Positions 1 to 64,000 of a DNA stretch of 64,000 bases are shown in pieces; the stretch's first letter is position 1, and each line of letters opens with the position of its first letter. This stretch comes from Epithemia pelagica. Taxonomy: Eukaryota > Protista > Bacillariophyta. The translations under genes were made by a program, and so were the position numbers. The DNA is taken from NCBI GenBank assembly GCA_946965045.2, contig OX337240.1:2852001-2916000 (forward strand), read 5' to 3'. The notes under the pieces were generated by a model, which worked only from the letters and a program-made list of their open reading frames with translations, searched no databases and had not been told where the DNA came from.

Positions 1-169
1 AGTTTGTTGCATGGTCATCACTGTCGTCGTTGTTGTTATGACGGAGGGCTGATAGAACCTCTGCAGTGGATACAGATTGGTTCGTTGCACGTACCAGTGA
101 CGTCGTAGATAGCTCTTCAATAGTGTTAGTTTCCTGGGAAAAACGTTGGAATGGGTTGGAAGGGTCCAT
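1..169 (-). CDS. Possible 5' end of a hypothetical protein running off the left edge
   Basis: ATG at 169-167 opens a frame (MDPSNPFQRFSQETNTIEELSTT...HNNNDDSDDH) with no stop to position 1; no recognisable domain. Confidence 0.25.
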   Translation of the reverse strand, partial: MDPSNPFQRFSQETNTIEELSTTSLVRATNQSVSTAEVLSALRHNNNDDSDDHATN

Positions 170-828
170 GATTGATGCACTTGGCCTCACAAGTTTGGAT
201 CCGCGGTGAAGGCGTTGAGGTGCAAATGATTTTGTATCAACACCGAGAAATCGCCAAATTTGGAGGACGCGCCATGGGGGTGAGAACACGAATGCATATT
301 TTCTCCGACTCAGGCGGGATTCAAAACTCACCCGGCGCTTGGGGGTACGCATTCATCCCCCACAAAGAATGTCCGCCCGATCGGAGTGAGATCTTTTCTC
401 GCGAAAGCCCCCATAAGGAACAGACAGTGCTGACCAGGAACCAGGACGTTGAATGAGAACCACCACCAACAACAACCACAAACGAGTGAGGGTGAGGGGT
501 GGTTGTTGTTGGATTAGTGTTGGTGTCACCCGACTACCAGACACAAAAAGCCAAACGCCATTCGACGACACGGGCCAGTACGAGATAGATTCTCTACTAC
601 TCAAAGATAGAACCTCATCATTCGACAAATCCAACCAAACAACAAGCCATGGTGCCGTACCACAAGAATCCTCCAGGAAACAACAACCGACAAGTCTACT
701 CGGAACAACCACCACCACAACAACTATGGAAGTAGGTACCAGCTTGGTTCCAGATGGGAGTCGACGAATGCCGTTCCGGTTCAGGATGACGAGGAACTAT
801 ACAGGACCAGACGGACGACGGTAGCAGG

Positions 829-1620
829 ATGGACGTTTTTTTTCTGGGTGCGGCTTCCGTTTGTGGTTGGTTGATTGGGTGGGGGAGCGGCGACCGTCGG
901 TGCCTTTTTTTCGTTGGCAGCATTCCACTCGTGCCCTTGCCCCATGCCGTGACATTGCAATTCCTTACGGTGCCACCCTTTGCCGCCGTCATTGCCGTGT
1001 GCATGGTGGCCGAACCCTGACTCCCTCTGGATCAAATGGGGGCCGTCGTCTGTTTGGCCGGTGTCATTTTCTCATTGCCCATTCCATCAGCGTCCTGTTT
1101 GGATCCGATACTAGTACTACGAATGACAAGGAACCGGAGCATGACACGGCCCTGTGGTTGCAGACGGTGGCCGTCCTGGTGTGTACCGCGGGTGCCGCCT
1201 GGGCGGGCATGGTCCCTGTCATGGCGCGCAAACTTGGTCATGGCGCCTCGGCGACCGTCATGGTCTTGTAGTAGTGTGGCGCCATGAGAGTTTGCCCGCC
1301 CTGACCGTATTGGAATCCTACCTGTGACACAGAACCTGGCGTGTTTGGCAGCCACTGGGATCTGGTGTTTCGCTGTGGGAATGGACCTGTGTCGTGTGCT
1401 CATGGGCCTGGCCGGCCATGGCGGTCCATGGTGTACCAATTGGGGCGTGCCACACGAAACGGCCGCCAAGGCCACGTCGACGCAAATTGTTTGGACCAAT
1501 CTGTTTGCTTGCTCCACGAACCCCTCCAAGTCTGGACGAGTTTGGCTGGTACGGCCCTCATTTTGGGATACGACATGCGGATTGTGGCCCTCTCGTCAAA
1601 CAACATGTGCCGCAATGATC
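829..1620 (+). pseudogene. Fragmented multi-pass membrane protein-like sequence
   Basis: Hydrophobic helices (FLGAASVCGWLIGW, AVVCLAGVIFSLP, LWLQTVAVLVCTAGAAWAG, LACLAATGIWCFAVG) are spread over several frames; in-frame TGA at 1018-1020 and apparent frameshifts. Confidence 0.3.
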
Positions 1621-2299
1621 ACCACAAGAACAAGTGTCCACTACTAGCAAGGAACCCGACGAACGACACGCACTCCTCTTGCCATCATTGTCGTCGTCCG
1701 TTGTCGATGAAAAAGTGGCGGCGGCAGGTCCACACGACAAACCGTGTCGTCAACACCCCCCTACGGACAACAGTCGAACCCTGCGTGAATCAAAAACAAA
1801 AAAAGGCTCGATGTATGGATTTCTGTAACAACATTGCATCTAGTTTGTATTTCTAGTTCTACACTATTTAAAATTGGAGAGCCACCAGTGTGTTCGTCTT
1901 CTTCTTGTTGTTGTTGTTTGTGACGACCATGGGAGAGCACGATTCCCATCGTTGGACCTAGAACGATCTCCATTCTACAATGCTGTACTAGTGCTGGCTA
2001 TTCATCCCCCAATCCTGCAAAACACAAGCGGATATGCGTTGTACCGTGTAGTTCTGGATTACGCCGTTTCACGTTCGATGGGTTCGGTCATATGCATGCT
2101 CCGCGTGGGGTTTCGCCAAACTTCGTTTTACTGTTCCTGTCCTTCTCTTGATGACTGTTGTTAATAGTATATGCATCCCCCAGGGGCAGCAACTCTCAGT
2201 TCACACGTTGTCGGTAAACGCGTTTCGTTCCGTCTTCACGGTCGACCCATGCACCTGATAACGAACAAACGAACGAACGAGGAGTCCCCAAAAGGAGTC

Positions 2300-3604
2300 T
2301 TATCCGACCGTCGCGCATGGGCCGCACGTGGCAGCTTGGGACTCTGAAACAAGGATATCCATGGGTTCGAGGGGATCCAAGCAATACTCTTGCCCATCCA
2401 TGCACACAATCACGCCATCGCCTTGACCATTCGCGACAACGAGTTGCGAGACTTGCGTAGTTTGTCGGGTTCGTTCACCACGAACCATGGTACTTTTTCG
2501 GTCTTGTTTTTGCAATTGACGTGTGTTTTTACTATCCTTGGCTTGGCTCTTGCATCGTTGGTCGTCGGCAGCGTCCAAACTGCAGCTCTCTCGTGTCTCT
2601 CCATTGCGGCAAATGGTGGCCGTGGCACAAAAGTCTGGATACGGTTTCGATCTAGTCTTTCGGCTGCCCGATCGAACCAGGGGCGAGCAACACCCGCAGG
2701 TAAAGGGAAGTTCTTCTTCAGGCGTCGAATCAAACAAATCCTCCAGGTCCTGTTGGCTCACACAGGCCGATTCGAAAAAGTCACCCTTTCCTTCCTCCTT
2801 ACAGACCGAGGCGGCACACACCTGCACTCCGTCCGTGGCACATTCAACATCTTTTTTGTCCTTGTCGGGGTCAAAGGAAAAATTGACCGTGTCACAGGAA
2901 TAGAGGACTTGTTGGCAGAGCGTGGAGGTCAAGGACGATGGCGAAGCGGAAGGGCTGGTCGTTGGTGCACTGGGCATGGCACTTGGCATAGTACTTGGCA
3001 TGGCACTGGGCGGTAAGTCGCGGCAGTACCGGAACTGGGTGATCCTTCCCACCCCACTAAACTCAACTTCGATTTTCGCGCAGTTTGATATGTCAATCTC
3101 GACGGAACTGCGACTCTCGCTGACCGAAACGCTCTCTCCTTCGGTGCTGTCGGTCTCGATGCACTTGACTGTGGTCATTGCGGTAGGACTGGAACCGACC
3201 AGGTCCACAATGACGGAACCCTTGATTGTGTCATCCAGAAAGGTAAAACTGATGGAGCCGCCATTGGCGTTGGAGCCGTCGGAGCCGATTGCTTGGACGA
3301 TCAGACCACTGTTGTCGTCAAGTCAAACTGGCTCGGTGCCACGGCCGCTGGATATGGCAAAGCCTTGCGCCGCAAAGTTGGCCGGGTCAAGGAACTGTTG
3401 GCCCTGGCTGCTGGTGAAATCGGCCGTGAAGGAAACGTAGGGACAAACGAACGACGAGAGGATCCTCGTGTCACGGTCCAACACGACAGCCGACGCTCGA
3501 CACAGCACCAACCACAACGCCGTAATTGACGGTCCTAATGACAAGGACCGAGGCTTCCAGGAAAGGCCCGTCGTACTCTTGGGGGAGGAGGTGGAATACG
3601 GCAT
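2300..3604 (-). pseudogene. Secreted Cys-rich protein with Pro/Ser linker, interrupted by one in-frame TGA (3323-3325)
   Basis: ORFs 3323..3733 and 2300..3208 are in the same frame. ATG 3604 gives a signal-like segment (SITALWLVLCRASA); PSAMPSTMPSAMPSAPTTSPSASPSS linker; Cys-rich C-half (TCGCC, VCMDGQEYC, ATCGPC). Confidence 0.55.
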
Positions 3605-3793
3605 AATGGTTGCGTTGCCCGGTTTTCGTTCGTTCGATTTGTTTGCATGCTTGCGAATGCCTATTGTGTGTGTGTTTTTTTTTACATTCGCTACTTTTGG
3701 TTTGGCGAATTTTTTGTGGTCCACCCCCCCCACCCAAGTTCGCAGTCCCCCATTTTAAAAAACGAAAAAAGAGGGGCGGATCGATGTGGAAGA

Positions 3794-3811
3794 CTTTGGG
3801 GGGCGCAGATT
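3794..3811 (+). repeat. Left copy of candidate target-site duplication of the non-LTR element
   Basis: CTTTGGGGGGCGCAGATT; right copy CTTTTTGGGGGGGGGGGGCGCAGATT at 11990-12015 (14 bp identical, homopolymer lengths differ). Confidence 0.6.
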
Positions 3812-3926
3812 AACAATTTCGTGGAAGGCGAAATTGACACAGCTTTACCTATAGTTTCTGGCCCTTAACGTAGCTTTACTACCACACCCTACACCAGAAA
3901 GTGTAGCGGTTGTTTCTGGTTTCTGG

Positions 3927-6044
3927 ATGACCATGGCGGACCGCAACGACGATAACCCTACGGCTGTCAGGAACGACGAGAACATGCAAGACAACAACAA
4001 CCCTTCGAATACCCCTGTAGAACAAAGGACTTCGACTAGCACAGGCGCAGCAACCGATAACAACTCCAACAACGATAACAATAACAATAACAACCATGCC
4101 AACGACGATGACGCTGCCAGTGCCGCTACAGCAACAACAACAAACCAACCTATCGCATATGAAGGTGAAGAACAACAATACACCATCAAATTCATGTTCC
4201 GTCCGAAAGATGACAAACAGAGCACGGAGGTTGCACGATATCACTTTGCTATCCTACAAACTATTGCAAAAGTGTATCCCGAAGTAAAAATTTATGACAA
4301 CAGAGGCACGAAGTTAAACCGACGCAAGATCGATTCTCTTGAAACCTATTCAGCGTACCTCCGACACTACGACCTACACTACTCAAAAGGCAAAAAAAAC
4401 AAGAACAGGACACCAATATATATGGTTGTACATCGGGTGCTCTCGCGTATTCCCCTAAGCGAAATTCGCCGCCATTTTTCGGTTGATGAGAAACTCAAGC
4501 ACTCGAACGCTAAGATGACAAAACATATGTGGAAGGAAGATGAGATTCGGATCTCCAACCTGGGGTTTTTTGTTGGGTATGACCCAAGTAATATTCTACC
4601 GGAAGAAATGGTAGAAATTGTATTGAAAGAGATTTCGCGAAAGACACGCACTCCGGAAAAGAAAATTCCTAAGTTCTGCTGCAATTATTCGTCGCCCATG
4701 CTTTTTGAACCTGGTCGTCAGCCATTTTCTACAAAAGCCTTTGACTTACAGTGCCGCCAACAAGATGCAAAGAGCCTTCTCCAGCTGCTCCATATAACCT
4801 ACGAAGACAATCCCGAATTTCTCTTCCATCGGCTACGCCACACGTCAAGCAAACAAAAATATATCAATGCCATGATAGAACAGAATCGATATCTGGGCGA
4901 ATGTCAAATCGTTCCAGTGGCTGGTATTCATTCATCTGTAATGTGGTATCTCAGTTCTAAGATTTGCTCTATGGAGGGAGTGCAACGAGTCACCAAACAC
5001 AAGGACAGCGATCGAATTGGGCGCTACAACGTTCATACAACCAGAGAACATTTTGATGCGATCAAAGGCTTCTTGAGAATGAACATCGAATCTCTCACGA
5101 AACAAGAAATGCGTCTCCAAAACCTAGCACCGACTCCATTCGACCAACCACCTAGAGTTGCCTTCAAGCGTAACATTTATTCTGATCAAGATGAAGACGA
5201 AGACTCCTCGGCATCAGCCTCCCATGCAGGCTCATATGCAACCTACATGACAGCTCTTGACAAGGCGTATGGCAAAGTTGAAAGTGGCCTCAAACATGAT
5301 AAATACGTTGCTCCACCTCATGCATCCGGCCCAAGCACACAAGCTTGGACGAGCGCAGTCCCAATTAAAACGGTAATAATGCAAGGACTTTCTTCGGACA
5401 TGGAATCAAGCCAGGTGAGCCAAGAAGATTATGACAGGATGAAAGATGAGAAGGACAAACTTCAAACAAGATTCGATGAGCTTGATGAACGATTCCAACA
5501 GTATATTCACGACCAAAAAGAACAACAAGAACGAGACAAGAAAGATTTAGTGGATACGATTATGATGGCTATGCAGCAACAAATGATATCATTCCAACAG
5601 AACCAAATGCCACTGCCTCCCCCGTACTATCCCCAAGGACAACCTCCTTTTCTACCACAAGGACAACCACAGTTCCATCCACCGAATCAAGCTATGTACC
5701 CTCAGCCTCCAATCCATGGACATCCGACAGTACAGCAACAAGGATACACTCCAGGTCATCCCAATTTTCATCAAGGACCGGCTCCTCATCAAGGACAAAC
5801 CCCACACGCCTCGAACCAAGTGGAACAGATTTCTCCCTCCCAACTGAACATGCCACAAACACCAAACCAAGCCAACAAACGGAAACCCAACGAAATGAGT
5901 CAGGACGGCAATGTGACCTCCTATGGCGACTCAAAGCAGCCGGCCACATCCCTTGATGTGAGCATGGAACATGGCAACTCAGCCAGTGCAGCGGACGAGT
6001 CCATGGCCAACACCAGCGTGTTTAGTCATGAGTCACGATCGTAA
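3927..6044 (+). CDS. Non-LTR retrotransposon ORF1 (705 aa; coiled coil and Gln/Pro-rich tail)
   Basis: Intact ORF directly upstream of and overlapping ORF2; heptad-like segment DYDRMKDEKDKLQTRFDELDERFQQ. Confidence 0.8.
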   Translation: MTMADRNDDNPTAVRNDENMQDNNNPSNTPVEQRTSTSTGAATDNNSNNDNNNNNNHANDDDAASAATATTTNQPIAYEGEEQQYTIKFMFRPKDDKQSTEVARYHFAILQTIAKVYPEVKIYDNRGTKLNRRKIDSLETYSAYLRHYDLHYSKGKKNKNRTPIYMVVHRVLSRIPLSEIRRHFSVDEKLKHSNAKMTKHMWKEDEIRISNLGFFVGYDPSNILPEEMVEIVLKEISRKTRTPEKKIPKFCCNYSSPMLFEPGRQPFSTKAFDLQCRQQDAKSLLQLLHITYEDNPEFLFHRLRHTSSKQKYINAMIEQNRYLGECQIVPVAGIHSSVMWYLSSKICSMEGVQRVTKHKDSDRIGRYNVHTTREHFDAIKGFLRMNIESLTKQEMRLQNLAPTPFDQPPRVAFKRNIYSDQDEDEDSSASASHAGSYATYMTALDKAYGKVESGLKHDKYVAPPHASGPSTQAWTSAVPIKTVIMQGLSSDMESSQVSQEDYDRMKDEKDKLQTRFDELDERFQQYIHDQKEQQERDKKDLVDTIMMAMQQQMISFQQNQMPLPPPYYPQGQPPFLPQGQPQFHPPNQAMYPQPPIHGHPTVQQQGYTPGHPNFHQGPAPHQGQTPHASNQVEQISPSQLNMPQTPNQANKRKPNEMSQDGNVTSYGDSKQPATSLDVSMEHGNSASAADESMANTSVFSHESRS

Positions 6045-9000
6045 TAGCACAGTTAACTCCTACGTAGATCAACAAGAAACACAATTGCAAGATTCTTATC
6101 AATCATCATCACAGACAACATCTTACCACCACAACAACATCAACATCAGTACATCACCTTCTCATATCAATAACAATATCAACAACTATCATTCAAATCA
6201 CGAGGACAATTTTTATTATCAAGCACCAGAAGAAACAACATTGGAAGGACAAGAAAATTATGCAACCAACGGGTTCATTGGACAGCCTCGGAATCCAAGG
6301 AAAGAAGACGGGATCTTCCGGGTATTTGGATGTAATCCGAACGGTCTAAAAATCGGTCATGATGGAGGAGAGTTTGCAGAATTATGCTTGGAAATGACGA
6401 ATCTCCAAGTGGACACATGGGGCTTATACGAGATCAATTTAGATACCACGCAACACGGAGTGAGAAATCGGCTCGAGACGACATTGAGAAGACAGACTGA
6501 CCATTCGAGACTAACAGAAGCCAGCAGCGCAATTCCATCACCAAGATGCCGTGATTACAAACCAGGCGGCGTATTACAAGTGACTCAAGGACGCTCAACT
6601 GGTAGAGTTACCGCCCAGGGTCGAGATCCTCTCGGACGCTGGGCTTATCAAACATTCTCGTGCCGCGGACACAAATCGCTAACGATTATTACCGCCTATC
6701 AAGTATGTAAACAAACAATCGTCGATGGAACAACTGGCCAGATCCGGTCCTTAACGGCATCCGCACAACAAACATCAATGCTACGGCAAGCATAACGGAA
6801 TTGTAGCCCCCGTGAAGCATTTGTTACCGATTTATCTACCTTCATCAAAGAAAAACAGGCAGGACAATCTGGCATTCTCCTGATGGGAGATTTTAACGAG
6901 CCTCTGAACGATGAGAACAGAGGGATGTCGCAACTATGTACCGCACTTGATTTATACGATGTAATGCATCAAATTCTCGGGACAGCGGAATTTGCAACAC
7001 ATGTGCGAGGAAGAGAGCGAATTGATTATGTTCTAGCATCCGATTGGGTAGCTGAAGCTGTCGTAGACGGATGTTACGAGCCTTTTGGACAACGGTCTCG
7101 TGGTGATCATCGAAACATTCTCATCGACTTCAATGTGGAACGACTTTTCGGCAACAAAACACAAGAATTGGGCCCTATTTCCAGTCGAGATTTCACAAGC
7201 AAGGACAAGGCTTCAAACCGCGTATATCTCTCAGCTAAACACAAGTACTGCCGGGAACACAACTTTCAACAAAGACTAGAGCGTCTCAAAACATCATGGG
7301 ATCCTGAGTTAGCAGAACGGTTAGATCAAGACTTCCAGCGTGCAGGCGAGCATGCTGCTAAACAGTGCGCAAAGAAACCTCGCGACGTACCTTACGTCAC
7401 TGAGTTGGCTGAACTTCGACAACGCAAGAACTTACTACAGAAATTGATCTCTGCTACCCGCTTGAAACGATCCTTCGATGACGGAATTGCACACATCACA
7501 AATCAAGGACATGTCGGGGGATTTCCATCAACACTTTCTGCATGCCGTACTGAACTTCGGCTAATACAACAAAAGATTAAGAGCATGACGAAACAGGCTG
7601 TATTCAGGCATCAAAATGAACTCCAACTTGCACTTCAGGAAGCTATAGATCGAGGCGATAAACAACAATCAAAAGCTTTAAAACATCGAATCGCAGCAGA
7701 AAGGACAAAAGCAATGTATGCGAAGCTTCGACAGTATCGGGGGAGTAAGAAATCCGGGATTACGCGCCTAGACGTTCCAGCAGATACTACGACAACAGAC
7801 TACAACAACTGCTCAAGCTGGATTACCATAGATACGCCAGCAGAGATTGAAGAACGTTTACTTCAACGAAACAGACGCCACTTTGGCCAAGCGGACGGAA
7901 CTTTTCCTACGAAACCACCGTTCTCGGAATGGTGCGATTGGGGTGCCTCAACGCACACAGCGGAATTGATCTTAGAGGGAGAATGGCAATCAGATGAGCT
8001 AGACAAAATGCAACAAAGCCTACTGGACCATATGAAGTCGAGAGTGGTCATTGATGCAATTCCGTGTGCAATTAGCAAAGAAGATTGGATTGGGAAGATG
8101 CGATCCTGGCCAGAGTCTACTACAACGTCGCCATCCGGCTTTCATTTAGGACATAGCAAAGCTCTTATTGCTGAACACGATATCGATCCAAGTACAGAAG
8201 AAGGGCAAGTTCTAGAACAACAAAGGAATGACTTGATTGATTGGCACATCGGTCTACTGAATTGTGCATTGGAGAACCGCTATTCGTTTGCTAGATGGAA
8301 ACACATTGTGAACGTCATGATTCTAAAAGAACCAGACGACTTACGCATCCATCGTCTTCGAGTCATACATCTTTACGAACAGGACTATAACTTAGTCCTG
8401 GCTCTAAAGTGGCGCCATATGATTCAGCTCGCAACAAACCAACAAGTTTTGCATCCTACCCAGTTTGGTGGCGTCCCAGGACGCGACGCCGTGATTCCAA
8501 CGTTGTGTGAAGAATTTCAGTATGAAATTTCTCGGGCCAGCAAGCGCCCTTTGGTACACCTAGACTACGACGCAATAGCCTGCTACGACAGGATCATCCT
8601 CTCTTTCAGCAGTCTCGCATCTCGCAGCTACGGGCAAAATCGGTCAATCGTGTTTATCAATGCAACAACTTTGGCAGAGGCAAAATACTTTCTCAAAACG
8701 CAATTGGGAGTATCTAAGCAATTTTACAAACACTGCACGATATATCCAATCTACGGTTCTGGCCAGGGTGCTGGAAATTCTCCCGCCATTTGGTGTGTTG
8801 TTTCTAGCATCCTGTTCGAAACATATGAAGTGAAAGCCAATGGAGCAACGTTCGTCTCTCCTGACGGATCGGTACACACTTCGGTATATATGATTGGATT
8901 TGTCGACGACACTAGCGGTAGTGTGAACGACTTCACACTACCGCAAGCGGCTTGCCCAGAACATTATCTTGCAAAAGCCCAGTCAGATGCCCAACGTTGG

Positions 9001-11877
9001 AATGACCTACTGGACCTCTCTGGAGGAGCTCTTAACCCTCTCAAGTGCTCATACCATTTTCTTTACTACACTTTCTCGGTCGACGGGTTACCCCTTCTAA
9101 AAGATGGCAGCTTTGGCCCAACAATCACAATCTCTTTCAAGGACGGGAATCCTAGAGTCCCTTTGAAGCAACTATCCTCGTTTAAGAGTCACAAAACACT
9201 CGGAGTGCAGAAATCGCCCCATGCTACTAACACCGGGCTGTTCACTGCTCTATCAAAACGGAATCTCGCGCACAGCCGTGTTATGGCAAGAAGTCCCTTC
9301 ACCCGCACGGAAGCATGGTCGTACTATCATGCCATTTATCTTCCGAGTATTTGCTACCCATTTCCATCGTCGACACTTTCCACCGGGTATTGCAACGCCC
9401 TACAACGTCAGTTCAAACGCGCATTTTTACCAAAGTATGGATTCAACAGAAATATGCCCAACGCTGTGGTGTATGGTTCCTCTGATTATGGTGGTCTTGG
9501 TTTACGCACATTATCTATCGAGAGAGGGATTGCACAGCTGTATCTTCTTCTCGCATGTATTCGGTCAACTGGAGTACCGTATAAACTCGCATCAATCATG
9601 ATGTCTTGGGGTCAGTTTCTTGCTGGAACAGGTGTACCTATTTTGGAGGATGTTCATACTCCTCTTCCTCACTTGTCTCCCATGCAATGGGTTCCACAAC
9701 TACGTAAATTCTTGTCCAAGGTTGATTGCCGTGTGGAATTAGAAGAAACCTTTGTCCCAAAACTGCAACGTGAGAACGATGTGTTCTTAATGGATAGCGC
9801 ACTGGAATTTACTTCCTCCTCGACCGAGCTCAAATTGATCAACGCGTGCCGTTTGTATCTCCAAGTTACAATGCTCAGCGATCTTGTCACTCCAGATGGT
9901 AGTACATTGACTTTGGCTGCAATCGACGGCCGTATTGACAACAAATCAAGTTGCACTTATCTGACGCCATACCAGTCACGTCCTGGACCTCGGGCTTGGA
10001 GCACATGGCGACGGTTCCTTCAATCCTTCTTGGCTCCGCACTCTGCCTGAAGACTTGCCTCTCCTTTGTGTCGATGGTTATTTGGAGGTACTACAACAAT
10101 ACGACAATGGTTCTCCTATCTTTCTCAAGACCGTTCCACTCTGTTTGTTCATGTCGCTGCAAACCAATGGCAGGAATTTCGCTCTACTGGTCCATTGTTC
10201 ATTGCAACTAATACTATCCGCGGCGATGTCCCCTCAACTGCCTGCCCAGTGGCTACTGCCAACACCGGACCTGCGAGAATGGTTCTTCCTTCGCGTCCCG
10301 TTGTCGCAACTCAACCGACTCCTCCACTGAACACTTTTGATGCTTATGTTAGACGATTGCCCTCCTGGGAGAAACTACTATTGGATTTACACACGCTGGT
10401 GTGTACCGATGTGGAACTGATCGATTATCTGACGCGACCATCTTGTCCTCTGCTTCTTTGCAGCGACGGATCTGCAGCGCAATTTCAAGGCACTTTCGGG
10501 TGTACGTGTGCAACTGACTCTGGTCAGCGATTGTTTATGATTCACGGGCCCGCACCAGGTTACCGTACTTCTTCGTTTAGAGCTGAAAGCTACGGCTTCC
10601 TAGCTTTACTCCGATTCTTGGTTCACTTCTGCTCATTCTCTGAGATCCCACTGCCTCGTGACCTACGGCTTTATACAGACTCGGAAAGCTTGATCACTAC
10701 AATCCACAAACGGTTAGAATGGCTAGTGGAATTTCCATATTCCACTATGTCGGCTGATTGGGATCTACAACAGTCGATTTCATCATCTCTACGACTCTTC
10801 GATCGTATGCCTCATATTCAACACGTTAAAGGGCACCAGGATGATGCTCATGATTACACAACGCTTCCGTTGCCATCTCAACTGAATATTGACGCTGATG
10901 GTCTGGCTTCTTCGTATACTTATCCGTCTAATGTGTCCTCTACGTTGGCTCCTCTGGTTACTGGTAGCAGAGCAATCCTTCATTGCCAAGACGGCACGAT
11001 CACGTCCAAGTACCGCTCGATATTACGTCGGTTGTCTACATTTGAACGTTCTTCTCACTACCTACGCAACAAATTTAACTGGTCTAACGATACTTTCAAT
11101 TCGGTTGACTGGGTAGCACATGGACGAGCCATTAACGCCAACTTCCCACACCGCCATTTCATTATCAAGTACATTCACGATTGGCTACCACTTGGACATC
11201 TGCGCTCACGGTATGCTTTCTTCTATCAAGACTCATGTCCGTTATGTCCCACAACACTTGAAACGTGGTCACATTTTCTTCGTTGTCCACATCGACAATG
11301 GTCTGTCCCCTTGTTTTCTGATCTGGATAAATTGTGGAATTCCCTTCATGCTGATCCGACTATCACCCTACTCCTCTCCGAATGTCTTCGCTCGTGGCTT
11401 CAAGATACGTCCCCTTCCATTTCCCTTGTTCCTTCAGTCTATCAACGCGCTCTTTTGTCGCAAATTACCATCGGCATCGATCAGCTCTTCATGGGCCGAT
11501 TCTCTTCTCACTGGTCTCGCTTACAAGATCAGTTTCTTCGCTCCCAAGGCATCTCTCCCCCTAAATTTTCTAGTGTCCGTCTAGTTTCTTCTACCATCAC
11601 TGTTCTCTGGCATCATGCGCATCGTCTGTGGCTCCAACGCAATCAGAATCTTCACGGCGATAATCCTGCAACTATTGAAGCTGCCGCATATTCTCAAGCT
11701 CAACGCAAAGTCCGAGATCTCTACCTCCTCAAACCCCAAGTCAATCCCTCTGATACCATCCTTTTCTACGATTCTCCAGAAATCCATTTTACCTTCTCTA
11801 CTACGTCCATCCAACTGAGGAACTGGCTCAATACTTGGCGCCCAGTCATCCTCCGGTCTGCACACCCTTTCCCGTAA
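5971..11877 (+). pseudogene. Non-LTR ORF2 polyprotein (APE endonuclease, reverse transcriptase, RNase H, Zn knuckle) with two in-frame stops
   Basis: APE: GCNPNG, GLYEIN, LMGDFNE, RIDYVL, DHRNI. RT: LDYDAIACYDRI, GSGQGAGNSP, GFVDDT. RNase H: CSDGSA, RAESYG, YTDSES, HVKGHQD, NIDADGLA. Zn knuckle: CPLC..HFLRC. ORFs 5971..6795, 6883..10050 and 10066..11877 share one frame, broken by TAA 6793-6795 and TGA 10048-10050. Confidence 0.9.
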
Positions 11878-12133
11878 TGTTCCAACCTTTTTCTTGATTT
11901 GTTAGTCCTCGCCTCAGTTTTCTGAGGCCGGGCGCGTCGGTCGACGATACCCTAGCGGGTACGCGCGGCAGCGTTAAAATAGATTGTTCCTTTTTGGGGG
12001 GGGGGGGCGCAGATTGATAGAGATTCCCTGTAGCACTCCAGTCAGGTGACTTTGGCAACAATAGAAGATCGGTCACAACGATAATACACCGCGTGTGGTG
12101 TCCCCATGGATGGACAGTTGTGGGTGAGCCGCC

Positions 12134-12676
12134 ATGTCGATTCCAACACGTTCTACTGCCACCTTGGTAGCTCGCCTTCACGAGTTGCAACAGGAGGAGG
12201 AGGAAATACGGACGGAACTCCAACACCGAGCTGCCGAAGAAAACGAGCGCCAGGAAGACGACAATACAAAAATCGGTACCGGTCTTTTATTTTTAGGGTG
12301 CGTATTTCTGTTTCTTGGATGCATGTTTTTGTTTGATTCAGCCATGTTGGCCATTGGTGATATTCTGTTCTTGTCTGGATTGACCTTGACGATCGGTGTT
12401 TCAAGGACAATTGGCTTCTTTTCAAGACCCGATCGATTACGTGGGATTGTCGCATTTTTTGGGGGTATTGTGCTTGTAATGATTCGGTGGCCTATCTTCG
12501 GAATGATGTGCCAGTTCTACGGCCTTATTTATCTCTTTGGACAATTCTTCCCGATTGCCACTGAATCAATGAAGGATACTCCTGTCATCGGTGAGTTTTT
12601 CCGTCTCCCAGCTGTTGAGCAATTCGTCGCAAGCTTCTCCGGTGGAGGTCCATCAAGTCGGCGTGCTCCTGTTTAA
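12134..12676 (+). CDS. GOT1: Got1/Sft2-family Golgi vesicle transport protein
   Basis: [14 protein letters not shown]...[16 protein letters not shown]...[16 protein letters not shown]...FGQFFP, four TM helices; true start uncertain. Confidence 0.85.
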
Positions 12677-12825
12677 AAGAAAGGAACGATTGATTCATTT
12701 TGAGATTCTGCCTGTAGTAAGAAATAGTCTCCAGGCCATGTTATCACAAACTTCGGTTGAGATGTTTCAACTTAACATTTTACAATGTTACACAAACAGC
12801 CGGAATCAATAGAATTACAATGAAC

Positions 12826-14931
12826 TTAGATGCTTTCTTGCATCAGTCGATCTATCAATTCCGCCTTGTTGCCCGAAACTTTTAAACCACGCTTCCGGAG
12901 CATATCTTTGAGTACTGGAACGGTATGTTTGCTTAGCGTGGCTGTTTCCATTCCAGCAGATGCGGAGGTGGGAGGATGGCTTTCAGTGGGCGAACGGCCG
13001 TGTTTCGAGCTTTTCTTCGACGTCTGTGCATAATTTTCAGTTGTGTCTCTTACGTCGTCAACATGTGCGACAATTTCGTCTAGAATTCTTGATTGAGGGG
13101 GGTCAACGCCGTTATCAGCAACGTCGTTCGACTGGAAGGGTATGGTTGCCTCCTTTGATAAAAGACCAGAGAATAAATCCTCGTCTTCTGTTGTAGCCGA
13201 CGAAACTTTTGCTTTCGGTGGTCGTTCCGCAGAACGCAGTGACTCTTCGTTTGGTTTTTTAGGTGTCCTGACTTCGGCCTCTAGCTGTTCAAAGAAATCG
13301 TCGTTGTCAGGAATACTATCGTGAACCGGGGCCACAGAACCCAGTTCGGCTTCGAGCGAAGCAAAGAAATCCTCGTCGTTCCTTTTTCCGCCGTTTTTGT
13401 TATTTCTTCGCACTGAGCTGTTCTCTTGCCCCTTCAAGTCAGAGAGAAGTGAATCAAAGAAATCATCATCGCTCTGTTCGACGTTGTCACTTGGTTTTCC
13501 GTCCTTCGACAACTCTCCCATCAACGACGTGAAGAAATCGTCGTCATCGCTGCCGTTGGAGGACTTCGATTTTTCTGAGGAGGAAGAGGGAGATGAAACG
13601 AAAGCGCTCCAGTCATCATTTTCCTCAATCGCTGCTGTTGCCTGTCTATTATCCCTTTTATTGTTACGAGGTCCATCGAATCTACGCTCTCTGTTCTGGC
13701 GAGGTTGTGGGGCAGAATTCCTACCCCATTTGCGCTCAGTACTACCAATGGCCCAATCCCCGCCTTGGTCTCTACGCGAAGCTGCATTCATACCAACTTG
13801 CCCGTCTGTCACATCATCAGCTCCTCTAGACCGCTGCTGATCTTGATACCAGTTCCAATTTCTTCTTTCGTCGTTGGTTCTCCCAGAATTTCTATCTCTC
13901 CGGAAGTTTCTCTCATTTCGATCCTGTCGACGATTTCGCGGTCCATTTCCTACCATGAAACTTCTGCGTAGATCACTTGAGCCTCTCCTGTCATTCCCGA
14001 ACTGGTTCCTTCTATCATTCCTTTCAAAGTCACTACGAGTGACTGGTTGGCTTGGACCAGATAAGCCCTTTAAAATCTCCATACTTGACAGTTTTCTGAC
14101 ATCTTTGGGATCCATCCATTCTTCGTACATTGAGCCATACGTGTAAAACCGAACAAGAATCTTTCCATCCTTAAGTCGTCTAACAATACCATCTTCATTG
14201 AAGAATTTACCTCTTGCAGTGACTTTGATCATATTGTCAACTTCAAGTCCAAGGTATGCCTTGATAGCATCAGCGTCCAACTTCGGCTTGCGGTCCGGAG
14301 TATCCAGAATCACTCCACCAAAGTCTTCTTCGTCCTCAGTTTCGTCGTCGTCTTCGTACTCTTCCAGACCGAAATCTTCGATTTCCAACTCATTGAGTGG
14401 ACATGGAGCAGGGGGTAGTTTTTTGTGTCCTTTCTGATTCACCGTGCCCATCCAGCTACGGCATAAGTCGAGTGACTGTATCGTCTCATAAACATCTGAA
14501 CAAAGTCTCAACTTTGCAAACACGTAGCCTTGATATTTCACTTTCTTTTCAGTGACCATACGGTTTGCGCCGTGAGATCTGGTTTTCTTCTCTGTTGGAA
14601 CGGCAAATTTGATGGCATCGGGCAGATCTGCACAAGCGTCTCGGCATTGCTTTAGAAGGTCCATCTCTAACCCAGCAACACAGTTGATCAAATACCAATT
14701 CGGCTCAAGGTCATCTTCAATCTCTAGTCGGTCCCAAAGCTTTGCTCGCAACTCAATACGCGGAGATGCCTCTCTTCGACGTCGGAGTGTTGATGGCCTC
14801 TGGTGAAGGGCGTCATGATGGCGACCAGAGTTCTCATATACGTGCGTTGCTACTCCGACAGAGTTGAATGCCTGAGCAAACAGCATATCATGTATTAACA
14901 AACATGGAAGATAAAGAAAATTGCCTCTCAT
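12826..14931 (-). CDS. nusG: Plastid-targeted NusG transcription factor with C-terminal SAP domain
   Basis: Signal peptide ending AQA-F; NGN domain (NWYLINCVAGLE...YQGYVFAKL); KOW (IKVTARGKFFNEDGIV); acidic and Arg-rich linker; SAP motif LSKHTVPVLKDMLRKRGLKVSGNKAELIDRL. Confidence 0.8.
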   Translation of the reverse strand: MRGNFLYLPCLLIHDMLFAQAFNSVGVATHVYENSGRHHDALHQRPSTLRRRREASPRIELRAKLWDRLEIEDDLEPNWYLINCVAGLEMDLLKQCRDACADLPDAIKFAVPTEKKTRSHGANRMVTEKKVKYQGYVFAKLRLCSDVYETIQSLDLCRSWMGTVNQKGHKKLPPAPCPLNELEIEDFGLEEYEDDDETEDEEDFGGVILDTPDRKPKLDADAIKAYLGLEVDNMIKVTARGKFFNEDGIVRRLKDGKILVRFYTYGSMYEEWMDPKDVRKLSSMEILKGLSGPSQPVTRSDFERNDRRNQFGNDRRGSSDLRRSFMVGNGPRNRRQDRNERNFRRDRNSGRTNDERRNWNWYQDQQRSRGADDVTDGQVGMNAASRRDQGGDWAIGSTERKWGRNSAPQPRQNRERRFDGPRNNKRDNRQATAAIEENDDWSAFVSSPSSSSEKSKSSNGSDDDDFFTSLMGELSKDGKPSDNVEQSDDDFFDSLLSDLKGQENSSVRRNNKNGGKRNDEDFFASLEAELGSVAPVHDSIPDNDDFFEQLEAEVRTPKKPNEESLRSAERPPKAKVSSATTEDEDLFSGLLSKEATIPFQSNDVADNGVDPPQSRILDEIVAHVDDVRDTTENYAQTSKKSSKHGRSPTESHPPTSASAGMETATLSKHTVPVLKDMLRKRGLKVSGNKAELIDRLMQESI

Positions 14932-15550
14932 GAGTTTTGGCTTATATGAGAATGCGTTGTCCTTTTTTCTTTCAGCTGATATGATGTTTCTTAACTTTCT
15001 TTGATGGATTGATGGATGTGGTTTTTGCAGATGGACAGTGGACGCAGCAACGTCCAGGCGACTTCTCGCTTACTCCTACTCCTACTACCTCTAGGAGTAG
15101 TAGCTAGTCTATGACAATACCGGCCCTACTCCTACCGATAGTTGCCCGATGTCTTGGATTCGCAAGCCGCGACCAAAATATTAGACTAGATGACGAGTTG
15201 ATCTCGTTACCGGAAGATGGAGTCTCAGATGGAGTCTTGTTACCGGAAGCAGATGAACCGATGCAGCCTCTCGCATTCTCTGCTCCACCACCACCAGGAG
15301 GAGGAATGCAACCCACCCGGACACGAACGATTCAGGGTTGGCGAGAAACAGCCGAGCTCTAGAAGCATCACCACCCCACTGGCAGGTAGCGGACTGGCCT
15401 CCACTGCCATTTGATACAAGTCCGGATCATGCCATTGTGACATCGGTGGTGGTGCACCAGGACCCTGCTGCCGACCACAACCACAACAACAAGACGAGTG
15501 GCACAGCAATAGTCGTTGTACTGTCGAGATAGCAAAATGAATCCAATACC

Positions 15551-16522
15551 ATGGTTCATTTCTTACAAGTGGAGAATGATACTGCTATGGGTGATACTAC
15601 GAACCAGAATGCGCACTGGCGCATCGGACCAAGCATGAACCAAAACGAACGGGTATTTTTTGCGGCTGTGGTCTGTCGTGGGTATCTGTACGCCATTGGT
15701 GGAATCCAACGCAATTCCTACCCCACGGAGTACTACGATACCATGGAACGCATTAACATTCAAGAGTTGCTTGGTTCCTCCTCGAATACAAACAATCCAC
15801 GCGGCTGGACGACGTTGGCGTGTCGCTTGTGGAACAAACGATGCGGCTGCTCGGCGTTTGTGGTACAGGAACGATTTATCGTGGTGGCGGGCGGTTCCAA
15901 TCATGAGAGGAAGAGTCTGGCATCGATTGAGATTTTGGATACTGGTGTGGCGGCATCTGGCGGTGTCGTCGTTCTGGCTGGACCACCCATGACTGTGGGT
16001 CGAGCACATTTTGCCATGACAGTGATTGGGTCACGGCTCTATGCCGTCAGTGGCATGGGACCGGAAGAGGAGTTGTTGAGCTCGGTGGAGTACCTGGAAT
16101 TGGAGGATTGGGTAGAACGACAAGGACCGCAACGCAGCAGCATAACACCCCCCTCCCACAAGGTATCCTCCATTTGGACAAACTCCTGGCGGATCCACCC
16201 ACAGTTGGTTCTGGACACTCCTCGCAATTTCTTTGGAATGGTCCGAGTAGGATCGTGTCTCGTGGTGGCTGGTGGGAACGACCAGGAAGGGAACCGGTTG
16301 CGTGCGGGGCAAGTTCTCAACACAGTAGACAACGTTTCATGGCAGCTGCCAGAAATGATTCAGGAACGGGATGGTTGTACGTTGGTGGCGGCCCATTCCA
16401 CCACTGGCATTGTCGCAATTGGTGGTTCCGACGGTGGAACCTGTGAACGACTGCCATTGGTGGACCAAAAATCGGTCTGTTTTGCTCGTTGCATGGCACT
16501 CGGGAGGGCCCCCACTTTTTGA
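15551..16522 (+). CDS. Kelch-repeat beta-propeller protein (N-terminal part probably disrupted)
   Basis: Repeated R....AV..G.LYAIGG / FIVVAGG / LYAVSG / LVVAGG / IVAIGG with Trp/Pro spacers. The upstream in-frame ORF 15338..15532 (WPPLP...AIVVVLSR) is separated only by TAG 15530-15532. Confidence 0.75.
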   Translation: MVHFLQVENDTAMGDTTNQNAHWRIGPSMNQNERVFFAAVVCRGYLYAIGGIQRNSYPTEYYDTMERINIQELLGSSSNTNNPRGWTTLACRLWNKRCGCSAFVVQERFIVVAGGSNHERKSLASIEILDTGVAASGGVVVLAGPPMTVGRAHFAMTVIGSRLYAVSGMGPEEELLSSVEYLELEDWVERQGPQRSSITPPSHKVSSIWTNSWRIHPQLVLDTPRNFFGMVRVGSCLVVAGGNDQEGNRLRAGQVLNTVDNVSWQLPEMIQERDGCTLVAAHSTTGIVAIGGSDGGTCERLPLVDQKSVCFARCMALGRAPTF

Positions 16523-17045
16523 AGAGAAACCACAGTATTTGTGTCTGCGTCGGTCCCATGAAAGAGTTTGGCAATGGCGCGGTTTGGAGAACCTCGTAGG
16601 TAGATTGGTCCAGAGGTAGGTAGTCTCCTTTTCTCCAAGTACGACGAATCGGTCCTTGCGCTTCTGTGTGTCATGGTATGTGCTGCTTGGAAAGATGTGT
16701 CTATGTGTGCGATCCATCCGTACCAACGAGTTTATTCTTATCTACCTACACGACGGTGGAGACCGTACAGCTGAGTTTGTTCCTCCTTCTCTCTCTCTCT
16801 CCTGTCTCTGGAGCAACCGGCTGGACAGGAGAAATTGTAGATCTATACCGACGATTCGACCCGACCGCAGCATCTACAAGTGACTCTGGACATGGAGCGC
16901 CTTGTGTGGTGTTTTGTTGTGGGAATTCACCACACTGGACACACGGTTCTCGAATCGAGCGTCGACCGACACCACATCCTGTGGGCGTTTGTCATGGGCT
17001 GCAAGAGTCTCCACTCGTAGCGACAGGGTTCTGTCGTCGTTTTCG

Positions 17046-20000
17046 TCATGTCCGTTGCCCACCTGCGGTGCTGCTGCTACTGCTCGTCGAGCGCGCCGTG
17101 TTAGTGGACGACCGCTGATTGTGGTACGTTGTTCGATAATACAAGCCAGCCTTGAGGGTTGGTCCTCCGGCCAGCATGGTCGCCATCATGTGCCAATTGG
17201 TCGGGGAGGCATGTCGTGAGGTTGCATGGGAGGATGATGCCTTGCCACCGCCGCCCAAGGCCATGGTCAAGGACGAAGAGGACCACAAATCAATGCGGGC
17301 GTCGCTTAAAATGTCATCCACCAGAGATAACACGACGCGGGCAATCAAGGTAGCCACTTGCAATCGAATGGAATCGCCACCCAAAAAGACACGTTCATGC
17401 CACTTGTCCAAAAACTTGAGTGATTCGGCCAAATCGGTGGCCGTGGCTTGAACGGCGGCTTCAAAGGCTTGTTGCGAACGAGCGAAATCGTTTTCGTCGT
17501 CCGTGCCGTGAGGAGGATGGTTGTCGCGAGGGTCGTACGAATACGATGCCCCCTGATGCGACCAACGATAATCACCACTGCCGCCGTTGCTGTAGCTCGA
17601 AGAGGATGATGGTTGTGAATGATACTGACTGGATTGTTGCAATCGCTTCATGACATCCTCTTCTGTGATTGGTTTCAAGGCCAATTCCAATTTGTAGCCC
17701 AACAGTTGGAACTCCAATCCTTGCAAGAAATCATCAATGACAGCCGTTATCACTGTCACCAAATTGCCAATCAAGGCCCGTTGCCAAACCAAGGGGAAGA
17801 GCTTGAGCAAGGGCATGGCGACTTGGCATTGACTCAACAATGTTTCGACTACCGCGTATCGTTGGACGGATTCTGCGGCTGTCATGGTTGGTAGTTTCTG
17901 CTTCTTTTGTTTTCGGCTCTTGGACGACGACGAGGAAGACGGTTGTTGTTTCGAAATGGCATTTTCAAATGCCTGACGGGCATAGGAGTCCGCGTTGGAA
18001 TAGAGGCCCGTCGAAGCATGTCCGGAATGGGCCGACGAGGGTCCACTCATAATGGGTGGTTGTTCTGCCTTGATTCCTACATCGGCATGTCCCAAAATAT
18101 TAATTCCATGCAATCCACCCGCCACGCCTCGGGCCAACCCCGCCATGACTTGAAAACAAATTGCCTTGTAGGCCAAATCTTCAATGGTTTGACCCAGTTT
18201 TTCACCCAGCCCTTGAATCCGCAACCATCGACTTCCTCCATCGCCATTGCGATACAATGGTTGCGAGGATGGCAAGGGTTGGGGTCCTCCGTTGGTGCGT
18301 GTCCGACGGCGACGGCGTTCTTCCAAGGACAACCATTCGTCATCATCGTCCAACTCATCGTCCAAATCATCACTGCTCGTTTCGACCAAGTCTCCATTTC
18401 TCCACAAATCCGTATGATTCATTTTCACCAATCGCTCCGAATGAACCAGAACCGAAATGTATTCTTCCACCAAATCATCCGAGGGAAAGTTGAATTCCCG
18501 TTTGGGAGTAATGGATTCAAACAATGACGACGACGACGAGGCGGAAGTAGCTTCCTGTTCCGTGGCTTCATGACGTGCGGTGGACAGTTCGTGGTAGGTG
18601 GAGGCCGTCGTGTAGTTCCACAAGGGATGTAGCAGGTTCAAAATCAAATCCTTTTCCGTCGCCAAATCAGCCATTTGCTGTGACTTTTGGGCCATGAGTC
18701 GATCAATTTCTTTTAACCGAGCCTGTTTCTCCTGTTCCTCGTCCCACTGTTGCTTCTTTTGCTGCAAAATAGTGTCGGCGGATTCGTTGACCTTACTTGT
18801 GGTGGTTTCCTTCTCGGAACGTTTCGAAATCTCCTCCACCTTTGTTTCACTCCCCTCTGTCTTGCTCGTTTGTTTGGACGTGTCGTCGTCATCCTCGTTC
18901 TCGGCAAATTGTACTTCGTCGAGACCAATGGTAGTACGATCACGCGTACTACTACTACTGGGTCGCAACCAGGCGGTCCACCGGGGTCGTCGTCGTTCTT
19001 GTTTGAGTCGTTCTTCTTCTTCCACTCGTGCCACAGTTTCTCGTGCTCGAGCAATGGCTTGCAAGCGTCGTTGTTCGGGTGTCGTCGTCGTCGTCGGTGC
19101 CGTCACAAGGACCAATTCCTCCCCATCCTCCTGCGCTTCGTCGTTTGTCGTGATAGTAGTAGTGGTCAATGACGACGACGTGACGGTGGACTCTTCTGGT
19201 GGTCCTCTGCCATGTGGTGGTTTGCCGCTGAGTACCCCATGCAGACCGGTCCAATGCGCCACGGTTTTGCGCAAGGGCCGTAAGGCAATGGACGGTTTCC
19301 AAAGGTAGTGTTGAATGGGTCCTGGAGCCAAGAGCGCATCCACCCACATCCAGGCGCCGGATGACGTATAGGGTGTCATACTGACCTTGACTGTATGAGT
19401 AGTGGTTGGGGTGTCTGGGGTGGCCAGGACCGAGGAAGAAGAGGAGGTGACGGTGGATGTGGCAGTAGTGGGTGTCTCGGTCGACTTGGTACTACTACTG
19501 CTGCTACTACTGGCTGTATCTGGTTCGATCGACATGGTCGGTTTCTCCCATTCGTTCTTGGGTGGACGGAGATTGTCGCCGGTGTCCTCCTTCTCCTGGG
19601 ACTGCACCATCGAGGTACCTTGAATTACGGGTTGGGTAGAAGCCGAGGCTTGTCTTGTATGGGCGGCGCTGCTAGTCTTCTTCTTTTTCTTCGTTTTGGA
19701 CGACGAAGCTGTTGTTGTTGTGTTTGGGGGTTTTGCATGGGTTTGTTGTTGTTCTTCTTTTTGTTGTTGTTGTTGGGGTGGTGATTCCAAAGCATCCGTC
19801 ATTGGCTTTCTACTCGAGTCCTTCTTCTTCTTTTTTTTGGTTGTGGTTGTTGTTTCGTGTTCAAGGTCCTTTGTTGGTTCCAATCGTAACACCTGGTCAT
19901 TCTGGTTCGACCATTCTGGATTCTCCTCATCCTTGTGGTTGTCCTCGTCGGAATCAGTATCATCATCATCATTCTCATTCAGGAGCTCCCTGGTCTGCCA

Positions 20001-21257
20001 CGTAGGTTGGCGGTCGTCGTCCTGTTCCATGGATACAGAGGTGGTCTCATCCACCACCGCCACATCTGGAGAAGAAGATTCCTTTGGCAAGAGGAGGAGA
20101 TGGTCGGAATCATCCTCCTCATCCTCCTCCTCCTTTTGGTCACGGATATCATTCCTCTCGTCCATTTGACTTGATGTTGTTGTATCCTCCCAACTACTAC
20201 TGGTGTTGGCCGGTGGATTCGTTTCGTCGGGCACACTCGCATCGTCCGGATCGTCGTCCCATCCTGGGGGGTCGTCCACCACCACGACCAGTTGCGGTGG
20301 CACGGTTCCTCGACGACTCGTCGTGGGAATGTGATCCAACCAAGCTTGATTCCACCAAACTTGTTTCCATGAAACGACCGAACTACTACCACCAGAAGGG
20401 TCGTTTGGTGTGGTAGGATCCTCCTCCAACGATTTTGTGGTTGTGGTTGGTTCCATATCCGTCGTCGTTGTCATCCTCGTCGTGCTACTGAACCACGAAC
20501 GTGGATTCCAGAACGACGACGGCGAGGACACCGATGGAGGTGCGGTGGATTCTCGCAAGGGAGGAGGGACCAAGGCCCCTCCACGGTGCGTCGTGCCATT
20601 GGAAAATTCGAGTAACGAGGCTGTATGCCACTCGGTGCGATGCGACCAGAAAGTAGACCACCAGCCTCCCAATGATGGCAGTCGTGTCAAGGAAGAAGGA
20701 GAAGTTGGTTCAGCATCGAGGTTGTCGTGACCGTGTGACAGCAAACCCAAGGGAGTGTGGGTATCATCGGTGTGTTCCGGTGTGGCATCCTTGGACTCCA
20801 TGCCAGGATTTGTCCTCCATGATTCTTCGTCGTCTTCGTCGTCTTCTTCTTCTTGTTTGTCGTTGTCGTCATTATTACCGTCATTGGATCCACCTCCTCC
20901 TCGTAGAGTAAGGATTGTTGGTTGTGGTGCATCCTCCAGTTCCTCGTCCAAGGTGGAACGAAACAAAAAGGACTCCTTCTTTGTCATCTCTCCTCCATGT
21001 TGTTGTGGCGGTTGCTTCGTCTTGTCATCTGAAAGAGCCGTCACTGGCAGTAGCAACAGCAGCACAAAGAGGAGGAGGACTGCCACGAAATAGAGAAGAG
21101 CACGATAGTCTTGGCGTTTGGTGGTCCACACAGTCCCTCGTTTTGGTCTTCTTCTCCTTCCAGTGGACGACGAAGAAAAAGAAGGACCCATCCTTGTGGT
21201 TGTGGATGGTTTCAATTGCTCTATTATTAGATCCTTTTGGAATACCATCAGAAACAC
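17046..21257 (-). CDS. Large hypothetical protein (1403 aa): N-terminal hydrophobic segment, long low-complexity region, coiled coil, helical C-terminal domain
   Basis: Uninterrupted 4.2-kb ORF; ALLYFVAVLLLFVLLLLLPVTA signal/TM; no family recognised. Confidence 0.7.
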   Translation of the reverse strand: MFLMVFQKDLIIEQLKPSTTTRMGPSFSSSSTGRRRRPKRGTVWTTKRQDYRALLYFVAVLLLFVLLLLLPVTALSDDKTKQPPQQHGGEMTKKESFLFRSTLDEELEDAPQPTILTLRGGGGSNDGNNDDNDKQEEEDDEDDEESWRTNPGMESKDATPEHTDDTHTPLGLLSHGHDNLDAEPTSPSSLTRLPSLGGWWSTFWSHRTEWHTASLLEFSNGTTHRGGALVPPPLRESTAPPSVSSPSSFWNPRSWFSSTTRMTTTTDMEPTTTTKSLEEDPTTPNDPSGGSSSVVSWKQVWWNQAWLDHIPTTSRRGTVPPQLVVVVDDPPGWDDDPDDASVPDETNPPANTSSSWEDTTTSSQMDERNDIRDQKEEEDEEDDSDHLLLLPKESSSPDVAVVDETTSVSMEQDDDRQPTWQTRELLNENDDDDTDSDEDNHKDEENPEWSNQNDQVLRLEPTKDLEHETTTTTKKKKKKDSSRKPMTDALESPPQQQQQKEEQQQTHAKPPNTTTTASSSKTKKKKKTSSAAHTRQASASTQPVIQGTSMVQSQEKEDTGDNLRPPKNEWEKPTMSIEPDTASSSSSSSTKSTETPTTATSTVTSSSSSVLATPDTPTTTHTVKVSMTPYTSSGAWMWVDALLAPGPIQHYLWKPSIALRPLRKTVAHWTGLHGVLSGKPPHGRGPPEESTVTSSSLTTTTITTNDEAQEDGEELVLVTAPTTTTTPEQRRLQAIARARETVARVEEEERLKQERRRPRWTAWLRPSSSSTRDRTTIGLDEVQFAENEDDDDTSKQTSKTEGSETKVEEISKRSEKETTTSKVNESADTILQQKKQQWDEEQEKQARLKEIDRLMAQKSQQMADLATEKDLILNLLHPLWNYTTASTYHELSTARHEATEQEATSASSSSSLFESITPKREFNFPSDDLVEEYISVLVHSERLVKMNHTDLWRNGDLVETSSDDLDDELDDDDEWLSLEERRRRRTRTNGGPQPLPSSQPLYRNGDGGSRWLRIQGLGEKLGQTIEDLAYKAICFQVMAGLARGVAGGLHGINILGHADVGIKAEQPPIMSGPSSAHSGHASTGLYSNADSYARQAFENAISKQQPSSSSSSKSRKQKKQKLPTMTAAESVQRYAVVETLLSQCQVAMPLLKLFPLVWQRALIGNLVTVITAVIDDFLQGLEFQLLGYKLELALKPITEEDVMKRLQQSSQYHSQPSSSSSYSNGGSGDYRWSHQGASYSYDPRDNHPPHGTDDENDFARSQQAFEAAVQATATDLAESLKFLDKWHERVFLGGDSIRLQVATLIARVVLSLVDDILSDARIDLWSSSSLTMALGGGGKASSSHATSRHASPTNWHMMATMLAGGPTLKAGLYYRTTYHNQRSSTNTARSTSSSSSTAGGQRT

Positions 21258-22101
21258 TTAAGAAGAATGGCTGTGGAATCAATTGGGGGGGAAAGAAATA
21301 AACAAGCGCTGCTGTCGATTCTTGTGTTTCATGTGTTGTTCATGGTCTCTCTCTCGTTGGCAATTTGAACTGTTCTTCTCGCGGTTGAAGACTTGGAAGC
21401 TTGTCACTTGTCACAGCATATATATTTTACTGTGGCATATGTGTCATGTGGCATGTGTCGCGCCCTCCTCTCCAACACAATGCGGTGCGGGGAGCGGACG
21501 AAGGTCAGACTACTTCCACGTGTCATCCATAATCGTCAGTCCGTCGTCCCACGCTACCACAATATGCACCGTGTGCGCTCTCTAATACCTCTATACCTAC
21601 TTGTAGTATCGAGTAGCTACTACTCCTAGAGAATAGGACCATTGCCACAACCATGGACTTTGCAAAACAACAATGGACTTCCCAAACGCCTAGGTACCAA
21701 GGTTCGCAACGACTCTCCTACGATTGCGTGTGGACGATCGGCGCATGTCTCATCGTCGTCGTCGTCCTCGCGGGCCCCGGCAATGCCATGGACGACAGGC
21801 TCTCTACTAAGGGGCACCGTACGCAATTATTTGTCGCTCCCACTGGTGTGACTTGAACTCGTGGAATTGAGACAAGGAAATGTCAATTCGTCATTGCCTG
21901 TCTTCTTGAAGGGCGCGTGTTGGCTCCGAGGCGTTCACAGAGGTCTTAGGAAGTGTCGTGTCTTGAGGCCAAGTCCTCGTAATGGTTGATGAACGCTAGG
22001 GGGTGAAAAGATGCAGGAAGTGCATTCCAACGACGACGAGACGACGACTTTTGACCTCAACGAGCCATCAAGTGACCAACATTGCTCTTCCAGAACCGAC
22101 A

Positions 22102-25100
22102 ATGGAGGGTAACAACCCTGAAATGGACGAACACGATCCAGATCAATTGAAAGGCACCCAGATCAGCCCCACCATGAAACGACGAATGGTGGAGCACTTT
22201 GAGAAACGCTCGTGGTTGCCCGTATTGACCAATACTCCACACGTCACGGATCGAGGGGCGCAAGTCCTTCTCGAGTTGGATCGAGACGTTAGGGACAGAG
22301 GAGGACGCGCGGATGATGTGGCTTGGTTCCGACTGGTGCTCGAAGATACGAATATCGGTGACGGGGGCCTGGAAGCGCTCTCCCGTGCCTTTCTCAAAAC
22401 CACCACACCACATCCCCGGCTCACAGTGCGTCGGGTCCAAGACCTTGACGACGAAACCGCAGTTCTGTTGGCAAATGCTCTCGATCAAGATCCATCCTGG
22501 GAAACCTTGTGGATTCAAGAAGATTGCAATCCATATTATTGCGATTTTCAATCTCTTGGAGTGAAAGCACTGATTAGCGCTTTGAGAAACAATCATGTTT
22601 GGCAAATGGTGGTGCTTAATTGTACGAACCTTGGAGAGAAAGGAGTTGATGCACTGGCAGAGGCACTGTAGCAAAATACCCAATGGACCACGTTGGAGCT
22701 CTGGCACGTACGGTTTTCTTCGTTGATTGGAATCAAAGCCTTGTGTGAAGCCTTGAGTGTCAACGACAAGACATGGAAATCATTCCAACTTGAGGGTCCA
22801 CTATTATTTGATGAGCCAGCTCTGATTGACGACTGTGAATTAGAAGCATTGTCACATGCCTTGCGTCGCAATCCATATTGGCAAGTGTTTCGCTATCGGT
22901 TTTCACAAGAGAACTATGGTGAACTGATATCCGTTGCCAAATCACTGCAGGACAACACAGTCTGGCGAGCATTTGATCTACATTTAGGCCAGGCAACCAT
23001 GCATGTCGAGAAAGTGGCCGAGGGTCTCTGTGGACAAACCTCTTGGAAATATTTCATTTTATTTATCCCTCATGACACTCCCGACCAATGGGTGGAACTG
23101 TTGGCCAATCTGTTGAAAACGTCACCAAGCTGGGAACGGTTTGCCTTACATGTGGGAGTTGGAGAAGTTGGGCCGTGGCTCAAGTTTGGTCCAGCCATCC
23201 TCCAACGTTTGGACAAGAATTGGAACTCGTTGGTGCTTTGGTTTCCCATTACGAATGGCTACGCCAACCCCCCTCCGCACTTACCCTTATTGCTAGAGAA
23301 CCATTTCGACGAACTTGTAGTGGCGGCCGACGAACCCATTACCAATTTATTCCTCACCAATCATGACCAAGCTACCGATGCCCTGAAAATGGCGGAATAT
23401 TTGGGACACTGCTGGAAATCCATGGATTTATGTATGCTGCCGGAAGAACTGGCACTCAGCGTTGGTCGACCGTTTGGCATTCCGCGAACCATTTCATTGC
23501 ACCACACGCCACGGTTGACCTTTCCAGCAGCCCTTGGAATCATCCAGTCCATCCAAGGTGATGGTGGTGCAACGGCCGAGAACATTGACAGCACCAGTGC
23601 TTCAGCCGCTCTTGCATCCAGTAGACGACAAGGCAATGTCCATTGGTTTCGTTTGTCGTTGAGTCATGTGGACATTGGGGATGACGGAGCCAATGCCATT
23701 GCAGACATGTTACAAAACAGTCATCAATGGCAAATTTTTGATCTAGCTCATACGGCTCTGGATGACGCTGGGATCAAGGCGCTGGTGGAGGGTATGAAGA
23801 GCAATCGTGATTGGCGTTGCATGAATGTGTCGCGTACCAAGATTGGTACACACGGAGCACGGAATTAGGACGGGCGTTGGATGGTAACGACAGTTGGTGG
23901 TACTTTTCCATTGCAAACACGGACACATCGAATGCAGGATTGAGCAAATTGGCATTTGTCCTGGAAGATCGCGAATGGCATACGGTGGATGTTGGTTTTA
24001 CGAACATTACTGATCGTGGTCTCAAGGCCTTGTCAATGGCACTGTATGATGAGCAATCATCGTCATGGCGACACTTACGATTGTCTCATTGCAGTCTTTT
24101 TGATGAAGGTGCCATTCGATTGGCCATGGCACTGCGTGAAAACCCACGCAGGTGGCGTATGTTTGATGTTGGAAATACCAACATGACTTACGATGATATG
24201 AAAGAGGTTTCGGAAGCTTGGAGAAAAATGTGGATTGGCATACTTTGGATATGCGGTACAATGATCAACGTCAGCTTGGAGCACATGCTGTCAAAAGTCT
24301 TACAAATGCTGATCCAACATGGAAATCGATGGAATACAAACCTCCTACGTCGATTCAAGGTGTTCGGAAACTCCCATTGTTGTTGACAGCCGGTGCGTTT
24401 GCGGTCACGAACAGGGAAAGTAACTAGGAAGGAAGTCTTATCGTCAAGACTAAGAATGATTTGACATTTACGACCGCGGTTAAAGTACAAGGAAAGGTTG
24501 ATGCTCAAATTGGTGAAGATATCCAGTGTTTGGATACATCCCTGGACATGGCCATTCAATATGGTGCGACGCTGATCGCCGAGTTGGAAACGATGGTGTT
24601 GTTACGCTTTGTGGAACTAGGCGAACGACTTTTGGAGGTATCAGCATCAATTGGAAGGATCAACAAGATCAGACTTGAGATGGCATCTGGGAAAGAGGAC
24701 CTGAAGCAGTTGAATCCGCATAGATTGAAGAAACTCCAAGCGATTATGACTTTTGGAATCGAGGTGGCAAAGATAATGCTTGAAAAGCTACCTTCTGAAA
24801 ACCAAAAACCAAAATACCACGTTTTCATTTCGTTTGCCGGGGAAGTTCGCAAGGAGCGTGAGTTTGACTATGTGACCAGTTTGAAGGATCAGTTGCAAAT
24901 CGCGGCTGGTGGTGGTGGCAACACACTCAATATCTTTGTAGCGGAAAAAACAATGCATGCTGGACAACAGTCTGATCCACTTGTTACCATGTTCACGAAT
25001 GCTCTTACAGCGCGGGTTGTGGTTTGTGTGGTATCAAGACACTATGCTCAAAAGAAGTGGTGTATCGCTGAACTGTTTTGTGCTTTGGCTCGGAACGAGA

Positions 25101-25705
25101 ATGTTTGCCCATGGTCGGGTGTGAGTGGAGTAATTGTCGATGTCTTCCCAGGGTGTCATTGGGTTCTCCCGCCTTGTCGTACTACCACGATTGCCTCGCT
25201 TCCGCACCAAAGGACCAACCTGATACAACGTTTCGTAGAAGCGCCGACAAGTGGCTTGATGATTTCTGTTGTGTCCTGTAACACTTACCATACACATTTT
25301 CGCCACCGATTTCACAGATTTGCATGGTCGGAAGTTGTTTTGAAAGACTGGACCTACGTGGATTCCCGTTGTTGTTGTTCCTCTGGACTTGTGTACGGAA
25401 CAGATTCCAGATACAAACAGTTGGTTGGTCACGTGAAGGTGGTTGCAAAAAAAGCAGTTTCTTGTTTAAAAATTCATCAGGAACACGCATTCTCCCTCTC
25501 AAACAGAGACGAGAGTGATCCTCCGCCTAGAGGCAAAGGAAACGACTCAAAGCACCTTCACAGAATGATTGACCATTTGGTATGCAAGCATCATGGCTGT
25601 CGCAATGACAACCACGAGAACCAGGTTCCAGAACAAGAGCTGCATGTCGCGTCAGATTTCGACGGAGGAGAATTCACCCTCCAAACAACGCAAAAACAAC
25701 CATAG
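22102..25705 (+). pseudogene. RNI-like LRR array fused to a C-terminal TIR domain; two in-frame TAGs and two 1-nt frameshifts
   Basis: LRRs such as LEDTNIGDGGLEALSRAF and LSHVDIGDDGANAIADML. TIR: KYHVFISFAGE...VVCVVSRHYAQKKWCIAEL (24815-25075). TAG 22669-22671 and 24425-24427; frameshifts near 23862 and 24218 restore ARELGRAL and EALEKN. Confidence 0.75.
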
Positions 25706-27067
25706 CAAAGCCTTGCCCCCTGTGATGACACTTTCTTGTCAAATTCTGTTTGATGTGCTGGCAATCTGTCGTGGATGGCACAGCATAGCTTTTGCTTGTT
25801 TCAAACCAAGTCCGAAGTCAATGGATTGTACAGACTTTTACACGGACAGCAACCAAAGGCTTTGTCATACGAGATCAGCGTTGCGATTGCTCACACCACA
25901 TAACCAAAAGGTATTACGAAGGGTAGCAGAGACCAAAGAACACTTTGTACAGAATCCCGCGCGATCCGGGACCCGTACGTTCGATCTCTTGAACGCAAAG
26001 ATAATCAAAGATACGATAGCTCTCGATGGGGAGTCATTCCGGCCAATGACACCAAATGGCCATGGGGGTGGCCGCCGTCGCTCCCCCTCCTCATTTCATA
26101 CTATGCCAACAGACTGTGCCGATTCGTGGCAACGAAATGGTGTGAGGGTGCATATCCCAATGGTTTTGTCGAGAGATTCCCTCCTCGGGATCATCGATTC
26201 GCCAGTGGCCGTCTGGTGGTGGTGAATGTGTCCAGTGTTATCATGGCTTCACCAAATCCATCGTTTCACCGAATCAACAATCCTTTGGCGATCGAGCAGC
26301 TGCTCGGGAAAGGAACGCGTTGGACAAACTCTTGTGTGGAATCGAGGGGAAACAACAATATGCAAGCCGTATATGACGCTGGATTTCGATGCAGTTTCAT
26401 TCTCATGACCTTGGAGTTTGGTCTGGGCAAGCATCTCGGAAGAAGCTCCGAAACTGGACCCACCCGGTTCCAATGGGATGATGCAGCACCTTAGTAATAG
26501 ATGATGACGAGGATGATACCTTGGATCGACGGTTTTATGACAGGACTCTAGCGCTGTCCTCTCATGCCAAATCGTTGGAATCTCACTGCGGAACGAGGTG
26601 GCTGACACGACGACGACGACGACTCTGGGCGCCACTTGTGGATGTGGCTCGTTCGAAAAAGGGCGCGCGCACATGTAACCCGGTCCAACGATGGAACGAG
26701 AGGCAAGCAAAAGACTAAAAGAATTTGCCGCTCTGAACCATTTGCGAGAGGGAACCATTCGGCTGAATGGATGCAAGCCATGACAGAAGCGATTAATTTC
26801 GAGTTCTACCCAGCTCGTCTTTGCTTGTATCGAATCGCATTCACTCCATTCTCCGCAAGAAAAGGAGATTAAGTAGACTACGGGAGTAATCATTTTAGAA
26901 ACTGACAGTCTTTCCTAAATTTCCATGTGGAAGTTATCATACAAACATGAAACCGGAAATGCGCCAAAGCGACCACCAGGAACTCTGGTGGACTTGGACC
27001 ATCTCCGAAAGTCTTGATTGCTCTTCATACGTGAACCATCACAGAGCAGGACTTGAAGCATTTCCTT

Positions 27068-28000
27068 TCACTGATTACCACCAGGAAATTTGGCAGGAAC
27101 TTTGGCGGGCTTTGACCACCTCCGAACGTCTTCATTGCTTCGCAAAGCTAAACGATCACTGAACAGTAACCGAAACAGTTTCCTGTTCATTGTACCAGAC
27201 CCGCTGTAGTTTCCGATGAAATTGATCCATTCCATTTGTTCCTCCGGGTGGTCTCTCGCCGAAGAAGTGCCCGGTTCGAGGTGATATACCGAATACCAAT
27301 GCATTCCAAAAATGTCGGTCGTCCCATATCTCAATCTGTACAAGGACTTTGCCCTGTCCAGAGGTAAACAGAAGGTCAGAATCCTAACGAGTCGGCGTGT
27401 TCGGAAAACGCAATCAATGGCTTGTTCAAATTCGTTGCTGTAACCAAAGTTTGACCATTCTTCAACCAAGTCGTAAAGAAGTTTCAAGCAAACCCTCCTG
27501 TCCTTGTTCAATGCTTTGGCGCGTTCGTCTTCGGGGTCTTTCTGAAGAGTTGTATATACTTCTTTTGCCCAATCATCAAGGTTCTTTAATCCTCTGTCTT
27601 TTTCCATTCTCTCCAAAGCTTCCAGAATCTCAGGGGCATTATATCGTCTCACATATTCCTTTACCACGGAGCATGCATCTCGGAGGTCCAGTTTGATACG
27701 CTTTGGATTGGGGTGCGGAAACTGTGCGATCTGCTCCTGTGGGATGGTCGCATCCGCGAATTCGTGACGAATGGAGGAGATTTCAGTGGCAGAAGAGCTG
27801 AGTTGAACATCTCGTGGTACAGAAGGAACGGTTAAAGCAAGAGGAACAGGCTGAGTCGTCATTGTCGGAATCGGTATCGTCGTAACACTTGAGGCTCTTT
27901 TGGAAGGAGGATCTCCCTCCAATGGTTCGAAGATACCAATTGGTGCCTTGATTGTGTATGGATGTATCCATTTTGCTCCGCATGCGCGAGAATCTCGCAT
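27068..28000 (-). CDS. Hypothetical protein (310 aa)
   Basis: Intact ORF with globular-looking helical composition; no motif recognised. Confidence 0.5.
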   Translation of the reverse strand: MRDSRACGAKWIHPYTIKAPIGIFEPLEGDPPSKRASSVTTIPIPTMTTQPVPLALTVPSVPRDVQLSSSATEISSIRHEFADATIPQEQIAQFPHPNPKRIKLDLRDACSVVKEYVRRYNAPEILEALERMEKDRGLKNLDDWAKEVYTTLQKDPEDERAKALNKDRRVCLKLLYDLVEEWSNFGYSNEFEQAIDCVFRTRRLVRILTFCLPLDRAKSLYRLRYGTTDIFGMHWYSVYHLEPGTSSARDHPEEQMEWINFIGNYSGSGTMNRKLFRLLFSDRLALRSNEDVRRWSKPAKVPAKFPGGNQ

Positions 28001-28777
28001 ACCCTCTCCAGTGTTTCTCAGATACCCATTGTATCGATTGTGAATGAATGTATCCTATATGCTTCGCTGAGGCTGTGTCTCATTCCTCACGTTGACCTGT
28101 CCGGAACAGGCACCTGTCTGTAAGTAGTGTCGATCCGTTGTGGTGGTGTGTGTGGTTGAGAAAGAATGCGGGGAGGCGATCCTGTTTCGGTTGTGGTGGT
28201 CCCCCTGCGCGCGAGAAATTTGTCACGACCGAATCAATCGAAACTGGTCCGTTGAAGAGCCATGCTGGCGTTTTGGTCCTCTCGGTATTCGTAGATCGAC
28301 CCAACCCCAACGACAACGACAGAGATCGTAGCTACGCAACACGAGCACACCATTGTCGACTTCGTCTCTCCACTCTCCGCACCAGTTGTGTTTTGTGTTG
28401 GTCCTGTGGACTGTTCTGTTTCTTGTGTGGTGTATAGACACAAGAAGAGGAAGACCAGAACAGTTTCTTTTACAAGATCCACACCAGACACAGCGGAAGA
28501 ACGCAATCAACAACCAAGAATTGTCCGAGTCCCTCTCCAGGAATGAGACAACAACACACACAGGATTGATGGAATGAATCGTGGGACTCTATAGCGTAGT
28601 AGCCTCGTTTTCACTTTGGAAATTGCCAAACGAGCTGCCCACAACGCGTGACAACATAGCCTTGTGGAATAAAAAAACAGAATCAACCAACCAACCGAAT
28701 CATCGATAAAGCAGCAACAACCGCAGTCAACCAAAGTACAGTGGAGGCCCTTTTCTCCGGACAACCGCAACAGTATC

Positions 28778-30773
28778 ATGACCGACTCATCGTCGTCGTC
28801 CTCGACAGATCATCAAGTGTTGCAAGATGAATTGTTTGCCCGTTCCTTGCAACAACAAGAATTGGCGGCACAAGAGCAGCATCCCGAACGCTCGCCGTAT
28901 GTTCACCAGCCTTCCTCGTCCTTTTATTCGTCGTCCGTCTTTTCGCAAGAACAACAGCAACAGTCACCGCCATCCCAACAAGAACCCGTCGTGCCCAACC
29001 ACAACGACGACGACGAAACCGACGACCACACCACTGATCAAGACATGACGAAACAAGTTCGACATCGTCATTATTCCTTGACCGAACTCGTGGCGTGCTT
29101 GCACTATCAAAACAACAACGCATCCTCGCCACCACCCGACGAAGAGATTCCTCCCGAATTGGTGCGTCGCGTCATGGATTTTCGCTTGGCGCAACAAAAG
29201 CGTCGTCAACTGTACGGTCGGAACCAAACGGCCACGTGGGGCATTTACGGTGTCTATCAACATTTGCATACGGTCCGGACCGATTTGGAATGGGCCGAAG
29301 ATGCCGCCTGGCGACGACAACACCACCAACCCTATTGCAGTTGGACCGATTTTCAAGCGGCGCAACAGCAACGATCCAAACGACACTTGTACGTGACCTA
29401 CAGTCTCATGGTCCTTTGCTCCATTATGATGATGGTCGAATTTGCTGTCAATGAGTGGCAATTGGAATCCCTCTCGGTCAATCCCCTCATTGGTCCCTCG
29501 GCCGAAACCTTGGTGAAACTCGGTGCCTTGGATACCGACAAGATTGTTCAAGACGGACAATGGTTCCGCTTGGTTTCACCCTTGATTTTGCATGCCGGCA
29601 TTGTGCATTACGCCCTCAATGTCGGTGCCATGTACGTCTTTGGCGGCGCCCTCGAACAAGCCCATGGCTGGAAAAATTGTCTCTGGTTGTTTGTCTTGCC
29701 CGCGGTCGGGGGCAATGTCTTGTCGGCCCTCTTTTTGCCCCAATACATTTCCGTGGGAGCCTCGGGTGGCATTTTTGGATGGATGGGAGCCTGCCTCGCC
29801 GATATCATGGTGCATTGGAATTTGATTTGCTTGCCAAGTTTTGATGAGACAGCGACTTCCCAAACAACGACGACACGCCGCCGCCATGTCTGGGCCCTAA
29901 TTTGGATGGTTGTGGAAGTGGCGGTCAATGTCGTGATTGGATTGACGGTAGGTTCACACGTGTGTGTGTCTGTGTGTGTCTGGCCATCGAGGGAACAGGG
30001 CGGTCCTTCTCGTCCTTACAGGGTCGTGTGTGTGCGCGTCGGTGTGTGTGTGCATCTCACCTCACGTGTCTTTTGCTGTCGGTGCGTTGTTGTTGCTTGT
30101 TTGTGTTATGCGTTGTTTGGTGGTTGTACGGTGTATCTCGGCACAGCCCTTTGTGGACAATTTCATTCACTTGGGTGGCTTGGTCTATGGCATTTTGTGT
30201 GGATGGACCGTGATTGAATATGCCGCCCTCGACTTTTTGGGCTACCAAGCGAGTTGGTGGAAAAAGGTGCGCTTGTTTGCCATGCGATTCATCGGACTGT
30301 TTGCCACCGTCTTGTTTATCTTAATGACAACGGTCTGGTTGGCCACCATGGAACTGCAAGTCACCACGACGACGGTGGTGGATGGGGGCAATGCGACCAT
30401 TACGACAACGTCCTCGCGGCTCAACAATCCGTGTCCCAAGTGTCGCTATTTCAATTGTGTGCCCTTTCCCTCCCAAGCCAATCCGTGGTGGTATTGCGAC
30501 GATTGTGCCACGGATTCCGCCGCCACCTTGTACAAGACCGAAACCACGACGACGACGACGACGGCGGATGGTGAGGACGACAATGACGATTCTACCAACA
30601 ACAACACGACTGTCGTGACGGCCTATTATACCCGGATTGATTTGACCTGTCCCAATGGCCAAGTGGTTCCCGCCATTAACGTGACGGATCGCAACATTAC
30701 CGACAAGGCCGTCTTGGTCGACGACTTGCCCGACTATTGTCGTGACTATTGCGACACGGTCTATGCCTATTAA
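28778..30773 (+). CDS. Rhomboid intramembrane serine protease; exons 28778-29947 and 30147-30773
   Basis: NPLIGPS, WFRLVSPLILHAGIVH, catalytic GASGG; GT-AG intron 29948-30146 joins VIGLT to PFVDNFIHLGG (catalytic His); Cys-rich C-terminus. Confidence 0.9.
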
Positions 30774-30947
30774 TGAATAATGGGATAATGAATGAATAAC
30801 ATGAGAGAGAGTCCAAAGCGACGGATTCTATAGCGCTTTCAAAGTAACAATGATTTTTTTGGAACGAGCCCATTTCCATTCTGAGGATCCTGTGGAGAGT
30901 CGAATCGAATGGTTGGAACTCCTCTATTTTTGTATGGCTAGTAGCTA

Positions 30948-31667
30948 CTCCCTCCGTTCCAAAATTATCGCAACAAGTTTCTAAAAATGACGTAACTTCT
31001 CACGCGCTAACCCGTTGACGCTAAAAATTATATAGATCGATAGCTTATTACTAGACTCAAATTTCCATGTATAATTTACATGTTCCATCTCGCAATCCTG
31101 GAGAGCTACATGGAACTAAAAGAGGCTAAAAAAGCAACCCAAACTTTGGCGTACCGGTTCTGGCCACCCAGGGGCACCCAAACCATGGCACCCTCTAGCT
31201 AGGCCCGCCAGGAGGTAAAGTACAAACAATTGCTGGCTAATGACTGTGGACGTGCTATTGACATTCATCTATCCTTCCCCATATGAATGGCACAGTGCCA
31301 GAGGTGTTTTGTCGAACGTCGCCAAAATTTTGGGTGTTCATTGATCCATCATAAGTAGGCTATGAGAGCGCGCAGAGCAATCGCACGCAGCGGACTTAAT
31401 TACCTCCCCTATAATTTTATCCAGCGCACGCACGCGTGGTCGAATTCCTATGTGTTCTTCGTCTGCTGTTACTAAAGCGGTTAAAAGTATCACGCGATTG
31501 AAGGATAGTTAGGATATGGCGCGTGTCACATTGAATGTTCATCTCTAAAATTCGACTCCGAATCAGCCGGCCGTCCTCCTGTAGAAATGTACCAGGGCCT
31601 ACGAGAGCTTTTTGTGCGACTACTATGACTTAAAAAACTTGTTGCAATAATTTTGGACCGGAGGGAG
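30948..31667. mobile_element. Stowaway-like (Tc1/mariner) MITE, 720 bp
   Basis: 33-bp TIRs CTCCCTCCG(T/G)TCCAAAATTAT(C/T)GCAACAAGTTT with 2 mismatches; TA on both sides (30946-47, 31668-69); no transposase ORF. Confidence 0.85.
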
Positions 31668-31684
31668 TAGTAGTAGGGTGTCGG

Positions 31685-31897
31685 TGCCATACCCATGCAT
31701 AATGGTAGGACGTAAAAAATATGATCTTTAGGAATTACACTAGGAAAGTGAGCGATGGCCAGAGAAGCCATCTGCACACGGGACAAGGACGGACTGAATT
31801 CTGAGAACGTCGGTGTCAAAGATGTCACAGATTCAACTAGGGACCTATCGAGTCATGTTTACGTGGAGTCGTGGCGGGACAGAGTCCGGGTACCGCA
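31685..31897 (-). repeat. 3' LTR of the Gypsy element
   Basis: Base-for-base identical to 37192-37404. Confidence 0.95.
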
Positions 31898-31910
31898 CTC
31901 TACCTCTCCC
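31898..31910 (-). other. Polypurine tract
   Basis: Minus strand GGGAGAGGTAGAG abuts the 3' LTR. Confidence 0.8.
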
Positions 31911-31984
31911 TGGTCGGACCTAGGAAGTTCGAGCGGGCCATGGGAAAGCTTGATGGCCAGAGGCCAACGGCAGTAAAACCCATG

Positions 31985-34900
31985 TCACACACGGTAAGGG
32001 ATGAGACGCCTGATATTGATGCGCTCGGTAACGTGGGGACCACGTTGAATGGTCACGGTGCCATTGGAATGGACACGTGTGATCGTGAAAGGATTGGGAC
32101 TGGTACGAAGTGCCAATTTGTCCGGATTGGTAGCGCGGATAAGCACGCGATCTCCAATTTTGTAGTCATGAAAGACGCGAGAGCGATTTGCGAGTCGAGC
32201 TCGTTCGTCAACGATGATTTGGCGTTTTTGACGAATCAATTCCATGTCCGCAAGGATGGGAATGTCGAACAGCATGTCGCGGTGGAACGCAAGACTGCCG
32301 GGAGAATGTTTGAGGCTGCCGTGGATGGCAGTGCGTGCAGAGTATGCAGCGGTTTGCAGAGCAGTGTCGACCATAAGAGCGGCCTGTTCAATGTTTTGCG
32401 GCGGCTCGTAGTTAACGATAGCGCGTAATGAATTGCCGATTGTCAGATGAAGACGTTCACATAGGGCATTGGATTGTGGATTTTTGACCGTTAGGGGCAC
32501 TGGTTTGATACCATGATTGCGAAGCACTTGCGTAAAGGCATGGCCGATAAACTCGCCGCCTTGATCAAAAAGGCAACGAACAGGGCGAGGATAGCGTGAA
32601 AGCCATGAATTCTCGAGTTGGAGACCAACATGTCGAGCGGTTTTATCGTATATGCGGATAATCTCGCAGAAATTGGTGACAGTGTCAATGACCGTCAGAG
32701 CTTGAAAGGTTAGGGCCATGCCATGGACTTTGACTGTCCAGGGGCCGATAAGATCGACGGCAATGTCGGACCAGGGATTACCACGGACCTCACGAGGAGG
32801 CAATTCTCCGTAATGTCGATGAACGACCTTCGACCGTTGACAAGTCGGGCAGCTGGAAACAGCTTGATCGCAGTAGAGTCCCAATTGGGGATGCGTCATG
32901 TGCATGGCGATAGTATCGCGGAGTCGCGTGGAACCAGCGTGGTTAAGCACGAGATGATACCAGTTGACTGTATGTGCGAGAAGCGAGTCGGGAATGCGAA
33001 TGCGCCAGAGGGCATTAACCGATTGTCGATAACAGACAAGGTTGTATTGTGGATTTTCCGTAGGAAAGGGTTGCAAATGATAATAGTCAGGTTTGGATTG
33101 GACCAACGCCATTAAGGCGGCATCGTTTTGTTGATGCTGAGATATCGTAGCATAGTCAACCGGTAGGGGTTGGTTGGCCGTAATGGCGGGATGATTAAGA
33201 TACACATCGATCAACTCTTCGTCCATGAAAATAGGGGATTCATGAGAATCCGCGTCACGAGACGCTAAGCGGGGGTCATCATTAGGCGCACGAGGAACCT
33301 GAAACACGGAGTGTTTGCCGCTACGATCGAAAAGGGATCGTGGTCCAGACGAGGGACCGTCGGAAGGGACCTTGGAAGGGACACTCTTCTCCTCCTCTTC
33401 TGAAAGAGGGAGACGCGACAACGCGTCGGCGATGACGTTATCCTGGCCAGGAATATAATGAAAGATGGGATTGTATTCTTCGAGAAAGAGACGCCAACGA
33501 AGGACTCGTTGGGAGTTGAGAGTGGAATAAGTGAGATTTTTGTGATCGGTATGAATGTGCAAGGCGGCACAGCCAAGCAACATGGAGCGGAACTCCTTGA
33601 GGGTTTCGACGATGGAGAGTAACTCCTTTTCCATAGTGGTGTAATTCCGCTGAGCGGGGTTGAGCTTGCGTGAGAAATACGCGACAGGGATGTTTTCCTG
33701 CATGATAACAGCGCCGAGCTGATAGTCAGACGCGTCCACAAAGACGTGGAAAGGAATGTTGTGATCGGGATAGCGGATAAACGCATCATGCGCAAGCATG
33801 GCTTTGACGTTTTCAAAGGCTTTCTGACATTGCGGGGACCATTCAAAGGTTTTTTTGCCGGTCAAGGCTGTGAGCGGAGCTAAGTGATGGGATCGCTGAG
33901 GATACATGTGACGATAGAAATTAACCATGCCAATGAAGGAACGTAGTTCTTTCATGGTGCGAGGAGGCGATAAGGCCAGAATCGCGGAAATCTTTTTCTT
34001 CCATGGTCGTAGACCTGTAGGCGTGAGCCAATGGCCAAGGAAGTCGGTTTCCTGTACGGCCCATTCACATTTGTGAGGAGTGATAGAGAAGTTCTTGTCT
34101 TGAAGACGTTGAAGGACTTTGTTGAGAATCTCGACATGTTCTTTCCAACTGTCGGAAAAGACACCGATATCGTCGATGTAGACCTCGACGTGATCGCGAA
34201 AGTCAGCGAGGACTTCTTCCATGAGCTCCTGACAGAAGTCTGGGGATTGCTTAACTCCCATAGGGAGACGACGATAGCGAAATTTGCCAAAAGGCGTAGT
34301 GATAACGCAAAGATTGCTGGAAAACTCGTCGAGTTTGAAAGTGTGAAAACACATAGAGATGTCAAGTTTTGTGAAATACTTGTAGCCTTTGCGTCGTCGA
34401 AGGATATCTTCGATCCTTGGAAAGGGATAGACGCGGCGATACATTTGCGCATTAAGCGAACGAAAGTCCGAGATCATTCGGATTCGTCCATCCTTTTTAG
34501 GAATGGCGAAATGAGGAGCGGCCCACTCAGTGGAACCAACTCGTTCGAGAATGCCGATATCGACAAACCGAAACAATTCCTTTTTAAAGGTGTCATGGAT
34601 ATTGCGAGGGACCGCATAATGACGATGATGAGCCGGTTTGGCATCGGGCATGAGATCGAGATGCAACTCTTTGTCTGGATAGGCACGCAGGACGCCGTCA
34701 AAGATGCGCCCGCATTTCAGCCACACACCAAGAAGATCTTGTTGTTGTGAGGGCGTCAAATGAGTCTGTTGGGCAAGAAGCTCATCGAGATCTGCCTGTT
34801 TGTAATTTGAATCGAGCAGGTAATCGTCACCGAGGACGTCATCATCTGCGAAGAGATCGATGAAATGTGAGACGAACTCATGTTCAGTCGCGAATGAATC

Positions 34901-37054
34901 GCGGTCGCGCATAGCAACTTCAATGGAGTCCCACGAGGAGATCCCACGATCGAAATCAAGAAGGACGCCCAGACGGCGAAGCAAATCGCGACCGATGATG
35001 ATATCATAGCGACTGTTGGGAGCATCATAGATATCGACCCATAAGGGATAGGTTACGTGTTTGGTTCGTGAGAACTCTGGAAGAACAATGTCTTCCAGGA
35101 GGATTTCGGACACACCGGAACGAGTTCCCATGGTCGTGTTCACGGAACGGTCGGTAGACCGCGGTATCATGCCTGGTTGAAGGCAACGTGAATGAAGAAT
35201 CGTCTTGTCAGCGCCTGAGTCGAGCAGGGCACGCAAGGGAAGCGTATTTTCAACACCGCCAATATGGCGAGCCATGACGATGGTGAGTGGAACGCATTCA
35301 GGCCGAGAAGGCGAATCGAACGAAGGAACATCACTAGATGAGGGAAATTGGGAGTAGAACTCATCATAAGACTCTAGGTTATCCAAGTAACCGTTATTGG
35401 GATCAATCACCTCGCTTATAAAAGCGTCATCACGACATAGAGACGCGGGCGTAAGCAGCGAGACCTCCTTCAGTGGATAGGTCGTAGATGTGGGAAATGT
35501 CAATTCCGCGCCCATAGATTTTATTGAGCTGGTCGATGACCTTGTTGATGGGTGCATCGGGATGGATTGCGCTGCCGGCATAGCCGTTGGCGGGCCAGTT
35601 TGGATCTGACATTGCTGCGAGAACAAATTGCCCAGGTGATGAGTCGGATCGTCAGGAGACGATGAAAGGGAAGATGAAAGGTGAGACGTACCGGGGACCG
35701 TCTTCTCAGGATTGCAAAGATCGCTCCACTGCTGGATTCCCTCAGCATCGACAGGAATGGTAGGAACGCATCCTGGAGGAGGAGCTACGGCAGGAGGATT
35801 GGCAGGAACGGCATTCCATCCATTACCGGCACCAGCAAAGTCAGAGGCGTGTTGATCACTGCCACGACCTGGGGCAGAAGGACGAGAGCCCCAAGTGGCA
35901 CGCAGAGGAACGGAAGAGCCACCACGTGGGTTGTTATTGCCATTGGAGGAACCACCACTTTGAGGAGGATTGGTTCCGGCGTTGCCGCCACTGGTAGAAC
36001 GGTTAGAACGTTGAACCATGACGTCAAAAAGGCTTTGATTGAAATTGCGACCCGTAGGATTATAAATGCAATCAGCCCAAGAATGGTTGCGATGAGATTC
36101 CATCGTGGTCCGATACGGACAGGGATCGGAGTTGCCATCGGAGGCGCCACGATTGTCTCCGGAGGAGGCATTACGGTCGGAGGAGCCAAGGCGATTTCCT
36201 CCACGTGAGGAGTCACGACTGCCACCGCGGAGTCCACCACGAGAGTGGCGAGAGCGCACGCGACGATCGCGATTGCCGCTGTTGTTGGAGTCGCGAGGAC
36301 GAGAGCGGTCTTGACGAGACTGCGAACGATTTTGTTGTTGCTCACGTAGGAGGGCCTTTTGCTTGGAGGCGCGCTGGTATCCACGCATGGCTTGTAAGAG
36401 GGCATCCGTGTCAAAGTGATTGACAATGTCCGGCACCAAAGGATTGGCTTGTTGAAATTCCGTGCGCCATGTAGTCGGCGAGCCTTGGTAAAAGGCTTGT
36501 TTGATTTCGTCTTCCGTGAGGGGGACGATTGCAGCGTCAGAGCTGAGGTACTTGAGACCATTAGAGAACTTGCGTAGAGACTGCAAATGCGAATCCACAG
36601 TCATGTCCGAGGGCTTTCGAGGCCCGGAAAGAAGGAAGGTGCGGAAAGCACTAACTTCACTGACAAGGACAAGAGGGGCGAAGACCGCAGCAATCAAACC
36701 TTGGAAACAGGCTTTATCGAGATTGGTGCCTGGAGGCAAACCGTTGTAGGCTTCGAGAAAAGGATCAGCGATAGCGCTGGTGACCGAGCGAGGAAAATAC
36801 TCGCAACAAGCGGCGAAGGGGTCCGGATGACCGGAGATGCGGATCTTGTCCACGAAGTGGAGGACCCAAAGAAAGAGATCGCGAGGATCTTCATCCGTCG
36901 ACTCCCGAAAGGGGAGGAGGTTAGCGTAATACTTGTCGTCGTCATCTTTGAGCTTGAGCAAAGAGAAGGAATCGGAGGACAGAGCCTCATCAACGCGACG
37001 TTGGAAGCGGAGTGCATCGACAAGGGTAATGAACCCATTAGTGTTGTCTGCCAT
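31985..37054 (-). CDS. Gag-Pol polyprotein (first ATG at 37054)
   Basis: Gag C..H..H..C knuckle (CPYRTTMESHRNHSWADC); protease LLDSGA; RT YIDDI; RNase H VDASDYQLGA; integrase HHCC, VDLIGP, FDQGGEF, NPQSNALCERLH. Order PR-RT-RH-IN is diagnostic of Gypsy. Confidence 0.95.
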   Translation of the reverse strand: MADNTNGFITLVDALRFQRRVDEALSSDSFSLLKLKDDDDKYYANLLPFRESTDEDPRDLFLWVLHFVDKIRISGHPDPFAACCEYFPRSVTSAIADPFLEAYNGLPPGTNLDKACFQGLIAAVFAPLVLVSEVSAFRTFLLSGPRKPSDMTVDSHLQSLRKFSNGLKYLSSDAAIVPLTEDEIKQAFYQGSPTTWRTEFQQANPLVPDIVNHFDTDALLQAMRGYQRASKQKALLREQQQNRSQSRQDRSRPRDSNNSGNRDRRVRSRHSRGGLRGGSRDSSRGGNRLGSSDRNASSGDNRGASDGNSDPCPYRTTMESHRNHSWADCIYNPTGRNFNQSLFDVMVQRSNRSTSGGNAGTNPPQSGGSSNGNNNPRGGSSVPLRATWGSRPSAPGRGSDQHASDFAGAGNGWNAVPANPPAVAPPPGCVPTIPVDAEGIQQWSDLCNPEKTVPGTSHLSSSLSSSPDDPTHHLGNLFSQQCQIQTGPPTAMPAAQSIPMHPSTRSSTSSIKSMGAELTFPTSTTYPLKEVSLLTPASLCRDDAFISEVIDPNNGYLDNLESYDEFYSQFPSSSDVPSFDSPSRPECVPLTIVMARHIGGVENTLPLRALLDSGADKTILHSRCLQPGMIPRSTDRSVNTTMGTRSGVSEILLEDIVLPEFSRTKHVTYPLWVDIYDAPNSRYDIIIGRDLLRRLGVLLDFDRGISSWDSIEVAMRDRDSFATEHEFVSHFIDLFADDDVLGDDYLLDSNYKQADLDELLAQQTHLTPSQQQDLLGVWLKCGRIFDGVLRAYPDKELHLDLMPDAKPAHHRHYAVPRNIHDTFKKELFRFVDIGILERVGSTEWAAPHFAIPKKDGRIRMISDFRSLNAQMYRRVYPFPRIEDILRRRKGYKYFTKLDISMCFHTFKLDEFSSNLCVITTPFGKFRYRRLPMGVKQSPDFCQELMEEVLADFRDHVEVYIDDIGVFSDSWKEHVEILNKVLQRLQDKNFSITPHKCEWAVQETDFLGHWLTPTGLRPWKKKISAILALSPPRTMKELRSFIGMVNFYRHMYPQRSHHLAPLTALTGKKTFEWSPQCQKAFENVKAMLAHDAFIRYPDHNIPFHVFVDASDYQLGAVIMQENIPVAYFSRKLNPAQRNYTTMEKELLSIVETLKEFRSMLLGCAALHIHTDHKNLTYSTLNSQRVLRWRLFLEEYNPIFHYIPGQDNVIADALSRLPLSEEEEKSVPSKVPSDGPSSGPRSLFDRSGKHSVFQVPRAPNDDPRLASRDADSHESPIFMDEELIDVYLNHPAITANQPLPVDYATISQHQQNDAALMALVQSKPDYYHLQPFPTENPQYNLVCYRQSVNALWRIRIPDSLLAHTVNWYHLVLNHAGSTRLRDTIAMHMTHPQLGLYCDQAVSSCPTCQRSKVVHRHYGELPPREVRGNPWSDIAVDLIGPWTVKVHGMALTFQALTVIDTVTNFCEIIRIYDKTARHVGLQLENSWLSRYPRPVRCLFDQGGEFIGHAFTQVLRNHGIKPVPLTVKNPQSNALCERLHLTIGNSLRAIVNYEPPQNIEQAALMVDTALQTAAYSARTAIHGSLKHSPGSLAFHRDMLFDIPILADMELIRQKRQIIVDERARLANRSRVFHDYKIGDRVLIRATNPDKLALRTSPNPFTITRVHSNGTVTIQRGPHVTERINIRRLIPYRV

Positions 37055-37191
37055 GATGGAGAGATGCAATGGTGAGAAAAGGAAAGGAAAGGAATCAAAG
37101 GACGGGCAAAAGGAATTGCACAAACGTCGGCCGCCGGAGGCGTGTTATGGTGAAGAAGGAAAAACAAGGGCGTTGAGGAATCTGATCAGAG

Positions 37192-37404
37192 TGCCATACC
37201 CATGCATAATGGTAGGACGTAAAAAATATGATCTTTAGGAATTACACTAGGAAAGTGAGCGATGGCCAGAGAAGCCATCTGCACACGGGACAAGGACGGA
37301 CTGAATTCTGAGAACGTCGGTGTCAAAGATGTCACAGATTCAACTAGGGACCTATCGAGTCATGTTTACGTGGAGTCGTGGCGGGACAGAGTCCGGGTAC
37401 CGCA
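37192..37404 (-). repeat. 5' LTR of the Gypsy element
   Basis: Base-for-base identical to 31685-31897. Confidence 0.95.
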
Positions 37405-37766
37405 GTCGGAACAAGCACTTTGATGTCTATATAGGCTAATTAGTGTGGAATTGGTGGAGTAACGGTCACTAGCTAGTGCTTAGGTTCGACTCCTACGTGC
37501 TCCTCCTTTTCCAGTCACGACAACATAGGGCGCATCGCCCGGACGTTGCGCCATAAACACTCGGAAGCGCTCCCAAAAGAGACTCGAGTCCTACTACTAC
37601 TACTACTCCTTGTAGTGTATACTGGCACGCCAGTCTTGCGGTCCGAAACGATCATGCAAGAGATGTCTGGCGGATGATACAACACACAACGTTTGCTGCT
37701 GGCAGTGTGTGTTTTGCTCGATTCTATTATTACTTTAGCAACAGGAATCCAGGTCTCGATAGTAAT

Positions 37767-37768
<2 letters not shown>

Positions 37769-37837
<69 letters not shown>

Positions 37838-37838
37838 G
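37769..37838 (+). repeat. (AGAC)n microsatellite, about 17.5 units
   Basis: Perfect tetranucleotide run. Confidence 0.95.
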
Positions 37839-38392
37839 CCTTTTATGATCTGTGGAAGAACGCACATGCCGCCTGTTTGTTGTTGTTGTTGTTGTTGTTG
37901 TTCTGCTTGGTGTGGCTAGCTGTGGAACTACAGGATACGGTAGAGGCATCGAAGAATGTGACGAAACCAAGTTCGGTGGACGTGAGATTCCAGAAACGCT
38001 GTCCCGATCTTTCTTCCGACCAAGACCAAAAACTCTCGAAATTCTACGGGACTGACAAAAATGTCAGACCCGTGTGGTCATTTTTTGGCAATATATACAC
38101 CCCACCACGTTTGTCGACAACATTGGACGGGATCCAACAGGGCATGGTGGTGGAGTAGCAGTCGTTGTACTCTTGGAAGGTGGTGGACCGATTCCCTTGG
38201 CCGCGCCATGAATGCTCAACATGTCTGTGTCGTGGTGGATTGCTAGGGACATTCTGTTGGTTTGGTTGCAGGAATCCATGTCTCGACTGAGACTAGAGAC
38301 AGTGGGAAGGAACCATCCACACCAAACAACAACAACAACGACAACAACAACAAGCAGGACATGTGTGTGTTCTTCCGCAGATAAAAAAGGCT
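37837..38392. repeat. Diverged inverted repeat pair 37837-37915 / 38317-38392
   Basis: AGCCTTTT..ATCTG(T/C)GGAAGAAC..ACATG...(GTT)n..TTGGTGTGG present on opposite strands. Confidence 0.75.
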
Positions 38393-38882
38393 CTACCCAC
38401 AATCTCTCTGTACGCCGAAATGGCTGGCTGACTGGCTGTGTGAAGAGGAACTGCAGTCAGTACGGGAGGAATTCTCCCATTGGACAAACCAAAAAAGTAA
38501 AAAATGTGACGAAACAAAGTTCGGCGGACGTGAGAGAAACGCTGTCCCGATTCCCGAGCGAGTCTGTCGTCCGACCAAGACCAAACTGGCTTCATTACGG
38601 GACTGACAAAAATGTCGGACCTGCCCGCGCTTTTCTCCGTTGTGTGGTCATTTTTTGGCAACCACGTGTGTTGGTCGGCACGACAACGAGAACGAGAAAT
38701 TAACATAGTGGAACAAAGAGGAGACCATTCGGTGGTTGTGCTCGGGTGGGTGACCTCCCTTGTTTCATTCTTCTGCTGCTGCTGCTTCTTCTTCTTTAGC
38801 TTTGAGGACACTTGTTGGTGGAGAGTTTGACGCTCCAATCGTTTTCTCGAGTGTCGTTCAGGATCTATTGCTGCTGCTGCTG
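37955..38882 (+). repeat. Block-conserved direct repeat (37955-38091, 38503-38660), with homology extending to 38882 against 51622-51985(-)
   Basis: Shared blocks AAGTTCGG(C/T)GGACGT, CAAGACCAAA, ACGGGACTGACAAA, GGTCATTTTTT. Confidence 0.75.
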
Positions 38883-38924
38883 CGTCCACCGTTTACCAAC
38901 AACAATAAAACCAAGTCGCCAAAA

Positions 38925-41361
38925 ATGAGGTCATCATCATCTTCTTCTCCTTCTTCTTCTCCACTCCTGTTGCGTCTTTCCTGGACGTGGTTCTGGTCTT
39001 GTTTGGTGACAGCCAGTGTTTTGCCCTATTTCATGGCTCGATCCCTCTTTGTGGTGCGGCAGCAGCACTCGTCGTCGTCATGGAGTCCCCCGACGACGAC
39101 AACCACCACCACAACCACAACCAGCACTTTTCCTCCTTCCTCCAAGCAAACTGTGGAAGTTGTGTACGTCAATGATGATGCTCCTCCAGCAACCGCCGTG
39201 GTACAACGCCAGTTTCCAGCGCCTCGATTGCATCCGGGCAAGGTTCCTCCCTTGGCACGCTACACGGGTCAATGCTTTGACAATCCCTTGGTGGATGCCG
39301 AATCAACCAACCCTGAATCGACCACTCCTACTAGTACTGCTGCTACGACGACGACCACCACCACGTGGAGTCAACATCGTGTCGATGTGCACCTGGACCT
39401 GGAGGACTCCTCAAGCCATCACAACGTGACCACCACCGAAGACCATGACTACGATCACCAGGGGGGTCCGTACGAACCAGCTGGCCAGCACTTGTTGATG
39501 GATATTCAACACGTTTCGCCCCGCTTCTTGTTGGATACGCACCAGCTCGTCCAGGCCATGTTGCAGATTGTCACCCAATCCAAATTAACCTTGTTGTCCT
39601 ATCATTGTCATGATTTGCAGGCACCCCTGGGCGTGTCTTGTGTCGGTGTCTTGCTGGAATCGCACGTGTCCTTACACACCTGGCCTCATGCCGGGGTCAT
39701 TGCCTTGGGTACGTATTCAATATATCTTTCGCCGAGTGATGGTCACAGTATCCTTCTCCTCCTCCTGTGAGGACGGCAGGGGCCGTGTGTGTGTGTTTGT
39801 ATGTGGTGGTCCCCAAGGATTCTAACGTCGTTTTTTGGTGTTGTCGTGTTTTCCTCTGCTGTGGCTGTTGGTGTCGTCGGTGTTGTGGGTTTCGTTTTGG
39901 TTCTCCTCTTTCTACCTATACCATTGTATAGATTTGTTTACCTGTGGGTCCCAAAGTTTGCTGCAGCTCTTGCCCTTGTTGACCGACTTGTTTGCCATTC
40001 GGGACGACAGTGTCGCACAGGCACTACTCCCATACATGACGTGGTCGCACAAGAAACGTGGCTATCGCAATTATTTTGACAGCGACGGCTCCTTGCGGTA
40101 CACCAACCACAGTAACGATAACGACAATGAGTACAACCACAACCACACGACCACCCATACTGCCGTCGTCGAACCAACAAGCACCACGAAAAACCAAGTG
40201 GAACAATACGTCTTGGGATGGACGGGCCGAGACTCTCACGCCAAGACCCCGCAACTCGTGTTGGAAACGCCAAACAAGAATACCGTGGAAGTCTATGGAA
40301 CGACGCAGTCCAAGACTTTGTTTTGGAATGGTGTCTTGCACTCCACAGTTCATGGATTGTCCGCCTATTATGAATCCCTCGTCCATCCAGTCATGACCAT
40401 ACTGATCGAAGAAGCACAACAAGAACAACACGAACCCCGGTTGCGAGTGGCCATTGTCGGAGGAGGCACGGGTGCGACGCTCCGTCACGTGTTGCAGTAC
40501 GACGCATCGGTTGTGGAATCGTGTACCTTGATCGAACCGGATGCCGAATTCCTTGACCTGGCTCGCGTCCAGTTGCCCGAATGGAATGAGTGTCGGGAGT
40601 TGCTCATGGTGAATGCCAATCAGAACCACAACACTACGACTCGCCCCAATGGCTATCCGTCGTGTTTGGATCATCCACGCGCTCGAGTGGTGCCGCAAGA
40701 TGCCCTGTCGTGGTTCCGGGAGCGATACCCTGAAAACGGAACCCGCGAGGAGGAGAACCAAAAGTTGAATGTGATTTTTGTGGATGCTCCGACCTGGTCC
40801 ATGAATGAACAGTTGGTGTCGGCCTTGATGTCGGCCTTGACCGATCGAGGTGTCCTGGTCCTTCCCGTCGGCCGTGCCACCGCTTGGTCGTCCTTGCCGA
40901 GAAGTAAAAGAACAAATACTCTCGCGCTCAATGCGGTTCCCGACGAATTCTCCAGGCACGGCATGATTCCCCTGGCGACCTATCACGCGCCGCATCCGGG
41001 ACGACCGGGAGGCCCCAGTGTGCAAGTGCAAATTCTGGGTCGGAGGGACTCCACTCGTCGTATGACGACTACGACGAGTAGTACGTTGGCGGACGAACCC
41101 GCCCGCATGGACTTGCGTCTGGCCAAGACCCGGACCGCCACGGTTTCTTTGTATTCCATGGATGGTGCCACTTGGGCATCCTCGGTACGACAACCACCCT
41201 CCTCGTCCTCTTGTCGTCCAACCGTGAAGGAGGAGGATACGGTACTTGGGGACTGTGTTGGGGATCGCAACGACGACGACGACGACGACGAGTTCTTGTC
41301 GTTGTTGGTGGAACGGTTCGAGGCGGCTCCCATTCAACAAATCCTTCAACGACAACAATAA
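38925..41361 (+). CDS. S-adenosylmethionine decarboxylase - aminopropyltransferase fusion (no SET); exons 38925-39708 and 39932-41361
   Basis: N-terminal hydrophobic anchor; prokaryotic-type AdoMetDC GQHLLMDI...GVLLE/SHVSLHTWP...IAL|DLFTCG across a GT-AG intron; spermidine-synthase-like YYESLVHP, RVAIVGGGTG, IEPD, VIFVDA. Confidence 0.9.
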
Positions 41362-41800
41362 CAATAACGATAACAATAATAACAACGACAAACGGTTGTT
41401 GGAAACGGTGTCTGCCACAAGCGAGACACTTGGTGGGACTACTAGGTAGCTAGCTAGAGACTGGTACAACGACGCCGTTTGGTGCAAAGCGCAGTCATGT
41501 TTTATAGCCAAACGTTTGTTGTGAAGTCTCCTCGTACAATCTCTTTCCTTGGATGGCGGCGTTGTTGGTGTGGTGGTGGGCGGATTATCTAGGAATAGGA
41601 GACAAAGACCCAAAGAAGAAGAAGAAGAAGTTTGGATTTGAATTGTCGTGAGGATTCGCGTCCCACAAAAGCGACTGGAAATGAAGAGGTCGCTTCTTAA
41701 ACGTTTTGGGGTCGCGTTAAGGAAAGAACACCGACCATCTGTTTGTTTCATCCATCCATCACATGGGTGTTCTATTATTGTTTTGTTGGTGTGGTTCTCC

Positions 41801-43885
41801 ATGGTATCCTTCTCTTCCTCCTTGTCCTCGTTTGTTGTTTGTGGGAGGAACCCAGTAAAACAACAACAACCACAACAACCACAACGACAACGACAACGAC
41901 AAGGATCGACCTTTGCTGTGGTCGCACTGGTCATGACAAGTATTATGATGATGATGGCACATTCGTCCAGCCGGTGGTTCCTGCCAACGGCCACTGCCTG
42001 GCAACCAATCCTCACCACCGCCAGAACGACGACGTCTAACATTCGTTCTAGTCGATTCTTGTCGTCGTCACGGTTGCTTCCAATCCGAACCAAAAGAACA
42101 AGAGCAACAACACGAGGAGGCCCATTCGTTTCGCCGACTGCCTTGTTTCAATCTTCTTCTTCTTCTTCCTCCTCGTCCTTTTCTTCCGTGGCTTCTCCTT
42201 CTCCCAATCCTCCTCCTACCAACAACAACAATGACGACGAGTTGGAATTGTTGTCGGGCTACCAACGTCCCGTCTTGCATTGGTATCCGGGTCACATTGC
42301 CAAGGCCGAACGGGAATTGCAAGAAGTCTTTCTCCCAGCTGTTGATGTCGTGGTCGAAGTCCGGGATGCCCGCATTCCCAAGGCCACGGCGCATCCCCTC
42401 GTCAGTGACTGGTGTGCCAGCAAACCCCGCATTGTCGTCTTGACCCATGCCGATTGCATTCCTCAAACGGCCAAGCGCGATTGGCGCAAGGCCTATGACC
42501 AATTTGGAGCTCATGCCATGACGAGCAGTCAAAGCAATACCAAGACCAATAAAAAACAAGTGCAACATCAAGCTCGACAAGCCGCTCACGAACGGGCCAA
42601 ATATACAACGACGAGCAAAAAGTCCAGCCACAAGAATAACAATCCCAACGACGACACTACAGATCCGATTCATTCCGTCGTCTTTGTCAATGCGCAACAG
42701 GGGACCATGATGGTACCCTTGAAAAAGGCCATTGCCCAAGCCGGTCGACATGTTCAAGAACGTCGGCAACGACGCGGCTTGAAACCCCGACCGCTCCGCG
42801 TTGGCTTGTTGGGGTACCCGAATGTTGGCAAATCGGCACTCCTCAATCACTTGCTCGGTCGTCGTCGGGCCAAAACGGCCAATGTGCCGGGCGTGACGCG
42901 ACGATTGCAATGGATCCGGTTACGAACCGATGTCGATGTCAGTGTCCCAGCCGCCTCGCGGACCAATCCGGGCACGACGGTGGGTGGCACGCCCATTTTG
43001 GAATTGCTCGATTCGCCCGGCATTATTCCCTTGCAATTAAAAGAATGTCAATCGGATGCCACCTTATTGGCCGCTTGTCATTTGCTCGGCGAAGCCGCCT
43101 ATGACAATCCCCAAGTCGCCGCCTATTTGATGCAATGGATGTTGCAAGTGCATCGGCACAATTGGCACCATCGACTCGCACCGACGTGGCGACGGGCCTT
43201 TGAAGGACGGTACAAACTCGATCCCTTGTCGCCCAAGGAAATTCAAGAATTGCGACCCCTCAGTGGAATTGGCGGTCCCAACATGTATGAGGACGAGGAC
43301 GACGATAGTACTACGACCAAACCATCCACCAGCTCGTCGTCGCCGCACCATGAATTTGTCCGCACGCACGTGAATGAGGATGGTGTGCCCGTCTACATCT
43401 ATCGTCGCCCTCGCACGGGCGAAGATTTGTTGCACGATGTCGCCGATCGCATTTTCTTTGGCAAGGTGGAAGATGCCGCTCGTCGCATTTTGCACGATTT
43501 TCGCAAGGGCCGTCTCGGCTTGATTTGTTTGCAACGACCGCCTCAACAGGCCAGTGATCCCGGCCAAGATCCCGTCTTGCCCGAATTGAACGACGCACAA
43601 GCGCAACGACGACACGATTCCTACAGTCTGTACGAATGGGAACAACGACAAGAACGAGCCGTTGTGGCTCAAGAAGCGGCAGCCGTCCTGGGATTGGAAT
43701 TGCCACCGGCGGTCGTAGCGCAACAACAACAAGCACAACAACAACAACCAGAGGACCAACACACCGACACACATGTATCCCAGTCCGAGGACCGTTCCAT
43801 CCAGGAGAGCGGCGACAACCAGGACAACCAGGACAACAACAATGACAATGACGATGTGGGACGAGGACTCTTTGATGGATGGTAA
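41801..43885 (+). CDS. RbgA/YlqF-family circularly permuted GTPase, probably plastid-targeted
   Basis: WYPGHIAKAERELQE, VDVVVEVRDARIP, GLLGYPNVGKSALLN (G1), PGVTR (G2), LLDSPG (G3); presequence with ATA-W; start chosen at ATG 41801. Confidence 0.88.
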   Translation: MVSFSSSLSSFVVCGRNPVKQQQPQQPQRQRQRQGSTFAVVALVMTSIMMMMAHSSSRWFLPTATAWQPILTTARTTTSNIRSSRFLSSSRLLPIRTKRTRATTRGGPFVSPTALFQSSSSSSSSSFSSVASPSPNPPPTNNNNDDELELLSGYQRPVLHWYPGHIAKAERELQEVFLPAVDVVVEVRDARIPKATAHPLVSDWCASKPRIVVLTHADCIPQTAKRDWRKAYDQFGAHAMTSSQSNTKTNKKQVQHQARQAAHERAKYTTTSKKSSHKNNNPNDDTTDPIHSVVFVNAQQGTMMVPLKKAIAQAGRHVQERRQRRGLKPRPLRVGLLGYPNVGKSALLNHLLGRRRAKTANVPGVTRRLQWIRLRTDVDVSVPAASRTNPGTTVGGTPILELLDSPGIIPLQLKECQSDATLLAACHLLGEAAYDNPQVAAYLMQWMLQVHRHNWHHRLAPTWRRAFEGRYKLDPLSPKEIQELRPLSGIGGPNMYEDEDDDSTTTKPSTSSSSPHHEFVRTHVNEDGVPVYIYRRPRTGEDLLHDVADRIFFGKVEDAARRILHDFRKGRLGLICLQRPPQQASDPGQDPVLPELNDAQAQRRHDSYSLYEWEQRQERAVVAQEAAAVLGLELPPAVVAQQQQAQQQQPEDQHTDTHVSQSEDRSIQESGDNQDNQDNNNDNDDVGRGLFDGW

Positions 43886-44521
43886 ATCCATTCCATAGTA
43901 AAAAAGACACACAGGAGGAACTAATACCTAGTACTTTGTAGTATAGTATCAGCACTCGTCGATACTACCATTCGCACGCGCGGCAAGAGCCCATTGCGGA
44001 ACGACGGTCCATCCGCACAGCTCTTTGAGTGCCACTAGCTATAGAGTAGGAGTAGCTAGGAGTAAGGAACCTGCTAGCATGGATAGTTTTAGTCTTGTGT
44101 GCGGGGCAGGATTCTTTTGGGTCGCCGATATAGACCCATGACTCCGTCTGACTCGTGATTCCAATGACACCCTGGCGGATGTGTCAGATCGCCCTCAACA
44201 TGTGGACATGACAACCAAACAACAACTAAACAAAAACAACAACCACAACCAATATAGACAAGAACACAAAAGCTCTGTTTCACAAACCAACACTGGACAC
44301 GACCAACGCAGTGTGGGTGTAACAACGCAAGACAAGGCCACAGTCACTGCAACCCTAATCAATAAGAAGAAACACGCAAGATTGCCTCATTCTCATCACC
44401 ACCAGCATCACCACATACGATCATCATCCACATTCTCATCATCCGCAGCAATCGCAGCAGCCGAGAAGGACCAGAATCCTATCATCATAATATCATCCAG
44501 AACAACAACATCAACGACAGT

Positions 44522-45529
44522 ATGACCATGACAACAACTTTTACCCCAAAGAGGACGACTCGACCCATCACCACCCTTGTGTGGTGGTACTGCTTCCTGT
44601 TGTTGCTGGTGGGAGCCAGTTGGTCTCGAACCACCGTCACGAGTGCGACGACAACCACTACAAGCACAACAACACCCAACAGACTCGCCAGAACGGCCTT
44701 TGTCGTTTCCCAACGAACGACGACCCAAAGAAGAAGAACATCACCGACCCACACCCATGGCGTCGTGTTGTTTCAATCCAGCAAGGACGACGACGACAAT
44801 GACTCACTGTCACGACCCCCACCCGTTTCGTCCCTCATTACGCCCCAATCCAGTTCTCGGAGTGCGCAACCACCCCAATCCCAATCATCCTCGCAATCCA
44901 AATTACCCGCCGAATTTGAGTATCAAGAATTGCGCGCCCAAGTCCAAGCCTTGGCACGAGCCGGTTGGTCGACGTTTGATACGGCGCAATCCTTGTCGTC
45001 GGACCGACACGCCGAATTGCAAAGCTATTTGCAAACGATTGTCCAACAACGACCGTCGCCCGTACCCTTGACCAACTTGGAATCGCACTTGCAACATTCC
45101 TCGTGGCGCTTGTCCTACAGTACACCAGCCTTTTGCGCGTCGTCTGGATTGCCCCGCGATGCCACTGTCTCGGTCGAGTTTGGCGGCAACTCGTTGGACG
45201 ACACTGCCACGTATCGATTGGACTTTACCAACAATGCCCTGTTGCAAAACTTGGTTGCCACGTGTACCTGGAGTGTGGGAACGGATCCGACCGCGACGGA
45301 TGCCAATTATGCCGGCGTCGTGACACTCACGTATCAACGCATTGCCACATCGGTGTTGGGATTCCAAAATGTCGGCATTGGCACGTTTGGATTACTGCAG
45401 GGACAGCAAACTTATATTCAAACCGTCTATTGCGATGACGCCTTGTGGATGGAAGTCGGTACCACACCGCAAGGGGACTCCTATACCAATGTCTATACGC
45501 GAGTCGTCGAGGAGGACGACCAATCCTAA
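44522..45529 (+). CDS. Presequence-bearing hypothetical protein, possibly PAP/fibrillin-like
   Basis: Signal peptide plus Thr/Arg-rich transit region; C-terminal beta-rich domain WRLSYST...IQTVYCDD.LWME resembles fibrillin/lipocalin-like folds. Confidence 0.5.
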   Translation: MTMTTTFTPKRTTRPITTLVWWYCFLLLLVGASWSRTTVTSATTTTTSTTTPNRLARTAFVVSQRTTTQRRRTSPTHTHGVVLFQSSKDDDDNDSLSRPPPVSSLITPQSSSRSAQPPQSQSSSQSKLPAEFEYQELRAQVQALARAGWSTFDTAQSLSSDRHAELQSYLQTIVQQRPSPVPLTNLESHLQHSSWRLSYSTPAFCASSGLPRDATVSVEFGGNSLDDTATYRLDFTNNALLQNLVATCTWSVGTDPTATDANYAGVVTLTYQRIATSVLGFQNVGIGTFGLLQGQQTYIQTVYCDDALWMEVGTTPQGDSYTNVYTRVVEEDDQS

Positions 45530-46101
45530 TACAAGAAACGGAATGAGCCGTTGGTTCCTTCGTTTGGAGCATGTGACTGTACTCTAGAATACTAATAATA
45601 CTATCGTGTACGAGAAACTGTGTTTGGTTCCTGCGTGTTTCGTACGAGCACAAGAAGAAGAAGAGTGGCTTGCCTTTCAACAATAATTGTGTGTGCACAC
45701 ACGCGACGACTGGAGTAACTGCACCATTATTTCGAGAGGGTATCCTTCCGACGGAATGGAATGTCCTTCCGATAGTAGTAGTAGAGAGTGTTTCTCTCGA
45801 GTGTTTCGAACTCCGTGGTTGGACAATCTCGAGAGCGACACACACAGACTCAAAACTCTCCCCCGAGACACTCTCCTACACGCAGAGACCGAATGGTCTC
45901 GGCGAGCGCACCTACTGACAGGGTCGTCCTTTTCCATGGCTAAAAACAAACCGGAGAGACAAGGTTGCGATAGGAATGGCGTTGTCGGATTGCAGTAGAT
46001 GGATGCTGTACAACATGGGAATCCTCCGGCTCCATCCGGGGTCCTTGTTCCTTTTCTTCTTGTTCATGTTGTTGTTTTTTCGTTTTCCTATGTGATGTTT
46101 G

Positions 46102-47601
46102 TTACCCACTGGCCACGACACACGATCGTTTGGCCAAAAGATGGCGACGACGACGACGACGACAGGCTCCAGTGTGTTCTACTTGTTGCTCCTGTTGTTG
46201 TTTTGGTGGTGATGGTGGATGTTGTACGAGGAAGTTGGAGCGTCGTCGTCGCGCCACTTCGGTTTCCTGCAGCCAGTGTTCCAGTTCGAGGCGTTGCACG
46301 ACAAAAAGATCAAGTTGAACGACTGACGAATGGTCCTTCTTGGGATTCTTTTGGTGGTTGTTATTCGCAGTGTTGCACGAATCATCCTCCGCACTCTCCT
46401 CCTCCTCCGGGTCCGAATCGTCCGTTTCCCAACTGCTATAATCGTGATAGGTCGAGGAGTACGATTGCGCATCATCCTCATCCTCATTGCCATTCTCCTC
46501 CACGTCATTTATCTTTGGCTTGTGGCAAGTGTCCTGAAACACATCATCCTCATCTTCTTCTTCTTCATCTTGCAGCGAGGAGAAACGAGGACTCGTACAC
46601 GTAGCAGACTCGACGACGACTGGCGGCTCTATCCAATCCTCGTTCGTCGTCGTAGTAGTAGTAGTATTGGGTGCCGCACGTAGGACTGGATCGCCTCGTG
46701 CGCAATGAGGCTCTAGTTTGTGGCTGCTACTGCTGCGGTTCGGACCACCACTGGTCGTGTCATGCTGCGACTTGTGGTGCTGGTGGTTGGTTGGCATTCT
46801 TTGGGGCTTTTGGTGTTTCTCGTGGCTTGGCAACCACCGTCTCGTGCGTCGTTGAGTAGCTCTTGTTGTTGTTGTTGTTGCTGTTCTTCTTCTTCTTGTT
46901 TGGGGAGACACTGGATCCTGCCCCATGAGAGGAGATGAAGCAGCCGTACCATTGGAATGAATGGGAACAAAAGAAGAACTATAACTACATTGGTCTTGTT
47001 GTTGTTCCGGAACTTGTGGCGGTGGTGAAAGGGTGTCCAACGACGCTACACTTGTGACATCCTGTGGATGTTGTTGTTGTTGGAGGGCTTGTTGTTGTTG
47101 TTGTTGGTGGTGGTTGTTGTTGGTGGTGTATCGCTGATTCTTTTTCTTCTTCTTGTTCTTCTCGTTGGATAATGGTTGGCCAAGGGCTCTTTTAATTTGT
47201 GGGAGCAAACGTCGTCCTCGTTGGTTTTGGGCGGTGGTGGTTCTTGGTACAAAAGACTTGTTGTTCCTCCTCGTTTCTGTTTGGCTGGGTACTGTTGTGG
47301 TTGTGGTTGTCCTGGTGGGCGGTCGGTTTCCTTGTCTTCTTCTTCTTCTTTTGGAAGTGGTGATTGTCACGCCAACGGCTCCTCCTTGTACTGCTGCTGG
47401 TGGCGGTGGCTTGCGAAAGCGTCTCATGAGAGGGTGACGCCGAGAAGAAGGAAGAGGAGGAGTGGGTCCACTCGTGGACGAGGAGGAGGCAACGATCGTA
47501 CGAGGGTGGTCCACTGTTGTTGTTGTTGTTGTTGGGTCCTCGGTTTTGTAAGAGGATGAATGCTGGAGAATTGTGTCGTGGTCCAAAGGAAGAAACGACA
47601 A
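46102..47601 (-). CDS. Low-complexity hypothetical protein (499 aa)
   Basis: 1.5-kb ORF with basic, Gln/Thr-rich and acidic tracts; no domain. Confidence 0.45.
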   Translation of the reverse strand: MSFLPLDHDTILQHSSSYKTEDPTTTTTTVDHPRTIVASSSSTSGPTPPLPSSRRHPLMRRFRKPPPPAAVQGGAVGVTITTSKRRRRRQGNRPPTRTTTTTTVPSQTETRRNNKSFVPRTTTAQNQRGRRLLPQIKRALGQPLSNEKNKKKKKNQRYTTNNNHHQQQQQQALQQQQHPQDVTSVASLDTLSPPPQVPEQQQDQCSYSSSFVPIHSNGTAASSPLMGQDPVSPQTRRRRTATTTTTRATQRRTRRWLPSHEKHQKPQRMPTNHQHHKSQHDTTSGGPNRSSSSHKLEPHCARGDPVLRAAPNTTTTTTTNEDWIEPPVVVESATCTSPRFSSLQDEEEEDEDDVFQDTCHKPKINDVEENGNEDEDDAQSYSSTYHDYSSWETDDSDPEEEESAEDDSCNTANNNHQKNPKKDHSSVVQLDLFVVQRLELEHWLQETEVARRRRSNFLVQHPPSPPKQQQEQQVEHTGACRRRRRRHLLAKRSCVVASG

Positions 47602-48743
47602 ACGTGTGAACGAAAGAGCAAATCAGTCAGTGGATCTGTTTGGATTGAATATCTAGGAAAGACGTGTCGATTGTTCTGGTTCTGTATGTGGATTGTGGAT
47701 GGTTTTTGTGGGATAATTCTTGTGGGATTGTGATGGTGTCAAGGTTGGAGAGTGTTGCTAATTTTTTTTTCTGTGTGTGGATTTGTCGAAACATGAACGG
47801 CTCTGAGAATTTCTCATTGTGTGATGTCTTCTTTCTCTTCTCTCGGCCGCCAGCCCAGTCTCTGCGAACGGCTGACGCTTCGCCTGGGTGGTGCTCTTAC
47901 GCCCAAGCGGAAGTTGAGTCATGCTATTTCGTGACTCGCCTGACTCACCCCCAATTGATTGAGTGACCTGGGTTCACATTCACGAAACTGTACGACTCAC
48001 CAGCCGCTAAGGCGTAGTAGTACTCTCTACAACGATCCTGGCCAGCGCAGATGCAGCTGGTCTGCCGGAAAGCCGGTCGGGCGGCAGTACACTACAAACA
48101 TTCGTTCGTTCTTTTCTCTACATAACTAGTGTACGATGGTAACCAGTCAAACCGACCAGTCAGTGAGGGTAAACAGTGAACGGAAATGCGAACATGGACA
48201 GACGACGCACAGACAGATCGTCCTTCTGTTCTGTGCGACTCGCTTTCAGGCGGGATCCAGACTGGACTATACCTCCTCAACAGTCTTGGGTGGCACAGTC
48301 GCAGTCGGGGTTGGAGGTTGGATCCATCGTGCCCTGGCCCTTTATATTATATATTCAGCAGAGAGAGGATGTGACTCTGGAATCGATGGAGCTTCACACA
48401 CAATGGTTTCGTATTCGCACGTGCGAATGATGGAGTGTAGACAATCCGAACAAACATCTCCTACTAGGTAGGTGCCAAACGCCACAAGAGTGGCGGTGGG
48501 TTTCCTGTCATTCTACTATGTTTGGAACAGTTTAACACACGTTTTGATTGGCTTCTGGCATGCATCATGTCCTTGTTGGAATATTATTTTAACACATCTT
48601 TTGATTGGCTTGCGCATCTTTCGAACATTTTAAACTCACCTTTTGATTGGCTTGTCGATCTTGACCCTTTTTTCTTGGTCCGTTCGTGGCACAATTTTGC
48701 GGCTGTTCGACCAGATCGAAGAATATTAGATTCCACTACCACC

Positions 48744-50828
48744 ATGCCGAGCACTACCCACACCTTGCGTCCCTATCAGTTGCGGATTGTGGAATCCATC
48801 GGGCACTGCAACGCCATTGTCAAAATGCCGACGGGATCGGGCAAGACCATTGTCGGTGCCAAACTCCTCCAGCGTCGACTCCTCCTGGGTGCTTCCAACC
48901 AGCATCACCACCCATTGGTTCGTCCGGCGGGGCTCATTCTCGTCCCGACACAGAATCTAGTACATCAACAACACCAAGTGTTTGCCCAATGGTGTGGAGG
49001 AACGGAACCAACGACAACTGTTCTCTCCTACATGGGTGGCATGGCGGATCCGATCCTGGATACTAGCAAGACATGTCTTCTGGTATCTACACCGAAAGCA
49101 TTTACGAGTCTCCAACAGCGGAAACGTGACATGTTTCGTTGGGACAAGTTTGGTGCTGTACTATTTGATGAAGTCCATCATGTACTCAAAGACCATCCGT
49201 ACCGAACGATTGCCTTGTCGTTGCGAGATTGGCATGAACAACAAAAGAATTCTGATCATCCTCAAGCCCACCACAAGATTCAAGTGCTGGGACTGTCCGC
49301 GTCCTTGACCTATGGCGTGGACGAACCGTCCATTCGCGCCACGTTGGACCGATTGTGTCGAGAACTGGACATACAGAAAATGGAATCGCCATCCACCGAG
49401 GAGCTCGTGCAGGGTGGATATGTTCCTCAATATGGCAACAATGTCGAACTGGAACGTGCCAGTGAGGTACCCGAAGGAGTGACCGACCGTGCCTCTCGAA
49501 AGCCACATTTGATGCATGCCACCTTTCGGAAACGTATCCAGAACCAAACGGCAACATCCTTCACGATACATGTCTGGAATGTTGTGGGTGCCTTGGAGAA
49601 GCAGGCAACATTGGAATGCCGAGAATTTGTTTCCCCTCTGTCCAAACCCAAACTGGTGAGCTGGGAGGAATACGCCCACAAAATGGCCGTTTCCACCGGA
49701 ATCCCAGTGTTTCGGGTGCTCCAAGTCTGGTATACGGCTCTTCGTCTCCTCGTTCAAAGCTGGGAAGAAGAAGAAGTCCTGGCGATGCAGTGGTTAAAAC
49801 AAAATGACGCCTTTTCCAATCTTGGTACCGTGGCCGACGTGGTTCGGAGCCAGTGCGAGAATCCCGACTCGTTCTACAAGCTGGGTCGTCTTCGATATCA
49901 TTTGATTCAAAAAAAGAAGAACAAGTCGAATGCCTTTCAATGTCTGGTATTTGTGCAGCAGCGCATTGCTGCACACATTGTCTGTCGGTTTATTGAACAA
50001 GATGCAGAGCTTTGTAGGAGTGGCATTCGGCCGGGTTATGTCACGGCCAAAGACGGCAAGATCACTCCCACAATTACCATGACCAATGGGATGAAACAGC
50101 AGACGGTAGCAGACTTTCGTTCTGGGCGAATCAACGTTATCGTTGCAACTTCGGTATTGGAGGAGGTATGTGGTTCCGGCTCGGTAGAGGAACTTGTGTA
50201 GCATTTTCTCTCACCATCAATTCTCCGTGTTTCCCCCCTGACCGTATAGGGATTTGACGTTCCGGCGGCAAACGTGGTGATCAGCTACGATCACATGAAG
50301 GACTCGGTCGAACTGTGCCAGCGATCGGGTCGAGCACGGCAACAGGATAGTTCCATTGTGATTCTGGACGAACGACCCGATCGACCCTTGACCGCCCTCG
50401 AAACGGCTCGTGACTTGCAAACCGAGATTGTGGAGCAGTACAATCCTACAGAGGTACTATTATCCGAAACCAATGGGGACGCGGAGCGTCAAAAGCAAAT
50501 GAATCGAGAACGGAACGCATCCAAGACCATTTTTGGCAGTTCCTCTTGTGCGGGTGGGCCACTGTCTGCGTTGAATATTTATGTGAAAAAGACCAAGGCC
50601 TCTCTCTCGGAGGACTACCGGGGTGCCGGTGGACTGTTTCAATGCACGTTGACGTACAAAACAATCTTGCGGACCGTCCAGGTTGTAGGTCGTGGCAGCA
50701 GCAAAAAGGCAGCCAAGAAAGACTCGGCGAGCGCACTCTTGGAGGCCCTCAAAGCACAAACATCAGGTTCCAAAAAAACGATTGTTTGTAATCCGAAAGT
50801 TAAGATGCCCCTTGATTCTTCTCTTTAG
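48744..50828 (+). CDS. Dicer/RIG-I/Hef-type DExH helicase with C-terminal dsRNA-binding domain; exons 48744-50165 and 50250-50828
   Basis: LRPYQ, MPTGSGKT, FDEVHH, LSAS, LVFVQQR, VATSVLEE|GFDVP, QRSGRAR across an 84-bp GT-AG intron; dsRBD PLSALN...FQCTL...GRGSSKKAAKKDSASALLEAL. Confidence 0.88.
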
Positions 50829-50943
50829 TTTTGTCGCCTCTTTCCCTGTCATGAGAAGGGAGACGAGGAAGGAGTATATATGTGTGTGTCTGTGTGCCGC
50901 GTGTTCTTGATTCTCGTGTCTCTTGGAGGTGTCCCCTTTGTAG

Positions 50944-51440
50944 CTAGTGCAAATAAAATCCTCCTCCTCCGTTTCCGTGACGACCACACAAGGCATACAA
51001 GGCCAGCCCCATGGTGACGACATCGTAGCACAAAATCACGGCTGTATCGTCCGTCACGCCAAACATGTGTTCAACCAAGACTTCATTCCAGGCCTTGAGC
51101 GGACCTTCCAACAGAGCAGAACCCAATAAAAAGAGGACAAGTTCCACCTGTGGAAAACGTCGATGCAAACGGTACCATACTGCCAGTTGTCGATGTTGTG
51201 TAAGTTGTCGATTGTGGAGAGGGAATTTGATACAATCGTAGACAACGGGGAGAGGAAAACCAAAACAGACTGGTGGTCAACAGGAGAGTGTTCCCAATAT
51301 CGTCCATCTTGTCAAGAGACGATCCACGAAGGAATGAACCACGCTGGAAACTACCATCACTGGAGTGACACAAGGCCAATGCCATGAGTCGTCGTCCATC
51401 CCAAACCCCACCACCGAGGAGTATAGTGGGAGTAGCAAGC
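50944..51440 (-). pseudogene. Frameshifted paralogue of the 56.3-57.3 kb membrane protein
   Basis: Shared DNA (GACTCATGGCATTGGCCTTGTGTCACTC; TGACCACCAGTCTGT.TTGGTTTTCCTCTCCCCG) and peptides (THGIGLVSL, TTSL.WFSSPR, PQVE.V.FL, WNEVL) split across frames. Confidence 0.7.
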
Positions 51441-51621
51441 AAGGATAGCCTGCCAACGATGGTTGGTTCGAACGCTCCTTACCGGTTTACTGAAATGTAC
51501 TCCGATCGAAACGAGGACCATGACACTGCAACAACAAACAGGGGAGCCGGTCCTTGTCGTTGTCGTCCTTCTAGTATCGGGATGATTGAGTACGACTGTA
51601 TCATGGCGAGAGAGGCATGCA

Positions 51622-51985
51622 GATGCAGCAGCAGCAGCAGCATCCTCGTCGAATGGTGAAAAAGACACGAGAGAAAACGATTGCGGAGCGTCCGACTCCC
51701 AACCAACAGGTCTCCTCCCTCACAAGTCGAGAAGAAGAAGAAGAACGAAACAAGAGAGGTCACACGCCCAGTCACAAAACAACACAATGGTCTTTGAGAC
51801 TGCCAACTTCTCGTTGGTGTGGTCGAGAGATCGCCAAAAAACAAAAAATGACCAACAAAAAGACGGGCTCACTCGTGTCTGATTCTTTGTCAGTCCCGTG
51901 ATAAGGTCAGTTTGGTCTTGAATGACTGTGTCTGTCTCGGAAGTCAGTTGAACTTGACGTCCGCCGAACTTGCTTTCCTCATATT
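51622..51985 (-). repeat. Third copy of the 38.5-38.9 kb upstream module
   Basis: Reverse complement aligns with 38503-38882, including GTGACCTC.CTTGTTTC.TTCTTC and GACGCTCC..AATCGTTTTCTC. Confidence 0.75.
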
Positions 51986-52674
51986 ATTATATTCCTGAAT
52001 TTTTTTTGGCAGCGCCATTTCGGGATCGGTAATATCTCTAGTGCGTTGCCTTGTTTCTGTGGGAACAGAACTCATGTCGTCCTCCTGTCATGTCGTTGTA
52101 GTTTGGTGGATGGTTCCTTCCAACTGTCGGTCTCTGTTGATACATGGATTCCTGCTGCAATAAGAATGGCAAAACACAACAAACCAACACGACGAGGAGA
52201 CACCACCACCAAACAAATAATAAAAAGGATGGCGACTCTTGACTCCTCTACCACATAGCTATAGTATCTCATGACGACGACGAAGAAGAAGAAGACGACA
52301 AAAAAGACACGAATCACCGCTGCATGCATCGCCCCGAACGTGTTCCGTAGTAGATACGCCGAGTATTCCCTTCCAAAGACTAGAAACGTATGCACAAGTA
52401 CCATGTAGACTCGTGCATGTTCTGCTCCAACTAGGTAGGTGCTTCCACCCAAATTGAGGTACCGCGACGATACCTTGAGATGACTCCGTATCGTATTCCT
52501 AATACTGTTGTAGTCAATGTCTTAATGATTGTCACACCAGCTACCTCCAGCAATGACTACTATGGTAGCCTCAAGGAACGACGAGTTTAAACACATGATT
52601 CCATTCTATTCAGTATGACATGAGAACGAATAAGATGTCACCACCATGTCATCGACTTGTTAACGTTCTTCCTA

Positions 52675-55492
52675 TTAATGGTGACTCTCGTATTTATGAA
52701 TGATTCCAGTTCCTTGTTGCAAGCATTGTGCCTTGAGGTCGGCAATGTATGCTTGCCAGTTATCTTCCCAGTATTCGAGATAATTTCCCAACACTTCTTG
52801 ACCTGCATGCACGTTCTCCAACAATGCTTCCTTGCCTTGGGAGATCCAGTGACTACGATCTATGATGGGATTGAAAAATGCCAATTCCTCCTCTAGATCC
52901 AAGAGTTCCTGTGGCATTTCCAACGGATCCGCGGTGAGTTCGGTCACATTGGTGCGTTCGCCCACCACATAGGTACCATTGCATCCATGATTTAAAAAGG
53001 TTGCCACACCGGCATCCACTTGAAACGATGACCTTCCATAAAAGTCACTCGAAAACCCATACCCAAACAAGTAGGCCGACCACAACTCAAAATTGCGCCG
53101 TGCAGGACTCTGAATCATGTCGTCCAGGAGAAGCTCAACGGTATCAGGCAATGCGTCCATATGCCATACACTCTGGTCAATTGCCAAGTAAGATCCTTCG
53201 TCAAAGTCCTGTGTGAAAAACAAACCTCGACCTCCGTTGGGAATGAGACTTGGCTTGAGTTCCAGAGCAGATCCCGGAACATTCGGAATTCTGGGATCGT
53301 ACCCTTGTACCTCTTCACACAATGGCGATGCACGGGGATGAGTTAAACAATAAAATCTGGAATCAATGCTTGACGGATACTGCGCCGACGCCCATGTCGC
53401 ACCATCAAAGTACGAAAAGGGAAAGTCCTTGGACCGAGTTGCCATGGCGCTCTTGGCTTGTTGTAAATTCACCATGGCCGGCTCGTAAAAGTAATTTTTG
53501 AGCGTATCACGGCTTTTGTGAACAATTCGGAATTCCCATGGAGCCAGAAATTGCCCATGTGTCTCTTGATAGGACTTCATGGAAACCATGCCGTGCGATT
53601 CCAAAATGTGCTCAAATTGGGCCATCGTGGGAGCCTTGGCAACATGAATCTTGTTCGAGTCTTGATCACTCATGTAGGGAGCACAGCCCACTTGCACAAC
53701 CATGACACCACGATCCGTCAAGGCGTGAACCAAAGAAGATACGAACGTCTCGTCCTTGTACAAGATATCAGAAAACTCCACTGACGAAGAAGGATCGCTG
53801 AAAAAAAGACAAGAAGGAATCCATTCAATTCATAATTTGATGATGAGAACAGAGAAACATCGATTGCAATTGCGAATAAAAGAATCCAAAGGAACAACTT
53901 ACAGAGCATCCATAATAATCACATCAAACTTTTCCGATTCGTCAATATCCTGTTCTTTGTGATAGCGCCCGATAAACCACAAAATAGCATCCTCTGGAAA
54001 CACACGAGCGCGTGGATGGTCAAAGCATGAGCTATATCCATCCGTCTTGTTGTTGTTGGCGGGCGCCGCATCGACCAAATCACGGCAGTCATTCCATTCG
54101 GGCAAGTGGACTCGGGCCAGGTCCATGAATTCGGCATCAATATCAATCATGGTGCAAGATTCGACCGATTTGTGTTTGAGTACTTCACGGAGCGTGGTTC
54201 CTTCTCCCCCACCAATAATGGCCACGCGCAATGAGCAGGACGATGAGTCGGAAGCCGCTCCTTCGACCATGGTCAAGGCCGGATGGACCAAGGCTTCATG
54301 GTAGGCTTCCAGTCCATTCAAGGTGGATTGAAGAACGCCATCCAAAAAGAGACGTTTGTTGGAAGAAGCCGTTCCATATATTTCTACTTGCTGAAACTTG
54401 GTTGAGGTTTCCAATTGCGGTGTCTTGGCTTGGCTGTCTACTCCTGTCGAACCCAACAAGAATCGTTCGAGTTCCAATTCGGTCGAATGCTTTCTATCAT
54501 CATCATCATCCTCTTCCTGGTGGTTGGTACTGTTGCGGAGTTGACCGTCGGCTCCAAAATAATCGCGATAGCCACGTTTCTTGTGAGACCATGTCAGAAC
54601 TGGTTCGGGTGCGTTTGGTACATTGTCATTGCGAATGGCAAAGAGTTCCTTCAAAAGAGGCAGGAGGGGCAGTAAACTTTGCGATCCACACGTAAACAAA
54701 TCTAAACAATCAACAGCAACAAGACTGTTAGTACCATGGTCCTTCCAAAACACAGATAAGACCCACTCTATAAAATGTATACGTACCCAAGGCAATGACC
54801 CCTGTGCTTGGCCAGGTATGCAACGAGACGTGCGATTCCAGCAAGACACCGACACACGAAACCCCCATGGGCGCTTGCAAATCGTGGCAATGATAGGACA
54901 GCAAGGTCAATTTGGATGGTGTGACAATCTGCAACATGGCTTGAACGAGCTGTTACGTATCCAACAAAAAGCGTGGTGATACGTGTTGAATGTCAATCAA
55001 CAAGTGCTGGCCGGCAGGTTCATACGGACCACCCTTGTGAAAGTAGTCATGTTCTTCTTCCTCTTCTGGAGTAGTGGTGACGTTGTGGCTCGAGGAGTCC
55101 TCCAGGTCGAGATGAACGTCCACACAATGTCGACTCCAACTCCACGTGGTGGTGGTGGTGGTGGTGGTGGTGGTGGATGTAGACTCGCTTCCTTCTTTGA
55201 CAGGGAGGAGGGGATTGTCAAGGCATTGGCCCGTGTACCGTGCCGATGGAGGAATCTTGCCCGGATGCAATCGAGGGGCCGGAAATAAGTTTTTGGTGGT
55301 GGAAGATGCGACCACGTGATTGTTCTCCTCCTGTGACACAACCTCTACTCCATCTTGCTGCTGGATTTTTGACTTGCTCCTGTTGTTGTTGGAATAATTG
55401 CCCGTGCCCAGAAAAGAGGGGCCCCAATACTTCAACTGTTGGGCTTGATAAAAGGGAAGCACAACGGCCGTCACCTTGGAAAGATTCACCAA
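52675..55492 (-). pseudogene. AdoMetDC - aminopropyltransferase - SET fusion with in-frame TAA (54953-54955); exons about 55492-54787, 54701-53903, 53797-52675
   Basis: GQHLLIDI, VLLESHVSLHTWP, DLFTCG; YHEALVHP, RVAIIGGGEG, IDID, VIIMDA; SET-like GGRGLFF, TFLNHGCN, AGQEVLGNY. First intron at the same position as in the 38.9-kb paralogue; no in-frame ATG found upstream of 55492. Confidence 0.85.
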
Positions 55493-56295
55493 TCTTTTAC
55501 CCTCTCTTGTCCCAACCGAAGCAGCGAGTTTGTCGAACTCTACAAATCAAATCGCAAAATCATAGCCGCATATCTACTGGCCAAGGAAATCCAGATACGA
55601 GACCCCGTGTTTGTATTTTCCATCCAAGATCCAGTCTCAACTTCTGGTGATTCTGTCGCATCCCCTCCTCCAGTGCTTTCCAATGGACGATCACCCGGAA
55701 GAAGATCCCCTAAGGCCTATATGTCCCTCCTCACTGTTACAAATGCAGAGGACAGTCTTCGGAGATTGCAATCCCTATAGAAATGTTCAACTAGTCCAGA
55801 GGCCAGAGGGAGTACTCTGTAGTGTGTGATACTCCATGGCGAGTAGTACATGGCGAGTTCGTCGTAGCATCTTGATCCTTGAACAAGATCGGGGATGGAA
55901 GAGAAGTAGTCTAGACTCTAGACTGGAGCGAGAACCACCCCAGTCTCCATTTCGTGACGCGTCGTATGGTCCGTGACGAGACGTGACGTTTAGTGACAAT
56001 AGAGTTCGCATATCCAAACCCGTGTCTGGAACGTGACCAGTCCCGCCAAACAACATCCGAAGAATCTCCCAACCCAAACATCTGGTCGCTGTGTTCTACC
56101 TGTGTTCTGTGTGGGTTCTCTGTTCTCTCTAGTGTTCGTATCGCGTCTTTTCTAGAGAGCAAGAAACAAGAAACAAAAATTAGCTAACAATTAGCACTTG
56201 GCACGATAATATGTTGAAGAGAGAACGGGAAGGGCGAACTCCGAACTCCAACCACCAACCAGGGACGTCCAGTTCCAGTATTACAATGCTAAAAT

Positions 56296-57345
56296 ATGTC
56301 GGTTCCTACAGCTGGTATCATGCCGTTGGAGATGGACCGGAAACACAAGAAGAAGATGATGAGAAAAAATAAAGTTACGACGGAAGACGATGGAGGGTCT
56401 CTTGTTCTTCCGACACGACAAGAATTGTATCGGACCAAGGTCTTTCATCGCATCACTAGCACCACTCGTAGCAACTCGTCGCTTCTCGAGGCGTGTATTC
56501 GACACCATTTGTGGCAGGGAGAATTGGCCGTCCGTCGTGGAGGGGCCCTGATCATTCCAAAACAACAACCACAAAAGAAGAAAAAGAAAAAGACGACGAG
56601 TCACTACAGCTCAAAACCACCCAGCTACATGCCATCCTCTCCCTCGCACCATATAATCCAACATCGAGAAGAAGAAGAAGTATTTTGGGATGCTCCACAA
56701 GAACAAGAAGTAGACGATGCGGTTCAGAATCCTACAAATGTTCTGTCGTGGAACAGGAGGCGGTGTCTGATGGAATGGACGACTCATGGCATTGGCCTTG
56801 TGTCACTCGTGGGGTATTTTATCGTTACCAACGCCGTCCAGTGATTGCTGGATCGTCTCTTGACACCAACGACTCGACCACCACCGTCCATAGCCGCCCA
56901 AAATTTCAACCATATGACAGCCGCCTCGATAACCAACGACAACGTACCGGTTCGGGTATCGACCGGACTCCAACAAGCAATATGTGTGATACTAGGAGCA
57001 CTCGTGTTGCGTGGCATGACCACCAGTCTGTATTGGTTTTCCTCTCCCCGTGTCTACGATTGTGTCAAATTCCATTTGCACAATCAACGACGGCAACAAG
57101 AACCGAGTGGATGGTATTCGCTCATGGACCGGTGGTATCCTCGACAATGTGTTCCACAGGTGGAAATGGTCGTTTTTCTGGTGGCATGTGTCTTGTTGGC
57201 CCATACCGTCGATGAGTGGAATGAGGTTTTGTTTCAAGGACTGTTTGGTTCCGCCGCAACCAATCATGTTTTGACGAATTTGACCTGCAATGTCGTGACA
57301 ATGGTGTTGGCCTTGGTTGCCTTGTGTCATGGGGGAGGATTTTAA
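56296..57345 (+). pseudogene. Hypothetical 4-TM membrane protein with in-frame TGA (56842-56844)
   Basis: ORFs 56296..56844 and 56845..57345 are contiguous in one frame; hydrophobic helices; paralogue at 51 kb. Confidence 0.6.
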
Positions 57346-57511
57346 TTGCATTAACCAAGACATGTCGTTTCGACAAAAAAGAGGCGACTCGAACCACCAC
57401 ACTACTCGCAACTACTGGCTCATGAACATCCTGTTGAATATGACATTTTCAAAACGTTCGTGGCACCTTTTCCGCCTTTGCTTTTACCTAGTTTTCACAT
57501 TCAGACCAATC

Positions 57512-59811
57512 TCAGTCTTCGCTGTCCCACTTTTGCTTGTTGTATCCAAGCATACCTGCGGCTTCTTTTTGTTCTGGATCCAAATCATCCCAAGCAAATT
57601 CCGTTGATGGTGGCACCTCGTTAGCGTTCCACATTTTCTTGCTGTATCCCAGGAGCGAGGCGCCGGAGCGCACTGTGCAGAACAAGACAACGAAAAATGA
57701 TAAGCATTCAAGGACTATTTGTCTCCTCCAACAAACAATCAAGTCATCTTACCGTGTTCGGGGAGTTCGTCCCAGTCAAAGTCGTCGTATGCTTCTTCAT
57801 GAATAGTGGAAGACAGGGGTTCCGCTCCTTCTGCCAATCCTGCTCCTTTGTTCGTTTCTTTTATCACATTGGCGGAAAGTTGTTCCCAATCCGATCGCAT
57901 CAACATGGATGCAATGAGAGATCCCGAACAGGCGTAGCCGACCACAACAGAGCCCACCTTGGTTTGAAGATCAAAGTTGAGCACCAAGGCAAATATGGAG
58001 GCCAAAGGAATTGTCACTCCCCAGCTCCCAATTAATCCCAAGGCTGTTGCGAGTGCGTAGCGACCTTGCGCTCCCAAAATCGACCAGCACATGGAGCCAA
58101 ACATTAATGCTATGTTCCCCACACCCACCAAAGGAAATAGATCAGTCAATATAGTTTGCAAGGTTTCATCCGTGGTGAAAAAGCGTGTTAGGATATCTTT
58201 CATGGCAATAATTGGAAGGGAAAAGATAAGGGAAAAGAGGGTTCCGAGGTAGAGGGATTTGTTCCCCATGCTTCGGGCCCGGTAGGGTTGGCCGGAACCC
58301 ATCATTTTGCCAACCTTGACTTCAGCCGCATCGGCAATGGCCAAGGAGATTTCTTCAATGGCCTCCCAGAACCATCCCAACAATCCCCAGGCCGAGACTT
58401 AGGCAGGACCCATAAATCCAGCCAACACGGTCAACACTTCCCATTCTCCCGTGGTCATGACAAATCCAATCGAGATGGGAAGCGATGTCTTGAAAAAGAT
58501 GCGGAGGGCTTGTGTGTTGGAGGGAGCAAAGTTGCCAATCATTCCACCACAATAATCCTTGAGCCAACCCTTGTCCACTAAAATGGCCACAAAAATCACG
58601 GTCGACACCACGTCCACTGCCAAACCCAAGAGGGCTATATCTTGTAGACCGGGATTGCTATATTTGGCATAGAGAAAGGTGGAGACAAATGTCACAATCC
58701 CTTCCGAGATTGTGAAACACGCCGTAAACACTTCATGTTCAACAACTTCCAGAATATGGTCCAATCCCGTCCGATATACTTTAAAGAGATAGGAAACAAA
58801 CTCCACTTGAGCGTAGCTCAGGCCAATGTCGGCCACTTCTTGTTCAAAGCCAAACAAGAAGATAATGTCTTCCAAAAAGAACCATAAAATGACCCCCGTG
58901 GGCAACAGGAGGGCTTGGTAAAAGACAACTCCAATTTGTACATATTGACCCGCGAGGTAATGTTTCTGCGCCCCCGCGGCATGGCTGCACAGCGTAAACA
59001 AGGACGTCAAGGCCCCTTGCATAAACATGGTGGCCAAGGAAAGGACAGTGTCTACAATAAATAACGCCGAGAGCTCTTCGGTTCCCACCAAACGACCAAT
59101 AATGGCCACTTCCATCAACTGTAAGACCTGAACGACAAAGGTATGAATGGTAAAGGGCAAGGCGAGCTTGACAATACCTCGTGTATCGCCGTCGCACTTG
59201 TAAAACTTGTATTGCTTCCAGGAAGATACCGTAAGGGTACGTCGATCAACACAGGAGGAGGATGCCTTACAGTGGTTGTAGTCCACTGTTTCTGGTTCGT
59301 CAGCTGGGCCACCTTTGGATGAAACCGAAGAGAAACTGTGGTCCGTCGTCGGCGGCCTGTTGTGGTCGGCCGTTGACCTGCTCGAGAACGACATATTGTC
59401 GTTGTCGTCATCATCATCTCCATCATGATTCATGTGCAGAAGGGCTTGGACGACTTGTCCCCCTCCTTGAATTCTTCGGACATCACGCGCTTTAGGATGC
59501 CACAACTCCTTGGTGGCCACATATTCTGTCATGGCCTCTTCCAAGTAGGCCATACCGGTAAAATTCCCCTTGGACGAATTGGAAACGGATCCATCGTCCA
59601 CGTGCTTCTTCTTAGTGTTTTGGTGGCGTAGCAGACTTTTCACCGAGCGATTGCTATTGCTGGTGGTTACCGATCCTTCGTCATGGTCTTGTACATGCTC
59701 CTCCAGTGTCCTCCATCTGGCCGTATTACCTACCAATCCATCCTCCTCCTCCAAGCCACTGGATTGTCGCAAAAAGACATTTTCATGTTCTTGATGGTCC
59801 TCCTCCTCCAC
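57512..59811 (-). pseudogene. MATE-family transporter with in-frame TAA (58399-58401) and C-terminal W..L....A..LGY....W repeats; intron 57673-57752
   Basis: KLALPFT...VAIIGRLVGTEELSA, GAQKHYLAG, PISIGFVMTTGEWEVLTVLAGFMGPA*VSAW, ILGAQGRY; frames continuous through the stop. Confidence 0.85.
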
Positions 59812-60156
59812 ACAAAGCTACACGAAATTACACCCTCAAAGCCACCCCCGCTGGGGGGTAGTTCTTTGGGTTCTGTTTGTACACTACTCCCCGAAGTGGT
59901 GAACACGAAGTGTCAGGTGTTGTTACATATGACAGAATCCGAACCGCTTGGAAAGAACCAATCAAGAAAGATCCTACTATGACGTCGTCTGACGTGACCA
60001 AATAACCGTCTCGTCGTATGGCATTGACGAATCGCTGACAAATGAAAGAAAGTCATGGAAGCCTCGATTTACCTCCGCCCAACTTTTAGTAGTGATCAGA
60101 CACGACGAGAAATGTTCAGAATTGGTTGAAAAAGTGGAACATGGAGCTGAACGATG

Positions 60157-60207
60157 ACCTACCTACCTATCTACCTATCTACCTATCTACCTACCTAAAT
60201 ACCTACC
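60157..60207 (+). repeat. Imperfect (CTAC/CTAT)n microsatellite
   Basis: CCTACCTACCTATCTACCTATCTACCTATCTACCTACC run. Confidence 0.8.
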
Positions 60208-60608
60208 ACCCGTTCTCGATGATAACAATACAAGTAATGACAACGACCCCCTTGTACCAGTGATGACGACGCGTACGAGCCCGAGCCCGAGCAACAATAG
60301 GACAAGCCAACCTCGCCAAACACTGCAACAGGTGAAAAGGCAAGCAACAAGGGAAAGGGAGGAAAGGGGCGCGATAAGCCTATTGTAAATGCTTTGTCAT
60401 CAAAGGTGAGGACGGCAAAACTTGGAGCTACCCTCCGTCATCCGAGAATTCAAGCGCCATGACGACAATTCTTTATCATTTCCATTACCATTACATGTTT
60501 AATCATCTACATGGTTATTTCATCATTCTATTGTGTTGTTGTTACGGGTATCCCGGCTCGTCACCATTGACTCCATTTCGTCTATTTGGGCAGTGATTCG
60601 TCAAGTCA

Positions 60609-60648
60609 GTGACGCGTCACGTCACGAAGAGGGTCCGTGACGTGACGC
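60609..60648. promoter_or_regulatory. TGACG-rich inverted repeat (13-bp stem, 9-nt spacer); candidate bZIP site cluster
   Basis: GCGTCACGTCACG-AAGAGGGTC-CGTGACGTGACGC; related sequence at 55954-55989. Confidence 0.45.
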
Positions 60649-60715
60649 AGTAGCAACCTTGCACATCATCTATTAGAGCCCACCTACAAAAGACGCTTGA
60701 AAAGACGCGATCTTA

Positions 60716-61164
60716 GGCCGTTCCTCGAGCACGACAAAACCAATTTGAGAACGTGACATCTTGGAGAATTTTCACATTGTCCATCCTCGAGCAAAACCAA
60801 AACCAAAACAAGAGCCCGCGCCTAGGTCCCCAACACTCCCCAAAAGTACTCTGTGGAATTGAATAAGAATACTATTCGAAAGTTGGAATACTTCATTAGG
60901 GATTGGGGGACCGTTGGAGTCGAACGCGCGCCGCTGAAGTCCAGAACGCGCGCTGGAAGTTTCTGTATCCCATATGTACACTAGAATAAAGATAACACAA
61001 TCCCTAATGCTATTTCAGGATTTGTCGGCCGACAAATCCTGAGCTTTGGATTTGTCGGAATGGAGGGCCGACAAAAACTGTGCAGTGAAATATGACGTCA
61101 AGATGATGTAAATTGATGACGTGTCACGTTTTCAGATTGGTTTTGTCGTGCTCGAGGAACAGCC
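60716..61164. mobile_element. PIF/Harbinger (Tourist-like) MITE, 449 bp
   Basis: About 42-bp TIRs GGC(C/T)GTTCCTCGAGCACGACAAAACCAAT(T/C)TGA(G/A)AACGTGACA; TTA duplication at 60713-15 and 61165-67. Confidence 0.85.
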
Positions 61165-61216
61165 TTAGGCATGTGCTGGAATCTGGAAAACCGAACCATG
61201 AGATCATGAGAGGAGT

Positions 61217-62117
61217 GAAATGAGGGACTTTCATGACAGACGTTCGGAGAAACTTTCAAAAATTAGACTGACATTCGGACAGACCATCCAGTGACCGTCG
61301 ATGTCTCCATTACTCTTCCATATTGACTCTTCTTAAAGAAAATGACCCTAGTTGTCTTGTCAGTGCCACTTCAGCTGCATTCCCAAGTTTAACCCTATCC
61401 CTAAAAACGAAAGTTTCCCCGAATGTCTCTCATTTCGCTATAAAGGCCTGAAAAAGTCAAGTGAAAGACTTTCGGATAGCTTTTTGAGAGACGTTCGGAG
61501 TTTTAGGATAGCTTTTTGAGAGACTTTCGGGAAAACTTTTGATCCCCGTACACTACTATATAATGAACCCAACCAGCAACGAATTGTGGGCACAATACTA
61601 CTTACGAGCTCCACCGGACTGACATTGTTACAGCAGTAGCCCGTGCTTTTCAAGGCCTCCACTGTTTTCTCTATAGTGATTCTATTTTCGTAGGAAGACC
61701 ACTACGGTCATTTTGCACTGCATAACACCACAATGGCACACTCAAGCCGGTGTGCACCTCCAACGAAAGGTCCTAGCACTCCTCCGACCATCAAGGAGTC
61801 TTCAGAATCAAGTGTACCGTGATGGGTGAAAAGGGCGGCATTGAGTTGGCGAGTTTGATCGACCTACAAGAACATTTGGAAAGACTTCCACTTTGGGGGT
61901 GGAAGGTCGCGACGAGATGATCGTCATTGGAGATGAATTATGATGGAACGAACGAAGATTGCAGGGAGGGACGACAATGGATGCTTTGGTATGGATGGAT
62001 GAGGCGTAGGAGAGCAACGGCAAGGACACACGGCAATCAACTGGAGGATTTCGAAGCAACCAAAAAGCTATTTATCCGAAAGTCCTTCTATATGTTCCTC
62101 TAAAAGTCCCTCATTTC
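61217..62117. mobile_element. Putative non-autonomous TIR element with subterminal repeats
   Basis: 15-bp perfect inverted repeat GAAATGAGGGACTTT (61217-31 / 62103-17); GACTTTCGGATAGCTTTTT-type repeats at 61467-61530 and inverted at 62062-84; no TSD identified. Confidence 0.4.
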
Positions 62118-62210
62118 CCTATTCCCTGAGATCATTCACCATCGACCACAACCAAAAAGAGCAAACAGCGTCAGCTACAACCCTTGGATACAACAAAGCC
62201 GTATCGCGTC

Positions 62211-64000
62211 ATGAGCAATAAGAACAAGAATGGCCGCTTACCAGCAGACAGGAATACGACAACGACGAACAAGAGATGTGTCGTCCACAACAACAGCAGT
62301 GGTGGTTTCACTGCAATTCGTCTGACTTGGAAACGGATCTTTTGGCATTTCGCGCTAGCAACGGTCGTGCCATTCGCCCTTGCGATTGTGTTGCGCCGAG
62401 AAACAAGTCTTTTTGCTTCTCCGAATGACAATACTGCTACCCACCCAAGCTTTGTTGGACGGGCGAAACAAGAAAAGGTTTGTCGACGACAGGTGGGAAG
62501 GAACAGTCTCGATAATACACGGCAAAGGAAAAACAAGACGCAGTCTTCTTCTTCCTTGGAAGTCTATCACGAAACACTGGTTCATCCGGCCTTGCTGTCG
62601 CACAAGTTTCCTCAGCAGGTGGCCCTGGTGGTTGCCAGTCGGATCAGCAGTGACATGTCGGTGGTCCATCATGTCTTGAAACACACGACCGTCCAACACT
62701 GTCATGTGCTGCACTTGGTTCACCATGAGGAGAATGAGAAGGACGCTTCGTCCTTGACGTGGAAGGACGATCCACGAGTGCATTGGACGACGGTAACGAA
62801 TCTAGAGGCCGCTCGGACATGGTTCCTCGATCGCTGGGGTGCACCGAATGACGATGCAGAAGAAGAAGAAGAGGAAACAATAAAGAAAAAACTGGATGTC
62901 ATTCTTTTGGATACCCTACTGTAAGTACATGAGCAGGACTGAGAGAATGTTTTGCAGCAGTGCCATGCATTCTGCTGGTTCTTTCACAAGAACTGCTCAC
63001 GAAAGCATTTCTCTGCCGCACCTTTTTCTTGCAGAGACATGGATACACCATATAACTTGTTCTCTCATCCCATGTTACGTGACCAATCCTTTCTGGATGC
63101 TATGGCTTTGGCACTCTCTCCGACGGGCGTGTTGGTAGCCCATGTTGGAGCAGTTACAGCCGCGACACCACCATCAATAATAACAACAGGCGGTGTGGAT
63201 TCTTATCCCCTCGAACGCTTTACGAGTATCTGGACCGATTCCGAGGCTACAAGAATGGTAGCCTATTCCGAATCGATTATCCTTGGTGGTCACCGCTCGG
63301 ATCACCAAGTCCACGAATTTCGTATCGTCTTTATGGATAATGATGCCATGCTGGCCAAATGGTATGCCGAGGCCTCCTCCATTCAGGTCGAACTGACCAA
63401 GAGGATTTCAAGTTCTGGTGGTGGACCACCAGCTGCACAACCACTGCGGTTTCTAGACGGAGCCACTCAACAAATCTATCATTTCCCCAGCCGCATGCAA
63501 GAAAACCATTATTGTCAAACGACGACACAAAAATCACCGCATTGTACCGTCGTTCGAGGGTTTGACCCCGATGTGCCCAATTTACCCGTTTCAGCTCTGG
63601 AATTTGGTACCAGTCGCGTGGCCAATGCCGGAAGGGGCGTCTTTTTCAAACAAGCCTTTGCCAAGGGAACCTACTTTACCATCGAAGAGGCAGTCCATAC
63701 TATGTTTGTCAAGCCCATGACGACTAAAATTATTCAAGATTTATGGAAATTGATACCAGCCAAGTGGAAAGCCTTGGGCAATTACTTGGATGGCTACGGA
63801 TTCATGGACGATTTTTGGGGTCTGGAAGCATATATGGTCGATCCAGGCATTACCACCTTTGCCAATCATGGATGCAATGGGACCAACAATATTGGATTAG
63901 CTACAAACTTTACCGAACTTACGGCCACTGTAGAGGAAATTACCACCTTGCTTCTGCCGTTCCAGTACCTCTTTGATCCTGCCGGGGATCGGTCCCACTT
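62211..64000 (+). CDS. Membrane-anchored degenerate aminopropyltransferase - SET fusion (3' end beyond the window); exons 62211-62920 and 63035-end
   Basis: TM segment IFWHFALATVVPFALAIVL; YHETLVHPALL, LDVILLDT. Intron 62921-63034 is at the same site as intron 2 of the 53-kb paralogue. Exon 2 is open to the edge with LRFLDGAT, GFDPDVPN, NAGRGVFF, TTFANHGCNG. Confidence 0.85.

Follow-up and report, generated by a model that had tools for sequence, protein, structure and literature searches.

Fusions of AdoMetDC with an aminopropyltransferase (APT) and, in some members, a SET domain have been described in diatoms and were proposed by Michael in 2011 (FEBS Lett 585:2627, as relayed in PMC3820600, PMC12029483 and PMC12803844) to synthesize long-chain polyamines. 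In Nitzschia inconspicua, 32 APT fusion proteins were reported, and polyamine synthesis and N-methylation by the fusion family were listed in December 2025 as needing study (both PMC12803844). The genes described here belong to this diatom AdoMetDC-aminopropyltransferase(-SET) family, as predicted. They have the same domain order, a bacterial-type AdoMetDC (PF02675), then the APT (PF01564), then a C-terminal SET domain, and the same family-wide pattern of individually dead domains. Homologues were found in Epithemia, Entomoneis, Stauroneis and Thalassiosira rotula.

Among solved structures, Thermus thermophilus SpeE (PDB 1UIR, 3ANX; E 2.6e-20) is the closest match to the APT domain. SpeE and the APT share identical GGGEGATLREVLKH and DID motifs. 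SpeE is a stand-alone soluble bacterial enzyme, whereas the domain here is part of an anchored fusion protein and is broken up by acidic inserts. Compared with SpeE, the cofactor-binding motifs are lost in the paralogues G1 and G3. Thermus SpeE accepts several substrates and participates in long-polyamine synthesis, and aminopropyltransferases are oligomeric enzymes. The C-terminal 200 residues have the same fold as NSD1, MLL1 and SETD8 (Foldseek probability 1.00, TM by target 0.34-0.53) and share the GxG, NH and catalytic Tyr motifs of lysine methyltransferases, but the identity is only 10-18% and the pre-SET and post-SET zinc modules are absent here. Instead of a histone, the substrate is presumed to be a polyamine or a lysine modified by polyamine. 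MATE transporters carry organic cations; the two MatE repeats (PF01554) of this class are also found at the locus, but in an interrupted frame that lacks the N-terminal region.

The window, a stretch of 64,000 nucleotides of Epithemia pelagica DNA, was predicted to hold three APT-fusion paralogues and a MATE gene. The four genes lie where they had been placed, and the AdoMet_dc, Spermine_synth, SET and MatE homologies were borne out by Pfam or, for SET, by family hits and Foldseek. The physical clustering also held, although the number of paralogues did not: six are found within 48 kb, namely G1, G2 and G3 in the window and G2', GX and G3' just beyond its end. The features of the window are as follows.

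38925-41361, plus strand: G1, 737 amino acids, exons 38925-39708 and 39932-41361 (Pfam and gene model)
39709-39931, plus strand: the single intron of G1, GT-AG
41648-50828, no strand given: unrelated genes between G1 and G2 (an MMR_HSR1 GTPase, two unnamed open reading frames and a DEAD/ResIII helicase)
52675 to about 55440, minus strand: G2, AdoMetDC-APT-SET homologue
54702-54786 and 53798-53902, minus strand: G2 introns of 85 and 105 bases
54953-54955, minus strand: in-frame TAA of G2, within the AdoMetDC domain and upstream of the ES site
56296-57345, plus strand: gene U, divergent from G2 and duplicated along with it
57512-59811, minus strand: MATE gene, two MatE repeats, intron 57673-57752, divergent from G3
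58399-58401, minus strand: in-frame TAA at codon 471 of the MATE gene (GAA in the contig 13 paralogue)
60712-62126, no strand given: repeat-derived block between the MATE gene and G3
62211-64000, continuing to 64232, plus strand: G3, 635 amino acids, with 232 bases beyond the window end
62921-63034, plus strand: the single intron of G3

Joined spliced models were the input for alignment, dN/dS and the tree, and single exons were taken for the database and fold searches. The motif table compared 32 family members. One sequencing run, X4, was not labelled as RNA but was taken as RNA-like because its contigs skip canonical introns and its intergenic depth falls to about 1; its depths were not used to rank genes. 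X4 gave transcript evidence for G2, U and the MATE gene.

The self-processing Glu-Ser site LLESHVSLHTWP and the DLFTCG motif of AdoMetDC are present in G1, G2, G2' and GX. The APT motifs LDGxxQ, GGGEG..RE, (E/D)ID and DxxDP are found in G2, G2' and GX and not in G1, G3 or G3'. The SET motifs are found in G2, G2', G3 and G3'; G1 has no SET domain, and GX has lost the core of it. G1 was confirmed as an AdoMetDC-APT gene, with Pfam scores of 59.4 bits for AdoMet_dc and 25.6 bits for Spermine_synth and no SET domain in the Pfam scan or the gene model. Its protein begins with a hydrophobic anchor followed by an AdoMetDC domain with an intact ES processing site. The APT motifs of G1 are degenerate (WNGVLH, GGGTG, RHVLQY and IEPD in the motif table and in the PDB alignment to Thermus SpeE), and the DALDPSS loop is deleted. 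Almost all of the 32 family members keep GGGEG..REVLKH, IEID and DALDPSS, but G1 and the G3 group do not. The gap of approximately 11 kb between G1 and G2 is occupied by the unrelated genes.

The description of G3 as a degenerate APT-SET gene also stood. G3 has an anchor and no AdoMetDC, and its pseudo-aminopropyltransferase is without the N-terminal hairpin, the GGGEG loop and the ribose-binding acidic residue; the SET motifs GRG, NHGCNG and NY are intact. G3' is similar, with no AdoMetDC, no APT motifs and a SET domain. All four G3-subfamily members, among them solitary genes on contigs 5 and 13, share the pseudo-APT state. When the second exon of G3 was run in a word-based protein search, the matches were three clusters of an ENA assembly, from an organism that is the same or nearly identical, and two short metagenome proteins from JGI; no named species was among them. 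In GX, the AdoMetDC and APT motifs are kept. Dead AdoMetDC domains were seen in the motif table for E. clementina 015381 and Entomoneis.

G2 has Pfam matches to AdoMet_dc (43.6 bits) and Spermine_synth (58.9 bits). Its last exon scored 12.8 bits (E 0.17) against Pfam SET, below the Pfam cut-off, and a PDB sequence search with this exon gave no match. The SET assignment of the G2 C-terminal domain was therefore made at the level of family and fold. Pfam SET matches were found in 25 of its 39 aligned homologues, and an AF2 model of the domain (pLDDT 88) had the SET domains of NSD1, MLL1 and SETD8 as its top Foldseek matches.

Inverted local duplications of 88-91% nucleotide identity join the array copies, and the paralogues are interspersed with repeats that include a Copia element. 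The tree places G1, G2, G2' and GX in one clade (SH-aLRT 98), sister to just one gene of Epithemia clementina, ACA910_015381 (support 80), indicating that the expansion is lineage-specific. G3 and G3' cluster with the contig 5 and contig 13 copies (support 100). The intron after GVIAL is common to G1, G2, G2' and GX, and the one after MDAL to G2, G2', GX and G3; the intron positions, predicted to be shared, are therefore shared pairwise but not across all of the genes, and G1 lacks the MDAL intron. Gene U was copied with G2. Its copy U' adjoins G2' beyond the window, and in a self-BLAST the stretch 56428-57099 matched 66527-65793 at 79%. U has no Pfam match; it is covered by X4 reads, and transcript contigs were seen. 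Copies of the block at 60712-62126 (94.7-99%) lie close to GX and G3', and the final 128 bases of the block are found on many contigs. The repeat-derived nature of this block argues against a simple bidirectional promoter shared by the MATE gene and G3.

The locus is thus likely to be an array of the known diatom fusion family that arose by local duplication within this lineage, as opposed to a conserved pathway cluster of several functions. A single ancestral gene with three domains, which has one orthologue in E. clementina, would have multiplied in place to give G1, GX, G2 and G2', and a second subfamily, combining a pseudo-APT with SET, would have given G3 and G3'. The copies would then have lost parts: G1 the SET domain and key APT motifs, GX the SET core, and G2 its 5' end, with a nonsense codon gained. 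As read from the sequences, the "complementary" domain sets of the paralogues are secondary losses. By homology, the intact members may be membrane-anchored enzymes in which a pyruvoyl AdoMetDC would make decarboxylated SAM in situ. The APT domain, which most resembles the broad-specificity Thermus SpeE, would add aminopropyl units repeatedly, and the SET domain would N-methylate the product according to the proposal of Michael (2011).

The domain set predicted for G2 is present, but the gene is not intact. It is truncated at the 5' end; the start codon and half of the anchor are gone, there is no in-frame ATG upstream, and the AdoMetDC domain is interrupted by the TAA at 54953-54955. In the alignment, this codon is CAC in G1 and CAA in G2'. 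The possibility was considered that the TAA is an assembly error. This was rejected: it is identical in both haplotigs of a second assembly, and contigs from four runs agree without a differing letter. One haplotig carries an extra 2-base deletion upstream in G2. An alternative genetic code was also rejected, by inference from the paralogue codons, because the TAA codons of both G2 and the MATE gene are one base from sense codons (CAA in G2', GAA in the contig 13 MATE gene).

G2 is transcribed and spliced, as the X4 contigs skip 85 and 105 bases, the intron lengths specific to this gene. It has 13-38 lineage-specific amino acid changes compared with 4-9 in G2', or 2-4 times more. The dN/dS of G2 versus G2' is 0.24, a low value suggesting that G2 was constrained for most of its history and that the nonsense codon is recent or tolerated. 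G2 is probably a decaying duplicate of G2', which is outside the window and is the sole member of the array with all three domains intact. A long open frame starting at the internal ATG 54937 is retained, and judging from the reading frame, G2 could still yield an APT-SET protein. It is possible, if doubtful, that G2 is still working in this way, as a soluble APT-SET enzyme without the anchor and the AdoMetDC beta chain. Both introns are spliced out of the transcript, the region 3' of the stop has a dN/dS versus G2' of 0.09-0.28, and the gene keeps its APT and SET motifs. However, a leader of approximately 900 bases with several upstream out-of-frame AUGs precedes the internal ATG, and the amino acid substitution rate of G2 is elevated.

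The MATE gene lies between G2 and G3 and is divergent from G3, as predicted, but it is not intact either. Its MatE repeats score 63.7 and 44.9 bits in Pfam. It is a duplicate, truncated at the 5' end, of an intact 1133-codon gene on contig 13 at 2.328 Mb, from which it differs by the loss of about 230 N-terminal codons and to which it is 86% identical in nucleotides and 83% in protein. No uninterrupted frame spans both six-helix halves. The TAA at codon 471 is present in the window and in haplotig ctg1347l; haplotig ctg1362l has GAA at this codon but a change of TAT to TAA at codon 346 (window position 58774), so that both alleles are interrupted. A micro-intron that would excise the stop was considered and rejected, the homology with the paralogue being gapless through the codon. 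The dN/dS of the MATE gene versus the contig 13 paralogue is 0.24-0.25, and this low value indicates constraint for most of its history, with nonsense codons that are recent or tolerated. The gene is transcribed and correctly spliced in X4. Since each haplotype carries a different nonsense mutation, the MATE gene is most likely a transcribed pseudogene that arrived in the array by chance. A protein search with it found only distant diatom homologues, of 36% identity or less, and none of the papers searched connected MATE transporters with diatom long-chain polyamines; this MATE clade is not known to be linked to polyamines.

The original prediction had read the locus as a subfunctionalised cluster for elongation, methylation and export, in which the paralogues would split elongation and methylation and the MATE transporter would export long-chain polyamines or load the silica deposition vesicle. 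The genes are adjacent, MATEs carry organic cations, and G2, U and the MATE gene all have X4 transcript contigs. With 24 MATE loci in a genome of 60.5 Mb, the naive chance of a MATE gene inside the 48-kb array is about 2%; this figure is post hoc, as a transporter of any class would have drawn notice. Such a cluster is nevertheless highly improbable. Nonsense codons interrupt two of the four components in the window, including both MATE alleles, and the predicted export component derives from an unlinked gene and is truncated. No MATE copy accompanies G2', GX and G3', the duplicated half of the array; the contig 13 MATE paralogue has no linked APT gene, and no MATE gene lies within 100 kb of the about 20 other APT-fusion loci of this genome, in which the pair in the window is unique.

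The other diatoms gave the same picture. No pairing of MATE and APT genes was found within 10 kb on each side of five homologue loci from other diatoms. Among them, two E. clementina family members had neither a MATE gene nor a paralogue within 10 kb, although the absence of MATE there is weak evidence because these loci have no annotated neighbours within 10 kb. An intronless AdoMetDC-APT-SET gene from diatom metagenome contigs likewise had neither within 10 kb, and two diatom MATE homologues had no APT-family gene within 10 kb as judged by Pfam labels only. The basis for synteny is thin, the only named relative being distant (57% identity) and 10 kb per side being compared. Neither the related genomes nor the paralogous loci compared showed the conserved linkage expected of a metabolic gene cluster, in which non-homologous genes of one pathway are linked and co-regulated. 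Conserved synteny across diatoms was not seen, and the outcome, local duplication beside an unrelated MATE neighbour, is the one that had been named in advance as contrary to the prediction. Because the MATE gene is a partial and broken copy, the locus offers no evidence for a pathway cluster of synthesis, methylation and export.

A division of labour that leaves out the MATE gene was also considered. The surviving domain sets would be kept by selection and would set chain length and methylation pattern, with G1 acting as AdoMetDC only, GX as AdoMetDC and APT, G3 and G3' as SET with the pseudo-APT as a polyamine-binding module, and G2' in all three roles; the paralogues would possibly form hetero-oligomers on one membrane. 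The reading frames and N-terminal anchors of G1, GX, G3/G3' and G2' are intact, their pairwise dN/dS values are below 1 (0.25-0.58), the pseudo-APT is conserved throughout the G3 subfamily, and aminopropyltransferases are oligomeric. However, dispersed family members and other species show the same mosaic of dead domains, indicating that clustering is not needed for the mosaic, and the G3-type genes on contigs 5 and 13 stand alone. A division of labour is therefore considered unlikely. Still more speculative, and rather improbable, is an extension of the same reading in which the array is an assembly line of anchored paralogues with complementary active sites that sets the species-specific chain length and methylation of silica polyamines. 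G1 would supply decarboxylated SAM, GX would carry out elongation, G3 and G3' would methylate while the dead APT holds the polyamine, G2' would do all three, and copy number would tune the pattern.

With the locus read as a duplicated array, what is new here is the six-copy local arrangement, with graded domain losses and one copy in decay; there is no difference in kind. The proposed enzymes for diatom long-chain polyamines have remained candidates since 2011, and the locus adds no new kind of system. Where a duplication zone is young and rich in repeats, the adjacency of genes lends little weight to a shared function. If the assembly line were true, local copy-number change would be the way in which diatoms tune their polyamine pattern. 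Moreover, the array is a compact natural series for tests of domain roles, in which the intact G2' stands beside relatives that are each missing a different active domain.

The count of three aminopropyltransferase (APT) fusion genes in the original prediction was right for G1, G2 and G3 but too low for the locus. The window lies at 2,852,001-2,916,000 of contig 16 in a genome of 60.5 Mb and 23 contigs, which is that of a diatom by its composition, introns and homologues; 38 kb past the window end was also read, numbered onward from the window as "ext" coordinates. A whole-genome search and self-comparison found three extra paralogues, G2', GX and G3', beyond the window end.

Features of the array and its neighbours
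38925-41361, + strand: G1; Pfam AdoMet_dc (AdoMetDC) 59.4 bits, Spermine_synth (APT) 25.6 bits
52675 to about 55440, - strand: G2; Pfam Spermine_synth 58.9 bits, AdoMet_dc 43.6 bits
54702-54786 and 53798-53902, - strand: G2 introns, both supported by contigs of X4, an RNA-like sequencing run
54953-54955, - strand: in-frame TAA of G2; CAC in G1, CAA in G2'
56296-57345, divergent from G2: U, an unnamed gene with no Pfam match
57512-59811, - strand: MATE transporter gene; two Pfam MatE repeats, 63.7 and 44.9 bits
57673-57752, - strand: MATE intron, spliced in X4
58399-58401, - strand: in-frame TAA of MATE, codon 471; GAA in the contig 13 paralogue
62211 onward, + strand: G3; YHETLVHPAL motif, no GGGEG loop, SET intact
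ext 65793-66900, adjoining G2': U', a copy of U
ext 67570-70550, + strand: G2'; 920 aa, 88% identity to G2, orientation inverted relative to G2
ext 78639-81369, + strand: GX; 845 aa
ext 86796-84749, - strand: G3'; 644 aa, 91% identity to G3, orientation inverted relative to G3

Pfam upheld the AdoMet_dc and Spermine_synth domains of G1 and G2 and the MatE pair. The last exon of G2 itself scored only 12.8 bits against Pfam SET, under the cut-off, and the SET domain proposed for G2 was confirmed through its homologues and by structure. A full HMMER search returned 638 representative clusters homologous to this exon; Pfam SET was matched by 25 of 39 aligned homologues, and full-length homologues of G2 had AdoMet_dc, Spermine_synth and SET all above the cut-off. 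When the corresponding G2' exon was modeled with AlphaFold (pLDDT 88, pTM 0.84), the best Foldseek matches of its C-terminal half were the SET domains of NSD1, MLL1 and SETD8, and its first ~140 residues matched SpeE.

A maximum-likelihood tree with 32 family members placed G1, G2, G2' and GX in a single clade (SH-aLRT 98), whose sister was a lone gene, ACA910_015381, of Epithemia clementina, the source of the closest named homologues (support 80). G3 and G3' clustered with copies that stand alone on contigs 5 and 13 (support 100), and E. clementina 015384 was placed with a contig 2 copy, apart from the array. These groupings indicate that the array consists of lineage-specific local duplicates of a predicted three-domain ancestor, together with two members of another subfamily. 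A Copia element separates G2' from GX on the window's haplotype, and repeat blocks sit upstream of both G3 and G3'. Also upstream of both is a ~128-base element (window 62000-62127), probably a transposon end, of which copies with 90-100% identity lie on 12 or more contigs.

About 20 more APT-fusion loci are scattered across the rest of the genome, which agrees with the 32 APT fusion proteins reported in Nitzschia inconspicua (PMC12803844). Family members on contigs 7, 9 and 3 (for example C7:1946062-1947242, C9:655757-656740 and C3:3506767-3507847) have the reverse domain order, APT and then a weak AdoMet_dc, an alternative arrangement already noted for the fusion family; some lie within open frames of 1400-1700 codons. 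On contig 16, which holds the window, a stand-alone full-length Spermine_synth gene occurs in three tandem copies 250 kb upstream (2598852-2624544; 147-149 bits each, spacing about 11-14 kb). Two short fragments 112 kb downstream of the array (3028428-3034179), with 38-45% identity to the mid-part of the G2 last exon, are probably relics of additional copies.

Domain states were taken from a motif table over the family and PDB alignments. The APT motifs LDGxxQ, GGGEG-ATLREVLKH, (E/D)ID and DALDPSS are kept by nearly all family members, including G2, G2' and GX. The G1 APT is altered (WNGVLH, GGGTG, RHVLQY, IEPD), and its DP loop and SET are missing. The SET core of GX is gone, without GRG and NHGCNG. 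AdoMetDC is missing and APT gutted in G3 and G3', so that the degenerate APT-SET make-up expected of G3 held. Different domains do survive in the different genes, but the motif table indicates that these supposedly complementary sets are secondary losses in young duplicates. A comparable mosaic was found in unlinked family members and in other species; AdoMetDC sites are dead, for example, in E. clementina 015381 and Entomoneis. The 'GVIAL' intron is common to G1, G2, G2' and GX, and the 'MDAL' intron to G2, G2', GX, G3 and G3'; the former is absent from G3 and the latter from G1, therefore the shared intron positions hold for G1/G2 and G2/G3 but not across all three genes.

In run X4, canonical introns are skipped and depth between genes drops to about 1; its contigs indicated that G2 and MATE are transcribed and spliced. 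The skips of 85 and 105 bases are unique to G2, because the corresponding G2' introns are 111 and 107. By its reading frame, G2 appears to be a damaged gene. There is no in-frame ATG from the upstream stop to the TAA, and G2 retains only half of the hydrophobic anchor seen in G2'. Contigs from four runs agree on the TAA, and so do the two haplotigs in a second assembly, one of them with a 2-base deletion upstream of it. Lineage-specific amino-acid changes number 13-38 in G2 versus 4-9 in G2'. However, full decay is opposed by the low pairwise dN/dS between G2 and G2' (0.24; dS 0.315), still lower downstream of the stop, and by an open frame starting at ATG 54937, which leave room for a predicted truncated APT-SET product.

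The MATE paralogue on contig 13 (2.328 Mb, 86% identical) has an uninterrupted 1133-codon frame. The homology is ungapped across the TAA codon, and the window gene lacks an equivalent of ~230 codons at the N-terminal end of the paralogue, a stretch with a hydrophobic helix. Haplotig ctg1347l is the same as the window at MATE, and ctg1362l (ENA ERZ21939226) has GAA at codon 471 and TAT>TAA at codon 346 (equivalent to window 58774). The two haplotigs are compound-null, with nonsense codons differing by allele, a pattern typical of a gene that has become dispensable. The decay seems to be recent, because each half of MATE shows a dN/dS of 0.24-0.25 relative to the paralogue. The tryptophan/aspartate-rich C-terminal tail (window 57512-57670; …DDLDPEQKEAAGMLGYNKQKWDSED) is kept in the paralogue. 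G2 and MATE, with U between them, are each 5'-truncated, with one single-base TAA and a dS of about 0.25-0.3 to the nearest paralogue; the region at 52.5-60 kb has the look of a group of incomplete gene copies in joint decay. Self-comparison showed that U was copied jointly with G2, and RNA-like contigs cover it. Its 208-base skip (56808>57017) is probably an indel polymorphism and not an intron, because it was seen in all four runs.

Physical clustering of the APT-fusion genes was borne out, but a cluster for polyamine synthesis, methylation and export was unsupported: MATE carries nonsense codons on both alleles and, among the 24 MATE loci and about 20 APT-fusion loci in the genome, the window's pair is the single one less than 100 kb apart. 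The family member closest to the intact parent MATE is 870 kb away, and self-comparison found no MATE copy in the duplicated half of the array. The anticipated synteny across diatoms was not seen either, as comparisons with distant relatives, reaching 10 kb on each side, found neither MATE nor a paralogue beside two E. clementina family members or beside an AdoMetDC-APT-SET gene without introns from diatom contigs of metagenomic origin. Judged from Pfam labels only, the genes around two diatom MATE homologues included no APT or AdoMetDC. Gene order matched in the second assembly, whose organism is identical or nearly so and which is hence not independent. A literature search found no paper tying MATE to diatom long-chain polyamines.

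The diatom AdoMetDC-APT-SET fusion family was reportedly described by Michael (2011). The array genes are members of it, an assignment that proved correct given their domain set and their homologues with AdoMet_dc, Spermine_synth and SET. Catalytic motifs are intact in G2', in GX (AdoMetDC, APT) and in G3/G3' (SET), and N-terminal hydrophobic anchors are present in G1, G2', GX, G3 and G3'. In a PDB search the APT domain best resembled the Thermus enzyme (1UIR/3ANX, E 2.6e-20). From what is known of the family, intact members would self-cleave at Glu-Ser to give pyruvoyl AdoMetDC, which would make decarboxylated SAM beside the Thermus-like APT; the APT would add aminopropyl units repeatedly and SET would methylate the product. 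This chemistry has so far been demonstrated for no fusion-family member (PMC12803844, PMC12029483). Relative to the known diatom fusion family, novelty lies in the local six-copy array, its graded domain losses and the pair of decaying genes, which are new details of a known system and not a new kind.
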